In this document: positions 1 through 64,000 of the stretch, piece after piece
How positions within the stretch are numbered: position 1 is the stretch's first letter
Layout of the letters: the number at the start of each line of letters is the position of its first letter
IMG/VR virus record: IMGVR_UViG_3300021513_000001
Span: 1 to 64,000 of that record
DNA: 64,000 nucleotides
From: a virus
Strand: one strand, 5' to 3'
Made by a program: the position numbers and the translations under genes
The notes under the pieces: model-generated
Seen by the model: the letters and a program-made list of their open reading frames with translations, nothing else
Told to the model about the DNA's origin: nothing
Databases searched by the model: none

Positions 1-64
1 AGTTGAAATTGAAAACACAGTTTTTCATTCCTGTCGAATTCTATCAACTCGTGCTATTAGTTTA

Positions 65-80
65 TGCAATTAACATGCCA
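65..80 (-). promoter_or_regulatory. sigma54-type (-24/-12) promoter TGGCATGTTAATTGCA
   Basis: GG-N10-GC spacing with TGGCAY/TTGCA boxes; intergenic; the transcript would run off the left edge of the window. Confidence 0.7.
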
Positions 81-121
81 AATATTGTCGCCTCGTATTC
101 AAAGGCTAAAGCTCCTTGGTT

Positions 122-625
122 TTACGGTAGTTTTTGATAAAATTTATATCTAAGAATTATTTCTTGAAACAAAACTTTATACAACTCATAAATTACACCA
201 GTACCGCCATTAGCTGATAAAACCGTTGCAATCTCTTTAACCTCGTAGAAAGCATCTTTTGGGCAAAATGAATTAGGAATTAACCTAACACATGGCAAAT
301 CTAACAAGTCATCCCCAACGTAAATACATTCATCAGGCATTGTACTTCTTTCTCTTAATATTTGTTTTAACATTTTCTTTTTATTTTTTGAACAATAAAA
401 TTTAAATCCTTTTTTCTTAAACACGCCTCTATTTATATGTTCTTCGCTAGACAAAATAATGATATTAAAAAATTCACGAAGCTTAGATAAAGATTTAAAA
501 TCTTTATCTAAAAAATTTTTCGATATAATACTTCCATCGCATTTATAAGCACCTTTACCGTCGGTAAACACGCCATCAACACTTAAAACTATTAATTTTA
601 TATTTGAATATTTTGTTTTATCCAT
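122..625 (-). CDS. KdsC-like HAD-superfamily phosphatase homologue (nucleophile Asp replaced by Ser)
   Basis: Motifs SVDGVFTDG, YVGDDLLD and C-terminal NGGTGVIYE match the KDO8P phosphatase family; motif I DxD reads SxD. Confidence 0.8.
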   Translation of the reverse strand: MDKTKYSNIKLIVLSVDGVFTDGKGAYKCDGSIISKNFLDKDFKSLSKLREFFNIIILSSEEHINRGVFKKKGFKFYCSKNKKKMLKQILRERSTMPDECIYVGDDLLDLPCVRLIPNSFCPKDAFYEVKEIATVLSANGGTGVIYELYKVLFQEIILRYKFYQKLP

Positions 626-958
626 TTACAAATTTAAACCTTCTAAAATCGAATAATTAACTAAAGAACAGGTTTTAAGATTTGTCAAAGTATCTGCATC
701 ATCTATGCCACAATACTGTGCCCACCCACAAGTTATAGAATCTATTATCTCGTATTTTTTTATCTTTTTATTTTTCAACCACATATAGCATAAAAATTTA
801 CCATCTTCAGCATCAAAAAATATTGTTATTACTTTTAATTGTTTAAATTCTTTTAAAAGTTTTTCAACATTTTTATTTTCTATTACTAAAAATTTAACTA
901 TGTCTTTGATAAATTCTTCTAAATCATCATACAATACTAGTTCCATAATTTGCTCCAA
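626..958 (-). CDS. hypothetical protein
   Basis: 110-aa ORF tightly packed between neighbours; true start may be the internal ATG (MELVLY). Confidence 0.6.
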   Translation of the reverse strand: MEQIMELVLYDDLEEFIKDIVKFLVIENKNVEKLLKEFKQLKVITIFFDAEDGKFLCYMWLKNKKIKKYEIIDSITCGWAQYCGIDDADTLTNLKTCSLVNYSILEGLNL

Positions 959-965
959 CCAACAA

Positions 966-1220
966 CTAAACGGTTCTTTTTCTTTTAGATGTTATTTTTT
1001 TACTAGTATTATATCTACCAGGAACAAGTTTATTCAAGCTATTAACCAATAACGTATAAACCCTATCATCTTTAGTGCTTTTTGTAACTTTTGCAATAGC
1101 CTTTAATACTGCTAAAACAGCACCAATAGTTATTGGATTGCTAGTTACGAATACACTGACATACGTAATAGCGTCTATTAAATACTGATCAACGTTTGGA
1201 ATCATTTCTGGTGTAACCAT
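966..1220 (-). CDS. small membrane protein, putative holin
   Basis: Hydrophobic segment ITYVSVFV...ITIGAVLAVLKAIA, TKSTKDD motif, basic C-terminal tail; directly downstream of the lysozyme. Confidence 0.5.
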   Translation of the reverse strand: MVTPEMIPNVDQYLIDAITYVSVFVTSNPITIGAVLAVLKAIAKVTKSTKDDRVYTLLVNSLNKLVPGRYNTSKKITSKRKRTV

Positions 1221-1225
1221 TTTTT

Positions 1226-1627
1226 TTATCTCCTATTTCCTTTCATTTTTCTTGATAATTTTCGTGCTCTTGATTTGTAGCATCTTGCCCATTGACTATC
1301 AAGCATTTCTTCTGCAGCCGCCTCAAAATTTTTAGCACGTATATATCTTATAGTTTTTTTAAACTTAAACAACCCAGCAACCCCCATTTGATATGCCATT
1401 TCTATTAATACTTCTTTGACATTTTCTGGTAAATCAGCCCAGACATTGGAAAGCCTTCTTTGTAATCTTTTTTTAATTATAGAAACTCTATTTTCAAGAA
1501 TTAACTCCGCCTCTTTTCTACTAATAGGAAGCCTACAGCCGTATCCTATAGTAAGTTTCCCTCTCACACATTTATAAGGCATTCCTCTAAAACCTTCATT
1601 TCTTTTTAAAGACTTTATTAATTCCAT
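1226..1627 (-). CDS. phage lysozyme/endolysin (T4-like, GH24)
   Basis: EGFRGMPYKC...LTIGYG N-terminal motif; LIEMAYQMGVAGLFKF; AAEEMLDSQWA. Confidence 0.9.
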   Translation of the reverse strand: MELIKSLKRNEGFRGMPYKCVRGKLTIGYGCRLPISRKEAELILENRVSIIKKRLQRRLSNVWADLPENVKEVLIEMAYQMGVAGLFKFKKTIRYIRAKNFEAAAEEMLDSQWARCYKSRARKLSRKMKGNRR

Positions 1628-1649
1628 GCAAATCTCTAACTATAATTAA

Positions 1650-2108
1650 CTATTTTCCATATTTAAAAAACACATCGGGGTGTTTAATTAAAAGAAAATT
1701 GTTTAAATTTGTCCATTTTCCGTCTATAACAATAAAAATATCTGCCAACATTCTACCATAGCGTCCGTATTTATGTTCTCTAAAAAAAAGTACAACGTGT
1801 TTATTTAAAACCAAAGTACTTGTTATTTTCTTTGCTTTTTTTCCTCTATTTATTACTTCATCTATTGTTATATTGTAAGTTTTTGCCTGTTTGTACGCCC
1901 TAGGAAACCTACGAGATTCAAAAGAATCTATAGTATTTAATCTAATTGTAGATCTGCCTCTAAATACACATTCAGCTTTAATAGTATCCCCATCTATTAC
2001 TTTTGTTACCGTACAAATATCTGCACAATCAGTACAAAGTTCTGATGAATTAGCAGGAACAACAAATAAAAACAAAACAAAAACTAATAAAATAAATATT
2101 TTTTTCAT
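1650..2108 (-). CDS. thermonuclease (SNase-like) with N-terminal signal peptide
   Basis: VIDGDT, IRLNTIDSFE and KYGRYGRMLA motifs; hydrophobic signal MKKIFILLVFVLFLFVVPANS. Confidence 0.85.
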   Translation of the reverse strand: MKKIFILLVFVLFLFVVPANSSELCTDCADICTVTKVIDGDTIKAECVFRGRSTIRLNTIDSFESRRFPRAYKQAKTYNITIDEVINRGKKAKKITSTLVLNKHVVLFFREHKYGRYGRMLADIFIVIDGKWTNLNNFLLIKHPDVFFKYGK

Positions 2109-2123
2109 GACTATTTTCTCTTA

Positions 2124-2330
2124 CTAATTAGGTTGTGTCTCAGCAAAATACGTCCCACAAATAGGGCACTCATACCATAAAACATCTACATCATCATATT
2201 TTAACACCGCATCCGGATGTGCCCAACGGCCTTTACCATCACAAGGTGTTTCTTTGGTACATATTTTTCGTTTATTTTGTTTTATTTTTTTTTTTTCATA
2301 CAAATATTTTATGCAATAATTATGCCACAT
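2124..2330 (-). CDS. small Cys-rich/Zn-ribbon protein; true start uncertain (poly-A tract)
   Basis: WYECPICG, plus C-x5-C and His; an out-of-frame ATG precedes an A12 run at 2285-2296. Confidence 0.5.
   Translation of the reverse strand: MWHNYCIKYLYEKKKIKQNKRKICTKETPCDGKGRWAHPDAVLKYDDVDVLWYECPICGTYFAETQPN
2312..2327 (-). promoter_or_regulatory. sigma54-type promoter TGGCATAATTATTGCA
   Basis: GG-N10-GC; overlaps the stop codon of the upstream GT and points at the Zn-ribbon/SNase/lysis genes. Confidence 0.7.
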
Positions 2331-3222
2331 TCTTTTTTAAAAAATCAAGAATACCGGCAACTCTAAAAGATACATCATGCTCTTTTTTACACCTGTTAGC
2401 TGCATTTACTCCTATTTCTGTTAACAGGTCTGCATTTTTTAAATAATAATTTAATTTTTCTTTTAAATCTTTTTTGTTTTTATATGTTAAAATTTCTTTA
2501 TCTTTTTCAAATACTTTAAAAACCTCATCTCTTTCTCTTGTTATAACCGGAGTAGCACAGGCTGAATACTCAAACATTCTATGTGCTAAAGGTGAAAAAA
2601 AATCCTGTATATCTAAACCTATTTTACTTCTGTTAATTACATTAAGAAATTCACTACCTGTTATTGCTTTATGTGTATAACTTGCACTAAACCATCCCGA
2701 ACCGTAAACCTGTAAATTACAACTTACAGTGTTATTTATATCTTTAACTATTTCAAGGCGTTCCTTTTTATTCTTAAATCTTGGATGTAAACCACACCCA
2801 ATTAAAGAAACATCTATATCTTTTTTTAAATATAAATTTTTGTGATACTTAAAATCACAAGCTGTTTGATTATAGTGTACTGGTATTACTGTTTTATACT
2901 TTTCAAAAGTCTCATAATGATTTGTTACATAAACGTCATAACTTTTAAATCTTTCCGAAGAAAAATAATAAGGATCACTAAAACCAAAACCAATAATTGG
3001 AATTTTAATTTGTTTTTTAATACCATAAGGAAGTACTAAACCAGAATGAGATAACCAAATTTGATCTGGGTTCAATCTATCAATTAAATTTAAAACACTT
3101 ATAATTTTACTTTTATCTACCCAAATAATATCATATCCCTTATTTTTGACTTCTTCATATATAGATCTCTTTGTACCATAAGTATTAAAGGTATATTTAT
3201 CAGTAAAATATAATATTTTCAT
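2320..3222 (-). CDS. CgeB-like GT-B glycosyltransferase
   Basis: [23 protein letters not shown] and [10 protein letters not shown] motifs; start moved to ATG 3222 (ATGA overlap with the upstream stop). Confidence 0.85.
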
Positions 3223-3704
3223 ACACGTTCTCCTATTTTCCTTACTGGATTCCCTGCCCAAATTCCATAATCAGGAATATTTTTTGTAACAACACTTCCG
3301 GCCCCTATAACACACCCATTTCCTATTTTAACACCACCACACACAACAGTATTTGCACCGATCCACACGTCACTACCTATTATAACATGTTTTGGTATAT
3401 TTTTTTGTTTCATTATAAGTTGATTAATTGCTACTCCATGATCTTGTGCATATATATGAACATTTGGACTAAATAAAACATTGTCTCCTATTTCTATTCC
3501 TCCCATACCGTGCATAACACAATAATAACCTATACTTACGTTATTACCTATGTTTATTATTCCTGTACAGGTTCTTATAACACAATTATGCATTATTCTT
3601 ACATTGTTACCAAGTATTATTTTCCCACCGTGTTCTTTAAAACCAACATAAGCATCAGGTGATATATTACAGTTATTGCCTTGAATTAAATTTGCCGTAA
3701 TCAT
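3219..3704 (-). CDS. hexapeptide-repeat (LbH) sugar O/N-acyltransferase
   Basis: IGxN hexapeptide repeats; [32 protein letters not shown]...AGNP. Confidence 0.9.
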
Positions 3705-4396
3705 TTTTTTATGTATAAATTCTCATCTATTTTTTTAAATAATTTGTTTAAAATAGTAACGCCTTCTTTTTTCCATAAACTTATCGAATGTGCAAAATGT
3801 CCAGATGATGGTTTAATTTTTCTACTCACCTCTAAAAATAATTTACCATTTTGTTTAATAGATAAGCATATCCTTTCAAATTCCTTTAAGGGGTTATAAA
3901 CATGTTCTAATACATCTGAACAAATAATTACATCATATTTGTTTTTTGGTAATACAGAATCATGATAAAACACATTGACTTTAAATCCACGTTTTTTAAT
4001 TCTTGCTCTAGCAAATTTTAATAGCGGACCTTTCACATCAAGAATATCTACATCATTTCCATTTTCCAACAAAGCAATAGCGTGTGTACCAACGCCGCTT
4101 CCAAAATCCAAACACTCTTTGTTTGACGTATCATTTATTAGTTTTTTAAGCGTCGCTCCTCTACGCATCACACTTGTAAACATCATAGTTTTTAAATATG
4201 CATCCAAATCTAAATAATTATATTCTTGATACAAAGATAAGAAATCTTTCTCTGTCTCAATAACCCCTTTTTCATTAAATATTCTAATAGAATCTGGTGT
4301 ACAAATACTAAGTTGTTGTATATAATTCAAGGGTTTATTTAATATTTCCGCCAATTCTAAATCCCTCTCTTTTTGTGTTTCTTTTAATATGGCCAT
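3701..4396 (-). CDS. class I SAM-dependent methyltransferase
   Basis: LDFGSGVG motif I; [13 protein letters not shown]. Confidence 0.9.
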
Positions 4397-4399
4397 TAT

Positions 4400-5674
4400 T
4401 TATCCTTTATTAACTTTACCTGTAGCTTGTATCCACTTTCTAAAATATTCAGATTCTTCTTGAAATTCTTCAAGACTTCTATCTCTAATTTTAATGAGGG
4501 GTTTTAATTTATTAACACCATCTGGACCAAAAAAATAAAAATTATAATCATTAAGATCTCTACTAAGAATTTCTATATTATACTTCAATGGGTTATACCA
4601 TACATCACATCCTGGAATTGGAACAAAAGAAGTACATGCAATAATATCATAAGGCACTTCCTGTAAATATTTAATATTAATAGGTACGGTGTGTTTTGTT
4701 TGACCGGGCGTTCTTATCATAAATAATATTCTTGTTTTTAAACCAACCTTAGCACATATTTCTAACGCCCTGACATTATCTTTTGCGGTAGTTTTCTTGT
4801 TTAATATTTTTAAAACATTATCATCAAAACTTTCAACACCAAAAGAAGCCTCAACACATCCAGCATCATACATAATTTTAGCCATATCTTCATCAAATGG
4901 GTTTACTCTACAAGATATTCGCCATACAACATCAAGACTTTTAATTTTTTTACACACACTTTCAACATGTTGGCGACTCGCCGTAAACATGTCGTCTGAA
5001 AACCTAAATTGTGTTATTCCAAAATTATCTATCACTTCACGCATTTCATCATATATTGATTGGGCAGTTCTATATCTTACTTTTCTATATGTGAATTTAG
5101 AAGCACAACAAAAAGCACAAGAAAAAGGACAGCCCCTTGAAGTCAAAATTATTGTACTACCACCCTCACGATAGTTTTTATTAAAGATAAAAATATTTCC
5201 GCCTTGAAAATCTAATAAATGTCTTGCTGGTAAAGGAATAGTATTAAGATCTTTTACAGGTTCCCCCTGATAAACTTGTTGTAATTTGTTTTTCTTTATA
5301 TCCTTAATAATATTTAAAATAGTTATTTCTCCCTCACCCACACAAATAGAATCTACTACTTTAAAATCTACAAACTCTTTCGATATAGTACCTGGACCAC
5401 CAAGAACTACTTTGGCATTGGGATATTTAATTTTTATCAATTTTGAAAACTCATTAGCAACAGGTAACTCAAGACAGGTAGTTGTTATTCCATACATATC
5501 TGCTTCAGAAAGATCTTCTATGGCTGTTTTCTTAGAATAAGAAGAATAATTTTTTATCTCTACGTCTATATCGTTTTGTTCTAATACTGCAGCCAAATAC
5601 ATTAACCCTAAAGGCGCTTGCGCATCGGGTTGGTTTAAAAAATCATGTGGTAAATAAATAAAAACTACTTTCAT
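4400..5674 (-). CDS. B12-binding radical SAM protein (class B methyltransferase-like)
   Basis: PLGLMYLAA/VVLGG cobalamin-binding domain; TSRGCPFSCAFC CxxxCxxC; FSDDMF; FGVES. Confidence 0.9.
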   Translation of the reverse strand: MKVVFIYLPHDFLNQPDAQAPLGLMYLAAVLEQNDIDVEIKNYSSYSKKTAIEDLSEADMYGITTTCLELPVANEFSKLIKIKYPNAKVVLGGPGTISKEFVDFKVVDSICVGEGEITILNIIKDIKKNKLQQVYQGEPVKDLNTIPLPARHLLDFQGGNIFIFNKNYREGGSTIILTSRGCPFSCAFCCASKFTYRKVRYRTAQSIYDEMREVIDNFGITQFRFSDDMFTASRQHVESVCKKIKSLDVVWRISCRVNPFDEDMAKIMYDAGCVEASFGVESFDDNVLKILNKKTTAKDNVRALEICAKVGLKTRILFMIRTPGQTKHTVPINIKYLQEVPYDIIACTSFVPIPGCDVWYNPLKYNIEILSRDLNDYNFYFFGPDGVNKLKPLIKIRDRSLEEFQEESEYFRKWIQATGKVNKG

Positions 5675-5677
5675 GTT

Positions 5678-6448
5678 TTACCTCGCTACTTTTTTAAAAG
5701 GACAAACATTATACAATCTATCTATATCTATATCAAGAACATAATCTTTAAATTTATCATAAACCTGTTGTAATGTAGTATTTTCATTAATCACTAGTGG
5801 TAACTTTTCTTCTCTGTGTACAGACTCAAAGTAATCTCTAAATTTAAAACCATTACCCTTTACCTTAGAAGACAATTCAATCCATATTGAGGGTATATTA
5901 TAAGCATCAGAGACTATGATACCGTGTAAAGAACTCGACGCTATTAACTCACAACTACAAACTTTATCAACAAAAACATTAATATCTTCCTGAATATCTA
6001 TAATTAAAATATCAGAAATTCCTCTAAATTTATTTAAAAATTCAGAATTTTTATCTATAAAATGAGGAATAACCCCCAATTTATATTTTTTCTTAACACT
6101 AACAGGTGTATAAAATCTCGGATAAAGTAAAACTGGATCACCATAAACGTTACAAGTATACCCCTGCTCTTTTAATTTTTTAATAGTAAGTGGCCCCCTT
6201 ACTGCGTAAATTTCCTTTGGTTTATATATAATTTTACTCGATTCTGTAATAAAACCAGGCCCCCATATAATAGAATAAGGATCTGCTCTTTGAAGAATAC
6301 TGCCAACTATTAAATAAACATCTTTTTTTTCAATGTTTTCAAAAGACATACCTACAGCTTTAGGTTTAATTCCTGATATGCATTCAAATAAAATAGGACC
6401 TATTTTGTCCCCCCAATTATTTAATTTACTATGATGTTTAACAAACAT
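5678..6448 (-). CDS. polysaccharide pyruvyl transferase family protein
   Basis: NWGD, GSIL, AVRGPLT, GDP, IPH and SSSLHGIIVSDAYNIP motifs. Confidence 0.9.
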   Translation of the reverse strand: MFVKHHSKLNNWGDKIGPILFECISGIKPKAVGMSFENIEKKDVYLIVGSILQRADPYSIIWGPGFITESSKIIYKPKEIYAVRGPLTIKKLKEQGYTCNVYGDPVLLYPRFYTPVSVKKKYKLGVIPHFIDKNSEFLNKFRGISDILIIDIQEDINVFVDKVCSCELIASSSLHGIIVSDAYNIPSIWIELSSKVKGNGFKFRDYFESVHREEKLPLVINENTTLQQVYDKFKDYVLDIDIDRLYNVCPFKKVAR

Positions 6449-6482
6449 TTCTATGTGTTATATCTTTATTTTATTTTTTTTT

Positions 6483-7115
6483 CTAATACTGTATAAAATT
6501 AAATTTTATTGGCTTTTTTAACCCTTTAAGCTCTAACCATTTTCTACCAATATCTTTAACAATAATATTCTTACCAACTGTTATAATATTTTTCTTAGTA
6601 AATTTTTCTGCAAACCTACTACTCCTCAACTGTACTTCAGGATTCTTACTAACATCTAATTTTCCAGCAAAAACTTTATATAAATCATATTTCCAAACAC
6701 TCGGGCTAAGGGCAAGTTTAGTATACCTAGTAGTATAGGCTCTTAAAATTACCTCCAATGCCCCCGTCTTATCAAACAAATTAAATATGTTATTAATATT
6801 TATTTTTTCAAGTAATACCCAATCATCTTCAAGCTGAAAAATATAAGGTGTTTCTGCGCTAGACCAACACCAATTAACTGCATCTGTAAAATTTGGTTGT
6901 TTAGGCAATCTATAAATTACATTATTAAAATATTTTTTTGCTACTGCTAAAGTATTTTGTTGTAATTTACTATTAGGTACAGGATCTATATTAATATATA
7001 AAATACATTTAGATATATTTATACCTTCTATATTAGTAAAAAAAGATTTATACGTCTGCTCTAATATTTCTGGTCTAGATAACGCTGTTGTCGTAAATGC
7101 CATTTTGTTACACAT
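6483..7115 (-). CDS. GT-A fold glycosyltransferase (GT2-like)
   Basis: N-terminal RPEILEQT; FQLEDDW DxD-type motif; DIGR near the C-terminus. Confidence 0.7.
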   Translation of the reverse strand: MCNKMAFTTTALSRPEILEQTYKSFFTNIEGINISKCILYINIDPVPNSKLQQNTLAVAKKYFNNVIYRLPKQPNFTDAVNWCWSSAETPYIFQLEDDWVLLEKININNIFNLFDKTGALEVILRAYTTRYTKLALSPSVWKYDLYKVFAGKLDVSKNPEVQLRSSRFAEKFTKKNIITVGKNIIVKDIGRKWLELKGLKKPIKFNFIQY

Positions 7116-8047
7116 TACATCTGCTCAATACATTTAATAAATTTTTGCATATTTGTCTTTCTATTTCCTATTTTATTAACAATAAGTTTTTGCATATTAT
7201 TAATTAACGACCAATCAGGATTTTCTATCAATTTTACTGCATTATCTAAATTACCAAATTTATATATCATAGCTGTATCACCAAAGGCATAATCTAATAC
7301 CATACCATTTGTCTTTATGTTATTACAAACAATTAAACAACCACATAATGCAGCCTCCATTGCTACATTAAAAAGACCTTCAAGTTCAGTAGGGGCAAAC
7401 CATATGTGACATGAACTGTACAAATCAACTAGTTGTTCGTGTGTAGGAGAACAAACAAAATAATCAAGAAAAGAATCTTTACGCATCTCTGTACCAAACC
7501 CTACATATTCATAATTTTTAGACCCTAACGCTTCGGCCAATTTAATAAAATCTACCCATCTTTTTGTGGGTTTTTTTTGATACAAACACCCAATTCTTAT
7601 TTTGTTTTTTGGTCTAAAATTTCTATCTTCCCACTGTTCGATATCTACTCCTTGGTGGATAACTACAGATTCGACACCAAGTTTTTTTAATTTTCTTTGT
7701 AATCCATATGAATTTGTTATATTAAACAGCCCAGAATTATAACCTGCAATTAATTCTTGTTCTTTCATTACCCAAGTCTCAAAACCTCTAATATAATAGG
7801 CTTTTTTTGGTACATTGGCTTGTAATGTGCTTTGCACTGTCGTACACGCTGTTGCTACTATGACATCCAAATTTTCTGGTATATAATTAATAACAGACTT
7901 ATGCTCAAACCACGTAAAATTGTCTACAGTTGCTACTATATCACATTTGTGGCCTAAATCTTCTAAAACTTTAGCACACATAATAGTTGTTTTCGAGCCG
8001 CCGCTATTTCCAAGTCCGCTATTTAAACAATTAAACGCCAAGTACAT
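7115..8047 (-). CDS. GT4-like glycosyltransferase
   Basis: SGGSK N-terminal motif; EGLFNVAMEAALCG (E-x7-E). Confidence 0.85.
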   Translation of the reverse strand: MYLAFNCLNSGLGNSGGSKTTIMCAKVLEDLGHKCDIVATVDNFTWFEHKSVINYIPENLDVIVATACTTVQSTLQANVPKKAYYIRGFETWVMKEQELIAGYNSGLFNITNSYGLQRKLKKLGVESVVIHQGVDIEQWEDRNFRPKNKIRIGCLYQKKPTKRWVDFIKLAEALGSKNYEYVGFGTEMRKDSFLDYFVCSPTHEQLVDLYSSCHIWFAPTELEGLFNVAMEAALCGCLIVCNNIKTNGMVLDYAFGDTAMIYKFGNLDNAVKLIENPDWSLINNMQKLIVNKIGNRKTNMQKFIKCIEQM

Positions 8048-9029
8048 TTATTTTTTCCCTTAAAAATTTAGCAGCTATTTCCAAAGAAAGATTTTCTTTA
8101 TAATACTCTCTTGGATTATATTTATTTAAATTATCAAGAACATATTGTACCGCTGTCCAAAAATTATCTTTAGTAACCAACTCGCCTGTAGCCCACCGAC
8201 TTCTCGGATTAACTAGAGAGTTTATATATTTATCCCTCCAAAATCTTACTGTATCCAATACTACTATTGGTAACCCACAGGCCAACATTTCAGCAATAAC
8301 GCGTGGACAACTGTCTATTTCAGAATCAACAGCAATAATACCCATTTTACATTTAGCTATGTGTTTTGGCATTTCTGATTTTAATACTCTATAAGATGTT
8401 ACGTTATTCGGGTATTTAAAATTACGTGGGTTATTTCCAAGATTAAGTAATGTAAACCGCGGTGGTAAGGTATTATATACAAAAGCATGTCCTTTAAAGT
8501 TTTGACTCCCGTTAGCTGGAAAACAAATATCATATTCTTTTTTTATTTCAGGATATGGATAAAATAAATTATCTGGGGCCGGTTTTATAAATAGACTGCT
8601 GGGTATTCGTGGAAATCTTTGTTTACATATTTTTAATTGTTCAATAGAATCTTGTAAAATTAAATCATAATCATAAAATCCTTGACATGGCAAATATCTT
8701 CTTCCAGCGCCATAGCGTATTTTAAAAGAAGTGGGGAATTGTTTCAATATGCTATGATATTCTTTGAAACCGCCACGACAAAAAATAACATCAGGAATAA
8801 AAACACTTTTATAGGTTTGAAAATTAGGAATCCACCTCTCCGTGAAATTAAAGGTAAATTTTTTTTCACGATTCCCGCCCCAATACCAAAGTTCTGCCTT
8901 ATCTCCTTTTTTTAATATAGAAAAAATCAATTGTGTCCAAACATCATCACAGTCTTCAATTTTATCAAATACGATTTCTTGCGGATCTCTATCTTGAGGA
9001 ACCTGGCCTCTTAGCATAAGAAAATTCAT
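8031..9029 (-). CDS. GT-B fold glycosyltransferase (GT4-like)
   Basis: KGH; DSCPRVIAEMLACGLPIVV. Confidence 0.8.
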   Translation of the reverse strand: MNFLMLRGQVPQDRDPQEIVFDKIEDCDDVWTQLIFSILKKGDKAELWYWGGNREKKFTFNFTERWIPNFQTYKSVFIPDVIFCRGGFKEYHSILKQFPTSFKIRYGAGRRYLPCQGFYDYDLILQDSIEQLKICKQRFPRIPSSLFIKPAPDNLFYPYPEIKKEYDICFPANGSQNFKGHAFVYNTLPPRFTLLNLGNNPRNFKYPNNVTSYRVLKSEMPKHIAKCKMGIIAVDSEIDSCPRVIAEMLACGLPIVVLDTVRFWRDKYINSLVNPRSRWATGELVTKDNFWTAVQYVLDNLNKYNPREYYKENLSLEIAAKFLREKINVLGV

Positions 9030-9103
9030 TTATATTTCTTCCAATCTACTAAAAAATTTTCTAACTTGCGTTTTTATATAATCTAACATGACAAATTCTC
9101 ATA

Positions 9104-9979
9104 CTAAATTATTTCTTTAACAACATTAACTATTGTTTGTGGATCTATTTCTCTACATTTCCAAATTTTACAATTTTTCCAACCACGATTACCCTGACAC
9201 GGTTGGCATTTCAAATCATTTCTTTTAATAACGGTTGAATATTTGTGAAACCTCAAATCAAAATTTTTCTTTATACTAGTTGCTGTAAAAATTACTATAT
9301 TAGGTATCTCTAAAGCATTAGCACAGTGATACATGCCACTATCATTTGAAATTAGTAACTTACTATTCTTTATTACTCCCAAAGAATCTAACAAAGATAA
9401 TCCAGTCTCATCGTATGTTCCTTTAACATACTCTTGTTTAGAACCAATAGAACATATTTTATATTTTTTATTTAATAGCTTTACTACTTTTTCATAATAA
9501 GGGTAACTTTTTATACTCCAATCAGCGCTACCGTGCGGATTGTAACCATTTGCTATTACTATGTCGTACTGTCTGTCTACTTTGTTATATAAACAATTAC
9601 CGTGCCAAATTAAATCTCTTTCTTTGACTCCCAAATCTCTCGCAATTTGCATATATGTATCTACTTCAGAGATATCCATACTTAAAGGATAAATACCTGC
9701 TAATAATTTCATTCCAATATTTAAAAAAAGTTTAACATGTCTTTGAGTCCAATATGTAGACACCATTCCTATATAATTATTAGGATTAATGTGATTAGCT
9801 TGATTACCAACATACCACTCATTAACATAAGGAATCACTTTAGGAATGAAAAAATTACCAAATACGTGATAATAATCAATATTATACCCTAAAACTTCTT
9901 TTATAGTACGAAGACATGGAATAAGTTGACAACAATTTCCTATTCCTTCGGCTGATAAAAATAATAATTTTTTATTCAT
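9104..9979 (-). CDS. GT9 (heptosyltransferase-like) glycosyltransferase
   Basis: GIGN; ISNDSGMYHCANALEIPNIVIF; C-terminal CQPC...C...C. Confidence 0.85.
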   Translation of the reverse strand: MNKKLLFLSAEGIGNCCQLIPCLRTIKEVLGYNIDYYHVFGNFFIPKVIPYVNEWYVGNQANHINPNNYIGMVSTYWTQRHVKLFLNIGMKLLAGIYPLSMDISEVDTYMQIARDLGVKERDLIWHGNCLYNKVDRQYDIVIANGYNPHGSADWSIKSYPYYEKVVKLLNKKYKICSIGSKQEYVKGTYDETGLSLLDSLGVIKNSKLLISNDSGMYHCANALEIPNIVIFTATSIKKNFDLRFHKYSTVIKRNDLKCQPCQGNRGWKNCKIWKCREIDPQTIVNVVKEII

Positions 9980-9982
9980 ATT

Positions 9983-10165
9983 TTATTTTATAATATCATT
10001 TATTTCATTAGTTATTTTTTCTAAATCTTTATCAAACAGTTTATTAAATATTTTCTTTGACATATTTTTTTTCTTGATATAATCAAGAGCTATAGATGAA
10101 GATTTAATTTTAAGTATTGTCTTTATTTTTTTTTCTATCATCTGTAAAATCCGACCAACACACAC
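9983..10165 (-). CDS. hypothetical protein (start uncertain)
   Basis: Fills a gap in the operon; overlaps the upstream ORF. Confidence 0.35.
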   Translation of the reverse strand: MCVGRILQMIEKKIKTILKIKSSSIALDYIKKKNMSKKIFNKLFDKDLEKITNEINDIIK

Positions 10166-10448
10166 CAGTTATCAACCCATCGTCTTCAATTATAAAACCC
10201 AGCCTCTCATCACATAAACAATCAGTTATAGTAGCAATTATAGACAGAGTACTAATGCCTACGTCATCATAATTAAAAACAAGATCCCCATCATTATCAC
10301 GTATAAAATAATAGGCTATACCCAATTTTTGCATATCTTTTTCTGCACTTAATAGTTTATTTTTATCCAATGCAGCATAGAATTTGTTAATGTCTTCATA
10401 ATAAATTGGTTCTGATAATTTAATCATTTTATTAATTATATTCAACAC
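10110..10448 (-). CDS. hypothetical protein
   Basis: 112-aa ORF in operon orientation. Confidence 0.6.
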   Translation of the reverse strand: MLNIINKMIKLSEPIYYEDINKFYAALDKNKLLSAEKDMQKLGIAYYFIRDNDGDLVFNYDDVGISTLSIIATITDCLCDERLGFIIEDDGLITGVCWSDFTDDRKKNKDNT

Positions 10449-10480
10449 TTCTTGTTTTCTTTTTTCAATTCTATACCCCT

Positions 10481-11263
10481 TTAATGGTAGTTTTTAATTA
10501 TTAAATGTTGATTTCCGCTATCTCCACTTATCCTACCAGAATGAATTTTAAACATATATTTCTTAAAATAAGAATCTACAATGTACCCACTATAAAGTCT
10601 TCTTATTAGTTCGCTATCGCCTATAATCATTAGACATTTGTTTTTAGTAGATTTAAATAAATCAGCTAACCTTTCTTGGTGTTCTTTACCAAACTGGCAA
10701 TAACCATAATTTTTAAATACAGAATCATATGGTGGATCTAAAAAAACAAAATTGTTTTCATCATTATATTCATTAAAAATTTTTTCAAAAGAAGCTAGTT
10801 TTACATCGGTTCGTTTTAATAATTCAGTGTATCTTGAGTCTTTTATTAATTCGTAATTTACTGTTTTATAACGCCCCCACGGTATATTAAATTTACCACT
10901 TTTATTATACCTTAGCATGCCTCTAAAAGCTGTTTTACGTAAATAAAAAAATCTACTTGCTTCTTCAATTTTAGTTTTAACATCCATTTCGTCTCTTACA
11001 AAATAATAAAAAGCCTCATCTATATCCCATTTACAAACCGTTCTATATATTTCAAGAGCGTTTCCTTCCTTAATTTGTTGATAAAAATTTATTAATTCCT
11101 CGTGCACATCAGCAATGACATTTTTTTCAAAATTTAAATCAAAAAAGACAGAACCGCCCCCAACAAAAGGTTCTATATACCTATCAAAAGTTTTTGGGTA
11201 ATGGCGACAAAAGCGAGCTATTTCTCTACTTTTGCCACCACTCCACTTAATTATCGGGTTCAA
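10481..11263 (-). CDS. DNA adenine methyltransferase (Dam/D12 class)
   Basis: KWSGGK, EPFVGGGSV, RYNKSGKFNIPWG and FLDPPY motifs. Confidence 0.92.
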   Translation of the reverse strand: MNPIIKWSGGKSREIARFCRHYPKTFDRYIEPFVGGGSVFFDLNFEKNVIADVHEELINFYQQIKEGNALEIYRTVCKWDIDEAFYYFVRDEMDVKTKIEEASRFFYLRKTAFRGMLRYNKSGKFNIPWGRYKTVNYELIKDSRYTELLKRTDVKLASFEKIFNEYNDENNFVFLDPPYDSVFKNYGYCQFGKEHQERLADLFKSTKNKCLMIIGDSELIRRLYSGYIVDSYFKKYMFKIHSGRISGDSGNQHLIIKNYH

Positions 11264-11280
11264 ATTAACAATCCTAAATG

Positions 11281-12105
11281 CTAAATAGCATATTTAATTT
11301 TTTGTTCTGATTTATCTTTGTTAAGTATACTAAAATATGTTTGTAGTAACTCATCACCCAAAGTAGCATGAAAAGCTTCCCACTCTTCTTTAGTTACATT
11401 TATATTAAAAAACTTAAAGAAATCAACATATCCAACAATATACTGCTTTTTAATAGCTTTAAAATCAGAATTTAATTTTACTATATCATCAACATGTGGA
11501 TATCTTAAAGATACAAAACTAACCTTTGTATTAATATTATTTTTATTATAAAACTTTTTTAAAGCAATACTTAAAAGATCTAATTTTTCTATTACTTTAG
11601 CTGTCTTTTCTGTATCTAAATTAAAATTATATTTAAGTTCACTAATAAAATAAGTATTATCTTTGCGTATTGCAACATCTAATTGAACAGTTCTATCTAA
11701 AAAACCTTTTATTAACGGACTAATTTCACTAGAAACATCTTCGTATTTAGACGTAAGATATTTTCTAATAGCAGATTCTACAGCATTACCAACTCTGATA
11801 AGCAATGTTTGTTTTGGAAAAAACGGAAGAGATGAAAACAAAATTTCATTTAGAGAACCTTGTTCTTTATTTGCATTTTTAATAATATTTTCTATTATTT
11901 TTTCAGATTTTACTTTATTTCTTACTTCGCTAATAATACAATTTTTAAGCTCATCGAATGATTCTTTTGGATCTTCAATATATATATCACCTATTGAACT
12001 TTCAGATTGTTGTTCTACTACCAACCTATATAATCCAACCATTCTAGAACTTAAACCCTTTAACCTTGTAAATTCATTCATAAAATCACGACCTTCAGTT
12101 TTCAT
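11281..12105 (-). CDS. putative type II restriction endonuclease (PD-(D/E)XK)
   Basis: GNAVE...LD...ISELK motif; adjacent to the MTase; start moved to ATG 12105, which has an AAGGAG SD. Confidence 0.6.
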   Translation of the reverse strand: MKTEGRDFMNEFTRLKGLSSRMVGLYRLVVEQQSESSIGDIYIEDPKESFDELKNCIISEVRNKVKSEKIIENIIKNANKEQGSLNEILFSSLPFFPKQTLLIRVGNAVESAIRKYLTSKYEDVSSEISPLIKGFLDRTVQLDVAIRKDNTYFISELKYNFNLDTEKTAKVIEKLDLLSIALKKFYNKNNINTKVSFVSLRYPHVDDIVKLNSDFKAIKKQYIVGYVDFFKFFNINVTKEEWEAFHATLGDELLQTYFSILNKDKSEQKIKYAI

Positions 12106-12170
12106 AATAAAACTCCTTTTAGAAATAGTATTTAAAACATACCCAAAGGGGTAAAACGCCAATTTAACAA

Positions 12171-13055
12171 TTATTTTTTAGCAAATCTTAAACTTCCTGT
12201 CCAATTCTCTAATTTTGGGCTAAAAACTTTGTAATCGTTATATTGCGGAGTAGCAGAAGCCTTATAAAGTTTATTGGCATCTAAAATAATTTCACGTAAA
12301 TTCTCTAAACGACTATAAAAAGATTTGCCTGGAATAACACCACCCGGCCTATTTTTTCCAGTAAACCCTATGTGCTGAGAGCGGTTAACTTCCGGCATAA
12401 TAACATAACCATCCTCTTGTATATGATTTATATCAACACATCTATTTATCAATCCGGCTTGCTCTACATGAGCAAGTTTCTGATATTTATATAATTTATT
12501 GCCTTTATACTGCTTATCGAGATGTGCTATATATCCATATGTATCATTATAATATCTTGGTAAAGAATTAGGATAAACATAATCCAAATAAAACTTTTTA
12601 AATATTGTCGTACAAATGGCTGCATAATGATACCCTTTATAAAGTACATGGACATCTCCATTATCATCTTTATTAAACGAAGATATTATACTTGCTTTTT
12701 CTATTTCAGGCATATTTAATATTATATCTAAATATTTAAAAAAAGTTTTATGAGGCAACACGTCATCTTCTATGTATAAAACATAATCACTTGTCAAATT
12801 AAAAGCGTCTTTAAATCCCTCTAATATATTAGTAGTTAGTCCTAATTTTGTTTGTCTAAAAATACAATAACTTTTTGCTGGGTACTGTTTTATAATATCT
12901 ATACATATTGGGTCTGCGCCATGTTCTATAATAAACAAAGTAAGTAAGCTGTCTGAAAACTTATAATAATTTCTTGCTTCAATTTCTGCTTCTATGCTAA
13001 GATAAAGCATTTCTGGCCGATTATATACTGGTCGCATAAGTATTTGTGTAGCCAC
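12171..13055 (-). CDS. GT-A fold glycosyltransferase
   Basis: YNRPE, YIEDDV and RSQHIG motifs. Confidence 0.75.
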   Translation of the reverse strand: MATQILMRPVYNRPEMLYLSIEAEIEARNYYKFSDSLLTLFIIEHGADPICIDIIKQYPAKSYCIFRQTKLGLTTNILEGFKDAFNLTSDYVLYIEDDVLPHKTFFKYLDIILNMPEIEKASIISSFNKDDNGDVHVLYKGYHYAAICTTIFKKFYLDYVYPNSLPRYYNDTYGYIAHLDKQYKGNKLYKYQKLAHVEQAGLINRCVDINHIQEDGYVIMPEVNRSQHIGFTGKNRPGGVIPGKSFYSRLENLREIILDANKLYKASATPQYNDYKVFSPKLENWTGSLRFAKK

Positions 13056-13093
13056 TTTAACTACTCCTAAAAACTGTATATTTTTATAAAACT

Positions 13094-13276
13094 CTATATT
13101 TTATCTAGTTTACGTTTCCAATTATACATAGAGGCTTTGGGTTTAAACTCAAAAACTGTTTTACAATGTACACACATTATTGAAAAATTATCACAAACTT
13201 TCCAAACATCTCCTTTACAGTTTGGACAAACTAAAAAAGTTGCAACAACTTCCGGATGTCTCCTTATTATACTCAT
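13094..13276 (-). CDS. small zinc-ribbon protein
   Basis: CPNC...CVHC; ATG 13276 preferred because it follows the stop of the upstream small ORF. Confidence 0.6.
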   Translation of the reverse strand: MSIIRRHPEVVATFLVCPNCKGDVWKVCDNFSIMCVHCKTVFEFKPKASMYNWKRKLDKI

Positions 13277-13280
13277 TGTA

Positions 13281-13436
13281 TCAATCTCCGGTTGTTTTAA
13301 AAAAAGCCTTAGCAAACCTACGAATTACTTCTAACTCATATTGACTCAAAACATTACCAATACCTTCAATCCAATCTCCTATTTCTATATTATCAAAATC
13401 TTCAATAGTTGCCTTATTCATATAAATTTTTTTCAT
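13281..13436 (-). CDS. small hypothetical protein (51 aa, not in the ORF track)
   Basis: MKKIYMNKATIEDFDNIEIGDWIEGIGNVLSQYELEVIRRFAKAFFKTTGD fills the gap between 13276 and 13439. Confidence 0.55.
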   Translation of the reverse strand: MKKIYMNKATIEDFDNIEIGDWIEGIGNVLSQYELEVIRRFAKAFFKTTGD

Positions 13437-13438
13437 AA

Positions 13439-14572
13439 CTATTTTTTAGCTCCTACAACTTTTTTTAAAGTTTCAATATATAACTGGCCTATAATCTGAT
13501 AATTAAAATATTTAATTACATGTTCTTTAGCAGATAAACCCGTTTTTTTAGCCTCGTTTTTATGTTCATATATATACTTCATTATATCAGAAGCTTGTTT
13601 AACATCAGCTTGTGCCCAACACTGATCTGAAACATACCAAGGAGTATTAATCATTCCAAACACAGGAGTTAAAACATAATCAATTAAATAACTATTATTT
13701 TTATTTAAAAATTGATTTACTCCGCCATATCCAGTTACTATAGAAGGATTCCCAACCGCAGATGCTTCAGCAATAGGTAATCCAAAACCTTCTCCTCTGT
13801 TCAAACTAACAAAACAATCACCAAACTTATGTAATTCTAATATTTCTCTATTAGATAATATATCTAATATTAAATACACTCTAGCATAATTTTTTCCTTT
13901 TGGAAGTATTATACTTTCCTTTATTTTTTTAATTGTTTGTATAACAATATTTTGTTCCTGTTCTGAATAACCATACCTATAAACCTTAAGAACCAACGCT
14001 ACGTTGTCTTCACCACTAAAAGCATGCCAATATGCTCTAAGAAGAGAAACTGGGTCTTTCTTTTCAACCATCTGAAACACAGAATAAAAAATATAATCAT
14101 CTTTTTGTGGGCCATTCATAATAAATTTACCAATGCCATTAAACTGCGTGGTATCTATAATGTGAGGAACACAATATATAGGAACAGTCACCCCACTATT
14201 ACTAAATACTTCAACATTCCACTTACACGGAACAAGTATAGCATCCATGCTATTACAATAATTTATCCAATCATGTGGTATCTTATCAGTCTCCCATACA
14301 GTATATCCTATATTTATTTTTCCTTCTTCTCTATATAAAGGATAGTGTTCTGGAGTTAAATGTATTAAATTAACATCATAATCTATTCGCCTGTTTATAT
14401 AACTTGATAAATAATCTCCAAGTTTTCCAAGATCTGGCCGTTGTTGTTCAAAACTAACAGGTGATAATGTAAGATCAACACCTTGTTCTATCAAAGCTTT
14501 TATATAATGTCTAGCACAAGAACCATAACCACTACCGTCTAGTATAGAACCCCAATATTTTATTTTTAACAT
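13439..14572 (-). CDS. GT4 glycosyltransferase
   Basis: SGYG, TVWET and GEGFGLPIAEA motifs. Confidence 0.9.
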   Translation of the reverse strand: MLKIKYWGSILDGSGYGSCARHYIKALIEQGVDLTLSPVSFEQQRPDLGKLGDYLSSYINRRIDYDVNLIHLTPEHYPLYREEGKINIGYTVWETDKIPHDWINYCNSMDAILVPCKWNVEVFSNSGVTVPIYCVPHIIDTTQFNGIGKFIMNGPQKDDYIFYSVFQMVEKKDPVSLLRAYWHAFSGEDNVALVLKVYRYGYSEQEQNIVIQTIKKIKESIILPKGKNYARVYLILDILSNREILELHKFGDCFVSLNRGEGFGLPIAEASAVGNPSIVTGYGGVNQFLNKNNSYLIDYVLTPVFGMINTPWYVSDQCWAQADVKQASDIMKYIYEHKNEAKKTGLSAKEHVIKYFNYQIIGQLYIETLKKVVGAKK

Positions 14573-14581
14573 AATTAAATC

Positions 14582-14657
14582 CGATGCTTTTTTGTTAACT
14601 TACGTTAACAAATGCACCACTCTCCTTTTTCAGAGTGATGGGGGCATCTCCCAAAAC
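14582..14657 (-). promoter_or_regulatory. conserved SD-hairpin leader element, copy 1
   Basis: 43-nt core 14585-14627 is 40/43 identical to copy 3 and 38/43 to copy 2; AAGGAG, then stem-loop, then 9 nt, then ATG 14572. Confidence 0.8.
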
Positions 14658-14678
14658 TCGCAATAAAATGTTGCGAGT
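14656..14678 (-). terminator. possible intrinsic terminator/attenuator hairpin
   Basis: Perfect 8-bp inverted repeat ACTCGCAA/TTGCGAGT followed by only a short U run on the minus strand. Confidence 0.35.
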
Positions 14679-14796
14679 GCCATTAATGTCTCTATCGATC
14701 TTGTTTTTTTTAAAATGTTAATGTATCAGCAACAGTTAATTAGCCTTTATAAATTTCTAATGATACACCCACGATCGAAGGCCGGGAATTACGTGA

Positions 14797-15024
14797 CTAA
14801 ATTTGTTCATCATCAAGTTCGTTTATTCCACATATTTTGACCATATCCCATAACAAAACATAATCCTTTTTTTCTAAATAATGACAATAACCATAAGAAC
14901 AACCATCGTCATCTTCACCATACTCCCAATATGGACACGGTTTTATTTTGTATTTACCGTCTTTAAATCCAAGAGATGTATAACAATAATCACCATAAGG
15001 TATTTCTGCAATTTTTTTACTCAT
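14797..15024 (-). CDS. small Cys-rich hypothetical protein
   Basis: IPYGDYCY...CPYW...YCHYL...ICGIN; AAGGA SD upstream. Confidence 0.7.
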   Translation of the reverse strand: MSKKIAEIPYGDYCYTSLGFKDGKYKIKPCPYWEYGEDDDGCSYGYCHYLEKKDYVLLWDMVKICGINELDDEQI

Positions 15025-15060
15025 ATAAAAATCCTTTTAATATAACTTTATTTTATTGTA

Positions 15061-15076
15061 CGCAATTTCTATGCCA
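15061..15076 (-). promoter_or_regulatory. sigma54-type promoter TGGCATAGAAATTGCG
   Basis: GG-N10-GC; intergenic, upstream of the ORF starting at 15024. Confidence 0.7.
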
Positions 15077-15104
15077 AATCTTGAAAACTTGTATCCCCAA
15101 AATA

Positions 15105-17561
15105 TTAAATACTCACAGATTTAAACGGTTTAATTACTTCAGTATTTGTTACTGTAAACTGTGATTTAAATATATTAGATGCTTCATTAAATAAATTAAT
15201 CCATTTAGGTACAATACTACGTTCCCAGGTTAAATTATTTATAACATACTTATAAGCCGCCTCTGCTTTTTCTTTAGCCTCTTCTGGATTATTTATAACA
15301 TGATTCATAACTTTAACAAGATGATCTATATCAACTAAAGGTCTTAAAACCTCATTATCGTTTGGTAAAATAGTATATAAATTTTCATTTGTTCCTGAAT
15401 CTACCAAATAAGCTATATCATCATTTATTAATTCAGGAATCATTGTATTATTTGGCATAATAACGGGTTTTTTTGTTGCCATACCTTCAATCCAAGAGTT
15501 ATGAACTATCATATTTTCTGCTACAAAATTATTAGTATTTTCGACTTGAATATCTACAAGAGTTCCCCTATACGGAACTTTATTAATTGTTTTGATAGGC
15601 AAAAGTAAATATTTTTTATTTTGACTACATTTTTCGCCATTATATACACGATCAGAAATAATGTTAGGTTCTATATTAAACATTTTTAATAATTTTCTTT
15701 TTGAAATACCAGAAACATTTACCTTATATTCAACCCTACTAGTTCTCACAGAACTTAGTATTCCTAGCTTTGCTAAAATTAATCTAAGACCGTAAGCTAC
15801 GTGTTTTGAAGTAGTCGAAAAAGTCATCTCATAATCTGTTTTACAATAACAACCATCACCAATAAACTCACCATTAACAAATTCGATTAAATACTCTAAC
15901 GGTTGATTCAATAAAATAGATGGTATTTTTTTATTTCTAGCCCCATGATCAAACAAATTATAAAATAAATTTGCAACAACAGACGAATAAAATCTAATAG
16001 TTTGACAACCATATTTATTGCCACGACTTTTGTTATCTGTATAATAAACATTTAACCCAAAAACCTTTTTCATTTCATTCGCTACAAATTCAATTATATT
16101 TGTTTCTTTTTTATTAAAACTAAATAAAATACTATCTTTTTTAGAAGCACTAACGCACCCTTCAGCCAAATATAAACCAAATAAACGCATAAGTGTTTTT
16201 GTTATTTTTATTTTTTTAGGTATAAAAATACCAGCATTTTCAATAAAATTAGAAGTTAGCCTAAACATGTCCCCTGTTTCTTCTAAATTTAATATTTGTC
16301 TTGCGTTTAAAGTTTGTGTAACTATATCATATATATCTAATTCGCTTTTTGTTTCAAAATGTTTCTTTGGAAATAATAAATTATCTCCTATTTTTAAATT
16401 CTCAGCTTTTTTCCATATATATTCTCCATTTTCAAAAACTTTAAAACCATGCTCTGGAGAAGTTTTTAATGGTATATTAGATAACCACGTAGTTATTTCA
16501 TAAAGATCACCATCAAAATCTCTCGACATTATTGCTCGAACTTTATTATAAGTTCCGTCATCAGACAAAACTTTATCTTGTATTGTAATATCTCCAATCT
16601 CTTTAAGCCCTTCTTCCGTATATATTGTTGAATGATTACAAATACATAAACCAAAACCTTCTCCTAACGCAGTACTAACAACACAATCACAAGAATTATA
16701 CAAAATATTAACAACTGGAACAGGATATCCCTGATTTGGGCCAAAATTTTGTGGAAATACTACATCTGTTTTAGTACTTAAACCTAAAACTTCACAGACT
16801 TTATCTAATCGCCACCCCTGATCTCTTACTGCCATGTGACAATAAGCTAAAACATTCGAATTAGTTTCTTTTACTTGTTTATATGCTCTTATAAATCTTG
16901 GAATATCTTTTCTTTGTTGATTTCTATTTAAATTACAAAAAATAAACTTATCTGCTTGAGGACCAAAGTATCTTTTCCTAAAATCTACTGCTTCTTGATC
17001 CTGTCTTGGGTAAAAATCTTTATCATTAACCCCGTGATAAATAACTCTAATATTTTTTTTAGTCGCAGTATCACCAAGAGCCAATAATGTAGCATCTTTA
17101 GCAAACTGAGTATAAGCTACAGGAATATCAACCGAAGTTACTGCCTCTGCCCAAGACTTTTTAATAATAGAGTCACATGGATAATAACACAAACTAACAA
17201 ATTTCTTTCCTTGCGCTTTTAATTGCGGAATATATTCTGTAAGAAACTGCAAAATAAAAGAATCTTGCAAAAAAAACAAGATATCAAACTCCATATGTTT
17301 AGCCATTTCCATAAACTTTTTTCTTCCATAAGGATCATGCTCTGAATTTAAACCGGCAGGCCAAATATTAAACACCTGTGTTAATGGTGGAGCAGGTGAT
17401 CCCCAGTAGTTAATTGCAAAAATATCAATATCATATTTACCTGTTTCATATAGCCCTGTAAAAATATTCTTAGCCACTGTTCCAAAACCAGTCGCCACAG
17501 TAGGGCTATCGCAATAAGCCAAAATTTTTAATTTCTTTTGTTGTCTTGGTTGATTAAACAT
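15105..17561 (-). CDS. GT4 glycosyltransferase containing an intein
   Basis: TGFG, NRNQQRKD and GEGFGL/SWIEGMA motifs, split by a 383-aa intein; spliced product would be 435 aa. Confidence 0.9.
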   Translation of the reverse strand: MFNQPRQQKKLKILAYCDSPTVATGFGTVAKNIFTGLYETGKYDIDIFAINYWGSPAPPLTQVFNIWPAGLNSEHDPYGRKKFMEMAKHMEFDILFFLQDSFILQFLTEYIPQLKAQGKKFVSLCYYPCDSIIKKSWAEAVTSVDIPVAYTQFAKDATLLALGDTATKKNIRVIYHGVNDKDFYPRQDQEAVDFRKRYFGPQADKFIFCNLNRNQQRKDIPRFIRAYKQVKETNSNVLAYCHMAVRDQGWRLDKVCEVLGLSTKTDVVFPQNFGPNQGYPVPVVNILYNSCDCVVSTALGEGFGLCICNHSTIYTEEGLKEIGDITIQDKVLSDDGTYNKVRAIMSRDFDGDLYEITTWLSNIPLKTSPEHGFKVFENGEYIWKKAENLKIGDNLLFPKKHFETKSELDIYDIVTQTLNARQILNLEETGDMFRLTSNFIENAGIFIPKKIKITKTLMRLFGLYLAEGCVSASKKDSILFSFNKKETNIIEFVANEMKKVFGLNVYYTDNKSRGNKYGCQTIRFYSSVVANLFYNLFDHGARNKKIPSILLNQPLEYLIEFVNGEFIGDGCYCKTDYEMTFSTTSKHVAYGLRLILAKLGILSSVRTSRVEYKVNVSGISKRKLLKMFNIEPNIISDRVYNGEKCSQNKKYLLLPIKTINKVPYRGTLVDIQVENTNNFVAENMIVHNSWIEGMATKKPVIMPNNTMIPELINDDIAYLVDSGTNENLYTILPNDNEVLRPLVDIDHLVKVMNHVINNPEEAKEKAEAAYKYVINNLTWERSIVPKWINLFNEASNIFKSQFTVTNTEVIKPFKSVSI
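15498..16646 (-). mobile_element. intein with LAGLIDADG homing endonuclease
   Basis: Starts at Cys (CICNHSTI); block B TSPEH; LFGLYLAEG and VNGEFIGDG helices; ends VHN before extein Ser+1. Confidence 0.92.
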
Positions 17562-17596
17562 AAAACTTTCTCCTTAACAATAATCATTTATAATAT

Positions 17597-18733
17597 TTAT
17601 TTTTTCTTCCTACGAATATCTAAAATAGAAGTAGTATAACTAACATTTGAAATAGCATCTGCCTCTTCTTTAGTAATTATCTTCTTTTTAATAAGATCAT
17701 TTAATTTCTTATTTACAACACTAACACATTTAACTAAATCATCAGCACCTACAATACTATATAAAGCATAAGGATCATAACTAATCCTGGGTATTTGTCT
17801 TGTAAAAATATTGAATTCGTCTGTAACTATTTTATTATTATTCGAAGCATTAATTTTTTTAACTAAAATACTTTTAATTTCTTTCATTTTTAACTCTAAA
17901 CTTTTAACCAAAATACGCATCTTATCATATGCATCTGCCAAAGCATTTTCATCATCAAAAATATGATGATCTGGTATATTATCCTTTATTTCTTTTATAG
18001 CAGGGCACACATTTATATACTCACACCAAGGACAAAATTTATTAAGCTCTGGTTTTAAATCTTTCTTTTTTGCCTTTAAAATTAATTCATAATTAGTTTT
18101 TAATAATTGAATAAAAGAATACCTCTGTTCTTCTGTTCTTTCACTATATTTTGGAAAAAATCTTAAATAATCTAAACATACAATATATTTACTATAATCA
18201 GGAAAGAGTACTCTCGCCGCAGAATCATACAAAGAAAGCTGAATATCTACATTAATTTCATTATCAGTAAGAACACTATGCGATGTTTTGTAATCTATAA
18301 CACACAAAGTACTATTGTTAAACTCAACTACTTTATCCATAGCCCCTATAACAGGAACACCGGCAACTTCAACTTTAAAATTTTTTTCTAATGTTATAAT
18401 CTTTTGATTAAATTCAAATTTATCTAATTTCGATAAAAGCAAATTAAGACCATCAAAAATAACAGCTTCATCACCAATATTTAAACGAGAACACTCAGAC
18501 ATATAAACTCTAACTATTTTATCTATATCGTTCTCATCAAAACTTTTTAATGATTTAGTTTTAACTAAGCTTCCTGCGTATTCTAAAGCAGCATGATCAG
18601 CAAGACCCATAGTTAAATAATCCTCATTTTCTTTTACAGGTTTGGCCTGAAATTTATGATAAATACAACCATATTTATATTTACATTGTAGCCATGTTCT
18701 TAATCTTGATGCTGATAAAGCAGATATTTTCAT
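17597..18733 (-). CDS. PD-(D/E)XK nuclease (RecB/Cas4-like, Fe-S cysteines)
   Basis: SAS..C; GAMD...IDYKT; QLSLY; CPWCEYINVC. Confidence 0.85.
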   Translation of the reverse strand: MKISALSASRLRTWLQCKYKYGCIYHKFQAKPVKENEDYLTMGLADHAALEYAGSLVKTKSLKSFDENDIDKIVRVYMSECSRLNIGDEAVIFDGLNLLLSKLDKFEFNQKIITLEKNFKVEVAGVPVIGAMDKVVEFNNSTLCVIDYKTSHSVLTDNEINVDIQLSLYDSAARVLFPDYSKYIVCLDYLRFFPKYSERTEEQRYSFIQLLKTNYELILKAKKKDLKPELNKFCPWCEYINVCPAIKEIKDNIPDHHIFDDENALADAYDKMRILVKSLELKMKEIKSILVKKINASNNNKIVTDEFNIFTRQIPRISYDPYALYSIVGADDLVKCVSVVNKKLNDLIKKKIITKEEADAISNVSYTTSILDIRRKKK

Positions 18734-18743
18734 AATATTTCTC

Positions 18744-19553
18744 CTAATTTAATAATTTTCGTAAAATTTCTTTATCCTCATCAGAAAAAGAAGAACTACT
18801 TGGAAATTTTATATCTATATTTACAACTAGAGAACCAAAATTACCAGAATTGTCTGGTACACCACCGCCGTTTACAATAATACTTTGGCCGGGTTTTATT
18901 CCTGGTTTTATACTCACTAGTGTTTCTTTTGTTTTAACTTCACCTTTACCGGTTCCATTACACAAAGTACATTTTTTTGTTGCTATCTTACCCGAACCCC
19001 CACAAGAACTGCAAGGCATTGTTATTATAGAATTCCGACCGTGTTGTATTCTTCTAACGCCAGAACCACCACAAGCTTCGCAAGTTCTATATTCTTCTAC
19101 ACCAGAACCACCACAATGTTTACATACAGTTCTATAATTAAATTTTACATTTTTTTCAACTCCAAAAATACTTTCATACAAAGTTATTTCAATACGTATA
19201 TTTGTAGTTTTTGGTTGAGAAGAACGCTTACCGTGAAATATATTATTAAAATTCATATCAAAACTAGAAAATATATCTTCAAAAGGATTCCTTCCAAAAC
19301 CAAAACCACCAAATGGGTTATCAAAACCAGAACTACCCTGTCTGTTAGGGTCTATACCCATATCATACATCTTTCTTTTTTCGGGATCACTTAGAACAGA
19401 GTAAGCCTCGTTAACTTTTTTAAACATCTCTTCTGCTTTTTTATCACCAGCATTCTTATCTGGATGATATTCCATAGCTTTTTTACGAAAAGCTTTCTTT
19501 ATATCAGAATCAGATGCCGATCTTGAAACTTCTAATATTTTATAATAATCCAT
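18744..19553 (-). CDS. dnaJ: DnaJ chaperone (J domain, G/F region, Zn finger)
   Basis: HPD motif; four CxxCxGxG repeats; shortened C-terminal domain. Confidence 0.95.
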
Positions 19554-19570
19554 TATCGTTTTCCTATATA

Positions 19571-19936
19571 TTATTCCATAATTTCTAACAAATCTCCGAC
19601 TACAGATAGTACTTTATCTTTATTGTTTACTGTTATTGAAGCTATTGAAAAAATCTGATTTTCTTTTAACGCAGGATATTTCTCTGTTGCAAATAAAAGC
19701 TCAATAACTTTTACTGACATTATATAAGTATACAAATCATTTTGTATTACAACCTCAATATCATCATTAGTTTTATCTTTATTTGTCAACTCAAAGAAAT
19801 CTGGATACAACTCTGAAAATTTACCATGCAAAGGTACATCAATAATGTAAGAACTAACTATTCGTTTAAAAGAATATGCCTTAAACGGTAAAATAACAAA
19901 GCCTGGCTGTCCTTTTATAATATTATTTTTTTCCAT
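19571..19936 (-). CDS. hypothetical protein
   Basis: 121-aa ORF from ATG 19936 (the track starts it at TTG 19951). Confidence 0.65.
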
Positions 19937-19945
19937 TTTATAATA

Positions 19946-20049
19946 TAACAAGGTGTTTTTATTAACCTGTTACTAGTGCTTTTTTATTAACTTGTGTTAA
20001 CAAATGCACCGTTCTCCTTTCTTAAAGTGATATGGTCATTTCAAAAAAC
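19946..20049 (-). promoter_or_regulatory. conserved SD-hairpin leader element, copy 2 (with a second hairpin)
   Basis: Core 19977-20019; extra stem-loop 19946-19972; 9 nt to ATG 19936. Confidence 0.8.
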
Positions 20050-20088
20050 AAACAACAAACAAATACTAATACATCAAATCTACTTTAC

Positions 20089-20424
20089 TTATACTAAATC
20101 TACATCATTAACTACTATGTCTGTCCAATACTTTTTTATAACACTATTACAATCTGGACAATTACTGTCATAACTACTAATTCTTAAATCACCCTCCATT
20201 CTAACAAGAACATCTTCTGGAATTTCTGCTACTGTTTCTGCCAAATCTTCCCATACTATAAAATTATAAAATTTATGTTTCTTATCTCCATCTCTTGTCA
20301 AAAAAGGAATAGCAATTTTACCTTTAGTATAGGGGTTTCCTTTTTTAGTATAATTTAAATTTGATTCTACTATTTTCCCAACCATCGTTACAGTAAGGTA
20401 TCCTTCTTGTTTTTCTTCGGACAT
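20089..20424 (-). CDS. ssb: single-stranded DNA-binding protein (OB fold)
   Basis: VTMVGKI, FYNFIVWEDLAE, VRMEGDLRISSY and YWTDIVV pattern; GGAGG SD. Confidence 0.8.
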   Translation of the reverse strand: MSEEKQEGYLTVTMVGKIVESNLNYTKKGNPYTKGKIAIPFLTRDGDKKHKFYNFIVWEDLAETVAEIPEDVLVRMEGDLRISSYDSNCPDCNSVIKKYWTDIVVNDVDLV

Positions 20425-20465
20425 AAATTTATTCCTCCATTTTTTTATTTCTATACTAAATTATA

Positions 20466-20481
20466 TGCAACATCCATACCA
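20466..20481 (-). promoter_or_regulatory. sigma54-type promoter TGGTATGGATGTTGCA
   Basis: GG-N10-GC; intergenic, upstream of ssb. Confidence 0.65.
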
Positions 20482-20495
20482 ACAAACAAATCATT

Positions 20496-21518
20496 TTATA
20501 TTAAAATATTTTTATTATTTTTCATATACTGATATAATAAACTATCCGCCTCCTCTTTTGTCAAATCTGCAGGATCAACATTAAAACTAGAAATAACAGG
20601 AATTAATGGTAACAATAAACCATATTTATTATTTGTTATTATTGTTCCTTGTATTCCTGCTGAATCTGGATCAAAAAACAAAACCACTTTTTTTAACGTG
20701 CGTATAAGAAGTTTAACTTGATTTGGTGTTAATAAAGAACCCATACAACAAACAACATTATCATATTGATATTCGTATAGCCTCCAAACAGCTTTAAATC
20801 CTTCAACAACTATAATATAATCGGATAAACTGTTTTTTGCATTGTTTAAATTATATAATATATCACCAGAAGCTATATTCCCAATAAGTAAATATTTTCT
20901 TTTTTTAATACCCTTTCTTGTATCTCTTGCACTATAACCAGCTAAAACATTATCACTATCATATATAGGAATTAATGCCCTGGTTACACCAAATTTGTCA
21001 ACATAACATTCTCCAGACACTCCAAAAAAATCTAAAGTATCTTTACTAAACGGTCCACCACCTATAGGTGGTGAATTTAAAAAATAACTACAGGGTTTAG
21101 TATCTAATTTTATATTTTTAATATTATAATCTTTTTTTGTTAATCCTTTTAAATAACTTAAAAACAAAGCATCTTTTTTACCATCATCACTAAGATTTCC
21201 GTCAAAAAAAACAGACTTATCAATTACAAATTCCGCACAAAACAAATTAACAGCTTCATTAAAAGAACATTTAAACACAGCTCCAACTAAATCAAAAAAA
21301 GACGACCCGTATATTTCATTACATTTGTTAGAAAAACATCTCCAAATAAGAGTATTTTTATATAAACAAAAAGAATCTTTTCTATCTCCACCATGAACTA
21401 TACAAGGAGCACGAAGAGACGAAGAATCACTAGTTATATTAGAAAACCCTAACCAGCTTAAAACCCTATCATACCCAATACTGCTAACAACAGTAGATAA
21501 ATTAATATAATTTACCAT
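20496..21518 (-). CDS. dnaG: DNA primase (CHC2 Zn finger + TOPRIM)
   Basis: CIVH...WRCFSNKC; YSAR; VVEG; FDPDSAG; DPAD. Confidence 0.88.
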   Translation of the reverse strand: MVNYINLSTVVSSIGYDRVLSWLGFSNITSDSSSLRAPCIVHGGDRKDSFCLYKNTLIWRCFSNKCNEIYGSSFFDLVGAVFKCSFNEAVNLFCAEFVIDKSVFFDGNLSDDGKKDALFLSYLKGLTKKDYNIKNIKLDTKPCSYFLNSPPIGGGPFSKDTLDFFGVSGECYVDKFGVTRALIPIYDSDNVLAGYSARDTRKGIKKRKYLLIGNIASGDILYNLNNAKNSLSDYIIVVEGFKAVWRLYEYQYDNVVCCMGSLLTPNQVKLLIRTLKKVVLFFDPDSAGIQGTIITNNKYGLLLPLIPVISSFNVDPADLTKEEADSLLYQYMKNNKNILI

Positions 21519-23104
21519 AAATCTGCGACCTCTGATATTTTACTTGTATCTTTTTTTGGTTTTACATTTTCAATAAGAACATCTTTATTTTCTTCCATTT
21601 CTTCATCAAGTACTTCGTAATCTTTATAATCTATTAACTGTGTATCAGATTCTTGAATATTTAAAATTGATTTTCTAAAATGAACTCCAATACCCTCTGC
21701 TGGTGTTTCACCACCGCGTCTAGAATATTTAATTACAAATTTGTGTAACCCACCACAAAAACCTAATTTTTCTATTTCTTCTTTAGTTTTTTCTTCCAAT
21801 ATTATAACAACATCTGCATATCTAGCTATCCTATCACTATCAGCAATATCCCCACTACGCCCGCGTTGAACAGCAGCAAGTATTGGTATATTTAACATCC
21901 CAGATAAATCTTTTAACGCTATTGTAGTATTACCTAACAACTGGTATTCTTTAATTGTTGAAAAATCTTCTTGAGCGCCTGATTTAATATAATCAAATAT
22001 TACCAACCCTATATTATGTTTACTATGAAATTTTTTTATCAAAGAAGTAACAGCTTCCAAAGTAAATCCAGGCATATATTTATGAAAATATTTTCCTTTA
22101 TTTTCTTTTTCTTTTAAAACTTTAGCTGCTAAAATAACCAAATCTTTTTCTGAATCATTAAATTGACCTCTTTTTATTTTCTTTTCTGGTATTTTTGTAA
22201 GTCTAGATAATATACGTGAACAATTTTGTTCTGTTGACATTTCTGTATCTATATACAAAATTGGAATATCTAGTTTAAAAGCTACATGTAAAGCTATATT
22301 CATACAACAACAAGACTTTCCACCTTTTTTATAAGCAGCTATAACATTAAGTGTTCCATTTACAAGCCCATCAATTCTGTCATCAAGTATTGGAAATCCT
22401 GTAGATATTCCAAGCATATCAACTGGGTTGATTAACACTTTTTCTACATAAGAACCCATATTAGAAAAAATATTTTTAGGATCATCATCGGTACTATTAT
22501 GTTGCATTAAATCTAATATACCAAGCTCTACATCATTCACAAGATCGTCATAATTTACCCCGTGATTAGTCAAAACTTTTTTTACATTATCACTCTTATT
22601 ATCTAAATAAAATAATAACTTATTTTTTTTGCTTGTATTTAAAAATCTTTTTATATATAAATCTATATTAAAAAAATCAAAAGAATTTAATATATCATAC
22701 AAAGAATCAATTTGCAAATTAACATTTGCAGTATTTAATACACCAGAATCCTTACACTGTTGTACAATAAAATCATTTTTTTTAGAAATAACTACACTTA
22801 AAATTTCGTTTACTAATGTAAGTTTATCTATTGATTTAATCTCGTCCTTATAAATACTAAAACAAACTCTAAAAAGCAGCCTGTTAAATGGTATAAGAAA
22901 ATCTTCATCAGAAGCAATAGAAAGTATATTCATAAAATTATCATATGAATAAATACAATAAGCCAATATTACACGTTCTACAGTTATATCAGTGCTCAAT
23001 TTATTGAAATTCTCACAAGAATTATCTTGAGAATTTTGTTCTACAGTAAGGCACTTTGGGGCGAGCTCGTGTGAATTTTTTGATTGCTTGTTTAATTCAC
23101 TCAT
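21512..23104 (-). CDS. dnaB: replicative DNA helicase, DnaB family
   Basis: GISTGFPILD; Walker A AYKKGGKS; DTEM; IFDYIK; AVQ; ADSD. Confidence 0.9.
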   Translation of the reverse strand: MSELNKQSKNSHELAPKCLTVEQNSQDNSCENFNKLSTDITVERVILAYCIYSYDNFMNILSIASDEDFLIPFNRLLFRVCFSIYKDEIKSIDKLTLVNEILSVVISKKNDFIVQQCKDSGVLNTANVNLQIDSLYDILNSFDFFNIDLYIKRFLNTSKKNKLLFYLDNKSDNVKKVLTNHGVNYDDLVNDVELGILDLMQHNSTDDDPKNIFSNMGSYVEKVLINPVDMLGISTGFPILDDRIDGLVNGTLNVIAAYKKGGKSCCCMNIALHVAFKLDIPILYIDTEMSTEQNCSRILSRLTKIPEKKIKRGQFNDSEKDLVILAAKVLKEKENKGKYFHKYMPGFTLEAVTSLIKKFHSKHNIGLVIFDYIKSGAQEDFSTIKEYQLLGNTTIALKDLSGMLNIPILAAVQRGRSGDIADSDRIARYADVVIILEEKTKEEIEKLGFCGGLHKFVIKYSRRGGETPAEGIGVHFRKSILNIQESDTQLIDYKDYEVLDEEMEENKDVLIENVKPKKDTSKISEVADLW

Positions 23105-23571
23105 CTTGCTTTAAAACCAAGTTCTCTTTCTCTTCTAGTCAATTCTTTCTTTAAAGCATTAACATAAAATTCAAGATATTTATCAATATTATCAAGTAGA
23201 GCAAGCTCCACTAAAATATGATTCAATTTTTCATCTTTATCTGCCAACTCACTAGAAGACCCAAGAGCTAACATTCTTTTTTCAGCTTTTGTTCCTTTTA
23301 CTATATTATTTTTTGCTACAAAAGTTGCAATATCAACATCTATATCTCTTTCTAAAGCAGCCCTTTGTATTTTAAATTTGTTTATTTCTAAAGTTATATA
23401 AATTATATATTGCGACACCCCAACTATCATCTTTGTAATTTCTGTCTCTGGAACAGTATCGAGATCTCTAACGTTAAAAGAAAGAGCGTTATCTATAATT
23501 TCACTGCTCGGCTGAATTTTTCCTATTCCCGTTCTATTAAGAGAACCTTGTATTATCTTATTTATGTCCAT
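23101..23571 (-). CDS. helical protein, possible UvsY-like recombination mediator
   Basis: About 156-aa amphipathic coiled-coil located between the helicase and RecA genes; function inferred from size and context only. Confidence 0.4.
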   Translation of the reverse strand: MDINKIIQGSLNRTGIGKIQPSSEIIDNALSFNVRDLDTVPETEITKMIVGVSQYIIYITLEINKFKIQRAALERDIDVDIATFVAKNNIVKGTKAEKRMLALGSSSELADKDEKLNHILVELALLDNIDKYLEFYVNALKKELTRRERELGFKAR

Positions 23572-24388
23572 AATCAGAATCTCCACTAACAAAACATTTA
23601 AAACGTGGAAACATTAAACTTCCATCTTTTTTTACATCCTCTGCTTCAACCACTATTTTTTTACCCAACAACTTTTCTCTATTTTTCCAAAACTCTTTTC
23701 TTTGATAATACTTCATCCCACTAACTTTTTCTATAAGACCATTAAAATTAACAGAAAAAGAACCAAGAACCCCTGATTTTCTTCCAACACCCTCATTACA
23801 AGAAACAATACTTAAATTAAAAACTTTTGTTGGTTTTTTTTCAAACCATGTATTTTCTTTATCATACAATGAATAAAACTTCTTTAATATAATACTCTCA
23901 AACCCTTCTTCTAAACAGTATTTATAAAAATCCAAAATATCCTTCTTATCTTCTAACAAAACATGATAAGCCATACTTATAAAATCAGAACGAATTAAAG
24001 ATAAAACATCTAATAATCGGTTGTACCTTTTATATAGTGGTTCTTTTACAGCAATATCTGTAATTAACTCTTCAGAATAAATTGAATCAAATATATTATA
24101 TTTTAAACTTTCTTGGTTATTTAAATCAACAGTTGTTATTTCCCCATCAAACACTAAGCCTGTATTTCCAAAATATTTATCAAGAACTTCTGTTATCCTT
24201 GGAAAAATTAACTTTTTACCTTCTTCAGAAAAAAGAAAATAGTTGCCTTCTTCTGGAATAGCAACACATCTAACACCACCAAGCCTTGGATAAACTAAAA
24301 ATTTACCGCTAGGAATCTTTTTTATAAGAACGTAAGGTTTCACAACAAACCAATTATCTCCTATTTTAACAGTATTGTTTATAAACAT
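23558..24388 (-). CDS. ATP-dependent DNA ligase homologue with degenerate active site
   Basis: Recognisable motifs I (PRLGGVR), III (FDGEI), IIIa (IFD), IV (ESIILK) and VI (SLMFPRF) plus OB domain; KxDG reads RxGG. Confidence 0.8.
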   Translation of the reverse strand: MFINNTVKIGDNWFVVKPYVLIKKIPSGKFLVYPRLGGVRCVAIPEEGNYFLFSEEGKKLIFPRITEVLDKYFGNTGLVFDGEITTVDLNNQESLKYNIFDSIYSEELITDIAVKEPLYKRYNRLLDVLSLIRSDFISMAYHVLLEDKKDILDFYKYCLEEGFESIILKKFYSLYDKENTWFEKKPTKVFNLSIVSCNEGVGRKSGVLGSFSVNFNGLIEKVSGMKYYQRKEFWKNREKLLGKKIVVEAEDVKKDGSLMFPRFKCFVSGDSDYGHK

Positions 24389-24399
24389 ATCTCAAACTA

Positions 24400-24415
24400 T
24401 GCAAAAATTACACCA
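24400..24415 (-). promoter_or_regulatory. sigma54-type promoter TGGTGTAATTTTTGCA
   Basis: GG-N10-GC within a 32-nt intergenic gap; predicted start site falls 1-2 nt before ATG 24388. Confidence 0.55.
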
Positions 24416-24420
24416 CAAAA

Positions 24421-24651
24421 TTATTTAGCTTTATCAAAATCTAAATTTTCATTTTTATCTTTTATTTTGTTTCCCGTACATAAAAAATCATAAACAACTT
24501 CTCCTTCTGGAGATATAAACTCAACATATTTTGATATCATTCCTGTTTGTTTACATTTAAAACTTAAATCACAATACCTTTCATCACCAAGTATTGTTCC
24601 GTCTTTTAATGGTACAAACGAAGGACAGTCTTTAATTAACAATAGCCCCAT
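24421..24651 (-). CDS. hypothetical protein
   Basis: 76-aa ORF with 4 Cys. Confidence 0.6.
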   Translation of the reverse strand: MGLLLIKDCPSFVPLKDGTILGDERYCDLSFKCKQTGMISKYVEFISPEGEVVYDFLCTGNKIKDKNENLDFDKAK

Positions 24652-24991
24652 TTATTTTCTCCTTTACATATTCTGGTGATAGTTTTTTTAACTCGTTATA
24701 AAAAAATCTAACCAAAATATAATTATTATCAGTAGCATACACCTCTTTAATTTTATCTCTTATTTTTTGTCTATTAAACCCTACTATATCCCCATGATAG
24801 TGTTTAACAAACTTTACATGTTGTTCTCCATGGCACTCGACTAAAACATTTAATTCCTTAATAAAAAAATCATAAAAATATTTATTTTTATTAATATTTA
24901 CATAAAATTGAGATTCAATTTTAAAATACGGAAAACATCTTTTTAAACATTTAAACATTTTATCTTCAAAATAACTCATAGACCAATCCAA
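24632..24991 (-). CDS. Vsr/DUF559-like endonuclease
   Basis: FYDFFI...LVECHGEQH; RDKIK; LVRF. Confidence 0.75.
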   Translation of the reverse strand: MDWSMSYFEDKMFKCLKRCFPYFKIESQFYVNINKNKYFYDFFIKELNVLVECHGEQHVKFVKHYHGDIVGFNRQKIRDKIKEVYATDNNYILVRFFYNELKKLSPEYVKEKINGAIVN

Positions 24992-25009
24992 ATATCAAAT
25001 GTTGAAAAA

Positions 25010-26101
25010 TTAATCCGTTTTTTCAATATATGCAGGATTCAAATATTCATCTACAACTTTCTCATAATTATGATTTCTTATTCCAAACAAAAGAAGAACT
25101 TTATTCAATATATCATTAAGTAGTTTCCTATCTTCAACTAAAACATTACGAAGATTATCGAAACCTTGTGCTAATGATTTTCCATTATAAGAATACCAAG
25201 GGCCACCTACCTCTAGTACACCAATATCAACAGCTATAGTTATCAAATCTCTAATAATATCAAAGCCTTTACCAAAAATTAAATGTGTTTCAAAAGTAGT
25301 TCTTGGAGGAGCAAGTCTATTCTTTGTTATTGATATTTTTATCTTTTGCCCTATAATTCTACCGTCATTGTCTACTATATTATTACTCTTACTTTGTGTA
25401 CTAAAAAGCTTTATTTTACATGATGGGAAAAATTCTACTGCAAAACCGCCCGTTGTTTTTATTACAGGACCTCCTGGAGAATGCTGGCTAGCTGTAATAT
25501 CAACCCTTTGTTGATTTATTAAAATAAGAGTTGTGCTTGTATCTCGTAATAAAGCATTTATCTTTTGTAAAAACTTTCCAATTAAAACTGCCCTAGCTGC
25601 TATCTTAGAATTATCTGACAATGATTTAGATTCTTCAATTTCAGGAAGCAACGTAGCCAAACTATCTATAACTGCAACAGAAATCATATTAGATTTTATT
25701 AATGATTCACACCCTTCTAGCAAAACCTCTCCAATAGAATGTCTTTGATAAATTAATTTTTCTGGATTAATATGCATTCCTTTAAACAAAGATTCTTCTA
25801 TTGCACACTCAGCATCACAAAACAAAGACAATTTGTCCTCTTTCTGCACATACCTAGAGGTACTCATAGCTAAAGTTGTTTTACCTGATGAATAATTACC
25901 CGATATTTCATACATTCTTCCTGTTGCAAGACCTCCTATACCTGTTGCTAAATCTACCGCTAAACTTCCAGTGTGTCTAACATTATAAGACAAATTAAAA
26001 TCTTTAAGCCTACCAGCTACAGGTATTCCAATTTTTTTATTTAAAGCGCTTATTATTGCATCTACGTCTTGCACTTTATTAATAACTTTACTTTTAGCCA
26101 C
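25010..26101 (-). CDS. recA: RecA/UvsX recombinase
   Basis: TGSLAVDLATGIGG; GNYSSGKTT; DAE; VIDS; INQ; TTGG; KNR. Confidence 0.93.
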   Translation of the reverse strand: MAKSKVINKVQDVDAIISALNKKIGIPVAGRLKDFNLSYNVRHTGSLAVDLATGIGGLATGRMYEISGNYSSGKTTLAMSTSRYVQKEDKLSLFCDAECAIEESLFKGMHINPEKLIYQRHSIGEVLLEGCESLIKSNMISVAVIDSLATLLPEIEESKSLSDNSKIAARAVLIGKFLQKINALLRDTSTTLILINQQRVDITASQHSPGGPVIKTTGGFAVEFFPSCKIKLFSTQSKSNNIVDNDGRIIGQKIKISITKNRLAPPRTTFETHLIFGKGFDIIRDLITIAVDIGVLEVGGPWYSYNGKSLAQGFDNLRNVLVEDRKLLNDILNKVLLLFGIRNHNYEKVVDEYLNPAYIEKTD

Positions 26102-26624
26102 ATTTTTCTCCTAACATATCTACCAATTCAGATTTTATTTTTTCTAAATTTGGTTTTTTATATACAGCTCTTTCATATTCTACATATAAAGCTTTCCAAT
26201 CTTTTTCTGTATACCCTGTTCTTTTATTAATTTCATTTTCATCTAACGAAAGACATTTTTCTATTATCCAACTCCCTTTATTAGATGATAAAATTTTTAA
26301 TGAATCAAACCTATAATAAACACTAAAAAAATCAAGATTATCAAAAACCATATCAATAATTGTTTTACATTTAAATAAAGCTAATTTATCAGAAGCACTG
26401 CCATCATGAGACATTTGTTTTACAAACGTGTTTGCATATCCTATCTCTGCTTTCCATAAAATAGAAGAATAATCTATACCATAAAAAACACGGACCTTAC
26501 TAAAAAAATATTTTGTTAATTCTACACAATTTTTCGGTACATTTTCAATATTAAAAGGTTTATATATACAATACCCTCTTTTTTCTAAAAATTCAATACA
26601 AGTTTTTTCATCCAAAAACAACAT
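26094..26624 (-). CDS. hypothetical protein
   Basis: 176-aa ORF overlapping the recA start. Confidence 0.7.
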   Translation of the reverse strand: MLFLDEKTCIEFLEKRGYCIYKPFNIENVPKNCVELTKYFFSKVRVFYGIDYSSILWKAEIGYANTFVKQMSHDGSASDKLALFKCKTIIDMVFDNLDFFSVYYRFDSLKILSSNKGSWIIEKCLSLDENEINKRTGYTEKDWKALYVEYERAVYKKPNLEKIKSELVDMLGEKCG

Positions 26625-26647
26625 TAGTACTTATACCACCAATTAAT

Positions 26648-27739
26648 TTATTTAAGCAAAGCCATAAATGATAATTTAATTCCAGTATCATCACTAATTT
26701 TTATTATATTACCATCAAACTGTAAATTAATGTTTTCACCTTTAAACGATGAACACAGATTATATAAAAAAAGAGAATTTAAAAAAACATTAACGTTTAT
26801 TGCATTCTTGTTTAATGCCGTATCCAATTCTAAAGTTGAATCAAATCCATCAGAATTTATCTTCATCCTATTATTATTAATAGTAAGATTTACTTTATTA
26901 TCCTGCTTTCCTTTTGTATCAATATTTGCACCCCTAATAACATTTATAAAACTATTTCGATTAACATAAACACCAGAACCAACAAAATTTATTAAAGAAT
27001 CTAACGAAGGAAAAGCCAAATTTATTTTTGGAGAATAAATAACAACAGCACCAAAATCACACACAAAATAAGTAGAAGAATAACAAATATTAGCATTTTT
27101 ATCTAATAAAGAAGCGATATTAGAAATAGCTCTTGCAGTATTAGATGGAATTACAATAGAATGATCAGAAAACTGATCACTTTTTATAGTATATATACAA
27201 CATCTTACACCATCTGTTCCAGCCAATCTAAACATTTTATTTTTACTTTCAATAAGAACTCCTACGGTTTGAGCTGAATATTTTTCAGAATTATCAGCAC
27301 CTGTTGCGACAAAAGCCATCCCGTCTTTTGCAGTCGCTGGATCTATTGATGCTATTTTGTTAAAATTTTTAGCTCTTATTTTAGTTGTAGTCTTTTCAAT
27401 ATATTCCAAATAAAGATTATTTTTAATTTTATTTTTATTATTATTAACTATTTTAAAAACATTATCTTTTATTAACAAGGAACACGTGCCTTCTTTTCCA
27501 AAATTTTTAATATAACTTATATACTCTATAAATTTATTACAATCAATACAAATATCTATATTACTAGATGTATTTATAAGCGTATCTACAACCACTCTAA
27601 CTTTTTTTCCAGAAGCCATTAAAACTCTTCCATCTTTTGTATAAATATTCAACCAGTTTATATCTTTAGAAATATCAGAAAAACTAAGACATTTAGACAA
27701 TAATAACAAATTAGAAATAATGAAATCAAATTTAACCAT
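26648..27739 (-). CDS. dnaN: DNA polymerase III beta sliding clamp (divergent)
   Basis: 363 aa; GVLI...AGTDGVR; VIP; FP; N-x2-FL; C-terminal FMALLK, as in beta clamps. Confidence 0.8.
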   Translation of the reverse strand: MVKFDFIISNLLLLSKCLSFSDISKDINWLNIYTKDGRVLMASGKKVRVVVDTLINTSSNIDICIDCNKFIEYISYIKNFGKEGTCSLLIKDNVFKIVNNNKNKIKNNLYLEYIEKTTTKIRAKNFNKIASIDPATAKDGMAFVATGADNSEKYSAQTVGVLIESKNKMFRLAGTDGVRCCIYTIKSDQFSDHSIVIPSNTARAISNIASLLDKNANICYSSTYFVCDFGAVVIYSPKINLAFPSLDSLINFVGSGVYVNRNSFINVIRGANIDTKGKQDNKVNLTINNNRMKINSDGFDSTLELDTALNKNAINVNVFLNSLFLYNLCSSFKGENINLQFDGNIIKISDDTGIKLSFMALLK

Positions 27740-27747
27740 AAAACATC

Positions 27748-27793
27748 CAGTGCTTTTTTGCTAACTTATGTTAACAAATACACCACTCTCCTT
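27748..27793 (-). promoter_or_regulatory. conserved SD-hairpin leader element, copy 3
   Basis: Core 27751-27793; 8 nt from the stem base to ATG 27739. Confidence 0.8.
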
Positions 27794-27837
27794 TTTTTTT
27801 AATCAATAAAATAATAAATTTTTTTATAATTTATATA

Positions 27838-27853
27838 TGCAATATATGTGCCA
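27838..27853 (-). promoter_or_regulatory. sigma54-type promoter TGGCACATATATTGCA
   Basis: Exact TGGCAC-N5-TTGCA match at the head of the replication operon. Confidence 0.8.
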
Positions 27854-27956
27854 ATAACCATTAAACTCATTATATAGTTACTGAACAAAGAGTAGAAAGA
27901 AAATCAAAACTTAATTATCATACATTATTAATACAAATTAATACAAAAGGCGTGCC

Positions 27957-30900
27957 ATGTCAGTATCTCTAAACACAAATATTGATAAAATTGTTTTCAC
28001 TTCACCTAATATGCCAAGCCCAAGCCCAGCAGGCTTACGTTCGCACATAATACCAACACAAACAGATTTAGGTACCTGGTATGAATCAGGCGCAACAATG
28101 ATCAGAGTTGCTTTTGCACAAAATATTTATGATCTCTCATATAACACTGGAATAGACAGACCTGTTTTTGGTATATCAGGCATAGTTACCTCAGATACCT
28201 CATTTGTAGAAAATCAAACAAACATAATATATGTAAATACAGACCAAACCTGGTCACTATCTCTACCAAGAAATGCTTATATAGATGACAACAGCTGGTT
28301 TGTAGTAACAGATATTTCAGAATATGATTATGCTGACTCTCCACCAAATGAAGACTCTTTTTTAAAAAACAGCTTTACATCTTCTGGTACTTTAAACTCA
28401 ACAAGAGATATAATAATAAATGGCTGTGCTACATATATGGAACAGTACAATTATATTTTTAATACAAACCAACTATACAAATATGATCCTTCTACAGAAC
28501 AATATAACTTAGTATCTCAATGTCCTTATAATATAAGTTACCCAGTAACAATGCTTGGCGTTAGTGGAACATTACACATATTTTATCTAGACACAGAAAA
28601 CAGCTTAATAAAAAACATACAATATAACACGGATACATCAACATGGAATACTAAAAGCAACCACGAATATTATTCCTCTGCTTCCTCATTAACCGCTTTA
28701 AAAGCCGTTTTTTTAGACGATACAATAAAAATTACACTAAAATACAGTGAAAACTCTGTTCCCCCAAACTTATATATTTATAGTTATATTCCAACTTCTG
28801 ATTCATGGAGCAGCACTTTTATAGCAACATGCGGATACTACAATCTTAATTTTAATAATGCAATTATAGAATGTAATAGCACACATTTATTTTCATTAGA
28901 AAGATCATCAAAACTCCTACACAAAATAGACCTTGATACAAAAACTGATGATCAAATGATTATAAAATATGAAACTTCAGACAAAAGTTCTTCAATATTA
29001 AAAGATAATTATTTATATACTTACATTGAAAATTCTAACAAATTTACAAAAATAAACATAAATACAAAAGAAAATTACATCCTTACATCGCCAACAATAT
29101 CAGGAACAGATGCAACAATACCAAACGAGTCTACTACATTATCTACAAACGGCACAGACTTGTTTTTAAGTCTAAATAAAGGCGTTAGTTGGGATTCTCA
29201 AACAAATTTATACAAATATAGTATAAGCGAGGACTTGTGGTCAGAAATAAATGTTCCAAAAGCAGGTAGCGTATTCTTTAATGGAAAAATGTGCAAATAT
29301 GAAAATAATATATATGGAACTGATGATGAAAATTTATACAAATATGATACTACAAACAATAAGTGGGTTGTACTTACAACGTTACCAAGAACAGATGCTT
29401 TTGATTCAATAATAGCAGCAAACTCTACACATATATATATAATAATATCAGAATGCGGTTATTTTTGGAGATATGATTTAACAACAAGTACTTGGGAAGT
29501 ATTACAAAGCATTTCTTTGCCTGCACCGCTATCTTATGAAGGAACATGTCCAGGAAGTTTGCTTATAGATGGTAATATTATATATTTAGGTTTATATTAT
29601 AATTATGTATTATCTACAAGAGACACTTTTTATTATAAATATAACATATCTGAAGGAACCTGGTCTGCTTATGTAGCCCCTAAAACTAGTACAAACAGAT
29701 CATTTTATATGTTATTTTATAAATCTGGAAGTGATATACATTTAGCCGGGGATATTTCATACACAGGAAATCCAGTAGATACATATACATATAGAGATCA
29801 TAAATGTACAAGTTTAGAAAACAATACTTGGGAAGTTAATAAAGCAGTAACTATAAATGCTATAAGCCAAGAAAAATATATATGTATGTACGGTCAATAC
29901 TATTTAAATAATAAAATTTATATTAGTTTTACAACAGCTACTAACTTAGGTTTTGTATGTAGTGGGCCAACATGTAGACAAATAGATGTATCAACAGGAA
30001 CGTCAGATTACTGGATGATAAACCCGATAGACAAACATTACATAATATCTGACCCAAACGATGTCAATTTATATTGTGCTTCAGTAACTAATGGAATATT
30101 ATACAATTACAGCACAGCTTCTGGCACAACAACAAAACTTTCTGTACCAAGAAAATCATTTGTAAATTATTATATATGTAAAAACGGAAGCAACGACTAC
30201 CTTCTTGGGAAACAGGAAATAGAATACGATCCAGATCTATACAACTATAAATTTTATGTATACAAATATAATACGGGATCTTGGGATGAGTACGATGTTA
30301 AAGAAATAACCTGTACCTCTGGGACTTTAAAATTAAACACAATACAAGAATACTATAATCTAGACAATACTGTGTACATGGCCTCTTTTATAAGAAATAC
30401 TAAAAATTTAGATGTTTCTGAAGCAAAACATAAAAAATACAACATACCAAACAAAATACTTGATGATTTCTCTGCTCCGGAATTAACAACCTCGATAACA
30501 TCATCCGGAACAAATTTATTTCTAGCAATAGGAAATACAATTAAAAAATATTACACAGAAACAGAAAATACAGAACTGTTTCAAGAAGGTATAGCAGGAA
30601 ATAGATCATCTTCTTTTCCATACACTTACAAACACAATGGAAAATTAAGAGTTACAGGAAACCAATATTTTACACCTACGGACGGTGGAAAATTTATAAC
30701 GTATGAAGAACCAACAGGAAGTGGGAACTGGTCAATTGTAGATTCCAAAAACACACCCTCTTCGTTATACAACACTTTAGACTATGCAGAAAAAAACAAC
30801 GAACTATATATAATAAACACAACAGAACAAATAATTTTAGATTTAAACACTTTAAATCTAGAGTATGTAGCTAACGCCCCTTACTCAACACTGTGTTCTA

Positions 30901-32546
30901 CAACTTCTTCTGGAATTATAGTATATAACGATCACTATGCATGTCCAACTTATGTATATTATAATAATACTTTTTCTGAAATTCCAAGTGACACTGCAAA
31001 AACAAACAAATCATCCAACCTATTATTCATAAATAATAAAATATACTTTACAAAAAACAGCGTAACAAATGAAATTTCTCTAATAGACACTGTATCTGGA
31101 ACAAGTTCTATAATATATGACAATAAAACAGTTGGAGAAACTCCGTTTTTATTTAGTGTAAACAATACAGTGTATATATTACAACCTGAGTATAAAACAT
31201 TATCAACGATAAGCGGTAGCAACATTACAACAATAAAAAATAACTTAGATATTGAAGAACATACATTTGCCTGCTCAGATAACACAGATACAATATATTT
31301 TGCAAAAGGAAAAAATTATTATTCTTTTTACAAATTTGTTATAAGTAGCGGAACAGTAACACAACTAAACAATATACCAGAACATGGAACAACGCATTCT
31401 TCTCTAGAGTTTTATAACAACAAACTTTATTATATAACGTCAAATAGATTATATTTGTATAACATTTCAACAAACAATTGGGACTCTTCTACATATTTAC
31501 CAGAAGAAATATACTCAAAAGGAATAAAAATAGACGAAAAACACATATATTATTGTGGTAATACAAGCATACGCCGTATAAATAGAAACCATCCAGAAAC
31601 AAACGGAGCGGTCTTTTCTCCTATTCCTTTTAGACACCACTCTTCTTGTTACTTTTCTGGTACAGATATTTATTTACATTACAACACAGAAAATATACCT
31701 TTTGAATGTACCGCTTTAATAGGAAATGAAAATATAACAACATTTAATTTAAACAACATTAGTCATCTTTTGCCATCTGCTGTTCCTTATAACTTTAATC
31801 TAATATCAAATATAGAAAAAGAGGTTGAATTCACTTGGGAAATATCATCTACCATGAACATAACACACTATAGAGTATATAGAAGTGAAGCTGAGACAGG
31901 ATTACGCAACTACATAGGAAAAACTACAACGTTGTCCTTTAAAGACGCCCTTTCAGATAGAGGAAAAACATACTACTACTTTGTTAAATCTTGCAATGAG
32001 TATGGAGATTCTGATTCGTTCTCTTCTCCATACGAAATAACAGTAGCAGGAAACTCATATAAATATGCGCTAACAGTTAGCAGCTGGGAAAATAGAAAAA
32101 AAGAAATAACTCAGCTACCTTCATCTGGTCTTTATATTTGGGGAAATAGTAACTTAACTTTTGAAAATACTGTTAGAATAAATATAACTTTTGGAGAAAT
32201 ATACAATTGTTACTTAACTGCTTGGGACGATTCATCGCATACCTCTACAAATAATATCTTACTTTCAAACGAATGCTATAGAATAGCCGCTGTAGCTTTT
32301 GCAACCAAAGAAGATACCACACTTACCGAGCCAGATATTAAAGCGATGTACTATAAACCAGAATTCAATAAAATATTAAAAGGAAACGATAGCTATTACG
32401 GTAAATTTTCAATAAATTATGAAGCTTTGCCAAATAGATATGGCGCATATGTTATATTTAAACCAATACTAATAAATATACCAGAAAGCCAACTAAACAA
32501 GGGTATTTATGAATTTAAAACTGCTTTTCATTATCAATATACTTAA
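27957..32546 (+). CDS. large Kelch/beta-propeller protein with FN3-like domain, probable virion protein
   Basis: Repeated LYKYD/YN-x4-W blades; HYRVYRS...TYYYFVKS FN3 signature. Confidence 0.75.
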   Translation: MSVSLNTNIDKIVFTSPNMPSPSPAGLRSHIIPTQTDLGTWYESGATMIRVAFAQNIYDLSYNTGIDRPVFGISGIVTSDTSFVENQTNIIYVNTDQTWSLSLPRNAYIDDNSWFVVTDISEYDYADSPPNEDSFLKNSFTSSGTLNSTRDIIINGCATYMEQYNYIFNTNQLYKYDPSTEQYNLVSQCPYNISYPVTMLGVSGTLHIFYLDTENSLIKNIQYNTDTSTWNTKSNHEYYSSASSLTALKAVFLDDTIKITLKYSENSVPPNLYIYSYIPTSDSWSSTFIATCGYYNLNFNNAIIECNSTHLFSLERSSKLLHKIDLDTKTDDQMIIKYETSDKSSSILKDNYLYTYIENSNKFTKININTKENYILTSPTISGTDATIPNESTTLSTNGTDLFLSLNKGVSWDSQTNLYKYSISEDLWSEINVPKAGSVFFNGKMCKYENNIYGTDDENLYKYDTTNNKWVVLTTLPRTDAFDSIIAANSTHIYIIISECGYFWRYDLTTSTWEVLQSISLPAPLSYEGTCPGSLLIDGNIIYLGLYYNYVLSTRDTFYYKYNISEGTWSAYVAPKTSTNRSFYMLFYKSGSDIHLAGDISYTGNPVDTYTYRDHKCTSLENNTWEVNKAVTINAISQEKYICMYGQYYLNNKIYISFTTATNLGFVCSGPTCRQIDVSTGTSDYWMINPIDKHYIISDPNDVNLYCASVTNGILYNYSTASGTTTKLSVPRKSFVNYYICKNGSNDYLLGKQEIEYDPDLYNYKFYVYKYNTGSWDEYDVKEITCTSGTLKLNTIQEYYNLDNTVYMASFIRNTKNLDVSEAKHKKYNIPNKILDDFSAPELTTSITSSGTNLFLAIGNTIKKYYTETENTELFQEGIAGNRSSSFPYTYKHNGKLRVTGNQYFTPTDGGKFITYEEPTGSGNWSIVDSKNTPSSLYNTLDYAEKNNELYIINTTEQIILDLNTLNLEYVANAPYSTLCSTTSSGIIVYNDHYACPTYVYYNNTFSEIPSDTAKTNKSSNLLFINNKIYFTKNSVTNEISLIDTVSGTSSIIYDNKTVGETPFLFSVNNTVYILQPEYKTLSTISGSNITTIKNNLDIEEHTFACSDNTDTIYFAKGKNYYSFYKFVISSGTVTQLNNIPEHGTTHSSLEFYNNKLYYITSNRLYLYNISTNNWDSSTYLPEEIYSKGIKIDEKHIYYCGNTSIRRINRNHPETNGAVFSPIPFRHHSSCYFSGTDIYLHYNTENIPFECTALIGNENITTFNLNNISHLLPSAVPYNFNLISNIEKEVEFTWEISSTMNITHYRVYRSEAETGLRNYIGKTTTLSFKDALSDRGKTYYYFVKSCNEYGDSDSFSSPYEITVAGNSYKYALTVSSWENRKKEITQLPSSGLYIWGNSNLTFENTVRINITFGEIYNCYLTAWDDSSHTSTNNILLSNECYRIAAVAFATKEDTTLTEPDIKAMYYKPEFNKILKGNDSYYGKFSINYEALPNRYGAYVIFKPILINIPESQLNKGIYEFKTAFHYQYT

Positions 32547-32557
32547 ATACTAGCAAA

Positions 32558-32607
32558 AAGGGGAGAGCGTTTCTTACAAAGGCTAAGGTCTTTGAGCTTT
32601 TGACGCT
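32558..32607 (+). promoter_or_regulatory. structural analogue of the SD-hairpin leader
   Basis: AAGGGGAG, then stem AGCGT...CAAAGGC-TAAG-GTCTTTG...ACGCT, then 10 nt, then ATG 32618. Confidence 0.5.
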
Positions 32608-32617
32608 AAAATTTTTA

Positions 32618-32854
32618 ATGAATACTATTAAAAAAGAAAATTTAAAAAAAGCATTATCAACAACTATAACCGTAGCCTCTCTTATGGAAATATTAGCACA
32701 ATATGATGGAAGATTTCCAGTATGTTTTATAGATAAAAAAAATAACATGCTGCCTATTACAAAAAAAGACATTGCTATGAAAAAAATAAACATACTACTT
32801 CCTAATCATTCACATATTTTTGATATAGCAGCTTTAGTAATTAATAAAAACTAA
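32618..32854 (+). CDS. hypothetical protein
   Basis: 78-aa ORF from ATG 32618 (the track starts it at TTG 32600). Confidence 0.55.
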   Translation: MNTIKKENLKKALSTTITVASLMEILAQYDGRFPVCFIDKKNNMLPITKKDIAMKKINILLPNHSHIFDIAALVINKN

Positions 32855-32904
32855 ACTTTCTGTTTTATTATAGTAAGCACTCTAATATTGGAGATAATAA
32901 TACC

Positions 32905-33792
32905 ATGTTTAATTCTATAAAAATACAAAACACATTAATCAAGGGCGGTTGGATACCACAACTTCCAGATATTCGAGACTACACGATGGAAAACCCGAAA
33001 GTTTTTAAAGCCTACCAACGCGCTGGTATTTTCTGCGGAGATGACGAGGGTTTAACAATACCGCCACAAGTAGATATAAGTGAATTTGACAGTCCTATAG
33101 AAAATCAGGGCTCCCAAGGAACTTGCACAGCCAATGCCGGAGCTTCTTTATTAGAGCATTTAGAACGTAGAACATATGGTACTTATATAGAACATTCAAG
33201 AAAATTTTTATATAAAATGTCCAGACAATTACTTGGTCTAACTGGAGATGTTGGATCTACAATTCCGGCTACTCTTGGCTCTATAGTAATATTTGGTATG
33301 CCGCCAGAAAAATACTGGCCTTATACCAAAGGTGTTGATGACCAGCCTACTGCGTTTGTACATGGTTTAGCACAAAATTACCAAGGAACAAGCTACGTAA
33401 ATCTGTCTAAAACAGGTACAACTACAGCACAAATTTTATATAATATGAAAGTAAATTTAACTTCAGGATTACCAGTAATCTTTGGATTTTCTATGTATTC
33501 ATCAATAACCACCTGTGATGATGGCTACATAAAATATCCACTACCGGGTGAAACAACAGAAACAGGCCACTGTGTTTTAGCTGTCGGATTTAATGATACT
33601 GTTGAAATAAACAATGGAAGCTATACTTCTGTTGGTGCTTTTTATATAAAAAATAGTTGGGGAACTGGTTGGGGAATTAACGGGTACGGCTGGTTACCTT
33701 ATGATTATATTACAAACGGTATAGCTACTGACTGTTGGGTATTAATAAACAGCGAATGGATAGAACTTGGTCAATTCGGAATTTACCCCTAA
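32905..33792 (+). CDS. papain-like cysteine peptidase (C1A)
   Basis: QGSQGTCTANA (Gln, Cys); GHCVLAVGF (His); KNSWG (Asn); GWIPQLPDIRDY N-terminus. Confidence 0.92.
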   Translation: MFNSIKIQNTLIKGGWIPQLPDIRDYTMENPKVFKAYQRAGIFCGDDEGLTIPPQVDISEFDSPIENQGSQGTCTANAGASLLEHLERRTYGTYIEHSRKFLYKMSRQLLGLTGDVGSTIPATLGSIVIFGMPPEKYWPYTKGVDDQPTAFVHGLAQNYQGTSYVNLSKTGTTTAQILYNMKVNLTSGLPVIFGFSMYSSITTCDDGYIKYPLPGETTETGHCVLAVGFNDTVEINNGSYTSVGAFYIKNSWGTGWGINGYGWLPYDYITNGIATDCWVLINSEWIELGQFGIYP

Positions 33793-35936
33793 TTAGGAAC
33801 AGCGGATATATTACATTTTATATCTTGAATTCCACTAAAAACGCTTGTTCTTGATTTATGCAGAACATGATTAATACATGTTCCCATAAAAGATACAGAC
33901 CCAGATTTTAAATATGTAAACGGAGAATCTGAATATATAGGTTCTTTTACTATACCTTCTATTTTTGCATTTAGTTTTAAGTTTTTAACTACTGGTTGAA
34001 TTTTAGCTGTAAGTCTTTTGACACCAACTTTTCCTGATACCTTTAAAAGACCGTATCTTATAGCAGAATCAGTACTATCAAAATATAAATCATGTCTTAA
34101 ACTATACTCATAATTAAGACCTATATTAGAATTACGCTTAAACAAAAATGAAATTATAGGATCATTATAATTTTTAGAAAATACTTTACCATCTGAATAA
34201 TAAAGAGGTTTTTCTATATTTAAATAAACATCAACATAGTCAGACCATCTTTTTTTACAATCTTCAATTTCAACAAGCTCCTCAGTTAAAACTTTTTCAT
34301 TACTTCTTCCGTGTATTATTAATAATTTAGATCTTATAGTCGCACCTAAAGATAAATTATGAGGTTGTGCTTTTAGTAAAGCTTTTAAATTTGTCTGACC
34401 ATTAATTATTTTAAATGTAATATTTAATAAATTCTTAGAAAAAGCAGGCTTATATCTAACGCAATCAGAAATAGAAGTAGACATTTTAAAAGATAAAAAC
34501 TTAAACAACATGCTATATTTATTAGAATAATTTATTAGAACACCGAGGTTTTTTGTCCCACTATACATAACTTTAATTCCGTTTATTAATGCTTTCAAAT
34601 CATAAACAGGTATCGATAATATAGAAGACATTAAAGATTTATATGCTGATCTTGGAGTTCTTAATGTACACAAAGAGAATCCAACATATGCTCTAAGGTC
34701 AAAAGTATTAGCCGTACTAAACCTGTAAAACTCATTAAATATTATTTCCTTTACTTTAATATCCGCTTTTAAATCTATAGTTCCACCAGTAGATATTATG
34801 CTCGCCATAAGAGAAACGGCGCCTATAGAAAAAACAGATGATATTAAATCAAGACTTCTCCAACCAGATACTATCGCATATAAATTTTTATTTTGTTTTG
34901 TTCCAAACAAACCTAAAATATCTGCATCTAAATTCTTATACCCGCCACCGGATATTATCTTAGCATTTAAATACTGCGGCAACGTTTTAGAACTTATCAC
35001 TGCATAAAGATCTCTATTTGCCCAACCTACAATTGAACCTTTCAACAAATAAATAGGATCACATACAATAGTTGACACAAAATTAGAATAACTACGATTA
35101 AAACAATTAATCTTTGAAGTAATATCAAAAATATGCTGATTAACTATACCAGCTGATAAATTATAACTACCAAACTTAATTGTTTTAATAATAGTATGAA
35201 GATCTTTTGGATAATGACCCGCTATAGTTACAAAAAGACTACGTTCTTCTCTTACTGCTATTTTTGCTAAAAGATCAAAAACAGCCCAACCCTGTAAACT
35301 CGCTAACAAATCTTTATAAGGCCACACTTTAATATATGATGATAAATCCTTTGGCAGCACTGCTTTTATATTAGCACTTATGTATTCTTCAACATAAGGT
35401 TGAATTAAAGTATTTAAATCTATATCATCGTAATACCAGCCTCTTATTATACCTTTATATTGGTCTGTTCCTTTTCTACTCGCCCTTAAAGCCCCTATTA
35501 AATTTAAAGGCTCAATCATGTCTATGTTTGTAAACAAATCTACGCTATCTGCCTGTTTCCACATTCTTAAAAAAGAGTTTAAATCAAAAAAATCTAACAT
35601 AAAATTTCTTATAAAACTTTTTAAATTTTTTTCTCCAAGTAAAAAAGTATTAATATAAGCTCTAAGATTTTCATTAAAAAACAAATCTTCAGACACAATA
35701 AAAGCATTAAGATCTTTAATTGTTTGTTCAAAACTTCTTAAATTAGCTGCTAAATTTAATGGTTGCCCTGTACTATATCCAACAAATAAAATCTTTGTAA
35801 GTTTTTTAAGCCCCTTAGAAGTTCCAATTATTACATTTTCTACTTTCCATAGACCGGTTTTATGCTCAGCACAAGCCCTATCTTTTGGGTTTACAGCATC
35901 TATTAAGCTTTTTAATATACTCGTTCCGCTAGACAT
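33789..35936 (-). CDS. repeat protein ((D/N)LxAxI motif), probably structural
   Basis: About 15-20 copies of a (D/N)-L-x-A-x-I motif. Confidence 0.7.
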   Translation of the reverse strand: MSSGTSILKSLIDAVNPKDRACAEHKTGLWKVENVIIGTSKGLKKLTKILFVGYSTGQPLNLAANLRSFEQTIKDLNAFIVSEDLFFNENLRAYINTFLLGEKNLKSFIRNFMLDFFDLNSFLRMWKQADSVDLFTNIDMIEPLNLIGALRASRKGTDQYKGIIRGWYYDDIDLNTLIQPYVEEYISANIKAVLPKDLSSYIKVWPYKDLLASLQGWAVFDLLAKIAVREERSLFVTIAGHYPKDLHTIIKTIKFGSYNLSAGIVNQHIFDITSKINCFNRSYSNFVSTIVCDPIYLLKGSIVGWANRDLYAVISSKTLPQYLNAKIISGGGYKNLDADILGLFGTKQNKNLYAIVSGWRSLDLISSVFSIGAVSLMASIISTGGTIDLKADIKVKEIIFNEFYRFSTANTFDLRAYVGFSLCTLRTPRSAYKSLMSSILSIPVYDLKALINGIKVMYSGTKNLGVLINYSNKYSMLFKFLSFKMSTSISDCVRYKPAFSKNLLNITFKIINGQTNLKALLKAQPHNLSLGATIRSKLLIIHGRSNEKVLTEELVEIEDCKKRWSDYVDVYLNIEKPLYYSDGKVFSKNYNDPIISFLFKRNSNIGLNYEYSLRHDLYFDSTDSAIRYGLLKVSGKVGVKRLTAKIQPVVKNLKLNAKIEGIVKEPIYSDSPFTYLKSGSVSFMGTCINHVLHKSRTSVFSGIQDIKCNISAVPN

Positions 35937-38900
35937 TTATCTTCCAATAGAATCCAAGGTAATAGGAACAAAATCAGAAAAACTACCATCAGTTAAACTT
36001 ACCAAAATAACATCATTAATTTTTATTTTATTATTTAAATCAAATTCAAGTAATCTAATCCCAGCAACGTCTCTATAAATATAAACTACATGGTTATTAT
36101 TTATATAAACATGATAACAGTAATTTGACACAGGAGCAAAGTCCTTTAATATACCTTCAATCCCGACAAGATTAATCCTAAACTCATCAAAAACGTCATC
36201 AAAAATATAAAAACCAGATGAAGAACTAACAACAAGAAAATCACCATAAGAAACATCAGTTATTTTTTCACTAATAGTCAATATAATTTTATCATCTTTT
36301 ACTCTTTTTATATAATTATCATAGACAACTAATACATCATTATTGTAATTAAACAAACCATTAGCTTTTCCACAATAACACACCTCAACACCATCTGTTA
36401 TATTAATTATTTTCTCATTAGATAAAATATATATTTTAGAATTACACTGTATAACAGATTTAATAACAGAATCACCACTATATACAGGAATAACTTTACG
36501 AACAATAACCCCATCTAAAATATCTTCTAAATATTTTATTTGAACAAAACCAAGCGACTTACCAGATGCTATATAAACATTATCATCCGAAACTAAAATG
36601 TCATTTACACCATTATCAAAAAGCCAATACTGTTTCATTAAATTATCATCAAAAATATTATTTATTTTTACTACTCCACCAATAGTTCCAAGTAACACAA
36701 AATTATTTAAATATTTTATCGTAGTAATATACTTCAATTTATCTATATTTGATATATTTTCTAAACTATACTCTATTTCATTGTCTTTTGTTATACTGTA
36801 TAAACCGCCCACACCGTCATATGCAAAATCAGAGCACCCAGTAAAAGAATGTAAAACATAATCTAAAGTATCAACATTAATTTTTATAACTTTTTTTAAT
36901 AAAGCCCTAGAAAAAATAGAATTTTCTTCAACGGAAGATACTTCACAAATCCTGTCACTGCCTATAAAGTAAAAATCATACAACCTAAAAAACCTCGTAA
37001 GTGGATTACTAGGAGATGAATAAAAAGTTGACGCTATTTTAAAAGTAGTATTATCAACATTATAATACTTATCCAAATTTACAACTTCATCATAAAAATT
37101 CTCATTAACTTTAGAAGTTATATATATAGAATAATCATAATTAATTGATACTAAAGACCCGGATTTATTTATATCGAAATATAACATATCACCAACAAAA
37201 TTTGAAGCCCTATTATTCAAAGAAATACCAAAACCTACATACACCTCGCTCTCTACTACATCAATAATACCATAAAACGGAATTCTTTTATAAACACCAT
37301 CAACAAGAATATCAATATAAGTATCGCTCACATAAATAGCAACAAACACCCACCCACCAACATTAATAGATGTGTCTAAATCTAAAACAGAATTTATACC
37401 ATTCTGCCCAAATAAAAATTTTAATTCGCGACCATATAAAGCTAACCCATAAGAAAGTTTAGATTTAGTTGATTTAGAAAAAATTGGATTAAATTCTTCA
37501 ACAGAAGTTAAACGCAATACAAACTCTGCACTAAAATTATATACCGGAGTATCATTAAACTCGTTATTTATAAAATAAGCATTCCCATCAAAAGTCCCAA
37601 AAACAAAACCGTCTTCAATTCTATGTTTAACCCCGTTTCCTAATCCACCACGAAAATCATAAGCAAATCTGGATGAAGATTCTATATAATTTTCTAATAC
37701 TTTTGTTTTTCTTTCCTTTAATAATTTAAAATTATCACTAGAAACTTCAAAACAAAATTTTATTCTTGATAAATTAAATAATGAACTTTCAGAATGGTAC
37801 AACCTACACGGAGATATTCCTAAAAACCCGGCCAAACTTTCTGCAATGCTAATGGAAACAGGTTCATAAGGATAATTTATAACCCCATGCCTTCCAATTA
37901 TAAACTTATAAGTATACTCATATGGATTTTGACATAACAAAACATAGTTTAATTCCACAAGTATATCAAATAAATTTACAAATACATTGCTTTCGTTTTG
38001 ATATTTTATATCTAAAAACAAATCATAAAAACTTCTAGTAATATCATTGTAATATAAAATAGAAGACATACAAACATCTTCTGCATAGGCAGAGCTACTT
38101 CCCCACTCACTAGTACAACAAGCTATAGCTTTATCACTAAGTATAGAGTTAGCATAGGTATCTCCAAGTACTACATCGTTCTTTTCGTCATACCCAAATT
38201 CACCAACAAGTTGTATTTCATTGTTAAGAGAATCAATAGAAAATTTACCTAAATTATAATAACCAACATTAGTATTTTTTCCAAAATAATCACTTACGTC
38301 TATAACAAAAGCACTTCCATTTACTAACTCAACATAGGTATTTCCATTATAAATACAGGAATTACAGGCTTTATTACCTGATAAAAAAATTTTTCCATAT
38401 AACTCCTCGTTTATTTTTACAACATTTCCTGGTAAACCTACTAATTCTCCCGAAGCTGGAATATCTATTAAATTTGCAAAAACATTATCATTAAATTTCT
38501 TTAAATCTAAAACAGCACTGCCAGCACCAAGAATTTTAATTAATTTAAAAGAAGTTGTTTCATAAATATATAAACCATCATATGTTCCAACAAACATTAA
38601 TCCGTTTTCATATAATAAATCAGTTACTCCAGCAGCATCTATGTAAGTATTATATTCAGAAAATGTTTTAGGATCTCTAACGCCGTTTTTATTTAAATCA
38701 CGCACTACCGTTTCATTTACAAATGACCTTGAAATAAAACACTTTCCTCTAATAAAACCCTTAAACTTATATGCAGAATAAGAATCAAAACCGTAACCAC
38801 CTATAGTAATATATTTCTGTCCTAATGTTCCTCCCGTATCATAACTAAATTCTTTTTTACCAGCTTCATTTCCATTAACATATATATAAATACCAGTACT

Positions 38901-40790
38901 AGAATGATAAGTTATATATATATCGTACCACACATTAACATTAAACAAACAAAAACACTCTACTGAAACTTTTGTGTTTACACAGCATAAATCTACTTTA
39001 AATTTTCCATCTTCCATATACACATCTAAAACTTCTGGTATCCTTACTATATATCTTTTAAATTCTAAAGACATGGCTTTAATACTGACAAACAAAGTAA
39101 AACACTTTAAACCGTCCTCAATGGGGTTATTAGCAAAAATTCTATAACAAGCTAAAGTATTAATACCAGTAAATTTTGTAGCATTTTGAACCAAGTCATA
39201 TTCAAATAAAAGATTACTTTTAGTATTAGAATCAATTGTATATGTCCTAATATCAAAATAATCATACAAAGGCCTATATCCAAAAACACTCTGCTCCTTA
39301 ACAACCGAAACATAGTCATTATTAACAACAGAAAAAGGCCCACCAACTTGACATATTTTATATTTTGTATCAAAATCAACATTCATTAATACAGACGGTA
39401 ATTCAAAATTTCTAAAATCATTAGAATAAATCCTATAAAGCCTAGCTCGTGTTTTATCATAAAATAAAACATAATTATCTATATAAAAAAGTTTTGATAT
39501 ATTTTTACAATAAATATATCTAAGAACAACCCCAAACTTATCTATTATTACTAATCTATCTTCAAGAAGAAGTATAAAAACACCATTGTTATACAAAACA
39601 TCAACAATACGATACCTATCTAATGAAAATCCATACGACGTTGTTATATAATTATCATGGGCATACATTAAATTATTATAAAGACTTGATATTGTACTTC
39701 TTTTAAGCCTGTCTCCGTATAAAACCATTAACGTGTTATTATAATAATCTAAAACCCACACAGCATAATCTGTTTTATATATAAAAATATTATCATTATC
39801 GTATATATTAGATTTTGAAATTGGATAATTTATAGACCTACAACATATATCATAAACAGAAGCTGGACATGGTTTTTTACTTACAAACAGGCCGCAACTA
39901 TACATTTTTGACGAAAACAAAGTACTTTGTATATTAATAGAAGATATATTAATATTTATTGGTTTTTCTTTATTTAAATGAAAATTAATAAGCTTACCGC
40001 TACCAATCAAAAAATAATTACAATAAATAAACACATCTGTATCTTCTTTATTTACGAAATATTCAAAATCTAAAACACAAGGGGTATTAATAGGAAGTTT
40101 AAAAGGGCCTATCTTTGTATTTTTTGAATACATGTATAAACCTTCTGCTGTGGTTTTAACTAAAAACTCACCAGCACCAATAGATCTTAAATAAATTGTT
40201 TCTGTACCAGATCCTGAAAAAGTAATAGTTGTATTTCTTCCGGCATAAAAAACTATTAAAGACTCTGTATAAACATCCGATTCTCCATTTCCATATTCAA
40301 TAGTAGTAGTAGGAGGATTATTAGTGTTGATATATAAAACATAATAAGCTTCTGGAATATTACCAGACCACACCTGCCCACCAGCAGACACCGCCTCCTT
40401 ATAAACTATATCCCACTTATCATCCCAAACAAAAAATAAATAATTATATACATTTGTTAACTCTAAAACAAAAGTAACTGTATTATAAACGTTTGTAGGC
40501 TTGATAATTAAGTTGGTTTTATTATTCGAATCAAATTTTAAACAACCACCAAGACTAGAAGATATAACAACATAAGCGTCATCTATAAAATATGAAACTC
40601 CAACGAATTTACACAAGTTTTCTTTTATATAAAATCCTTCGTTTATTGTATCTATATACCTAGAAAAATCACCAATAGGAAAATCAGAGACTAGTACATT
40701 GTTTTTATATATTCTACTGGAACTGTTAGTTACAAAATTAACAGCTTCCCCATTAATTTTTGGAAATATGTCATAATTATTTTTTATCAT
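35937..40790 (-). CDS. large beta-rich protein with LamG/ConA-like and propeller-like domains
   Basis: Two LamG-type segments (WYDIYITY...IYVNG; WVFVAIYV...ILVDG). Confidence 0.7.
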   Translation of the reverse strand: MIKNNYDIFPKINGEAVNFVTNSSSRIYKNNVLVSDFPIGDFSRYIDTINEGFYIKENLCKFVGVSYFIDDAYVVISSSLGGCLKFDSNNKTNLIIKPTNVYNTVTFVLELTNVYNYLFFVWDDKWDIVYKEAVSAGGQVWSGNIPEAYYVLYINTNNPPTTTIEYGNGESDVYTESLIVFYAGRNTTITFSGSGTETIYLRSIGAGEFLVKTTAEGLYMYSKNTKIGPFKLPINTPCVLDFEYFVNKEDTDVFIYCNYFLIGSGKLINFHLNKEKPININISSINIQSTLFSSKMYSCGLFVSKKPCPASVYDICCRSINYPISKSNIYDNDNIFIYKTDYAVWVLDYYNNTLMVLYGDRLKRSTISSLYNNLMYAHDNYITTSYGFSLDRYRIVDVLYNNGVFILLLEDRLVIIDKFGVVLRYIYCKNISKLFYIDNYVLFYDKTRARLYRIYSNDFRNFELPSVLMNVDFDTKYKICQVGGPFSVVNNDYVSVVKEQSVFGYRPLYDYFDIRTYTIDSNTKSNLLFEYDLVQNATKFTGINTLACYRIFANNPIEDGLKCFTLFVSIKAMSLEFKRYIVRIPEVLDVYMEDGKFKVDLCCVNTKVSVECFCLFNVNVWYDIYITYHSSTGIYIYVNGNEAGKKEFSYDTGGTLGQKYITIGGYGFDSYSAYKFKGFIRGKCFISRSFVNETVVRDLNKNGVRDPKTFSEYNTYIDAAGVTDLLYENGLMFVGTYDGLYIYETTSFKLIKILGAGSAVLDLKKFNDNVFANLIDIPASGELVGLPGNVVKINEELYGKIFLSGNKACNSCIYNGNTYVELVNGSAFVIDVSDYFGKNTNVGYYNLGKFSIDSLNNEIQLVGEFGYDEKNDVVLGDTYANSILSDKAIACCTSEWGSSSAYAEDVCMSSILYYNDITRSFYDLFLDIKYQNESNVFVNLFDILVELNYVLLCQNPYEYTYKFIIGRHGVINYPYEPVSISIAESLAGFLGISPCRLYHSESSLFNLSRIKFCFEVSSDNFKLLKERKTKVLENYIESSSRFAYDFRGGLGNGVKHRIEDGFVFGTFDGNAYFINNEFNDTPVYNFSAEFVLRLTSVEEFNPIFSKSTKSKLSYGLALYGRELKFLFGQNGINSVLDLDTSINVGGWVFVAIYVSDTYIDILVDGVYKRIPFYGIIDVVESEVYVGFGISLNNRASNFVGDMLYFDINKSGSLVSINYDYSIYITSKVNENFYDEVVNLDKYYNVDNTTFKIASTFYSSPSNPLTRFFRLYDFYFIGSDRICEVSSVEENSIFSRALLKKVIKINVDTLDYVLHSFTGCSDFAYDGVGGLYSITKDNEIEYSLENISNIDKLKYITTIKYLNNFVLLGTIGGVVKINNIFDDNLMKQYWLFDNGVNDILVSDDNVYIASGKSLGFVQIKYLEDILDGVIVRKVIPVYSGDSVIKSVIQCNSKIYILSNEKIINITDGVEVCYCGKANGLFNYNNDVLVVYDNYIKRVKDDKIILTISEKITDVSYGDFLVVSSSSGFYIFDDVFDEFRINLVGIEGILKDFAPVSNYCYHVYINNNHVVYIYRDVAGIRLLEFDLNNKIKINDVILVSLTDGSFSDFVPITLDSIGR

Positions 40791-40798
40791 TATACAGC

Positions 40799-43700
40799 CT
40801 AAACTAACAAAGACGAACCATAAACTTCATTTACAGATAATTTTCCATTTAAATATACAGTTATATTTGTGATAATATTTGTTTCATTATTCTTTATATT
40901 TAAAACTATAGTTCCTTTTAATATCTTTTCCAACACATCCTTATTAACATTAAAATAAAATATAGATTTTTTATCATAACAAGTACCTATTAGATTATAA
41001 TTAAATACTAAAGAACCCTCTCCTATATTACCAAAAGAATCATAATAACTATGACTTACATTATATTCCGTAGCAACTACTGTTATTGATGTAACTTTTT
41101 TTCCAGACAAGTTGGAATAATCACACCTTATCACTATATTTGAAAATACAACAGCCTGTAACATATTTGGATTAACTAAAATCTTCATATCTAAACTATT
41201 TCCAAAAGATAAACTACACGCTATTGTCTTTAAAACAGACAAATATGAAGGGTTATCGTAACTATAAATTGTTGATTCAGGATTTAAACTTGTAACCATA
41301 TTATTACCAAAAACTTTCCTCCCGCAAAAATCAAAACCAACATACCTTGAAAGATTTGATACTCTAAAATTATAACCAGTAGTATCAAAATCACCATAAT
41401 ATCCACAAAAATAAACTACTCTTCCGCTAAAATTATTACCTATTGGATAAAAATGATAAGGCAAACTTTTTGTAAAATTTGTATCATATACAAACACCTG
41501 CTTATTAATACGTAAAACAGTTTCAGGATTTCCTATTGACACAGCTATATATATATAATTATTAAAAAACTCTGATATACTATCTGTTATTATATGATCA
41601 TTATCTCTCATTACAACATACAAATATTTATCTTTAACATCTATATTAATCCACGGAAATAAATCTATTATTTTTGTATCATCATAAGTTAAATAAACAA
41701 GTATTTCTATATTAAAAATATCATAATTAACATTATCAAAAATATTATTATTTAAAGTTAAAACATGCGAAATATCTAAATTTCCATTTATAAACTGCAA
41801 TGAATGAATACAATTGTCACCAGAAAAAGAAGAATCTATTTCAAAGACATCATTATCCAAAGTTAAATTCGCAACGTTTTCAAATATTTGACTATAAAAA
41901 GCGCGACCATAAGGTATAGAATCATAAAATTGTGCTGTTACTCCATCAGAAATTGTATCACAATAAAGTTTAGATGAAAAATTAGTTAATTTAGCAACAA
42001 ACCAAGAATCCCAATCATCGTTATTTAACATTACCTCTAACCACCCACTTGTTTCAACGAATAAATTCTGAGGTGACTTCCATAGAGTATACCAAAACCC
42101 ACTATTCCCCATTTGTGCATAAGTATACCCACTATAATCTGTAAAAAATCTTATACCGCACGGAGAAATAACAAGTCTTTCTTCCATTGTATTGTTTTTA
42201 TAACCATCATAATAATATTCACACTTAATATACATATAATCATATTTAACATAATTTATAATTATATTTATATAATTTCCAGAAATAAATTTATACTTAA
42301 ATTTTATAGACCAATCTCTATTAATACTATATTCTAAAAATTCGCAAAATATAGACACATCAAATATAACATTATACGATATAGCCTTCGATTTAATTTT
42401 TTTCGTTAATCTAGAATCAAGAACAAGACCTTCTTCAGCTTGTGGTTTTATATATGACCTGTACTCCCATTTAGACACATCTATCTTACCATCCGATTCT
42501 ATAAATCTATCAGATGGAGAAACCTTAATAGGTTTGTCGCTTGAAACTACTACGTTATTAATCTTTATCCAAGGAGCACTATCACCACCACTTATCTTAT
42601 TCCAAGTATTTATTATTTCATTTTCTGTTTTAATTGTACTTGTTATACACAGCTCTTCAATACAAACTTGTTTTTTATAGTGATAGCCGGAATAATACCC
42701 AGACACTATGTTTAATCGTTCTGAATTATTTACTATTGTTAATTTATCTGTATATTTAATTCCTGCGTTTTCACCATTTATATAAAATGATACAGTGTTT
42801 GTTCCAATAACAACACAAAGATAAGTTATATCACCAATCCGTATTTGTCTATTAGCATAAATTATATTATCACCTTCCCAAGACCATTTAAAATAAGGTA
42901 TATGCTTATCACTTATACCAACACAATATGCTATATTATAAGCAGCAGTTCCCTTTGTTAAAAGAGTTCCATCAAACCCATTATCATCAAAATGTGTAAA
43001 TAAAAACTCAATTGTAAAATTATTATTTAAATTTAATACACTGCTATGCTCAATATAAAAATAACTTCTCCCCCAGCACTCTATACATTTATGAAAAATA
43101 CCATTTTCATTGTACATAACTCCATAATATCCATAATACGCATTACATATTAAATGATTAGGCCCTATGTCCTGAAGTGCTGATAAATCAAAACTAAGCA
43201 TTATAATCGAAGAAGATGCGTCAAAACAATAGTCTGAACGTTCTATCGCAGGTAAAGGTAAAGACAAATACAAAGCAACATAGCCGTAGGGATCTATAAT
43301 ATCACAATATCCAAATGTGTAATTATCTATTTTAGCAGCACTAAAAGTTATAGAATCATACCTAGGTGGAGATATATATATAGTATCAGACTCATTAACA
43401 CAATTACCATGTACATCTTTTATTTTATAAGTACCAATATATTTTTTTGTTATATTATTATATGTTTTACATGACTTATTAGCCTTAAAATAAATATATT
43501 TATATTCATAAGAACTCGTATTAAAATAAATACCAACACCTGTACTATATGCAGAATATCCGTAATAGTTAGTAATACCATGATACTCAGTTAACATTGG
43601 AAAAATATCAAATTCCATATTAACTCTTATTTGAACAGAACTATTAGATCCTTTTTCTTCAATATGAGTACCTAACAAAAAGTCTATACATTCATACAAA

Positions 43701-46700
43701 ACAGCGCCCTTTAATAATAAACCATTTCCATCACATACAAACTTACTATCATCAAAAAACAAAATAGAGTCATCTAAATAAGAAGAAGGATCATTGAAAT
43801 CTACAACAATAATATATTTAGTAGCCAATTTTGCTCCATTTAAATAAATAGAAATTGAACCACCATCAAAAACAACAGCAACAACAGCTAACCTAAAAAC
43901 ATTCGAATGGGATATTGGAACGGACATGTCTACGGCAAGCCCATATATCCTCATTATAAGATGAATCCCACAACTTAAGTCATTAGAATTAATAGTTAAT
44001 ACAAAGTCAGAAGAGTTTTTAATTTCCATAGATCCATCTAAATCTTGAACAAACAAATACATTGAAAAAGAATTTAATTTTTTGAGATCTCCATAAAAAT
44101 AGACACTATATGCATCTTCTCCTGTTATAAATTGACTACATAAATCAGACCCTATTGCACTTTGGTTATATAACGGAAAATGATTATATATAAAATTATA
44201 ATAAAAACTCAAAACTTTTACACTTTCAACATGGGATAACCCAGATATAACTCTAACTCTATTAAATTCTGGACCATATCCATAATACCCTCGTGTAGAA
44301 TATGTAGATCCATCAACCACAGTAATATAATAACCATGTAGTCTATCAAAAATACTTCTATATACTATACATTTACATAATAATGCTGTTGAATCATGGT
44401 AACTCATATGACTATAATTATATAAATCACAATTATAAAAATTAATATTAGAAGTTGTATACAAAAGTATAACATGTGATCCTCCCGATCCGCCATCCCA
44501 AGGTAAAACATAACAATTATACATATTAAACACACCAGAACCGTTACATTTTGTAGTAGTACAATTAATAACAGTTATTCCTGCACTGGCGTTATCTATA
44601 CTTATATATATATCTGTAGAATGTCCAACTCCTATAATGCATATTTGTTTATCTGTTATTACATTATAATTACCTGGATAAAAATAAACCTTATCCCCAT
44701 GTTGAACTAAACCTGAAACATTAGAAAAAGAAGTATACTTTTGGTTTTTACCTACAAGATAAATCTTATAAAGAGAGGTTGGAACAAACAAATAATCAGA
44801 AAACAAACTTATCCTATTAAATTTAGAAACCTGCTGTATACCACCTACTACTTGTTCAAAAGTTTTAACAGAAATATTATTATCTACCAAATCAGAAGAT
44901 AAACAAAAACCAGAAGACGTAAGCTCGTAACAAGCCTTGTGTGATTGTCCTACGTAACTACCTGCAACTTTATCAATAAACAAGTTTGGTGGATAAGTAT
45001 TAAACCCAACACCGGTTTTAACAAGATTATCAGTACCATCAAGCGCAGTATATTTATAACCAACAGCTATAGAAGAAAAATTAACAAAATAATCATTTGC
45101 TTCAAAACCAAACAAACACCCAGAACCAACAGCATGCGGAAAATTTTTATTATAAAATATAAGCTCAAGACCTAAACAATCAGAAGAAAAAGAATAACTA
45201 CTATATATATTTGTTCCACTACAAGCATCAACATAACCAGTTAGAGTAATAACATCTAAAAATCTAGAAACACTAAAAATGTATTCAACAGTACCAGAAA
45301 TACCAGACATGCTGGTACTTATATCTCCATATAAAGAACTTGCTATTATATTACATCCAGAAGAACTTACCCAATCTGTTTTTATATAACACTCATTTCC
45401 AGAATAATCCCTTAAATATAGTTGTGAATTAAAAGGATAATAATTAATACCAGAAACAGACAAACTAAATTTATCTTCTAACATGTACTCAGAATACACA
45501 TATAAAACATCATCTAAAGCAACATGTATACAAGTTACTCCACTCGTTGTACAAACAGCAGTTCCTCCGTAATAATAAAAAGAAGAAGGCCTTATTTCTG
45601 TTGGTACTGTTTGATCCCAATTGCTATTTACATTTAATCTTATTCTTGAACACCTTGTTGGTGGTACTATTATAGTATGTCTAATTGGCCAAGAAGTGCC
45701 AGACAAAACAGGAGAAACATAATTGTTTAATACTATATTCCAACTGCTGTCATAATAAGCCAACACATCACAAGAAATACTGAACCCGTCTTCGGGATTT
45801 ATATAATCTGACGTAATATATACATCTACAGAATCAACAAAAGAAACCTCATTAAACTGTAACCTAAAATAATCACTATCTGTTAAAACATCCCCATAAT
45901 TACAAATACGTTCAGAAATATTACCATCAAACATTTTAGTAATACTACCAAAATTTGTATAAGTATCTCCACCGTTATAAATAGGTATCCACCCAGGCTG
46001 GTTACAAATATAAACACCGTAAGGATCACAGACTAATCTCCACCTCTCTATTATAAAACCACGTTCAAAATTATCACTTATACCTAAAAAACTATAATTA
46101 TTAATATTAAATATTCCACTAATAGAGACATCTTGATATGAGCTAAAGGAACATTCTAAATCATAAAAAGCACAATCATACAAAACTATTTTATTTGACA
46201 GAACATTACTACTTATGTTATAAAATAATTCATTATAACTATCATCCAAGTTATAATATTCAGGTAATGAATAATCAAAACATTTATTAGTTAAGGTTTT
46301 TATATTTTTTTGTGCCGTAGAAATATATACTTTATCTATAAAAGCCCACGTTTCACAATCGTTCTTTATAAAATATCTCATATAATCGTAATCAGAAGTA
46401 ATAACACCAGAAGCCAACACTCCTACATTAGATCCAGATATCAAAACATAAAAACCATCAAAATAAAAATATATTGAATCATTACTATTTATGTCCAAAC
46501 CAGAAAAAGTTGTCTCACCTATATATAAAATCCCACTACTATCAACTGCCGTACTATTTATATTTGGAAATACTGGTATAGACTCAACACCAAGTAAAAC
46601 CCCAAAACTCAAAGAATTCACCCAATCAATGTTAGAAAATTCTACAACACTGGCTGGACTAATAGGATCAAACACTTTTGAATAATTACGTATATATAAA

Positions 46701-48238
46701 CCAGAATTTGTAGTAATAAAATTATCATTTATATAATTATAATTGGTAAAACTTTCTGCTACTATTTTCCTTGATAAAACTGTTATATCTGAAAAATAAG
46801 TTAAAAATGTCTTATCATTTTCACAAACAAAACAATTATAAACATCTTCTTTAAACGGCGGTCTACTGACATAAAAATAGTCAGAAGTTAAACAAACTTC
46901 ACCGCCAGCAATAGAATAACCAACATAATAATCAAAATTTGAAAAAATAATTGGAACATTGTTTATACCAGAACCTGTACCAATATAATTATAATCTTTT
47001 GGATAAAAATTATCAACACCAAACAAAACCTTATTAACTTCATGTGATTTTATAAGGGCTGTACTAGAAATAACGGATACATACTTATCCAAAATTACAT
47101 CATAAGATTCTCGTGTTGGATACTTGTCTTCATATAAAGCAAACGAATCTATAATTAAAGTATTATTTGTTATTATATTTAAATATCCACCAGAAATTGT
47201 AACACAATCACAATCAACATAAATATCCTCGCCGTTTAATATAATCCCAAACTTATTATCTTTATAATAACACCTCATAAAATAATAATTATTTATTGAA
47301 GAAACCGTACCACTAACCGTTATTACGCCGCTTGTTGTTACAATTCTACCATAAAAAATCTCATTAACTGCGTCGATTTCTGTCCATATATTAGGGTTAC
47401 TCATAATAAAACTAAAACCATCAAATATTGCCCCATCAGAAATACTAAAAGGAATAGAATTACCAACAGCCCTAAAAGCAATATCAAAAACAAAACCACC
47501 ACATTGTGTTAATATATTACTAGCTTTAGATTTTAAATATCCTAAATCAGATTCTTGTGCTGTTATACAATAAGCATCTCCATAAATATCATCTATAACC
47601 TTACCAGTACCTTCTAAAATCATCGGAATAAAACATTCGGAATTAATATTTATATTTTCAAAGTTACCATATATAAAAAAATTATAAGGTAAAAAATAAC
47701 TATCAGTTATATATATTGTTTCAGAATTTATTATTAATTTACCATTATAAAATTTAAAACTAAAACCTGCTTCTTGTAAAAAACAACTATACAAAGTACT
47801 CTCGTTATTTTTTATATATAAATTACTGTCATCAACATAAACCCAAAAAGAAAATACAGGGTTATAAACATCTATAAACGTTACTTTAATTCCAAAATTA
47901 CCATTAAAACTAATTAAAACTTCTGAAGGGCCTAAAAAATTAAAAGTAGATTTATAACCAGACATTATATCTAAATTATGATTAATATCAAAATCATTAT
48001 AAAAAGTTTTATTTGAAAAAGATACACCGCTGCTTTTATATCTACCTGTTGGGAAAAGAAGATCACCAACATTCTTATAAAAACAAAAACAAGCACTACT
48101 ATTAGTATAATCTGACACTATAGATTTTTCTGTAGCAAAATCACAATTAAAATTAAAAACATCAACATAATTAATATCAGAAATATTGCTAATGTTCCCT
48201 GTATAAAAATTGTCATCTGAATATTTTATTGTATACAC
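40799..48238 (-). CDS. giant multidomain protein (LamG, discoidin-like, beta-helix), probable tail fibre/virion protein
   Basis: FTIEF...FYING...IEEL LamG; MFDGN discoidin-like; GDKVYFYPGNY beta-helix cap; GTG start. Confidence 0.7.
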   Translation of the reverse strand: MYTIKYSDDNFYTGNISNISDINYVDVFNFNCDFATEKSIVSDYTNSSACFCFYKNVGDLLFPTGRYKSSGVSFSNKTFYNDFDINHNLDIMSGYKSTFNFLGPSEVLISFNGNFGIKVTFIDVYNPVFSFWVYVDDSNLYIKNNESTLYSCFLQEAGFSFKFYNGKLIINSETIYITDSYFLPYNFFIYGNFENININSECFIPMILEGTGKVIDDIYGDAYCITAQESDLGYLKSKASNILTQCGGFVFDIAFRAVGNSIPFSISDGAIFDGFSFIMSNPNIWTEIDAVNEIFYGRIVTTSGVITVSGTVSSINNYYFMRCYYKDNKFGIILNGEDIYVDCDCVTISGGYLNIITNNTLIIDSFALYEDKYPTRESYDVILDKYVSVISSTALIKSHEVNKVLFGVDNFYPKDYNYIGTGSGINNVPIIFSNFDYYVGYSIAGGEVCLTSDYFYVSRPPFKEDVYNCFVCENDKTFLTYFSDITVLSRKIVAESFTNYNYINDNFITTNSGLYIRNYSKVFDPISPASVVEFSNIDWVNSLSFGVLLGVESIPVFPNINSTAVDSSGILYIGETTFSGLDINSNDSIYFYFDGFYVLISGSNVGVLASGVITSDYDYMRYFIKNDCETWAFIDKVYISTAQKNIKTLTNKCFDYSLPEYYNLDDSYNELFYNISSNVLSNKIVLYDCAFYDLECSFSSYQDVSISGIFNINNYSFLGISDNFERGFIIERWRLVCDPYGVYICNQPGWIPIYNGGDTYTNFGSITKMFDGNISERICNYGDVLTDSDYFRLQFNEVSFVDSVDVYITSDYINPEDGFSISCDVLAYYDSSWNIVLNNYVSPVLSGTSWPIRHTIIVPPTRCSRIRLNVNSNWDQTVPTEIRPSSFYYYGGTAVCTTSGVTCIHVALDDVLYVYSEYMLEDKFSLSVSGINYYPFNSQLYLRDYSGNECYIKTDWVSSSGCNIIASSLYGDISTSMSGISGTVEYIFSVSRFLDVITLTGYVDACSGTNIYSSYSFSSDCLGLELIFYNKNFPHAVGSGCLFGFEANDYFVNFSSIAVGYKYTALDGTDNLVKTGVGFNTYPPNLFIDKVAGSYVGQSHKACYELTSSGFCLSSDLVDNNISVKTFEQVVGGIQQVSKFNRISLFSDYLFVPTSLYKIYLVGKNQKYTSFSNVSGLVQHGDKVYFYPGNYNVITDKQICIIGVGHSTDIYISIDNASAGITVINCTTTKCNGSGVFNMYNCYVLPWDGGSGGSHVILLYTTSNINFYNCDLYNYSHMSYHDSTALLCKCIVYRSIFDRLHGYYITVVDGSTYSTRGYYGYGPEFNRVRVISGLSHVESVKVLSFYYNFIYNHFPLYNQSAIGSDLCSQFITGEDAYSVYFYGDLKKLNSFSMYLFVQDLDGSMEIKNSSDFVLTINSNDLSCGIHLIMRIYGLAVDMSVPISHSNVFRLAVVAVVFDGGSISIYLNGAKLATKYIIVVDFNDPSSYLDDSILFFDDSKFVCDGNGLLLKGAVLYECIDFLLGTHIEEKGSNSSVQIRVNMEFDIFPMLTEYHGITNYYGYSAYSTGVGIYFNTSSYEYKYIYFKANKSCKTYNNITKKYIGTYKIKDVHGNCVNESDTIYISPPRYDSITFSAAKIDNYTFGYCDIIDPYGYVALYLSLPLPAIERSDYCFDASSSIIMLSFDLSALQDIGPNHLICNAYYGYYGVMYNENGIFHKCIECWGRSYFYIEHSSVLNLNNNFTIEFLFTHFDDNGFDGTLLTKGTAAYNIAYCVGISDKHIPYFKWSWEGDNIIYANRQIRIGDITYLCVVIGTNTVSFYINGENAGIKYTDKLTIVNNSERLNIVSGYYSGYHYKKQVCIEELCITSTIKTENEIINTWNKISGGDSAPWIKINNVVVSSDKPIKVSPSDRFIESDGKIDVSKWEYRSYIKPQAEEGLVLDSRLTKKIKSKAISYNVIFDVSIFCEFLEYSINRDWSIKFKYKFISGNYINIIINYVKYDYMYIKCEYYYDGYKNNTMEERLVISPCGIRFFTDYSGYTYAQMGNSGFWYTLWKSPQNLFVETSGWLEVMLNNDDWDSWFVAKLTNFSSKLYCDTISDGVTAQFYDSIPYGRAFYSQIFENVANLTLDNDVFEIDSSFSGDNCIHSLQFINGNLDISHVLTLNNNIFDNVNYDIFNIEILVYLTYDDTKIIDLFPWINIDVKDKYLYVVMRDNDHIITDSISEFFNNYIYIAVSIGNPETVLRINKQVFVYDTNFTKSLPYHFYPIGNNFSGRVVYFCGYYGDFDTTGYNFRVSNLSRYVGFDFCGRKVFGNNMVTSLNPESTIYSYDNPSYLSVLKTIACSLSFGNSLDMKILVNPNMLQAVVFSNIVIRCDYSNLSGKKVTSITVVATEYNVSHSYYDSFGNIGEGSLVFNYNLIGTCYDKKSIFYFNVNKDVLEKILKGTIVLNIKNNETNIITNITVYLNGKLSVNEVYGSSLLV

Positions 48239-48240
48239 GA

Positions 48241-51200
48241 TTATCTCACAATATCTTCAGATAAAGCAATGAGTTTTACAGAATAAATATCTTCTTGATC
48301 ATCAAGTGGTACATTTAATTTCACAAAAAAATCCTTAGCAGAATGTGGTAATATAGGCCCCACCCTAACTGGCAAACCAAAATAAATCCTATTTAATATT
48401 GGAGTAGCGTTTCTATTAGAACCGGCTTTAAAAACCGCTTTCAATTGAACATACCTTTTTCCTATAACAAACCCAGAACTTTTTGATCCTAATGGAACCC
48501 AATCAAGCAAATCAGACCACACCAAATCATTATTAGATAAATAATCCAAAGTATAATATGTTGTTTTATTTGTAGGATTATAATCAAAAAATACAACATT
48601 ACCGCTATTTATATAAGGGAGTGGATAATTAGACACTGCAATAAAACTATTCTTAGTATAAATAGATAAATTAGAATCTACAATTAAAATTACATAATCA
48701 TAAGTAATCTTATATATATCATTAACTTTATCAATTCCTGTGTCTAAAAATTCAAGCTCATATCCCGAATTTGACTCAACAAAGCGCATTCTCTTTAAAT
48801 TTCCACCTAACGTTACATAATACATCCACTCTGTGACATAATCAAATTCTATACATTTACTGAAATCGATATCATCAACTGTATAATTATAATATACACC
48901 ATCTTTATTAAGCAAAACAGAACTGTCGCTATTCTTTATAACAACACTGCCATAATAAATACTAAATATACGATAAGCGTTAATAACGTAGTCTTCTTCA
49001 CCTAACATATAATTATAGACATAAACACCTTCATCAACAGCAACCGACAATCTTTGTGCATATTTATCCCAAGAAACGTGGTTTACTGAACTATAAACAA
49101 CACTGGCCCTCATACATGGTATTCCGAGATGTTGTGGAAAACCAACAAGATATTTATCAGAAGTATAATACAAAATATAAGAACCGTTGTAAGAAAACCA
49201 GGTTTTCACTACATTTGCCAAAGTATATCCGGTTAAATCAAAGACATTTATAGGAGTAATATAATTAGTACTATTATAAACAGAACCATCGACTGTTACT
49301 TTAATTACATCATTATCATAATAGACATCACAAGACTTAGAAAGATTAACACTAAACTCGTTAAAAACTTTTCCCGTAGCCAAAGACAACTCTATAAAAG
49401 TATTAGTATTATCAATATAATAAATATGACAAAAATCAACAGGTTTATCGTTGGCGTAACGTATATAAAATTCTAAGTAAGCATCTCTTGTAAGACTATA
49501 CTCAAAATTATAAGCAATAATTCCAATTTCTCCAACATCAATAACAGGAGAAACAAAGGTTCCAACGTCATAATATTTAGTTGAAGTATCAAATACGTTA
49601 CTTCCTATATAAACTAAACCATACACTGACTGCCCAGCAACAGTATTAAGTGTTGTTTCCACAAAACAATTTTTAATTATTTGAGTCTCAAAATTATAAT
49701 CACAATTATTGTTATAATTCTTCCTCAAATTTGTAACTTGCGGTGTTGAGGTAATAACATCAAGTTTAATCATAGTATAATCAGATAAATAATATATATA
49801 ATCAGAAATATAATCATATATACTATAAACACGTTTTACACCATCATAGCGATAATCTGGTGGATTAGGTGGAATTGAAGTATTATAACTACTTTGTGGA
49901 AGTCTTGATTCATTAATCACATTATAATCCATTAAAATTCTAGCTATTAATTTCCCAGAAGCATTATAACTTATATCAAAAAATTCTTGATTAGATAAAA
50001 CCCTATTAAAACAGGTAAATTCTGTAAGCCTACCTTTACATCCATTATGATAAAAACCGGTGCTATTTTTATACGGAGACCCTGTAGTATACATAAAGTG
50101 TAATATAGAATTAGAATTATAACCAGAACATGAAGTACTAATACTAGACGATGTAATATTCTGGCCATTAATATATAAATTTATACATGTACCACTAGCA
50201 CAAGACAATGAAGCACCAAAATCTACCCAATCTCCTTTAGATACTCCAGCAGACGACATCGGATAAACTAAAGTTAAACTTGTTTCACCTTTTCTGCAGC
50301 AAGAAATAATATCATTATTATCAAAACCAACTTCAAAACCATCTTTACCTCCATTCGGACTATCAAGCACAATTGGCATATACGTATCCCTATCTGGTAT
50401 TTTAACCCTAAAATTTAAAGAAAACTCATACCCTGTTTTAAAACCAACACTACCACCAAGCCACCTAAAATTATAATATTGACTAACACTACAAGCATAT
50501 ATAGATCCTCTTTCTGGTATATCTGAATCGTCAACATTAAAATAATAACCCGTATAAAAATAATAATTATTCATTAGGTTGTTAAATCTACTATTAGTAC
50601 AGGGGTTATATATTATACAACCATAATCATATAAATCTTCCAAAGAATCAAATACATAATCAACCGAGCCAGAAGGTGTAGGAACAGTCATATCAAAAGT
50701 ATAACTTAAAGCCCTAGAGGTATACTGAGAAACAGCCAAAAATAAAAATTTATTAATAACATTATAATTTAAATCACATGTAAAAGAAGTACCTCCTAGC
50801 GATAAGTTTTCTCCAGAATTACTTTTACCAACAACAGATGAATAAGGCAAATAATATAAACTATGTATAATATCTGTATCAACATTTATATATCCAAAAA
50901 AAGAATAATACCTATCAGGAACCTCATCATAATTTTGATGTACATAGCCACCTAAACTTTCCCCAGCAATATAAATTTTTTTATCTAAATCCCAAACCGC
51001 CGATATAATAGTACAATTAGAAACACTAGAATATGTCTTTGGAGAAGAAATAGGAATCCAAGTATCTATAGATATTATATATTTATAATAATGACCTTTA
51101 TTAAAATTAATATAATAAACATAATCATAAGTTTCTACTAAAAACCCGTGTTCCACGTCAATTATATTATTTGTAACTACAGAAGATAAATTTGTATACT

Positions 51201-53451
51201 TCTTTGTAATAGAATTAAAAGACATGAAAACAGACATCGTACCTATTGACGGTGTAGTATCCCTAGAAAAACCATATATAACAGACTCACTTAAACTAAA
51301 TTTAGACATTAAATAAAAATCAGGCACACCCTCTTCAGTATCTAACCACGCCCAAACAATCTTATACCTTGGTGTAGAAAGAGGCAATAAAGATAAAGTA
51401 TTATTATAATTATTAATAATATTAACATCTTTGTCTGTGTATCTATAATGAAAAAGTCTTGCTAAATAAACTACATTAGACTTAACAAATGCTATATTTT
51501 GCACACAACTGTTAACATTCGATATACTAAACGAAGAAGAAAAATCATAAACTTTTAATAATAGACCCCATTCTTCTTGAGAATAAGATAGGCTGTATAC
51601 TGCAGAAGTAGTTACTATTGAAATATAGCCACAAATATCTTTAATCTCAGATACATTTTCCAAACCGATATGTTGTGACACAGATATAACATCTAAAGTA
51701 TCAACATCATATTTAAACACAGTATTACCGTTAAATACAAACAATACATTATTGTTACTTTCTATTTTCAAAGAAGATACATTAAAACCAACTACACTAT
51801 CAACCACACCAGTATTCAAGTCATATCTGAACACTTCGCTAACAGGTGATTGATAATAAGCATAAAAAACATATTTGCTAGAAATTGAAACACAAACATT
51901 ATTAGAAGTAGAACAAGACTGCAACAAAGACCATGCATCTGTAATTATATTATATTTATATAAACCTGTTTTATAATATATAAAATAAATACAATTATTT
52001 TCATTATCAAAATCCCAGTTATGTTTTTGGTTTACTATACTTGTTTCTGAAATAAAATATGGATAAGTCCTATCATAAAAATAACCAGTTTTAAGATCAT
52101 AAAAACCAAAATTATCTTTAGATAAATACCACAAACATTTTCTACTATTATCGTGCAATACTATAGCGCCGGTACAATCTATCTTTGTATTATAAACATT
52201 ATTAATAACTATCTCATTATTTACTCCAGAATTAAACTCTCCAACAGTAAAAGATACATCATTAGGTAATGATATCTGATTAGAATAATAATTTATAGCA
52301 TCATTAGAAATAGATAAAGCTTTATATCTATTTGAATCATAAGCAAACATATAAGCATACGTTTGATAATCTGTATTATTATAAAGAGAAATTGGATAAT
52401 CTGTAGAAGTATACCCCCTAACAACTGTACCACAAAACAAAGTATCAACACCAGAAGCTAACACATAATTATCATCATAAGTATTTACAGTTATACCTGT
52501 TATTTTATTTACCGCAGGAAAATCAAACTCTAAATATATTCTACTAGGATAGTTTTTACCTAAATCAAAACTGACACCAGAAGAAGTTATTGTTGTGTTT
52601 ACTTGTCTGCGTTGTCCATTCAGAGCAACAAATGGATCAGATATTGCATTTTCTATAAATATATTATCACAACAAGCAGACCACCAAGTAAAGTCAGACA
52701 AAACCCCATTAAAATATCCTACTCCTGGAGCCCCACCAAGATAAATTACAGAACTTCCTCCAAGAAAAGTACAAGGTTTATTTACCTCAATAAAAGCATC
52801 GTTACATCCAACCCTAAGTTTAGTTTTTGGTTGACATCTTAAAGATATTAAATTCCAAATTCCAGATACAACCGTAATGCCAGTATTATATAGTTCTTCG
52901 GATGTACCATTATATAACATTAAAGATAAATTATTATATTGATTTATTCCTAAACTTAAAATCTCATCATTAGGACCTTCCGCTCTAAAAAACATATTAT
53001 CCTGCGTAACACCGCTTAAATAATCAAAAGGCTTAACATACAATAAAAAAGTATAAGAACAGCCAAACAAAAAATAAGGTTCTGATTTTAAATAAGATGT
53101 TCCACTACACAGCATCCCACTACAAACAACCCCATGAGTAGGTGTAACCCCATAATTTTCAAAATCTAAATCTAAATAATTTTCATTAACGAAATCGAGA
53201 CAGCGACTAAAAGAATAATGACAACACGGATAGCCAAGATCTGTAATATTACCATAATATCCACTAGCTGTTACACCGCTTGTTGTCGATAAACCAACAT
53301 ACACAGATGCAACATTTATATTAAAATCAAAATTTAAACGAAATTTTTTACTTCCCGCTTGTATTGGAACGTTTACCAAATCCACATACGGTATTATTGT
53401 ATCACTGTCTGTTTGATATATAAAACTATCATTTAAAATATCAAGTATCAT
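48241..53451 (-). CDS. giant multidomain protein (LamG + Kelch-like propellers)
   Basis: GIWNLISL...FNGVLSDF and LYING...GRLTEF..FNRVLS LamG segments; YKYNI-x3-W blades. Confidence 0.7.
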   Translation of the reverse strand: MILDILNDSFIYQTDSDTIIPYVDLVNVPIQAGSKKFRLNFDFNINVASVYVGLSTTSGVTASGYYGNITDLGYPCCHYSFSRCLDFVNENYLDLDFENYGVTPTHGVVCSGMLCSGTSYLKSEPYFLFGCSYTFLLYVKPFDYLSGVTQDNMFFRAEGPNDEILSLGINQYNNLSLMLYNGTSEELYNTGITVVSGIWNLISLRCQPKTKLRVGCNDAFIEVNKPCTFLGGSSVIYLGGAPGVGYFNGVLSDFTWWSACCDNIFIENAISDPFVALNGQRRQVNTTITSSGVSFDLGKNYPSRIYLEFDFPAVNKITGITVNTYDDNYVLASGVDTLFCGTVVRGYTSTDYPISLYNNTDYQTYAYMFAYDSNRYKALSISNDAINYYSNQISLPNDVSFTVGEFNSGVNNEIVINNVYNTKIDCTGAIVLHDNSRKCLWYLSKDNFGFYDLKTGYFYDRTYPYFISETSIVNQKHNWDFDNENNCIYFIYYKTGLYKYNIITDAWSLLQSCSTSNNVCVSISSKYVFYAYYQSPVSEVFRYDLNTGVVDSVVGFNVSSLKIESNNNVLFVFNGNTVFKYDVDTLDVISVSQHIGLENVSEIKDICGYISIVTTSAVYSLSYSQEEWGLLLKVYDFSSSFSISNVNSCVQNIAFVKSNVVYLARLFHYRYTDKDVNIINNYNNTLSLLPLSTPRYKIVWAWLDTEEGVPDFYLMSKFSLSESVIYGFSRDTTPSIGTMSVFMSFNSITKKYTNLSSVVTNNIIDVEHGFLVETYDYVYYINFNKGHYYKYIISIDTWIPISSPKTYSSVSNCTIISAVWDLDKKIYIAGESLGGYVHQNYDEVPDRYYSFFGYINVDTDIIHSLYYLPYSSVVGKSNSGENLSLGGTSFTCDLNYNVINKFLFLAVSQYTSRALSYTFDMTVPTPSGSVDYVFDSLEDLYDYGCIIYNPCTNSRFNNLMNNYYFYTGYYFNVDDSDIPERGSIYACSVSQYYNFRWLGGSVGFKTGYEFSLNFRVKIPDRDTYMPIVLDSPNGGKDGFEVGFDNNDIISCCRKGETSLTLVYPMSSAGVSKGDWVDFGASLSCASGTCINLYINGQNITSSSISTSCSGYNSNSILHFMYTTGSPYKNSTGFYHNGCKGRLTEFTCFNRVLSNQEFFDISYNASGKLIARILMDYNVINESRLPQSSYNTSIPPNPPDYRYDGVKRVYSIYDYISDYIYYLSDYTMIKLDVITSTPQVTNLRKNYNNNCDYNFETQIIKNCFVETTLNTVAGQSVYGLVYIGSNVFDTSTKYYDVGTFVSPVIDVGEIGIIAYNFEYSLTRDAYLEFYIRYANDKPVDFCHIYYIDNTNTFIELSLATGKVFNEFSVNLSKSCDVYYDNDVIKVTVDGSVYNSTNYITPINVFDLTGYTLANVVKTWFSYNGSYILYYTSDKYLVGFPQHLGIPCMRASVVYSSVNHVSWDKYAQRLSVAVDEGVYVYNYMLGEEDYVINAYRIFSIYYGSVVIKNSDSSVLLNKDGVYYNYTVDDIDFSKCIEFDYVTEWMYYVTLGGNLKRMRFVESNSGYELEFLDTGIDKVNDIYKITYDYVILIVDSNLSIYTKNSFIAVSNYPLPYINSGNVVFFDYNPTNKTTYYTLDYLSNNDLVWSDLLDWVPLGSKSSGFVIGKRYVQLKAVFKAGSNRNATPILNRIYFGLPVRVGPILPHSAKDFFVKLNVPLDDQEDIYSVKLIALSEDIVR

Positions 53452-53497
53452 TTAATTTTTTCCAATTTTTAGATATAAATTAAATATATTTTCCATT

Positions 53498-56400
53498 CTA
53501 ATAAACACCTGACCATTTTATTTTCAAATTTAACTGATTTAATTCTTTGCTTTTTCCCTCATAACGTATTGGAATTTTTATATATTCAGCTGGTTGTATT
53601 TCCCCAACATATAGTGGTGAGCTTTCTACTAAATTTTTATATTCATTTCCATGCTTAACAAATAGTTTATCGTTTACTAATAGGTTTTCTCTATTCCTTG
53701 AATGTATCTTTATATAATTAACTTGTCCGCATAAACCAAGAGAATTATAAATACTTGTTATATATACAGGACTTCCACCTACCATAACACCAAAAACTTT
53801 TAGTTTCATTATTTCTATTATATTAAACTGAATTCTTCCAACCATAAACCCGTTAACATATAATTCTGACCAAAAACACCCGCCTTTACAAAACCAATCA
53901 AGTTTTAGCTTTATTCTATCATTTACATTAAACTTACATGCCTTACCAAATTTTTTAACTGTTCTAACATCATGCTTATAAGAGTACACACCCAATACGA
54001 ACTCACCTGATAGCTTGTTCACAAGAGAAAAACATAACTCGTCACTAAACACTGATAATAAGACCTTATCTGATAATATATTTCCAAATATCTTACCATC
54101 ACTATCCCAATATGTTATATAATCTAACTGAACACTACCCGAATCAGACTCATAATACAAATGCATACAAAAAGCATCTTTATTAGACGACAAAACATTC
54201 TTAACAGAGGATTTATCAACAAAAATATTATCAAGTACTAAAATTCCTAATTCATGTAAATAAATTCCACCAAACCATACATTAAATATATCTAAATCAT
54301 TAAATAATAAACTATCTGTAACAACATTAAATACATACTTAATAACATAACTACTATAAAAATTAAGTCTAATAGTATTCCACCCGCTCATTAAACTTAA
54401 ATTCCATCTATAGTAAGTGCCGTTTCTTTTATCTCCAATACATAAATAAAAGTTATCAACGTTATTAGATGAATATATTCTTAATACTAATTCGTCTGTA
54501 ATAGACCATTCTTTATCCATTCCAAATTTTTCATAATAAGTACCTACTTCAAAAACAGTATTCTTAAAAAACCTTACACCTATAGAAGTAGAACATCCTT
54601 TTATATAAAAAAATTCTTCATAAAGTTCTACATCTCCAAAATATACTCTCCAAGAATCAACCGAGGCTGTTATAAAATCCTCTGAAACACTAACAGTATA
54701 TTCGTCTATAATGAAACCACAGTCATACAAACCGTCAGTTTTAGCTAATACAGAAGTAAAATTACCCGCAGGCAAACTATCTAAATCTAGAACAGAATAC
54801 GACACACATTCGTTAACAAACTGCTTACTGAAATAATAATTTGGTTGGCACACCCCTGTTTCAGAATAATTAATAGACTCTAACGCTAGCGTTTTATCTA
54901 ATTCATAAATATTACAAAAAGTATTATCAAATTTTCTAACATTAGAAAATGATAAAATCTTAATATATTCTATAAATACTACATTACCCGAAAGCAAATT
55001 ATTATTGAAAAAAAACTCTGATACTTGTTTGGTTTCATAAATTATTAAATCAATAGTAGTAAAAGAAACAGAATCAAACTCAGCAATTATAGTAGAATTA
55101 ATATTATCTTCTATATCAAATACAGTAACTGAATCCATAACTATACTACACTTTGTTATATATCCAGCATACTCAGTGCCAACATTATATCCAGATTTTA
55201 TAACAATACGATCACAAACTCCACCGCCAAAAAGTTTCAGATGTATTACCAAACTATCAGAAAAACTTGATACCATATAATCATTTATATCTGTTTTATT
55301 TCGTTTCCATTTAACATTATAAACATCTGTCAAAGTTGAACTAACACTTAATACTGAAGCCGAAAGAAGATCTATATATTTAGAATCTCCTGTATATTCC
55401 CATCTCGAATCCTCACAGCCGCTAATTGTTGGAAAAACACTAAATACCCCAGGATCTAAATTAAAAGCATCTTTACTAACGTTATTAGACAAGACATACC
55501 ACCTAGCATCAGACAAAGAACATTGAGTAGTCAATAAACAAGGATTATCAATGTTATCTGAGTAATACATAACATTTGAAAAGTTATGCGCTTGTTGCTG
55601 GGTAAGAAACCCAACCCCCACATTAGAACCAAAATCTATAAAAAATTTATATTTTATATTACAGTCACTAATACTACAACTAGTATAACCTAATTTTTCC
55701 AAATAGGAATTATAATATAATAATAACTCTGAAGAACTTGTTTCTATATTTGACCATATAAATTCGTCTATTATAGAAGGTGTATTACGTCCAAATATTA
55801 AACTAGAACTATATTGATTTATTGGTTCATAAATTTTATAATCTACTATTGTATTATTATGTGCCAACTTTAAACTAATACCCAGATTATCTATAATATT
55901 AATATTATTTAAAGTCTCATTATATGTTTGATACCTATCAAATACTCTTATTGTATCTACATATCCCTGAATAAATAATTTAAAACTAGCGTCAACCGGA
56001 GGCATGAAATATTCAGAAAAATAATAGTTATTATCACCGCCATAAAAAGTAACCCCGCCAGGGGTATTACCAAAAGATAAATAATTAAATGCATTCTTTT
56101 TACTTCTTACTATTTTTTCTAAACCGTTAGGTGTATTTAAATAAATATTCGTATCATTATGTGGAGAAAATAATACAAAAACAGGAATTGTATCCATGAT
56201 TATGGGTTCATATAAAGAAGAATCTGAATAAATCTCAGATCGCATTTGATATCCATTTCCACTCTTCAATAAGTAATCTCTAGAAAGATTAATTCTACAA
56301 TTCAATATATCAAACATTATATCAAGATAACCACTAGCAGTATAAGCCAAACGATAAGAGGAAAGACCAGAAAAATAACACTTTCTTAAATAAACATAAA

Positions 56401-59400
56401 AAGACCGCGTGCCTTCGATCTTAAACACGTACGTACTTGATGTAGCAACATACCTACAATTATCCATTGTAAAATAACTAACTTTGTCACCTTGTGTTCT
56501 AAAAGAAATATTATTAGTCGGCAACTGCTCTGTTATTGTTATATTCTTAAATATCACCTCACATCCATTTAATTTTACTGAACTTCCACTTATAACTATA
56601 TTTATATCACTATAATTACCAACACCAATTATTATAATATTTTTACTAATTGTATAACCACCTATGCTATAAGTACCAGGCAATACATAAATAATTTCCC
56701 CATTCGAAGCTTCAGATATAGCAGAAGTTAGAGTAATATAATTATCACCAACTACTTTTGCCCCATCAAATTTTACCAAATCTTCATTTATTTCAATATA
56801 AGACAAAAATATTGAATTGTCTATTTTAACAACAGAATCAACAAAAAAATATCTACACTTATCTACTAACTCATTCAAATTAACATATATAATATCTTGA
56901 TATGCTTTATTTGTTGGTGAAAATTTCCATGCTGTAGGAACTAATGCTACAGCATCTGCTGGTGTCATAAATTCTTCACTATCAACAGTAATACTATCCA
57001 AATAAGCTATAACACCTGGACCTGTTCCTTCCACAGACACTTTATAATAATATTGTTTAGCACAATCCTGCGATAATATAACTATCCAATCATCACCATC
57101 ACTTAAAAAATATTGTATATTATAACCGTCATTTATTATTTTCAATTTTCTATTACTAACATTTGAAACGTGGTAAATAGAAGAATTGCCGGATGATCCA
57201 CTACAATAATAATTTACCCAAGAAGCAGTCCCATCATTATACCCAACTTTAAATTTAGATACACCAAATATCCTATCTTTATAACTATCATACGCTTCTA
57301 CATTTAAAGACAGAGCTAAACCGTTTACAAAATCAAACGATAAATCATTATAGCTTAAAACTACTTCAAAAGGAGCACAGAAAAATATATTTGACTGTAT
57401 TTTATCTCCATTAACTGACATTAGCTTCAAAGAACTATTATATATTCTAGGATCACCGCTAACTGCCCACCTTTTTAAATTTGGAGACCTACCATCAGAA
57501 AGATTAAAATTATCATTAGCCCCAACAGAAAACAACCAATCTCTTTTTAATTCTCTATATAAAATTCTATCTTCAAAACATCTAAATCTATGAACTGTAG
57601 TAACTTGATTACCGTAGGTTCCCTTGCCATACAAATTACCCCACCAAGCATATAAATCACCATTTATAATATAATCTAATACTAAATAACCATTAGTAGG
57701 ACCTTGCCAATAAATTATAGTCCCAGTTCCTGGTACAAATTTAACACCTATCATATAAGGCCGACCATATACAGGATAAAACAACCTATTATCGCCATCA
57801 TATATACGACTATAAGAATAACCATCAATATAAAGTCTAAATACACCGGCATCATAACTAATATAAATACTTTCCCCAGTATGATCATAATAAGCACTAC
57901 GAAAAGGGGTATTACAAACAACAAAACCAGCACTATAACTATTATTATAATCTTCTATAGTAAAAGAACATTCAAATGTAATAACACCGGCTGAACGTAT
58001 TATTTTATTTGTACGAATATTTCCACCTTCTAACTTTATATAATTATCATTAACATACGAATAATTTCCATCTATAACAACATCACAATATGAATTCAAG
58101 TCATCATTAATTACAAAATTATCAAAATAACATTCTAATTTCGAGCTACCATCCCAAGAACTGTGCTCTAATCTAATATATGATACATTAACATCCTCTG
58201 GCACCATCCAATCAACAAGACGAAACCACTGATTTTTTTGCAAAAAATATGAAGAAAATATATTTTCTTTTTTAATTATTCTAATTTTTCCAAAATCATC
58301 ATTTTGTGCTGCATATTGTGCCAAAGTAGTCCAGTCACCATCTATACAAATAGTTGTTTTATATCCACAATTAGAATGAGTCCCCTGTCTTCTAATATCA
58401 AAGCGGTTTCCATTCTCAAAATAAATAACAAGTTGCTGAGACAATTCAGACGAATAGTAATAATTGCCTAACTCAAAATCTACCTGAACATTAAAATCTC
58501 CAACAGGCGTATATTTAGTATCAATATAAATATGTTCAGCACAATATTTTACATGAAGCTTATTATTTTTTATCTCTATATTAGAAGTTGAACCAGACCA
58601 CAAGGTTTGATCATATAAATCGCCATCATTACCTGTAAAATCATCACTCATATACTCTACAAAACCAGATCCGCTAAATGAAGTATTAAATGTTCCTTCT
58701 CCGGCTTTAAAAGTTTCATCAATAATTGTATTTACATCATATCTCGATTTATAAATTGCTTTTATTGTTTGGTCAGATGTATTAGTAAACAGCTGCTTAT
58801 CTATATTATAATTTCCTACTGATACACTAGATACAGTATTAACATCACTACTATATGATAAAACACTATCTATTTTAAGTTCAACAAAATACTCACTAAA
58901 CCAACACAAAGATAGATCCTTCTCTTTGTATGTTAAACCTATACTATACGGTTTATTAATTAAAAATCCGCCAGCGGGGATTGAAGAACTAACACCTCCT
59001 ATCCATGAAAAACTAAAAGGATAGTCGAGTTTAGAAACCAACTCACTATTAACAACACCGTAACTATCTTCATTAATAAATTTTCTACCACGTACAAATA
59101 AAGTACTAATACCGGGAGATTCTAACAACTCTAAATCAGTATCTGCTATACCTACCCCCTTTGTTAATAAAATCTTTTTTATTCTTAAACTAAAACTGTT
59201 ATCACCATAAAGATAAACTTTCACATCTACAGGATAAATATAATCATAACCATAATCATATGAACCAATTTCACACCAGGTAGTTCCGTATTTTCTATAA
59301 TAAAAATAAAAAACAGAATCTGTTCTTTCTATACGTAATCCTCCTGATACACTACCAACACCGCCGCTTTTATAACCATGAGAAGCATAAACATAGTGAT

Positions 59401-62400
59401 TATCAAACCGATGTTTTACATAAACATCATTATAATAAGTATTATTTTTAAACACTGCTTTTAAAACTACTGAAGCTTCTCCACTAGAATAGTCGCTAAA
59501 ACCATCAAAATATACATCTATAATAAAAGCCCCATCTATCGAAAATCTTGAACGTAAACTTTCAGCACTTCCCAAATGCTCAAGCCAAACTCCGCCGCTA
59601 TCTACCTCATACGGAGAAGATATAATCCACTTATAGTCTAAAACACCTTCTTCAGAAAAATCAGTACTGTACTGATCATTAGATGTAAACTTATAAGCTA
59701 TTTCATTTTTAGATTTATAACCAACGAACTCATTAAAAAGATAATGGGCTGTTGTATATGCATTTTTAGAAAACAAAGAAAAATTATCATAAACATCATA
59801 ATAAGTAATATTGTCGTAACTATACATTAATGTGCACGGTTCGTATGAGCCTGTTTCACTAATATAATAAATAACAGCCCTATTAACACCACAATTACTA
59901 CCAAGATCCACCCCAACAGCAGACAAAACATCATCTCCACCCTTTTGTATAGAATGTGACAAATCATAATTTATAACTACGTTGTCATCAAGATAAGAAG
60001 TTTTTCCAGATAAAATACCAAAATATAAATCATCAGAATAAGAAACATACCCCTGCCGTATAGGAATAAGAACATCATCAATATAACACTTTATCTCAGT
60101 TACTTTTATACTTTTTGAAGATTCGTTTACAAACTTTAAATATCTTAAACTTATATTATTAAAATTATATACAAACTTCTTAACAGTATAATCTCTACAA
60201 AAAGTTAAACTTTTGTTAAAGTTGTCTAAAATAGTAGAATTGTCCAGAACATTACCAGAATACACATAACTTAATCCATCGTTTACAGTATACCAAATCT
60301 TTTTTCCAGAAACAACTTTAGACGCTTTAATCTCACAAGATATAAACTCGGCTATTATATTACCTTTAACATGCGGAGCATTAAAAATAGTTGAAATAGC
60401 TACTAATACCTCAGTATCAAATAAAGAAAAGGTTGTTAACTCATGCCATTTGTCACTATAAAAACAATAAAAAGTCCAAGCATTGTCACGCTTCTTTATT
60501 TTTAATCCAACATTTCTTCCTAAAACATTACTAAAATTATAATAAGTAGGATCAACTTGATTTTCTAACTTAAATTCTAAACCATACTCCGGACTGAGTT
60601 GAAACGAAGAATAAAATCTTAAATAATTATTGTAATTCCGATCACAACAAGCCAGCCCTATATATACAAAATCTTCTATATTGCCTACATAATTAAACCT
60701 CAGTTCTATATCTATATCATTATAAAACTCATTAACATTTATATAATTAAACCATCTTATCGCTTCATTTTTTAATGGTCTTAATTTTAACCCCACATCT
60801 ATATAAACAAATTCACCATCTTTACCAGGAACTAAATAATCATAAGGAGCGTACCAATCATCATAGACAGTAGTCTTAAAATTATAATATTTACTTACAA
60901 AAAAATTTTCTAAGTTAAGCAAATTTTTTAATGAATATGTATTATATTCACTATTTATATAATTACTAGAAACAAAATAAAACTCAGAATGTGTATACTT
61001 AGTAGGAACAAAACCTTTATGTACAATGTCGTTATCAAAATCATATTCATACACCAAACTGTCTAACAAGTCTGCAGTATAATCTAACAAATAACAATTT
61101 AATGGTTTAATTCTAGTATTATATATTGTTAAAACACCTTCTCCTGATTCGTTACTGGAGACAAAATAATCATCTGGAACAAAAGACGAATATACATTAA
61201 TATTATCAAGGTTAAAAACCCTGTCATTAGAAATAAGACAAACATTTATAACTAAACTTTTTATATGGGTACCTATATAAATATCTTTTTTATCGCCATT
61301 ATTATTTAAATCAAACATTACCATTTTAGAACAGTCTAAAAAACCACACACATCAACAACATAAGCTAACATATTACCTGTTTTTGTACATATTTCTATT
61401 TCAGAAAAACTTATATTTGGAAGATTCTTGTTATTATAAACAAAAACACCAACCCCTTTAGTTTTTACCTCATTTTTTATATCAAACTTCCAATTATCAA
61501 TTTGATATTCTGAAATTATAACATCTTCTATATTAGAAAAACTCGGAGAAGTTTTAGTATTATCCAAAATTTCTAATAAATAATTATCAAAACTTTCTTC
61601 TTCAGTGCTATATATTAAAACACTACATATATCTATTGCTACCGGAAACTCATAATAAAACAAAACACTTCCTGGTATAAAAGAACATGTATAATTATTA
61701 TACTCATATACATTAATTATATAATCATTCCAACTATATCTTAAAATATTTTTATTTTTTATTGATGTTAAATCTATAGGAGGACTATAATCATAATTAT
61801 CTAACTCTATTTCAGTAACATCTGCATAAAGTATATTGTCAGATAAACAATCTATACCTACAATCTCGCCAGGAATTTCTGTCACATTTCCTTGATCGTC
61901 TTTAACATTAAGTTGACAACCAAGTATTTTATAATTAAAGTTATTATTAAATATTATATTAAATTCTTTATCATAAGAATCGGAATACTCTAATAAAAAT
62001 GACAGTTTATCTACATAAGAGGTTTCATTATAAACAGCAAGTATTGGAATATCATTATTTGTCGGTGCTTTAAAATAAGCATAAAAAGAAACAGAAGAAA
62101 ATGAAGTTTCCTCTATATCACTTTTATTTATACTATCAGAATACCCAGAAACTACACCGTAATAATTTATAACAAAATCAGCCTTTCTAGATATACCTAT
62201 CTTTAAATTATAAAAACCTATTACATCTCCTCTATATACTCTACATACCCAATCTAGTATATGTTTTGACATCTTATTTGTTTCTGATAAAAAATAACTA
62301 TTAACTACCTCATAAACATCTTTATTTTTCCTATATATTAAAATTTTTCCACCGCCAGAAAGAGCTTTACAATAAATTTCAAAACAATTAAGATATCCAT

Positions 62401-63460
62401 CAAAATTAACACCAATTGTATAAAAAATAACAGTTTTATTCAAAAATTCAAAACTAGATTCTGGATATAGATCCTTACTATCTGAGAACCCAACACTAAA
62501 CACTTTATTAAAATCTAAACTTTTTAAATCAGACGTCTTATATATACCCTTTAAATTACCAGCAACGTCTATATAATCAGATTTACCACTACTTTCTACA
62601 ATATAAGTATAAGAAATAGAACCATCGCTATTAAAAAATCCAAGCTTTTCTGATATATCCGTATAAACAATTTCTGGTTTTGTATAATCACAATTTAATC
62701 TTATTTTATTTCCATCTTTTAATATTTTAAGACACGGAATCGGCATAGAATCAAAAAAAGAATTTAATTTACTTAAAATCTCATCTAAAAAGTAATAACC
62801 GCGCACAAACTCTACAACAAAATCTATACCATATATATTAAACAAAAAACTAGAATCCTGACTAATATTTATATTATTACTGTTAATAAATTTACCCAAT
62901 AATATATGTAAATCTTTCCCGCCGCTACACATATAGCTATACTTACTATAATAAGGACACGTAGGCTTAGAACACCTGTATTCAATAGGAGAATATACAG
63001 AAAAATATCTTATAAATAAAGGAACTATCTCGTCATTAAAAATACAAAGCCTTATATTAGTAATTTTTCCCACCCAGGCAGCATTTTGTCTTAAATCTAT
63101 ATCAGAATACAAAAATCCAGTAGTTAATTTTTCTAAAATTACATTTTCATAGCACTTATCACAAAAATCAAAATCTCCATCCTTCTTCCAAGCAATTTTT
63201 AACTTTAAACTGTCAACATTTTTAATATAATAAACCAGCCTTAACATATAAAAACTACTAGAATCAATAGAATCATCAAACAAAACCTCTAAATAAGAAG
63301 ATGTATCCATAAAAACACAACAAACATTATCATGCTCAGTAATATACAAACTACTTATTGTATTAAAAGATTGTTTGGGAAACTCAAAAATTTTGTTAGT
63401 TTCATAAGCACATCTTCCACCAACAAATATATAATCAAAAGCTGCTTTAGTTCCATACAT
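53498..63460 (-). CDS. 3320-aa multidomain protein (ConA-like repeats, discoidin-like, beta-helix), probable virion protein
   Basis: Uninterrupted 10-kb ORF; repeated D-x-F...W modules; VDLGS; IYVLPGTY. Confidence 0.7.
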   Translation of the reverse strand: MYGTKAAFDYIFVGGRCAYETNKIFEFPKQSFNTISSLYITEHDNVCCVFMDTSSYLEVLFDDSIDSSSFYMLRLVYYIKNVDSLKLKIAWKKDGDFDFCDKCYENVILEKLTTGFLYSDIDLRQNAAWVGKITNIRLCIFNDEIVPLFIRYFSVYSPIEYRCSKPTCPYYSKYSYMCSGGKDLHILLGKFINSNNINISQDSSFLFNIYGIDFVVEFVRGYYFLDEILSKLNSFFDSMPIPCLKILKDGNKIRLNCDYTKPEIVYTDISEKLGFFNSDGSISYTYIVESSGKSDYIDVAGNLKGIYKTSDLKSLDFNKVFSVGFSDSKDLYPESSFEFLNKTVIFYTIGVNFDGYLNCFEIYCKALSGGGKILIYRKNKDVYEVVNSYFLSETNKMSKHILDWVCRVYRGDVIGFYNLKIGISRKADFVINYYGVVSGYSDSINKSDIEETSFSSVSFYAYFKAPTNNDIPILAVYNETSYVDKLSFLLEYSDSYDKEFNIIFNNNFNYKILGCQLNVKDDQGNVTEIPGEIVGIDCLSDNILYADVTEIELDNYDYSPPIDLTSIKNKNILRYSWNDYIINVYEYNNYTCSFIPGSVLFYYEFPVAIDICSVLIYSTEEESFDNYLLEILDNTKTSPSFSNIEDVIISEYQIDNWKFDIKNEVKTKGVGVFVYNNKNLPNISFSEIEICTKTGNMLAYVVDVCGFLDCSKMVMFDLNNNGDKKDIYIGTHIKSLVINVCLISNDRVFNLDNINVYSSFVPDDYFVSSNESGEGVLTIYNTRIKPLNCYLLDYTADLLDSLVYEYDFDNDIVHKGFVPTKYTHSEFYFVSSNYINSEYNTYSLKNLLNLENFFVSKYYNFKTTVYDDWYAPYDYLVPGKDGEFVYIDVGLKLRPLKNEAIRWFNYINVNEFYNDIDIELRFNYVGNIEDFVYIGLACCDRNYNNYLRFYSSFQLSPEYGLEFKLENQVDPTYYNFSNVLGRNVGLKIKKRDNAWTFYCFYSDKWHELTTFSLFDTEVLVAISTIFNAPHVKGNIIAEFISCEIKASKVVSGKKIWYTVNDGLSYVYSGNVLDNSTILDNFNKSLTFCRDYTVKKFVYNFNNISLRYLKFVNESSKSIKVTEIKCYIDDVLIPIRQGYVSYSDDLYFGILSGKTSYLDDNVVINYDLSHSIQKGGDDVLSAVGVDLGSNCGVNRAVIYYISETGSYEPCTLMYSYDNITYYDVYDNFSLFSKNAYTTAHYLFNEFVGYKSKNEIAYKFTSNDQYSTDFSEEGVLDYKWIISSPYEVDSGGVWLEHLGSAESLRSRFSIDGAFIIDVYFDGFSDYSSGEASVVLKAVFKNNTYYNDVYVKHRFDNHYVYASHGYKSGGVGSVSGGLRIERTDSVFYFYYRKYGTTWCEIGSYDYGYDYIYPVDVKVYLYGDNSFSLRIKKILLTKGVGIADTDLELLESPGISTLFVRGRKFINEDSYGVVNSELVSKLDYPFSFSWIGGVSSSIPAGGFLINKPYSIGLTYKEKDLSLCWFSEYFVELKIDSVLSYSSDVNTVSSVSVGNYNIDKQLFTNTSDQTIKAIYKSRYDVNTIIDETFKAGEGTFNTSFSGSGFVEYMSDDFTGNDGDLYDQTLWSGSTSNIEIKNNKLHVKYCAEHIYIDTKYTPVGDFNVQVDFELGNYYYSSELSQQLVIYFENGNRFDIRRQGTHSNCGYKTTICIDGDWTTLAQYAAQNDDFGKIRIIKKENIFSSYFLQKNQWFRLVDWMVPEDVNVSYIRLEHSSWDGSSKLECYFDNFVINDDLNSYCDVVIDGNYSYVNDNYIKLEGGNIRTNKIIRSAGVITFECSFTIEDYNNSYSAGFVVCNTPFRSAYYDHTGESIYISYDAGVFRLYIDGYSYSRIYDGDNRLFYPVYGRPYMIGVKFVPGTGTIIYWQGPTNGYLVLDYIINGDLYAWWGNLYGKGTYGNQVTTVHRFRCFEDRILYRELKRDWLFSVGANDNFNLSDGRSPNLKRWAVSGDPRIYNSSLKLMSVNGDKIQSNIFFCAPFEVVLSYNDLSFDFVNGLALSLNVEAYDSYKDRIFGVSKFKVGYNDGTASWVNYYCSGSSGNSSIYHVSNVSNRKLKIINDGYNIQYFLSDGDDWIVILSQDCAKQYYYKVSVEGTGPGVIAYLDSITVDSEEFMTPADAVALVPTAWKFSPTNKAYQDIIYVNLNELVDKCRYFFVDSVVKIDNSIFLSYIEINEDLVKFDGAKVVGDNYITLTSAISEASNGEIIYVLPGTYSIGGYTISKNIIIIGVGNYSDINIVISGSSVKLNGCEVIFKNITITEQLPTNNISFRTQGDKVSYFTMDNCRYVATSSTYVFKIEGTRSFYVYLRKCYFSGLSSYRLAYTASGYLDIMFDILNCRINLSRDYLLKSGNGYQMRSEIYSDSSLYEPIIMDTIPVFVLFSPHNDTNIYLNTPNGLEKIVRSKKNAFNYLSFGNTPGGVTFYGGDNNYYFSEYFMPPVDASFKLFIQGYVDTIRVFDRYQTYNETLNNINIIDNLGISLKLAHNNTIVDYKIYEPINQYSSSLIFGRNTPSIIDEFIWSNIETSSSELLLYYNSYLEKLGYTSCSISDCNIKYKFFIDFGSNVGVGFLTQQQAHNFSNVMYYSDNIDNPCLLTTQCSLSDARWYVLSNNVSKDAFNLDPGVFSVFPTISGCEDSRWEYTGDSKYIDLLSASVLSVSSTLTDVYNVKWKRNKTDINDYMVSSFSDSLVIHLKLFGGGVCDRIVIKSGYNVGTEYAGYITKCSIVMDSVTVFDIEDNINSTIIAEFDSVSFTTIDLIIYETKQVSEFFFNNNLLSGNVVFIEYIKILSFSNVRKFDNTFCNIYELDKTLALESINYSETGVCQPNYYFSKQFVNECVSYSVLDLDSLPAGNFTSVLAKTDGLYDCGFIIDEYTVSVSEDFITASVDSWRVYFGDVELYEEFFYIKGCSTSIGVRFFKNTVFEVGTYYEKFGMDKEWSITDELVLRIYSSNNVDNFYLCIGDKRNGTYYRWNLSLMSGWNTIRLNFYSSYVIKYVFNVVTDSLLFNDLDIFNVWFGGIYLHELGILVLDNIFVDKSSVKNVLSSNKDAFCMHLYYESDSGSVQLDYITYWDSDGKIFGNILSDKVLLSVFSDELCFSLVNKLSGEFVLGVYSYKHDVRTVKKFGKACKFNVNDRIKLKLDWFCKGGCFWSELYVNGFMVGRIQFNIIEIMKLKVFGVMVGGSPVYITSIYNSLGLCGQVNYIKIHSRNRENLLVNDKLFVKHGNEYKNLVESSPLYVGEIQPAEYIKIPIRYEGKSKELNQLNLKIKWSGVY

Positions 63461-63466
63461 AAAATA

Positions 63467-63964
63467 TTATTCTTCTCCTATAGGTTCTCCATTTTCATCA
63501 TAAAAAAAATAAGCCGTTGGTTTTGTTGGCTGTTCAATCCAAGTTGAAACATCTACTACATCAGGATAACCAAACATTCCATGCTCTACATGTGTTACAA
63601 AAAGAATATTATAAGGAATTACAAAATAATTACCAACAGCGGAAGTATTAAAAGAAACATTACACCAATTTAAAAGTTCTAAACATGTTTTTTCTTTTTC
63701 GCTTGGAACTTCAGCAAGAATATTTAAGTTATCACTATACATATCCAAACACCCACTACAGAAAGCTTTAACTAAATAGGTACTATTACAAGCCGCGAAA
63801 TGATATGTTGAATAAAAAGAATCTGGATACAAATCTAACTTATGACCCGGAGCTACCCACTGCGAAATCGGAACATAACCAAAAGCTTTATATAAATCTG
63901 GAACTAAACCCGCATTAAAAATAACATATTCTTCCGTTCTTGTATTAAAAACTTCGCTTTTCAA
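63467..63964 (-). CDS. hypothetical protein
   Basis: 165-aa ORF immediately upstream of the 3320-aa gene; start uncertain. Confidence 0.6.
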   Translation of the reverse strand: MKSEVFNTRTEEYVIFNAGLVPDLYKAFGYVPISQWVAPGHKLDLYPDSFYSTYHFAACNSTYLVKAFCSGCLDMYSDNLNILAEVPSEKEKTCLELLNWCNVSFNTSAVGNYFVIPYNILFVTHVEHGMFGYPDVVDVSTWIEQPTKPTAYFFYDENGEPIGEE

Positions 63965-64000
63965 ACAAAATCGAATAAAAGAAGTAGAATAGTGTATTAA

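Follow-up and report, generated by a model that had tools for sequence, protein, structure and literature searches.

Sequence comparisons support the presence of a real, conserved element that is placed as a promoter would be, ahead of most non-structural gene blocks in the contig of the large, uncultured phage studied here and in a relative. These sites are probably −24/−12 promoters read by bacterial RNA polymerase with sigma-54 (RpoN), the activator being left unspecified. With at least 11 strong sites in the phage and at least 11 in the relative, they appear to form the dominant promoter class of the non-structural half in both. Sigma-54 as the reader, the firing of the sites and the mode of activation are what we infer; the likeness of the motif, its placement and its recurrence are described directly below.

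The window, that is, the whole 64,000-nucleotide stretch of viral DNA that was analysed, lies within a 114-kb contig (G000) with a CheckV completeness of 54%. It was compared with a contig 99% identical to it, which adds 15.5 kb on the left (G002, source sample 3300005265), with a 52-kb relative (G001, source sample 3300033143), and with a metagenome contig (L006). The first three make up the ~180 kb examined (114 kb, the extra 15.5 kb and 52 kb). Walks outward from the ends of G000 recovered G002 as the sole extension. A 143-kb contig encodes a 99%-identical clamp. Besides the six sites of the window, G000 has a seventh at 71,227; G002 adds four, the 52-kb relative holds 11 and L006 three, and the strong non-redundant sites over G000, the left extension of G002, the relative and L006 number 25.

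Occurrence and placement of the motif

The pattern TGGYRY-N5-TTGCR has exactly six matches in the window, all on the minus strand, and these are the six GG-N10-GC sites that a preliminary description of this DNA had listed. Dinucleotide-preserving shuffles of the window gave a mean of 0.22 matches and a maximum of two, and none of the 100 shuffles reached six. All six sites run on as TTGC(A/G)TA, as had been described. Across 20 aligned sites the consensus is ttTGG[C/T]A[T/C][A/G]-N4-TTGC[A/G]T, in which GG, TTGC and the next T are invariant; GG-N10-GC holds in all 20, and the sites found later keep the same spacing. When the spacer was scanned from 2 to 9 nt, a length of 5 nt gave 21 matches, as against 0–3 at every other length.

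A scoring matrix was built from the 20 sites for the genome scans, and matches of at least 19 bits were considered. The preliminary description had proposed motif frequency as a check, and here the sites proved to be concentrated between genes as well as confined, in the window, to one strand. In G000, six of the eight matches at or above 19 bits are intergenic, in a contig where intergenic DNA makes up 3.0% of bases (binomial P ~2e-8), and in the relative the figure is 10 of 11 (P ~1e-12). The account of five intergenic sites and one (P5) straddling a stop codon, all six co-oriented with the genes, also held. The features are collected in Table 1.

Table 1. Motif sites in and just beyond the window, and the genes that P1–P5 are predicted to serve (window coordinates unless the contig is named)
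Feature	Position	Strand	Sequence	Context	Score
P1	27838..27853	-	TGGCACATATATTGCA	within 217-nt divergent gap, 100 nt before sliding-clamp gene	24.6 bits
Degenerate distal site	27942..27958	-	ATGGCACGCCTTTTGTA	−12 has GT, not GC	15.7 bits (B. thuringiensis matrix)
P2	24400..24415	-	TGGTGTAATTTTTGCA	32-nt gap before ligase-like gene, DnaB helicase, primase	19.5 bits
P3	20466..20481	-	TGGTATGGATGTTGCA	between primase gene and 111-aa gene	24.9 bits
P4	15061..15076	-	TGGCATAGAAATTGCG	38 nt before 75-aa gene	28.2 bits
P5	2312..2327	-	TGGCATAATTATTGCA	overlaps stop codon of glycosyltransferase ORF 2320-3261	26.2 bits
P6	65..80	-	TGGCATGTTAATTGCA	reads out past the window's left end	25.4 bits
Possible internal site	692..712	-	TGTGGCATAGATGATGCAGAT	ATGC for TTGC	19.5 bits
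Seventh site	contig 71225-71242	-	TGGCACAGAAAATGCATA	359-nt gap upstream of giant-gene block, just beyond the window	
Genes predicted to be served by P1–P5	122..27739	-		gene calls and family matches	

The genes between 122 and 27739 encode the clamp, a UvsX-like recombinase, the ligase-like protein, DnaB helicase, primase, an exonuclease, the glycan cluster, a nuclease and a phosphatase, and would be transcribed from P1–P5, as judged from position and orientation only. P3 heads a block with the exonuclease and an 818-aa glycosyltransferase, P4 the glycan-modification cluster (2320-15024; glycosyl-, methyl- and pyruvyl-transferases), and P5 a block at 122-2300 with an SNase-like nuclease and a KdsC-like phosphatase. 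In G002 the P6 cassette lies ahead of the genes for the clamp loader and PolA, and a duplicate of it lies ahead of a Clp-type AAA+ gene. The P4 cassette, including its upstream flank, recurs at contig position 71227 and at L006 position 44. The internal site at 692..712 lies inside ORF 626-958, upstream of the KdsC-like gene, and is retained in G002; whether it is functional is uncertain.

In a phage with a clamp of only 58% identity, both motif blocks occupy orthologous positions whilst spacers and flanks diverge. P3 has an orthologous site in the 52-kb relative, and the ortholog of P2 is the site before the ligase gene there. An orthologous site to P1 is retained in L006. The degenerate site at 27942..27958 shares bases with the start codon of the 1529-aa divergent gene, and at its place L006 aligns a perfect site, TGGCACACCTCTTGCATA. 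Site orientation tracks that of the genes, being on the plus strand after flips in G001 and G002 and on the opposite strand in L006. The 5′ end of the tmRNA gene lies 21 nt (G002) and 25 nt (G001) past the −12 C of its site, distances that would fit a short precursor leader.

The idea of a replication and glycosylation regulon thus needs widening: sites do head those blocks, but they also stand before the giant-gene block and tmRNA. Gaps of the giant-gene block are free of sites within the window, as had been observed, but the seventh site occupies the gap ahead of that block, just outside the window. Within the structural module itself (71 to 114 kb of G000), the 20-site matrix found no motif site.

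Likeness to sigma-54 promoters

Sigma-54 promoters have the consensus TGGCAC-N5-TTGC, and initiation needs an AAA+ enhancer-binding protein with its GAFTGA loop; no other bacterial route of transcription stays completely silent before an ATPase activates it. An independent matrix was built solely from eight lacZ-validated sigma-54 promoters of B. thuringiensis (PMC4428206). Motif sites account for six of the top seven positions of this matrix in the 114-kb contig, P6 being its top match and P1 its second best, and for all of the top nine in the relative. At a threshold of 14 bits it gave 11 matches, compared with 1.4 and 0.6 in shuffles. The motif sites score 16–22 bits and the Bacillus promoters themselves 19–24 bits, so that the ranges overlap. 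The Clostridiales sigma-54 consensus is TTGGCATNNNNNTTGCT (PMC6615313). By these comparisons the phage consensus is indistinguishable from that of Firmicutes-type sigma-54 promoters, in which, as in the phage sites, GG and GC are 10 nt apart within TTGGCA(T/C)-N5-TTGC(A/T), upstream of and co-oriented with genes. Where the bacterial promoters drive nitrogen, carbon and envelope operons, the phage sites are predicted to drive replication genes, the glycan cluster and tmRNA.

Such a class was first suggested to be unusual for phages. Sigma-54 transcription is barely documented in them and this host route is rarely described for them, but there is a precedent. The one sigma-54-type phage promoter that we found in the literature is that attributed to Pseudomonas phage YuA (Ceyssens et al. 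2008, as cited in bioRxiv 10.1101/2023.10.13.562163). Like the sites here, for which this is a prediction, the YuA promoter is described there as of sigma-54 type and reliant on a host factor. In that account, however, it is the only one of its type, the remaining promoters being sigma-70-like or phage-specific, whereas the present phage and its relative have many sites.

Sigma factor, activator and host

The designation of the sites as a sigma-54 promoter class is supported at the sequence level by the motif, its placement and its match to validated promoters, and weakened by the failure to find RpoN, an activator or an enhancer and by the existence of a candidate phage polymerase. A Pfam search for Sigma54_DBD gave no match in G000, G001 or G002 (~180 kb), and in G000 and G001 the RpoN box (by regex, all six frames) and the GAFTGA motif (all frames) were both absent. 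No true Sigma54_activat protein was seen in G000, the G002 addition or G001; the lone PF00158 match is a ClpB-D2-type AAA_2 protein, a Clp-type unfoldase whose sequence has no GAFTGA, and was rejected as an activator. With the Pfam, six-frame regex and Sigma70_r2 searches all negative, a phage-encoded sigma-54 or activator, which the preliminary description had left as an option, was discarded for the ~180 kb of phage and relative. Since neither was found there, the phages probably depend on the host's transcription route, and the sigma factor would most likely come from the host.

Upstream activator sequences of sigma-54 promoters typically lie about 80–150 bp upstream. In the 260 nt preceding each of the 20 sites, no k-mer was clearly enriched as a shared element; the best reached P ~0.03 after correction, a value helped by overlapping and orthologous windows. 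Canonical enhancer architecture is therefore missing there and, unlike bacterial sigma-54 systems, the phage sites have neither a nearby cognate enhancer-binding protein gene nor a shared upstream activator sequence. If sigma-54 is the reader, polymerase would wait at each site in a closed complex until an ATP-driven activator opened it, and transcripts would start ~12 nt downstream of the GC. The role of activator might fall to a host enhancer-binding protein working without a common enhancer, perhaps from solution, or to a phage factor that belongs to no recognised type. The genes served would include those for replication and recombination, the glycan-modification cluster, the nuclease, the Clp-type ATPase and tmRNA, and a small structured RNA is probably among them too.

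With sigma-54-type sites but without an activator among its own genes, a phage may link its development to the signalling state of the host; alternatively, the sites may point to a novel type of activator or bypass factor, or to a phage polymerase that copies a host promoter code. The motif is also a clue to the host, which should carry rpoN, and could be of practical use in marking out transcription units when members of this deep-branching phage family are annotated. Other routes to the host gave little. Alignment of the clamp against 185,579 species genomes found no relative, a protein atlas search gave no host signal, and tblastn of the helicase, PolA and recombinase matched phages from a wide range of hosts, at only ~30% identity. 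The 3′-end pattern of the tmRNA is spread over many phyla and the remainder matches none of 120 recovered loci; no tRNA genes were found in any locus examined.

Other readings of the sites

A candidate for a different reader is encoded by the phage itself. The giant tape-measure ORF (5563 aa, contig 89369-106060) carries NADLDGDEINVH (beta′-like) and GTKMTTHYGSKGVV (beta-like), which resemble the catalytic motifs of those subunits, and matches PF00623 at 24.5 bits alone, or 26.2 bits with neighbouring matches in frame; it also has a PhageMin_Tail domain. It therefore appears to contain a two-barrel RNA-polymerase-like domain, at about aa 600-2000, for which no relative was found among viral contigs, cultured phages or solved structures. 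The motif might then be the promoter of a phage RNA polymerase, its sigma-54 likeness being coincidence or mimicry. The polymerase could be the two-barrel enzyme, entering with the DNA to transcribe early and middle genes, or a second one whose gene lies in the part of the genome that the contigs lack. In favour of this, motif sites precede genes of the early or middle kind, none falls in the structural module that encodes the polymerase, and the phage encodes no activator.

We nevertheless consider this reading unlikely. An unrelated polymerase would have to reach all twelve conserved positions and the exact sigma-54 spacing by chance, and the motif equals the host-type sigma-54 consensus, not a polymerase-specific sequence. 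To our knowledge, minimal two-barrel enzymes have no surfaces that bind sigma-54. At least 11 promoters across more than 85 kb would fall to a handful of injected molecules, and no second polymerase gene was found in the ~180 kb. The virion polymerase of N4, the virion and non-virion multisubunit polymerases of phiKZ/AR9, crAss-like gp66 and SPbeta YonO all represent phage-polymerase programmes, and here too a polymerase-like domain sits in a virion-type protein. We know of no resemblance to −24/−12 elements in the promoters of the N4, phiKZ/AR9 and crAss-like gp66 enzymes, however, whereas the motif here equals that of a host sigma factor. Among characterised enzymes YonO is the nearest type, and because its promoter is undefined (PMC5467207), nothing positive ties two-barrel enzymes to the motif.

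The domain's position in a virion-type protein does make a multi-stage programme with a delivered polymerase plausible. In its fullest form, which we hold to be quite unlikely, the phage family would run its whole non-structural programme on host sigma-54 without a canonical enhancer-binding protein or enhancer, encode an unrecognised activator or bypass factor, and deliver a polymerase with the tail in a staged scheme: the injected two-barrel polymerase would act first, sigma-54 next, and another class would serve the virion genes.

It is very unlikely that the sites are instead direct-repeat activator sites replacing the −35 of a housekeeping-sigma promoter, like PhoB boxes or the T4 MotA box, bound by a phage or host activator. 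On this account the TGGCA and TTGCA blocks repeat at an 11-bp periodicity, and the half-sites are alike (tGGCA and tTGCA); a TAnAAT-like hexamer follows the sites in the window, and columns downstream of the site show mild A/T enrichment. However, the −10-like hexamer is not conserved in the relative and would abut the box, no hexamer is conserved 16–18 nt from TTGGCA, and no helix-turn-helix or winged-helix regulator was found among the proteins scanned. The match of the whole pattern to the sigma-54 consensus would also be left unexplained. The T4 middle promoters (MotA box and sigma appropriation by AsiA) likewise form a phage-specific class that serves replication-type genes and has an upstream box in place of the −35, but T4 keeps the sigma-70 −10 and encodes MotA and AsiA, whereas here neither a conserved −10 nor such a factor was found.

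The sites might also bind sigma-54 holoenzyme without firing, as docking sites, roadblocks, insulators between transcription units or a means of sequestering host polymerase. According to PMC4591121, the closed complexes of sigma-54 holoenzyme are stable even when no activator is present, and E. coli has many silent sites; neither activator nor enhancer was found here. Yet each strong site points with its downstream genes, even across strand switches, while a roadblock or decoy needs no particular orientation; the sites head gene blocks, and two phages have one at a fixed short distance before the tmRNA gene. We regard silent binding as highly improbable.

Two further readings were rejected. 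A housekeeping-sigma promoter was dismissed, the TAnAAT tail of the window sites not being kept in the relative, sigma-70-type matches not being enriched (98 found, 89 ± 9.7 expected), and the invariant TTGC within the would-be spacer being left unexplained. A function at the RNA level was rejected on inspection, because the blocks lack complementarity and the spacer sequence varies freely.

Sequence and placement of the promoter-like element

All six sigma-54-type −24/−12 elements (GG-N10-GC spacing) reported in the preliminary description were recovered on the minus strand of the window, where TGGYRY-N5-TTGCR matches exactly these six, each with the TTGC(A/G)TA continuation. By chance 0.22 matches are expected, as judged from shuffles, and none of 100 shuffles reached six. 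A seventh strong site, TGGCACAGAAAATGCATA, lies in a 359-nt gap further along the same phage contig, the IMG/VR virus contig G000 (114,332 bp, 30% G+C, linear, estimated by CheckV as 54% complete), of which the window forms positions 1-64000 and which has almost all its genes on the minus strand. The gaps of the structural arm had been described as free of sites; this holds inside the window and for the 71-114 kb module, the seventh site lying just outside the window in the gap upstream of the giant-gene block.

Metagenomic relatives of the clamp are 52-70% identical, and their alignment led us to two contigs: G001, which is viral, 52 kb long and has a clamp with 58% identity, and L006, a 6-kb contig from a metagenome; a further contig of 143 kb carries a clamp 99% identical to that of G000. 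G001 has nine matches on the coding strand, one plus-strand match before plus-strand genes and an additional matrix match at 36,644, with zero matches to the reversed control pattern, and one of the three matches in L006 is on the opposite strand, co-oriented with a divergent giant gene. A 29-mer from the left end of the window located G002 (22.7 kb), which is 99.3% identical to window positions 294-7427, adds 15.5 kb of this phage to the left and contributes four strong sites, each of them intergenic and oriented with the genes. Orthologous sites are kept before the ligase-like, clamp-loader and clamp genes and after the primase gene, even though their spacers and flanks have diverged.

Twenty sites give the consensus ttTGG[C/T]A[T/C][A/G]-N4-TTGC[A/G]T and were used to construct a scoring matrix. 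At a cut-off of at least 19 bits, six of its eight matches in G000 fall in the intergenic 3.0% of the contig (P about 2e-8), the others lying over a stop codon and within a small ORF (692-712). The spacer is strictly 5 nt, with 21 matches versus 0-3 at any other length. Three sites have in common the upstream flank GATAYARG..TTTCAAGATT, with a G+C-rich hairpin ahead of it; a cassette of terminator plus promoter that is mobile or has been duplicated is suggested by this arrangement.

Features of the phage and its relatives (P1-P6, window sites; G001 and G002 coordinates are those of L007 and L132)
Feature	Location	Strand	Remarks
P1	window 27838-27853	minus	block: clamp to 76-aa gene
P2	window 24400-24415	minus	block: ligase-like gene to primase
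P3	window 20466-20481	minus	block: 111-aa gene to 818-aa glycosyltransferase
P4	window 15061-15076	minus	block: glycan cluster
P5	window 2312-2327	minus	block: nuclease to phosphatase
P6	window 65-80	minus	reads out of window left end
Seventh site	G000 71225-71242	minus	upstream of giant-gene block
Weaker site	G000 70,961-70,981		GT at −12
Structured RNA	G000 70975-71216 (L001 6975-7216)	minus	about 235 nt
Shared flank	window 15078-15100; G000 71245-71290; L006 60-100		
Duplicated cassette	window 1-103; G002 5543-5639, 15489-15591		about 100 nt; promoter plus 5' leader
Repeated leader	window 14573-14796, 19952-20088, 27740-27800; G000 83763-83953, 84660-84838, 114007-114332		
Ligase-like ORF	window 24343-24388 (region of the two possible starts)		
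tmRNA	G002 6558-6883	minus	Rfam RF00023, 101 bits
tmRNA	G001 5560-5886	minus	Rfam RF00023, 86 bits
Family A DNA polymerase	G001 9198-13343; G002 10286-14425	minus	intein with LAGLIDADG endonuclease domain
5563-aa ORF	G000 89369-106060 (L003 369-17060)	minus	RNA-polymerase-like catalytic motifs; PhageMin_Tail tape-measure domain
TTGTTT-17 nt-TATAAT	G000 113638-113700		divergent gap, right end
Replication/recombination genes	G000 1-27.7 kb		sliding clamp, UvsX-like recombinase, ligase-like gene, DnaB helicase, primase, exonuclease
Glycan-modification cluster	within 1-27.7 kb		glycosyl-, methyl-, pyruvyl-transferases
Nuclease, KdsC-like phosphatase	within 1-27.7 kb		
Giant ORFs	G000 27.9-70.9 kb		LamG-type domains, papain-like protease
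Structural module	G000 71-114 kb		family matches nearly absent; includes 5563-aa ORF

Comparison with sigma-54 promoters and candidate readers

The phage pattern matches that of Firmicutes sigma-54 promoters, validated examples of which in B. thuringiensis include TTGGCATACATTTTGCA and TTGGTACGTATTTTGCA (PMC4428206); the Clostridiales consensus is TTGGCATNNNNNTTGCT (PMC6615313). As a phage-independent test, a matrix from eight B. thuringiensis promoters was scanned over G000 and G001, and the motif sites made up six of the top seven matches in G000 and all of the top nine in G001, scoring 16-22 bits, where the Bacillus promoters of the matrix score 19-24 bits. Each contig has eleven matches of at least 14 bits, versus 1.4 and 0.6 in shuffles. 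By every sequence criterion testable here the element is a sigma-54-type promoter, with sigma-54 as its predicted reader. From the T at −21 we infer only a Firmicutes-like flavour of the motif; no host was fixed by clamp alignment, tmRNA comparison, tblastn of the helicase, PolA and recombinase, or the protein atlas. Precedents in the literature searched are a single promoter of sigma-54-like type, that of Pseudomonas phage YuA (Ceyssens et al. 2008, as cited in bioRxiv 10.1101/2023.10.13.562163), and a weak prediction of a sigma-54-like protein in a Pectobacterium phage.

The proposal of a sigma-54 regulon is supported in part, at the level of the element's sequence; no sigma-54 or activator gene was found in G000, G001 or G002. 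Profile searches of these contigs gave no Sigma54_DBD match (G000 being 54% complete), and the RpoN box and GAFTGA, the loop of enhancer-binding activators, are absent from every frame of G000 and G001, as is the Sigma70_r2 domain from both contigs. The sole Sigma54_activat match was rejected as an activator: this protein of 642/649 aa truly belongs to the families AAA_2 and ClpB_D2-small, making it an unfoldase of Clp type; its pore loop is GYV, and GAFTGA is absent from its printed sequence. Nor did the 260 nt preceding each of the 20 sites show any clearly enriched k-mer that could be a shared enhancer, the best having a corrected P of about 0.03, aided by overlapping and orthologous windows.

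Could a polymerase of the phage's own read the motif instead? The 5563-aa ORF contains YAQNADLDGDEINVH and GTKMTTHYGSKGVV, similar to the beta'- and beta-subunit catalytic loops (NADLDGDEINVH at aa 1692, GTKMTTHYGSKGVV near aa 810), and matches PF00623 at 24.5 bits alone or 26.2 bits with neighbouring matches in frame. The same ORF has a tape-measure domain. Taken together, these features make it probable that the phage has a polymerase of its own, either delivered or made. About 180 kb yielded no second polymerase-like locus, and searches of solved structures, of cultured phages and of viral contigs gave no relative of the domain; among characterised enzymes the nearest type is YonO, whose promoter is undefined (PMC5467207). 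This enzyme could in principle read the motif instead of sigma-54, in our judgement an unlikely but live alternative; an unrelated enzyme would then have converged on the sigma-54 element in each of its twelve conserved positions and in its exact spacing. A housekeeping-sigma promoter was rejected, since G001 does not conserve the −10-like TAnAAT tail of the window sites, sigma-70-type matches are no commoner than chance predicts (98 versus 89 +/- 9.7) and the invariant TTGC within the spacer would be left unexplained. Shine-Dalgarno cores are common.

The 71-114 kb module has no sigma-54-type site and therefore belongs to another promoter class. The TTGTTT/TATAAT pair at the right end is, from its sequence, a plausible housekeeping-type promoter for this module, and hints at a second promoter class.

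Genes and RNAs behind the sites

In G002 the P6 cassette lies upstream of the clamp-loader and PolA genes, and 97 nt of it recur, 100% identical, upstream of the Clp-type gene; G000 ends inside this duplicated cassette, which probably explains the assembly break. Further sites in G002 and G001 lie ahead of the genes for a Rad52-like protein, UDG and the tmRNA, with the tmRNA 5' ends 21 (G002) and 25 (G001) nt past the −12 C. ARAGORN missed the phage tmRNA. It adjoins the Clp-type AAA+ gene, which has a novel 340-aa N-terminal domain, and in G001 the frame encoding the tag apparently closes with ALVA.

The ligase-like ORF (276 aa in the window versus 429 aa for its G001 ortholog) has its ATG only 13 nt past the −12 C of P2 and an in-frame GTG, preceded by GGAGA, 15 codons downstream; use of the ATG would mean an almost leaderless mRNA, the alternative being that the GTG is the true start.

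Downstream of the site at 71,227 comes a structured RNA (MFE −54.5 kcal/mol, z = −2.5; no Rfam match) ending in a strong intrinsic terminator, past which lies the weaker site. This RNA may be a regulated leader or a small RNA in its own right. The repeated leader is a second conserved non-coding family, separate from the promoter motif: a Shine-Dalgarno (AAAGGAGAGTGGTG) stands ahead of a hairpin that is conserved (TTGTTAAC..GTTAACAA), start codons are distant, and the longer copies (about 130-170 nt) additionally carry a terminator-like hairpin.

Follow-up and report, generated by a model that had tools for sequence, protein, structure and literature searches.

A cluster of glycan genes at positions 2320 to 17561 of the window (the whole stretch of DNA that was analysed, 64,000 nucleotides) is one version of a hypervariable, lineage-wide glycan island that occupies a fixed place in the genomes of uncultured large phages. 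The source is an uncultured large (jumbo) phage, represented by an IMG/VR record of 114 kb that is 54% complete. The cluster is embedded in its replication module, with nuclease, primase and helicase genes on one side and clamp loader, PolA and dUTPase genes on the other. Across the lineage, only the upstream pair of GT4 glycosyltransferases (GT4a and GT4b) is conserved, and the rest is swappable cargo. Neither point appeared in the preliminary description, whose account of the gene content was largely confirmed, with corrections. Taken as a whole, the island may build a phage-specific glycan whose most likely acceptor is a virion protein, an explanation that we favour with somewhat less than even confidence.

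Gene content of the island

All 17 ORFs of the cluster lie on the minus strand, at the positions first assigned to them (Table 1). The original figure of about eight glycosyltransferases holds in part: four exceed Pfam cut-offs, another two are supported by secondary evidence, and the remaining two are weak candidates. Each of the proposed decoration enzymes (pyruvyl transferase, LbH acyltransferase, SAM methyltransferase and B12 radical SAM enzyme) was matched by Pfam. Translational coupling had been ascribed to many of the genes; neighbouring genes overlap at 4 of 17 junctions, with 3-nt gaps at two more.

Table 1 Features of the glycan island and its downstream marker, with the principal match for each.
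Feature	Position	Strand	Match
KdsC-type HAD phosphatase (Kdo-8-P or nonulosonate-9-P phosphatase family)	122..625	-	PDB 1j8d KdsC 1.6e-13
CgeB-like GT, Glyco_trans_1_2	2320..3261	-	Pfam 1.7e-23, 83.6 bits, over cut-off
LbH O-acetyltransferase (maltose acetyltransferase/WbbJ/WcaF-like)	3219..3704	-	Pfam Hexapep 3.9e-19
Class I SAM-dependent methyltransferase	3701..4396	-	Pfam Methyltransf_23/12/11
B12-binding radical SAM enzyme	4400..5674	-	Pfam Radical_SAM and B12-binding
Polysaccharide pyruvyl transferase	5678..6448	-	Pfam PS_pyruv_trans 1.1e-11, 45.6 bits (cut-off 25.3)
Probable small GT-A-type transferase, 210 aa	6483..7115	-	Pfam GT2 E 0.023
GT-B (GT4-like) GT	7115..8047	-	phrog_2170 8.5e-11; Pfam Glycos_transf_1 21.8 bits, below cut-off
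Possible GT-B GT, weak assignment	8031..9029	-	Pfam Glyco_trans_1_4 E 9e-4, below cut-off
GT9-family (heptosyltransferase-like) GT	9104..9979	-	Pfam Glyco_transf_9 1e-8, 35.3 bits, over cut-off
112-aa ORF	10110..10448	-	no Pfam or PHROG match
Dam-type (D12 class) N6-adenine DNA methyltransferase	10481..11263	-	Pfam MethyltransfD12 6.6e-47
Restriction-endonuclease-like protein	11281..12162	-	Atlas features 0.95; TM 0.53 to HinfI and EcoO109I clusters
GT-A-fold GT candidate (GNT-I/MGAT2/GT2-like)	12171..13055	-	Atlas feature score 0.98
73-aa ORF, weak zinc-ribbon-like matches	13094..13315	-	sub-threshold Pfam only
GT4b, second conserved GT4 glycosyltransferase	13439..14572	-	Pfam GT4 29.8 bits, over cut-off; phrog_2170 1.2e-21
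75-aa ORF in GT4a/GT4b slot	14797..15024	-	no Pfam match
GT4a, GT4 glycosyltransferase with intein	15105..17561	-	Pfam Glycos_transf_1, Intein_splicing, LAGLIDADG_3

Within 77 related viral loci, tblastn located homologues of the CgeB-like enzyme in two, and a related cluster of the same Pfam family occurs in seven. The GT9 protein, which has sub-threshold NCBIfam matches to heptosyltransferases I/II, recurs in seven loci (median 56%). The GT-B protein at 7115-8047 aligns with the GT4b family (hhalign 1.8e-5) and has homologues in five. Its neighbour at 8031-9029 aligns with the same family at E 0.004 and gave no match in a PDB search; homologues were found in 5 of the 77 loci at 64%, every time beside those of the GT9 and 7115-8047 genes.

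Two GT-A enzymes had been proposed. The protein at 12171-13055 has secondary support for this fold: structure comparison in the Atlas gave TM scores of 0.67-0.81 to viral GT-A clusters, a single EDD motif is present at residue 96, and tblastn picked up genes of Streptomyces phages that carry a glycosyltransferase annotation (8e-8). It has no Pfam match; homologues occupy 22/77 loci and are absent from the sister phage G001. The weaker candidate at 6483-7115 has 59 family homologues, one of them with PF00535, in which E96-D97-D98-W99 is invariant; alignment to three GT-A/GT2 clusters gave hhalign E values of about 1e-3, and the PDB yielded no match. The protein at 11281-12162, which also has no Pfam match, was dropped as a GT-A candidate, being type II restriction endonuclease-like (HinfI/EcoO109I-like fold). 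The Dam identity of the adjacent gene had been missed. Dam, the endonuclease-like protein and the 112-aa ORF are not glycan genes, though they lie inside the cluster; the small ORF travels with the other two, and their identities in G001 are 80%, 63% and 74%, respectively. Dam-like genes were seen within the island in six of the 77 loci (Pfam was run on one).

Homologues of the pyruvyl transferase and of the B12 radical SAM enzyme were found in none of the 77 loci. The latter carries CxxxCxxC at residue 182, has AprD4 as its closest solved relative (1.4e-22), reached no NCBIfam equivalog and is probably a sugar-tailoring enzyme. The LbH acetyltransferase, whose NCBIfam matches are all sub-threshold, has homologues in 18 loci.

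The conserved GT4 pair and its interchangeable cargo

In nearly all relatives a PD-(D/E)XK nuclease gene precedes GT4a and GT4b. Interchangeable cargo comes next, and a KdsC-like phosphatase closes the island. The genes upstream recur among the 77 loci (nuclease 67, primase 68, DnaB 66, DnaJ 50, SSB 46). Homologues of GT4b were found at every locus (median best-HSP identity 45%) and of GT4a at 70 (52%), the two standing together at the same position in 70/77. By the same measure, nuclease, primase, DnaB, RecA, SSB, PolA and clamp loader reach only 30-39%. GT4b, with an EX7E motif at residue 261, has 644 homologues at E<=1e-5. GT4a matches Pfam GT4 above the cut-off (28.7 bits) and phrog_2170 at 3e-42. 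Pfam and sequence reading revealed in it a previously overlooked intein of 383 aa (C306-N688, +1 Ser689) with a LAGLIDADG endonuclease inside; the insertion point falls within the EX7E motif (EGFGL|SWIEGMA), and in the G001 orthologue the two exteins abut. Among 149 GT4 ORFs, 22 have at least 560 aa. In 21 of the 22 the extra length includes large in-frame inserts, which occupy five or more different sites, a pattern to be expected of genes that are conserved and needed.

The cargo here consists of the GT-A, GT9, two GT-B-like and small GT-A-like proteins, the pyruvyl transferase, the B12 radical SAM enzyme, the methyltransferase, the acetyltransferase and the CgeB-like enzyme. Across loci the region downstream of the pair is a mosaic of other glycosyltransferases, NDP-sugar enzymes and acetyl-, methyl- and sulfotransferases; the families in relatives include methyltransferases, a GFO oxidoreductase, LbH acetyltransferase, DegT aminotransferase, several GT2, GT17-like and GT-D enzymes, and sulfotransferases. 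The sister phage G001, whose PolA is 77% identical, retains GT4a, GT4b, the Dam module and KdsC, and in place of positions 966-9979 and the GT-A gene has about 19.4 kb of other glycan genes (a GT47-like protein, a HAD-nucleotidyltransferase fusion, epimerases, GT2, UDP-GlcNAc 2-epimerase, a GT32-like protein, Gmd and a PseB/CapD-like protein). The KdsC-type phosphatase, outside 2320-17561, is a conserved marker of the downstream end, with homologues in 16/77 loci and in G001 and G002, directly before clamp loader and PolA.

An ordinary cellular LPS or capsule locus is excluded: the record is a viral one and is collinear with the relative G002, a genome of 268,764 bp (CheckV 100% complete) with a terminase match.

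Membrane, priming and export functions

A phage-encoded carrier-priming or export step is absent. The lack of flippase, polymerase and priming transferase, first noted for the window, now extends to the whole 114-kb record (54% complete), in which no ORF has more than two hydrophobic segments and no polytopic membrane protein was found, and to the complete relative G002 (about 269 kb), where no ORF has more than two TM-like segments. Bac_transf was matched in none of four records, while the control was matched in 10 of 14 genomes. As had been supposed, the cluster enzymes have no membrane anchor; the two single hydrophobic segments seen both fall within a Rossmann C-domain.

The preliminary description took this to mean a cytoplasmic glycan on virion proteins or DNA rather than serotype conversion. 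The viral, anchorless and export-free character of the cluster stands, but the inference from anchors does not. The non-priming glycosyltransferases of ordinary Und-P pathways are normally soluble too, so missing anchors do not alone exclude use of a host carrier and host export. The soluble enzymes might act at the cytoplasmic face on host Und-PP-glycans or lipid A core, the host supplying priming, flipping and ligation, and so alter the surface of the infected cell, which might, for instance, block superinfection or keep progeny from sticking to debris. We consider this rather unlikely. GT9, the WbbJ/WcaF-like LbH protein, pyruvyl transferase and KdsC do belong to families typical of loci for LPS, capsule and S-layer glycans, a WbpB/E/D-like trio, UDP-GlcNAc 2-epimerase and Gmd also occur in relatives, and close relatives differ in a mosaic, serotype-like manner; cyanophages, too, carry large glycan gene clusters without a known role. 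However, identity in the GT4 pair stays at 45-52% among loci with G+C contents of 29 to 45%, presumably in different hosts, and a phage-borne acceptor would explain this better than lipid intermediates specific to each host. Furthermore, G002 has no membrane-associated component at all, a search of 185,579 species genomes turned up no lineage member, and no integrase or lysogeny gene was met among the ORFs scanned with Pfam and PHROG, a non-systematic survey in which most structural ORFs went unmatched.

The acceptor and comparison with known systems

The glycan might instead be attached to DNA, GT4a and GT4b glycosylating a hydroxylated pyrimidine such as 5-hydroxymethyluracil made by a thymidylate-synthase relative, and the cargo diversifying a DNA-linked sugar that would protect against host nucleases. 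The position in the replication module, away from capsid and tail genes, favours this alternative and counts against a protein acceptor; the Dam and nuclease-like genes inside the island also count against a protein. Another point for DNA and against protein is the thymidylate-synthase-type gene that 34 of 61 loci have between GT4a and GT4b. It is a divergent ThyA in 11 of the 34, and all 13 copies across the 77 loci retain C146, R166, S167, D169 and N177 and carry L143D (E. coli numbering), an Asp shared with the hydroxymethylases T4 gp42 and SPO1 gp29. None has a neighbouring DHFR, whereas canonical ThyA has one beside it. Whether the product is hydroxymethyl or methyl correlates with position 143, according to PMC13326640. 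In T4, beta-gt adjoins gene 42. A preprint (bioRxiv 10.1101/2023.12.21.572611) describes phage GT-Bs related to BshA, MshA and PglH that modify 5hmC with hexose, HexNAc, heptose or Kdo, up to trisaccharides, from genes adjoining polymerase, helicase and clamp genes. The KdsC-like phosphatase and GT9 of the island also count in favour of DNA.

Nevertheless, we regard a DNA acceptor as rather unlikely. In phage PhiF1, the thymidylate synthase, of methanogen type, has Glu, not Leu, at position 143, so that departure from Leu is not hydroxymethylase-specific. The slot is empty in 24/61 loci and holds canonical ThyA with DHFR, or ThyX, in 10/61; here it is occupied by the 75-aa ORF (79% identity in G001; present in 1/77 loci). 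ThyA, ThyX and Tet_JBP were unmatched in the 114-kb record, as were ThyA and Tet_JBP in G002, which has ThyX only (the Tet_JBP searches had no positive control); a 5.8-kb extension of the record likewise contained neither ThyA nor ThyX. GT4b showed no sequence similarity to the T-even, RB69, DLP3 or RL38J1 glycosyltransferases at E<=1e-3, and its profile matched no T4 alpha- or beta-GT chain in the PDB. Both GT4 families are acidic, with a median pI of 6.1 for GT4a and 5.8 for GT4b; that of T4 beta-GT is 9.05. Known DNA glycans have at most three sugars, whereas islands hold 6-8 or more glycosyltransferases with sulfo- and pyruvyl transferases; in a genome of 71% A+T, a chain from up to eight such enzymes on each thymine would probably outweigh the DNA. 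The ThyX-only relative, the ordinary dTMP-making enzymes in the slot, the acidic pI and this mass argument all favour a protein acceptor.

A free glycoside or oligosaccharide, made by GT4 and HAD phosphatase in the style of sucrose-phosphate or mannosylfructose-phosphate, or an RNA or replication-protein acceptor, seems improbable. The smallest island (L013) does comprise only GT4a, GT4b and a HAD phosphatase, four others (L019, L020, L037, L050) add two methyltransferases, and TreT, BshA and glycogen synthase-type GT4s are among the PDB profile matches. Yet the phosphatase is KdsC-type, pointing to a sugar-precursor role, large islands with many glycosyltransferases suit a polymeric glycan better, and nothing speaks positively for such products or acceptors.

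With a virion protein as the favoured acceptor, the GT4 pair would start the glycan on a target constant across the lineage, and the cargo enzymes, working in the cytoplasm with host nucleotide sugars, would lengthen and decorate it to give a phage-specific oligosaccharide; particles would then bear a strain-specific sugar coat. Counting against this, no Ser/Thr-rich repeat tract was found, the richest 40-aa window having 40% S+T.

Known systems point in both directions. GT4-like glycosyltransferases also stand together with a ThyA homologue and a HAD phosphatase in the DLP3 and RB69 clusters proven to arabinosylate DNA (PMC13326640), a likeness that would count against a protein acceptor. The closest solved relative of GT4b, on the other hand, is chlorovirus B736L (2.6e-14), an enzyme for which PMC9614988 gives no known acceptor; the same paper describes chlorovirus capsid proteins as glycosylated in the cytoplasm. 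In Streptomyces phage Satis, homologous glycosyltransferases lie directly upstream of tail genes. By analogy, both likenesses would argue for a protein acceptor.

Gene content and genomic setting of the cluster

The phage record carrying the cluster is 114,332 bp long, is classed as viral in IMG/VR and was estimated by CheckV to be 54% complete. The window covers bases 1-64000 of it. The G+C content of the window is 25-33%, and nearly all genes lie on the minus strand. Annotation identified 17 ORFs between 2320 and 17561, listed below in transcription order. The inventory given in the preliminary description was essentially right for this region, subject to amendment: three of the genes form a DNA methylase/nuclease-type insert, two of the "about 8" glycosyltransferases (GTs) are weak candidates and an intein had been missed.

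ORFs between 2320 and 17561, in order of transcription
Feature	Coordinates	Strand	Supporting match
GT4a	15105-17561	-	Pfam Glycos_transf_1 28.7 bits; phrog_2170 3e-42; Intein_splicing and LAGLIDADG_3 inside
75-aa ORF	14797-15024	-
GT4b	13439-14572	-	Glycos_transf_1 29.8 bits; phrog_2170 1.2e-21
73-aa ORF	13094-13315	-
GT-A candidate	12171-13055	-	Atlas GNT-I/MGAT2/GT2-like viral clusters, feature score 0.98, TM up to 0.81
Restriction-endonuclease-like protein	11281-12162	-	Atlas
Dam methyltransferase	10481-11263	-	6.6e-47
112-aa ORF	10110-10448	-
GT9	9104-9979	-	35.3 bits
Weak GT-B candidate	8031-9029	-	E 9e-4
GT-B	7115-8047	-	phrog_2170 8.5e-11
210-aa probable small GT-A (u210)	6483-7115	-	GT2 E 0.023
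Predicted pyruvyl transferase	5678-6448	-	PF04230 45.6 bits
Predicted B12 radical SAM enzyme	4400-5674	-	PF02310 40 bits; PF04055 83.7 bits
SAM methyltransferase	3701-4396	-
LbH acetyltransferase	3219-3704	-
CgeB-like GT	2320-3261	-	1.7e-23

Both GT4a and GT4b score above the Glycos_transf_1 cut-off of 26.4 bits. The EX7E motif of GT4b is present as EGFGLPIAE at residue 261, and E261, G262 and G264 are invariant in an alignment of 28 family members. On these profile and motif matches, the two proteins are predicted to be CAZy GT4-type retaining GT-B glycosyltransferases. The GT-A candidate has a single EDD motif (residue 96) and no Pfam match. In u210, the EDD motif is invariant across 27 aligned homologs, and hhalign gave E values of about 1e-3 against three GT-A/GT2 clusters. 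The predicted polysaccharide pyruvyl transferase exceeds the PF04230 gathering score (25.3) and spans profile positions 60-279 of 280. No PDB match was obtained for this protein, for u210 or for the weak GT-B candidate. The radical SAM protein contains the CxxxCxxC motif as CPFSCAFC at residue 182, with the sugar diol-dehydratase AprD4 as its closest solved relative (1.4e-22), and is assigned by its domains as a putative class B (cobalamin-binding) radical SAM enzyme; it reached no NCBIfam equivalog cut-off. A single-protein scan of viral contigs with this enzyme matched a near-identical contig and no other.

Four gene junctions overlap and two have 3-nt gaps. A scan for sigma-70 promoters returned 118 sites against 117.9 expected, and 11 terminator-like sites were found against 4.2 expected, none of which clearly delimits the cluster. 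No operon boundaries were drawn from these scans. The genes for the Dam methylase, the restriction-endonuclease-like protein and the 112-aa ORF constitute a conserved three-gene insert within the island (window 10110-12162), which may represent a restriction-modification-like or anti-restriction module. At the corresponding position, a related viral locus (L016) has a mobile, multi-copy 'CapR-homology' gene (c14).

Upstream of the cluster lie genes for a PD-(D/E)XK nuclease, DnaJ, SSB, Toprim primase, DnaB, ligase, RecA and a sliding clamp. Downstream are genes for an N-terminally anchored SNase, lysozyme, a small one-TM protein and a phosphatase of the KdsC type (PDB 1j8d, 1.6e-13). The near-identical contig (IMGVR_UViG_3300005265_000474; L002), 99.3% identical, extends the sequence by 5.8 kb beyond the start of the window, where it encodes a clamp loader and a dUTPase flanking an intein-bearing PolA. 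With replication genes on both sides, the cluster is placed inside the replication module. The SNase-type nuclease, phage lysozyme and one-TM protein form a lysis-like cassette (window 966-2108) that separates the glycan genes from the KdsC-like gene. In the region of the KdsC-like gene, approximately 196 bp (window 97-294) are missing from the near-identical contig (L002:7161-7162), with an ORF of 119 aa versus 167 aa.

Ten ORFs of the record presumed to be structural were compared with PHROGs; nine had no match and one matched a homing endonuclease. Since these ORFs are mostly unmatched, the case for a virus is made by the IMG/VR record, by collinearity with a complete relative (G002; 268,764 bp, CheckV 100%) that spans the tail genes and the replication module, and by the terminase match of that relative. 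Together these support a viral record as opposed to a cellular LPS or capsule locus. The complete relative also encodes, at 148970-171973, a 7,667-aa homolog of the 5,563-aa tape-measure-like protein of this phage. The sole sizeable plus-strand genes, at window 27957-33792, encode a 1,529-aa protein and a papain-family cysteine protease; the former is the most Ser/Thr-rich protein in the record (21.5%).

An intein-ridden glycosyltransferase pair and the island behind it

With E<=1e-5 as the limit, a search with GT4b recovered 644 homologs. The 120 best of these all had E<=1e-109, were nearly all 371-380 aa long and lay on contigs of up to 327 kb. Using an alignment of 28 GT4b homologs (A1), we retrieved 77 distinct viral loci and compared all ORFs of this phage with them by tblastn, taking identity as the median of best HSPs. 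GT4b was present in 77/77 loci (median 45%) and GT4a in 70/77 (median 52%). The upstream genes were also widely retained, at identities of 31-38%: nuclease in 67/77 loci, primase in 68/77, DnaB in 66/77, DnaJ in 50/77, SSB in 46/77 and RecA in 36/77. On the cargo side, by the same comparison, the GT-A candidate was found in 22 of the 77 loci, LbH in 18, KdsC in 16, GT9 in seven, Dam in six, each of the two GT-B-like genes in five and the CgeB-like GT in two. No locus (0/77) matched the predicted pyruvyl transferase, the radical SAM protein, the methyltransferase at 3701-4396 or the 210-aa protein.

Clustering of 1,709 ORFs from these loci revealed a fixed upstream gene order and a downstream region that is a mosaic of recurring modules. 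The order GT-A, GT9, GT-B, GT-B of the window is repeated in three loci (L016, L036 and L057). According to Pfam searches with cluster representatives, the recurring downstream families comprise methyltransferases (c13, 34 loci), a GFO/IDH/MocA oxidoreductase (24), LbH (22), UDP-GlcNAc 2-epimerase (14) and DegT aminotransferase (12), together with several GT2 families, a GT17-like family, an epimerase and a Dam-like methylase. The smallest islands consist of GT4a-GT4b-KdsC (L013), or of these plus two methyltransferases. The islands of three relatives contain a GT-D-fold GT and two sulfotransferases (L024:12512-17068), the latter implying sulfated glycans. We consider it very probable that the islands share one architecture, in which conserved GT4a and GT4b genes lead exchangeable cargo and export genes are absent.

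This replacement of cargo is evident between close relatives. In the sister phage (G001; IMGVR_UViG_3300033143_006241, 52 kb), identity to this phage is 77% for PolA, 76% and 71% for the two GT4a exteins, 79% for the 75-aa ORF and 79% for GT4b. G001 also keeps the endonuclease-like gene (63%), Dam (80%), the 112-aa ORF (74%) and KdsC (71%). Nothing in G001 matched the GT-A gene or window 966-9979, a span that includes the lysis-like cassette; about 19.4 kb of other glycan genes stand in replacement. These encode a GT47-like protein, a HAD-nucleotidyltransferase fusion, an epimerase, GT2, UDP-GlcNAc 2-epimerase, a GT32-like protein, Gmd, a GDP-fucose-synthase-like protein and a PseB/CapD-like dehydratase.

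The pair itself has been invaded by inteins. In GT4a the boundaries are ...ALGEGFGL / C306...VHN688 / S689 (WIEGMATKKPVI), placing the element between the two EX7E glutamates (EGFGL/intein/SWIEGMA). The hallmarks are an N-terminal C306, a C-terminal H687-N688 and a +1 S689, and the insert matches the Pfam domains Intein_splicing (1.2e-15) and LAGLIDADG_3 (3.1e-11). The G001 ortholog provides an intein-free allele that aligns contiguously with GT4a residues 1-306 and 689-818. By these signatures, the insert is predicted to be a canonical class 1 intein with a LAGLIDADG homing endonuclease. The pattern is reversed in G001, where GT4a is intein-free and the GT4b ortholog is a 729-aa ORF (L011:14011-16200) with an intein-like insert near residue 13.

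Across the 77 loci, 22/149 GT4 ORFs are at least 560 aa long. An in-frame insert of approximately 300-390 aa splits the GT alignment in 21 of the 22, and the remaining ORF resembles a tandem fusion. Intein domains were confirmed in the GT4a of the window; the inserts of the other ORFs are intein-like by alignment. Insertion at about residue 296/297 of GT4a occurs in six or seven loci as well as in this window. In GT4b, inserts were located at about residues 13, 168, 270-277 and 310-330, and three GT4b ORFs have two each. Six ORFs of the GT4 cluster were similar to the PolA sequence, itself intein-bearing. The intein of this family A DNA polymerase has a LAGLIDADG endonuclease (L002:8322-12461, about 1.1-5.2 kb beyond the window start).

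The wider finding is a lineage-level, intein-ridden, hypervariable glycan island. The two GTs of the lineage are as conserved as its best-conserved structural proteins. Among 50,697 GenBank phage records there was no close GT4b homolog (best identity 27%). In 185,579 species genomes, GT4 relatives were only 22-38% identical and occurred in MAGs of many phyla, without the phage synteny. Our literature searches returned no description of this island and no paper on inteins in phage GTs.

Export and the acceptor of the glycan

The preliminary description had noted the absence of a flippase, a polymerase and a priming transferase from the window, and this absence extends to the 114-kb record and the complete relative. 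In both, ORFs have at most two hydrophobic segments; the former is 54% complete. The priming transferase Bac_transf (PF02397) was found in 0/4 records, with the control positive in 10/14 genomes. These results argue against a Wzx/Wzy- or ABC-dependent surface polysaccharide locus in the complete relative and in the 54% of this genome that was covered. A serotype-conversion cassette (gtrABC, membrane O-acetyltransferase or phage Wzy), which had already been disfavoured, is likewise poorly supported: polytopic membrane ORFs are lacking in the record and in the complete relative, the acetyltransferase of the cluster is of the soluble LbH type, unlike the acyltransferase-3 of serotype conversion, and no integrated member of the lineage was found in the 185,579 species genomes. 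Remodelling of the host envelope would fit the enzyme families, and non-priming GTs are normally soluble; we consider the envelope an unlikely acceptor.

The proposal that the cluster is a cytoplasmic pathway decorating virion proteins (or DNA) is plausible but unproven, the underlying observation being real with the corrections made here. Our tentative preference, held with somewhat less than even confidence, is for a virion protein. Conservation of GT4a and GT4b persists over loci with G+C contents of 29-45%, suggesting that the acceptor is carried by the phage itself. Both families have acidic isoelectric points (pI 6.1 and 5.8, versus 9.05 for T4 beta-GT), a mild argument in the same direction. 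A chain built by six to eight or more GTs and decorated by sulfo-, pyruvyl- and acetyltransferases would be too bulky to sit on each thymine of an A+T-rich genome. Furthermore, GTs homologous to these adjoin tail genes in Streptomyces phage Satis, and the closest solved relative of the GT4b family is chlorovirus B736L. Against a virion acceptor, B736L itself has no known acceptor (PMC9614988), a place among replication genes is a poor fit and no acceptor candidate emerged: a search of the phage for Ser/Thr-rich tracts was negative (maximum 40% S+T in 40 aa), and no serine-rich repeat acceptor protein was found.

GtfA and GtfB form the initiation pair in O-glycosylation of serine-rich-repeat adhesins. 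Homology of the GT4 pair to these proteins was rejected, GtfA/GtfB chains not being among the 11 PDB sequences matched by the GT4b profile at E<=0.01.

That the acceptor is DNA we regard as rather unlikely. The location in the replication module argues for it, as do the Thy-type genes in the slot between GT4a and GT4b. In phage T4, beta-gt adjoins gene 42 (GenBank annotation), and in the DLP3/RB69 clusters a HAD phosphatase and a ThyA homolog accompany GT4-like GTs (PMC13326640, in part). Phage GT-B enzymes are also described as adding heptose and Kdo to 5hmC (Pyle et al., bioRxiv 10.1101/2023.12.21.572611, in part), and the island has a GT9 and a KdsC-like gene. However, tblastn with GT4b matched 161 of the 50,697 phage records, none of them from Escherichia, Acinetobacter or Rhizobium phages, and no T4 GT was among the 11 PDB matches.

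The slot could be inspected in the 61/77 loci with both GT4 genes visible. It is empty in 24 and holds a family termed c23 in 13, a divergent ThyA (c22) in 11, ThyX in seven, canonical ThyA with DHFR and a NUDIX gene in three, and other genes in three. Four distinct Thy-type genes occur there. In most relatives it contains dTMP-making enzymes or nothing, which favours a virion acceptor over DNA. The c23 proteins (L038:9292-9948 and 12 other loci) are about 200 aa long with invariant GHNKFL, WWQ..TY, S.ST.H and QR..H motifs. They matched Pfam Thy1 below threshold (E 0.002 and 0.029), had no PDB match and did not align significantly to ThyX with hhalign (E 0.07). As a lead, c23 may be a very divergent relative of flavin-dependent thymidylate synthase (ThyX).

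All 13 copies of the divergent ThyA in the 77 loci were aligned with E. coli ThyA, T4 gp42, SPO1 gp29 and the methanogen-type PhiF1 enzyme. Every copy retains C146, R166, S167, D169, N177, Y94 and Y209, and every copy has Asp143, Leu147 and Phe165. Asp143 is shared with the hydroxymethylases T4 gp42 and SPO1 gp29; PhiF1 has Glu, and a canonical ThyA copy from the lineage (L037) has Leu. Residue L143 is reported to correlate with hydroxymethyl versus methyl products, N177 to set the substrate and D169N to mark 5-hydroxy-dCMP synthases (Lee et al., PMC13326640, in part). By sequence, then, the divergent copies look like dUMP hydroxymethylases, with marks that are not specific given the methanogen-type PhiF1 enzyme.

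HMMs for c22, c23, ThyX and ThyA found nothing in the 114-kb record, its 5.8-kb extension or G001, and PF00303 and PF12851 found nothing in the 114-kb record. A base-hydroxylating enzyme was found neither in this 54%-complete contig nor in the complete relative, which has ThyX only. Among five relatives of 211-269 kb, ThyA matched in one, as the canonical copy in the slot, and Tet_JBP in none (0/5), in a search without a positive control. We judge it unlikely that the conserved pair glycosylates DNA, with the L143D ThyA relatives and ThyX-like c23 making the acceptor base and the cargo building DNA-linked glycans larger and more decorated than any known. If this were the case, these glycans would be pyruvylated, acetylated, methylated and sulfated, a glycodiverse DNA coat evolving like an O-antigen. 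An acceptor other than protein, DNA or envelope seems very unlikely.

Significance and comparison with known systems

Phage-encoded glycosylation is known in three forms: on virion proteins of a few mycobacteriophages, on DNA bases carrying one to three sugars, and in serotype conversion. The lineage described here consists of very large uncultured phages in which a conserved GT pair is repeatedly invaded by inteins and full glycan modules are swapped between close relatives. Such swapping resembles that of bacterial O-antigen genes, yet no export step is encoded. This pattern suggests that a glycan made by the phage is under strong diversifying selection, whichever acceptor is right. GT4a and GT4b offer a defined enzyme pair to test, and islands of two to more than 12 genes a natural series for assigning roles to modules.

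Mycobacteriophages studied by Freeman et al. in 2023 (Cell Host Microbe) reportedly use soluble GTs to build O-glycans on their own capsid and tail proteins. Their clusters are said to comprise 1-4 GTs, with methyltransferases in some phages, and to be cytoplasmic without export genes. The present island differs in combining about 8 GTs with pyruvyl-, acetyl- and methyltransferases and a radical SAM enzyme, in lying within the replication module, in being led by a lineage-conserved, intein-carrying GT4 pair and in being known from genes alone.

We also compared the island with phage DNA glycosylation clusters, namely T4 gene 42/beta-gt, the MT/5mYOX- or ThyS-linked clusters (Pyle et al., in part) and those for 5-hydroxycytosine arabinosylation in DLP3/RB69 (PMC13326640, in part). 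Like these, it brings together GT-A and GT-B/GT4-like enzymes that have relatives in LPS and teichoic acid synthesis, sits among polymerase, helicase and clamp genes, has a HAD phosphatase and sugar-nucleotide genes alongside and, in part of the lineage, has a thymidylate-synthase relative adjoining the GTs. In contrast, the slot of other relatives is filled by ordinary ThyA with DHFR, or by ThyX; the GTs and decorations far exceed what any known DNA glycan needs; and no sequence similarity to proven DNA GTs is detectable.

The closest solved relative of the GT4b family is chlorovirus NY-2A B736L / PBCV-1 A546L (PDB 3OY2, 3OY7; profile E 2.6e-14), the match being restricted to profile residues 113-370. 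B736L is a soluble GT4 GT-B enzyme that binds GDP-mannose, from a virus whose capsid protein is glycosylated in the cytoplasm by virus-encoded machinery (PMC9614988, in part); unlike this phage, that virus infects a eukaryote. By layout, the nearest cultured analogue is Flavobacterium phage vB_FspM_immuto (MW353176, 160 kb), in which a PD-(D/E)XK nuclease, a small ORF and two GT genes are followed by about a dozen glycan genes, annotated in GenBank as GT2, two WecE-type aminotransferases, methyltransferase, mannosyltransferase, acetyltransferase, epimerase and GT. Its GT is only 24.5% identical to GT4b, and different genes, not the same replication genes, lie upstream of the nuclease.

Moraphages are uncultured large aquatic phages with DnaJ/DnaK chaperones and four GT orthogroups among their widely shared genes, for which roles in DNA, serotype or virion glycosylation are proposed (Perez-Hernandez et al. 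2025, PMC12619734, in part). The accessible part of that paper reports no island structure, inteins or thymidylate-synthase link, and no tape measure gene found in moraphages; that of this phage encodes 5,563 aa. The fibril glycan clusters of the Megavirinae, viruses of eukaryotes, include both GTs and enzymes that tailor sugars, and differ from clade to clade. Mimivirus glyco-genes are likewise organised in clusters (PMC9614988, in part), and the likeness to the Megavirinae is one of cluster make-up, namely virus-encoded GTs joined to tailoring enzymes.

Follow-up and report, generated by a model that had tools for sequence, protein, structure and literature searches.

Identity of the intergenic repeats

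The 43-nt intergenic repeats found on the minus strand of this phage DNA are very probably the right ends of an insertion sequence of the IS607 family (tnpA plus tnpB), together with non-autonomous and decayed derivatives of it. The IS607-type element is of a known kind and is not a new translation switch. A preliminary description of the window (the whole 64,000-nt stretch that we analysed, part of a 114-kb phage contig, G000) had proposed that the repeats form an evolved leader regulon acting as a translation switch. This interpretation gives way to the ends of a tnpA/tnpB transposon; the apparent new translational regulon consists of transposon remains, and a false lead is thereby removed.

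Our sequence check recovered the element in three minus-strand copies (14585-14627, 19977-20019 and 27751-27793), copies 2 and 3 being identical to copy 1 at 38/43 and 40/43 positions, respectively. On the minus strand the substitutions inside the stem are C to U or A to G changes that produce G-U pairs, and the remainder are confined to the loop and the base of the stem. The core palindrome occurs three times in the window, compared with 0.33 expected occurrences. The 41-nt minus-strand hairpins of copies 1, 2 and 3 have folding energies of -15.2, -12.5 and -12.8 kcal/mol (z = -6.4, -4.7 and -4.0), and folding of the plus strand is poorer for copies 2 and 3 (z = -2.4). Selection on RNA structure had been read from the G-U pairs. 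The hairpin is indeed real, strand-specific and part of a structured RNA, but the G-U pairs are a weaker argument than they seem, because the change of GTTAAC to GTTAGC in both arms is also expected of a directly repeated protein-binding hexamer. The A/G variation in the 5' arm of the hairpin corresponds to the TAA/TAG stop codon of tnpB. We also confirmed the distal Shine-Dalgarno (SD) sequence, with GGAG-AUG distances of 49, 77 and 48 nt in copies 1, 2 and 3, and the absence of a proximal SD upstream of all three genes, an absence that is unexceptional here since only about 40-50% of the called genes in this genome have an SD.

The true unit exceeds 43 nt, copy 1 extending over 163 nt (14581-14743), and a covariance-model search detected seven copies in the 114-kb record instead of three, all of them on the minus strand: one full-length copy, three miniature copies of 163-164 nt (minis) and three relics. 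The adjacency to start codons seen in the first three copies does not extend to two of the four further ones, which lie 19 nt (with an AGGAGG of its own) and 185 nt away.

The full-length element

The whole unit is carried by a metagenome contig, L116, that is 100% identical to the final 234 nt of the phage contig. Its tnpA gene (7345-7935, minus strand) matches the IS607 transposase model NF033518 with 171 bits (cut-off 110) and contains the Pfam domains Resolvase and MerR; tnpA is seen only on L116, the full-length phage copy being truncated by the contig end. The tnpB gene of L116 matches NF040570 with 129 bits (cut-off 100) and ends with ATT TGT TAA within the hairpin, its stop codon sitting inside the 5' arm. 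In the phage contig, the last 69 residues of TnpB are encoded with 100% identity at 114126-114332, where the gene runs off the contig end, and further matches to the TnpB C-terminus are found at 84692-84805, 83798-83902 and 14622-14711. Among solved structures, mimivirus L79 (Fanzor2) comes closest (E = 1.7e-24), and the RuvC-I motif is DPG; both fit the mainly cyanobacterial IS607 clade described in PMC10711439. This TnpB clade is the nearest to the Fanzor2 proteins of eukaryotes and giant viruses, so that its carriage by a phage is relevant to the transfer of such nucleases from host to host. In the C-terminal domain of this TnpB, the cysteines of the usual zinc finger are absent.

The same 3' module follows tnpB genes at more than 115 metagenome loci, and the similarity stops directly after ...TCGG, the right end of the element; the junctions carry no target duplication, and the ends no inverted terminal repeats. 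Left flanks end in GAGG, GTGG, AAGG or GAAGG, and GG is present at four of the five junctions of the phage lineage, the exception being L013, with GA. Two minis of 164 nt are identical to each other (83771-83934 and 84665-84828 of the phage contig), and the flanks of the full-length copy differ between the phage contig and L116. These junctions, the identical copies and the different flanks together suggest that the units arrived by insertion.

Empty sites or orthologous upstream regions were sought in viral contigs with the glycosyltransferase and with the clamp, each queried singly, and no match was returned; an alignment of the clamp gave one locus in viral contigs, which was cut before the N-terminus, and none in bacterial genomes, and an empty-site allele was found in neither set. 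A megablast query of 7 kb had no match among GenBank phages, and the pattern AAGGAGA...TTTGTTAR yielded only chance matches without the hairpin in bacterial genomes and in L135, and no clue to the host. A 285-nt region near position 71000 of the phage contig was not supported as a diverged copy (local score 29, shuffle maximum 35).

The three copies in the window

Copy 1 (14581-14743, minus strand; 99.4 bits and E = 2e-18 with covariance model R1) is a miniature IS607-family element of 163 nt, composed of about 37 nt of the left end and the last ~125 nt, without tnpA or tnpB, and it shares 90-98% identity with the other minis and with L013. Its left flank ends in GG (14744-14745), the crossover dinucleotide and also the final two bases of a displaced SD, AAAGG; when the site is rejoined (this GG followed by 14580 downward), it reads AAAGG, 8 nt and ATG. 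A tnpB remnant (14622-14711, minus strand) comprises the last ~30 codons from the RuvC-III motif DRDINGxRNI, frameshifted relative to the intact gene and 80% identical to residues 495-524 of the L116 TnpB in a translated match (E = 1e-9). The features of the right end, all on the minus strand, are helix S1 of the putative guide-RNA scaffold (CTCGCAA/TTGCGAG, 14657-14677), which shows both-side changes at seven of eight pairs across relatives; AAGGAG (14622-14627), a candidate spare SD that lies in the variable hairpin Pa (loop and 3' arm) and encodes the K-G-E of the TnpB C-terminus; and the terminal hairpin (14581-14621), with a lower stem of 5-6 bp, a 9-bp stem, a GUAA loop and the end ...AUCGG. 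The TAA stop codon position of tnpB is 14605-14607 in this copy. The glycosyltransferase gene (13439-14572, minus strand; Pfam Glycos_transf_1) starts 8 nt past the terminal GG. Copy 1 retains the entire modelled scaffold, and its mobilisation in trans may still be possible.

Copy 2 (19973-20061, minus strand; 49.3 bits, E = 8e-8 with R1) is a decayed right-end relic whose terminal GG is mutated to AG and in which the codons KKGERCIC-stop are still legible. A flanking hairpin outside the element (19946-19972, minus strand) lies between it and the ATG at 19936 of a 121-aa ORF (19571-19936, minus strand) without a Pfam family. Copy 3 (27747-27801, minus strand; 37.1 bits, E = 3e-5 with R1) is the shortest relic, consisting of the A-run, AAGGAGA, the hairpin and GG; no homology extends beyond its upstream edge, S1 matching at 3/26 positions and the AAGGAGA segment at 12/12. 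Left ends sought upstream of the relics scored within shuffles, and none was found. The sliding-clamp (DnaN-like) gene (26648-27739, minus strand; Pfam DNA_pol3_beta_2), whose N-terminus is common to 16 homologues, starts 7 nt past the GG of relic 3. About 45 nt upstream of this relic there is an exact match to a sigma-54-type promoter motif, TGGCAC-N5-TTGCA (27838-27853, minus strand); with one mismatch allowed, the window contains seven matches against 0.68 expected. If used, this predicted promoter would make relic 3 part of the 5' UTR of clamp transcripts.

Probable insertion into Shine-Dalgarno sites

IS607 recombines at a GG target without duplication (PMC6188088), and other IS607 TnpBs have the TAMs AGGAG or GAGGG (PMC11061315). 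In our data the rejoined sites consist of an SD, 5-8 nt and ATG, and a start follows 5-8 nt after four of the seven right ends, compared with about 10% of intergenic GGs located 4-13 nt before a called start. In the mechanism that we propose, TnpA would recombine the GG of the element end with a target GG; in this phage of 28% GC the tolerated GGs would be mostly in SD sites, so that the element would land between SD and AUG. The asymmetry of GG would help to fix the sense orientation, and the terminal GG would take the position of the former GG of the SD.

Insertion at a GG inside the SD would explain why no proximal SD is left, why the distance to the AUG stays at 5-11 nt and why all copies read in the sense direction, and the targeting of SD sites would explain the repetition before unrelated genes. 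The fixed spacing of 8-9 nt between stem and AUG, which had been taken as design, follows from this recombination, and we found no evidence for the suggested control by protein, temperature or RNase. That IS607/TnpB elements of an AT-rich phage sit inside SD sites is expected from a GG/AG-rich target. Their right-end relics of 50-165 nt mimic conserved leaders, which calls for caution in the annotation of phage intergenic repeats.

A putative guide-RNA scaffold

The last ~110 nt of the element fold as an RNA of several helices, named S1, P1, Pa and Pb, the last of which is the terminal hairpin of the preliminary description. Across more than 45 relatives, both-side changes occur at 18/30 pairs versus 12.2 +/- 1.6 in shuffles, and the covariation score is 0.255 versus 0.144 for shuffles and 0.08-0.11 for slid controls; helix P1 switches among relatives from GAUAC/GUAUC to GAUGC/GCAUC. 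Variation of Pb in the metagenome set is limited by the search pattern, so that this helix provides no independent covariation. The covarying helices outside the terminal hairpin support, at the level of sequence comparison, a guide-RNA function, and we infer from published IS607 biology that the right-end RNA would be an omega/reRNA scaffold. It ends in AUCGG and overlaps the right end, the point at which the similarity of the relatives stops. In IS607 the omega-RNA scaffold ends in UCGG, and TCGG inside the element avoids self-cutting (bioRxiv 10.1101/2023.11.20.567912). The ~20 nt past UCGG, here spanning the start of the phage gene, would act as guide, and TnpB would cleave uninserted alleles and thereby keep or spread the element.

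Rfam searches of the window, three loci and the L116 right end, at gathering and E<=10 thresholds, gave no relevant match and no RAGATH-18. Scans for sigma-70 promoters and terminators around copies 1 and 2 revealed no convincing promoter within the element. Helix Pa scored as terminator-like with a weak tail, and S1, which resembles a terminator at first glance, was rejected as one, since its sequence codes for the RuvC-III motif and its pairs covary like those of an RNA helix.

Possible other roles of the AAGGAGA motif and the hairpin

The IS607 account alone does not explain the sharp conservation of AAGGAGA in relics without a scaffold. The motif is conserved in decayed copies and variable in intact relatives: in the relics, the A-run plus AAGGAGA is identical to the intact element at 10-12 of 12 positions and the upstream 50 nt have decayed (S1, 3-12/26; P1/Pa-5', 8-16/24), whereas in intact relatives from other hosts the AAGGAGA segment is a variable loop (1-5/12) and S1 and P1 are kept. 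It is conceivable, although we consider it rather unlikely, that AAGGAGA is a spare ribosome-binding site (RBS), a further role superimposed on the transposon origin. The closed hairpin would put the motif ~8-14 nt from the AUG, the split gene would still be translated and the relics would be kept for that reason, which amounts to the bridging of the preliminary description minus the switch. Of that bridged SD the geometry holds, hairpin closure cutting the SD-AUG gap from 48-49 to about 11-12 nt, as in T4 gene 25, and what changes is its origin, a transposon end. The local lower stem still pairs despite its sequence changes (GGUGC/GCAUC, GGUGC/GCACU, GGUGC/GCACC, GAUGC/GCAUC and AAUGU/ACAUU), and the copy at 107855, without AAGGAG, carries an AGGAGG of its own 7 nt upstream of the ATG. 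However, the insertion mechanism already yields both the spacing and the missing proximal SD, about half of the genes of this genome have no SD anyway, and one relic (G002, 14879-14987) lacks the distal as well as the proximal SD. In addition, AGAGUGGUG of the long copies pairs with CAUCAYUCU and half-buries the motif, the motif also serves as TnpB codons, and the copies share ancestry in a sample of ~9 relics. Slightly more doubtful still is that the phage IS607 lineage evolved a built-in spare SD, inserting into RBSs without silencing the gene, with relics retained as working leaders. If true, a single RNA segment would be transposase site, guide-RNA scaffold and RBS of a host gene.

We regard it as improbable that the palindrome acts only as DNA, the GTTAAC/GTTAGC hexamers 10 bp apart being subterminal sites for the MerR-type domain of TnpA and the RNA hairpin a by-product. 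In known IS607 ends, TnpA dimers do bind short motifs arranged as direct repeats (PMC6188088), the left end here also has two ATTAAC motifs, and both hexamers are GTTAGC in most relatives, the concerted change expected of a repeated protein site. Nevertheless, the pairs of S1, P1 and Pa covary although their sequence is not conserved, covariation is also seen in the lower stem of relics, and published IS607 guide RNAs traverse the right end to UCGG (bioRxiv 10.1101/2023.11.20.567912). DNA and RNA roles can also coexist.

There is very little probability that the SD-like motif and hairpin stabilise the mRNA from its 5' end, like STAB-SD or SP82, with a ribosome or 30S subunit on a non-initiating SD protecting the transcript: a stable hairpin follows the motif, which lies at a great distance from the AUG, and the sigma-54-type promoter upstream of relic 3 would place the motif near the 5' end, but our scans gave no promoter close upstream of copies 1 and 2. 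Least probable of all, and rejected, is a leader peptide from the GUG after AAGGAG (GUG CAU UUG UUA ACG UAA) with reinitiation at the downstream AUG; (G/A)UG is present at that position in all copies, with an in-loop stop codon in copies 1 and 3 and the copy at 114109, yet the GGAG-GUG gap is only 4 nt, the ORF length varies from five codons (copies 1 and 3) to 15 (copy 2), and the tnpB frame (W/R-C-I-C-stop), together with the stem, accounts for the letters that are conserved.

Relation to known systems

Folding of the split RBS of T4 gene 25 reduces the SD-AUG spacing from 27 to 11 nt (PMC3014915). As in T4 genes 25 and 38, the SD here is too far from the AUG, with a hairpin between them, and the effective spacing of ~11 nt is that of gene 25; the T4 cases are single-gene, vertically inherited and experimentally supported, whereas the candidate cases described here are delivered by a mobile element.

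Among IS607 elements, ours resembles the DPG clade of TnpB (ISXfa1-type; Yoon et al. 2023, PMC10711439) in its serine-recombinase TnpA with an N-terminal MerR-type domain, its DPG RuvC-I motif, the GG at both junctions without target duplication, a right-end RNA of three stem-loops that extends past the element boundary, and Fanzor2 (mimivirus L79) as the closest solved relative. It differs in its AT-rich phage carrier, in the AAGGAG within a variable hairpin and in that most copies are minis of 163-164 nt or shorter relics abutting start codons. The ISFba1-type TnpB (Ren et al. 2024, PMC11061315) likewise has AG-rich motifs adjoining the left end, its TAM, AGGAG or GAGGG, being itself SD-like, but its RAGATH-18-derived reRNA lies wholly downstream of tnpB, in contrast to the overlap with the last ~35 codons and the lack of a RAGATH-18 Rfam match seen here.

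The IS607 IStron of C. botulinum (Zedaveinyte et al., bioRxiv 10.1101/2023.11.20.567912) shares the strict GG target, the scaffold ending in UCGG, the internal TCGG that protects from self-cutting and, possibly, a limitation of the harm to the interrupted gene. The phage element, unlike the IStron, has no group I intron; if it limits harm, it would do so through the spare SD and not through splicing. A transposon carrying its own replacement RBS, if this is true, would represent a new route of limiting damage beside IStron splicing.

Copies of the repeat and their extent

The repeat was known as three 43-nt copies at 14585-14627, 19977-20019 and 27751-27793, and our analysis confirmed these positions, copies 2 and 3 being identical to copy 1 at 38/43 and 40/43 nucleotides. 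On the minus strand each copy forms a hairpin with a 5-6 bp lower stem, an A/AAA internal loop, a 9-bp upper stem and a tetraloop. The three minus-strand hairpins have folding energies of -12.5 to -15.2 kcal/mol (z-scores -4.0 to -6.4) and the plus strand folds more poorly for copies 2 and 3. The distance from GGAG to the ATG of the following gene is 49, 77 and 48 nt in copies 1, 2 and 3, respectively. By chance, 0.33 occurrences of the core palindrome would be expected in the window, and three were counted.

The window makes up the first 64 kb of a virus record of 114,332 bp (~54% complete, 28% GC). Seven copies were found in this record, every one of them on the minus strand, and their palindromes start at 14591, 19983, 27757, 83781, 84675, 107855 and 114109. 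A covariance model search of the record, a step proposed in the preliminary description, recovered the same seven copies and no more, and what they represent is the right end of an IS607/TnpB element. Four of them (14591, 83781, 84675 and 114109) share about 110 nt of additional upstream sequence, which includes a GC-rich terminator-like hairpin. Its role as a terminator was rejected, since it encodes the TnpB RuvC-III motif (D-R-D-I-N-G-A-R-N-I) and covaries as an RNA helix, here called S1.

The copies differ in completeness. The copy at 114109 is a full-length element cut by the contig end, while those at 14591 (163 nt) and at 83781 and 84675 (164 nt each, mutually identical) are mini-elements in which a left end of about 37 nt (A/C-TAATTAACTGTTG...) is joined to the last ~125 nt. 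The copies at 19983, 27757 and 107855 are shorter relics whose left end is not recognisable. Behind the relic at 27757 lies the sliding-clamp gene, whose orthologues (P0001-P0016) include P0001, 99% identical and located on a 143-kb contig, and others of 52-70% identity. Further relics were detected on related phage contigs, five in 29 kb of G002 and a second one on L116. The identical mini-elements (83771-83934 and 84665-84828) have a spacing of 894 nt, share their orientation and flank two small genes, of 101 and 136 aa; a start codon follows 5-8 nt after the end of each mini-element.

The repeats belong to the IS607/TnpB family

The repeats are IS607/TnpB family members and relics of such members, a known kind of element, and nothing points to the regulated translation switch that had been proposed for them. 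Scanning metagenome contigs with the hairpin core revealed more than 115 loci, in most of which the hairpin is the extreme end of a long ORF; the stop codon is the TAA/TAG of ATT TGT TAR, the sequence that makes up the hairpin's 5' arm, and the similarity between loci drops off sharply right after ...GTATCGG. These ORFs encode TnpB RNA-guided nucleases (NF040570, 129 and 108 bits, cut-off 100), with Pfam matches to Cas12f1-like_TNB, HTH_OrfB_IS605 and OrfB_IS605. L116 matches the last 234 nt of the phage record at 100% identity and carries the full unit in the order 196-aa IS607 family transposase (NF033518, 171 bits; MerR and Resolvase), tnpB, hairpin and ...AUCGG. In the phage record, the TnpB C-terminus is matched on the minus strand at 114126-114332 with 100% identity, in a frame that continues open past the contig end, and also at 84692-84805, 83798-83902 and 14622-14711. 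The AAGGAG taken earlier for a Shine-Dalgarno (SD) sequence corresponds to the codons K-G-E close to the TnpB C-terminus.

The closest solved structure to this TnpB is mimivirus L79, a Fanzor2 (E 1.7e-24), and its RuvC-I motif is DPG; on these two grounds we assigned it to the mostly cyanobacterial IS607 clade from which, according to PMC10711439, Fanzors arose. The TNB domain of the L116 protein (6282-7421, minus strand) lacks cysteines at the usual CxxC...CxxC zinc-finger place, and the only ones close to the end belong to the terminal C-I-C, which is encoded by the hairpin arm. A second TnpB subfamily (L012, L015, L023, L034, L050 and others) shares the terminal hairpin and ends in TGAACGG. 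In many cyanobacteria-like loci the 3' module follows a long conserved non-coding stretch instead of a tnpB ORF. Two metagenome loci, L005 (2353-2490) and L013 (7962-8128), have the right-end flank and the downstream gene in common and differ on their left sides: L013 holds a complete mini-element and L005 the last ~127 nt of an element directly after a cold-shock-protein-like ORF, a comparison of sequences that suggests that the element was a site of recombination or deletion.

A conserved RNA structure, the probable guide-RNA scaffold

To evaluate covariation, we aligned 51 copies taken from relatives, both phage and non-phage. Three helices outside the original hairpin (S1, P1 and Pa) are maintained by compensatory change: S1 shows both-side changes in 7/8 pairs, in P1 GAUAC/GUAUC is replaced by GAUGC/GCAUC, and the hairpin Pa is variable. 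In the structure as a whole, 18/30 pairs changed on both sides, compared with 12.2 +/- 1.6 in shuffles, and the covariation score was 0.255, whereas shuffles gave 0.144 and slid controls 0.08-0.11. The original hairpin (Pb) adds no independent evidence, as only A/G and C/U changes, all that the search pattern permitted, occur in it. Substitutions to G-U pairs had been read as a sign of selection on RNA; a structured RNA is indeed upheld by S1, P1 and Pa, but the G-U argument alone is not decisive, because both hairpin arms read GTTAGC in most relatives, as would be equally expected of a directly repeated TnpA-binding hexamer.

The IS607 omega-RNA scaffold ends in 5'-...UCGG-3', and self-cleavage is avoided through the TCGG carried within the element (bioRxiv 10.1101/2023.11.20.567912). 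At a length of about 150 nt, the reRNA folds into three stem-loops and extends beyond the transposon boundary (PMC10711439). The RNA predicted for the phage element would agree with this on all three points. The element matched no Rfam family, RAGATH-18 included, as would fit a clade in which the RNA and the coding end of tnpB overlap.

Probable insertion into Shine-Dalgarno sites

IS607 elements recombine the GG at their ends with a target GG without duplication (PMC6188088), and the TAM of other IS607 TnpBs is AGGAG or GAGGG (PMC11061315). The left flanks end in GAGG (83781), GTGG (84675), AAGG (14591) and GAAGG (L116), and rejoining left to right flank gives, in each case, an SD-like purine run followed by 5-8 nt and ATG, which indicates that the elements probably landed between SD and start codon. 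The terminal GG of the element would thereby take the place of the GG of the SD. The absent proximal SD and the regular 8-9 nt from stem to AUG stand as observations, but such an insertion would explain both, and an evolved leader is not called for. The uniform sense orientation would likewise result from insertion in the SD together with the GG asymmetry. Intergenic GGAG/GAGG occur 54 times and CTCC/CCTC 17 times. In 4/7 copies a called start follows the right end after 5-8 nt, whereas the share of intergenic GGs found 4-13 nt ahead of a called start is about 10%; among non-phage relatives the right flank abuts a start in only 11 of 74 distinct flanks. SD sequences precede some 40-50% of the called genes of this genome, so a start without one is not unusual.

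The idea of a hairpin bridging SD and AUG could persist only as a possible secondary role, in which the element carries a spare ribosome-binding site, and we consider this rather unlikely. In the relics the stretch that starts with the A-run, includes AAGGAGA and ends at the terminal GG has been preserved much better than the 50 nt upstream (10-12/12 identical in the AAGGAGA segment, 3-12/26 and 8-16/24 in the upstream segments), whereas in intact elements of other hosts the AAGGAGA segment forms a variable loop (1-5/12) and conservation lies in the upstream helices; common ancestry of the copies, however, weakens the argument. Pairing of the lower stem in the relics is maintained through changes, and the closed hairpin would leave an SD-AUG gap of ~11-12 nt, as in T4 gene 25 (PMC3014915), but this geometry is already supplied by the insertion mechanism. 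Moreover, the AAGGAGA motif is half-paired in the long copies, and one relic has no SD, distal or proximal.

Other features of the phage record

The sigma-54-type motif TGGCAC-N5-TTGCW, allowing one mismatch, appears seven times in the window against 0.68 expected, always on the minus strand. The exact match (27838-27853) lies ~45 nt upstream of the relic at 27757, and matches with at most one mismatch are located at 65-80, 2312-2327, 9592-9607, 27942-27957 and 55166-55181. A TGGCAC-N5-ATGCA motif is found inside a large non-coding gap at ~70880-71295 (minus strand), which also bears a weak resemblance to the right end (...AGTAAGTTTTAACAAAAAAAGC...TCGG); the similarity of this region to the mini-element scores 29 and is not above shuffles (maximum 35). 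The first ~130 nt of the record (1-146) recur inverted, with 98-100% identity, at both ends of L013 (1-127 and 10438-10564) and once in L005 (159-255), and may, judging from the sequence, represent a repeat, either terminal or dispersed, or else a join made in assembly. Very large ORFs of 1617, 2388, 1736, 3320, 2362 and 5430 aa follow one another on the minus strand (35937-63460 and 63467-105661).
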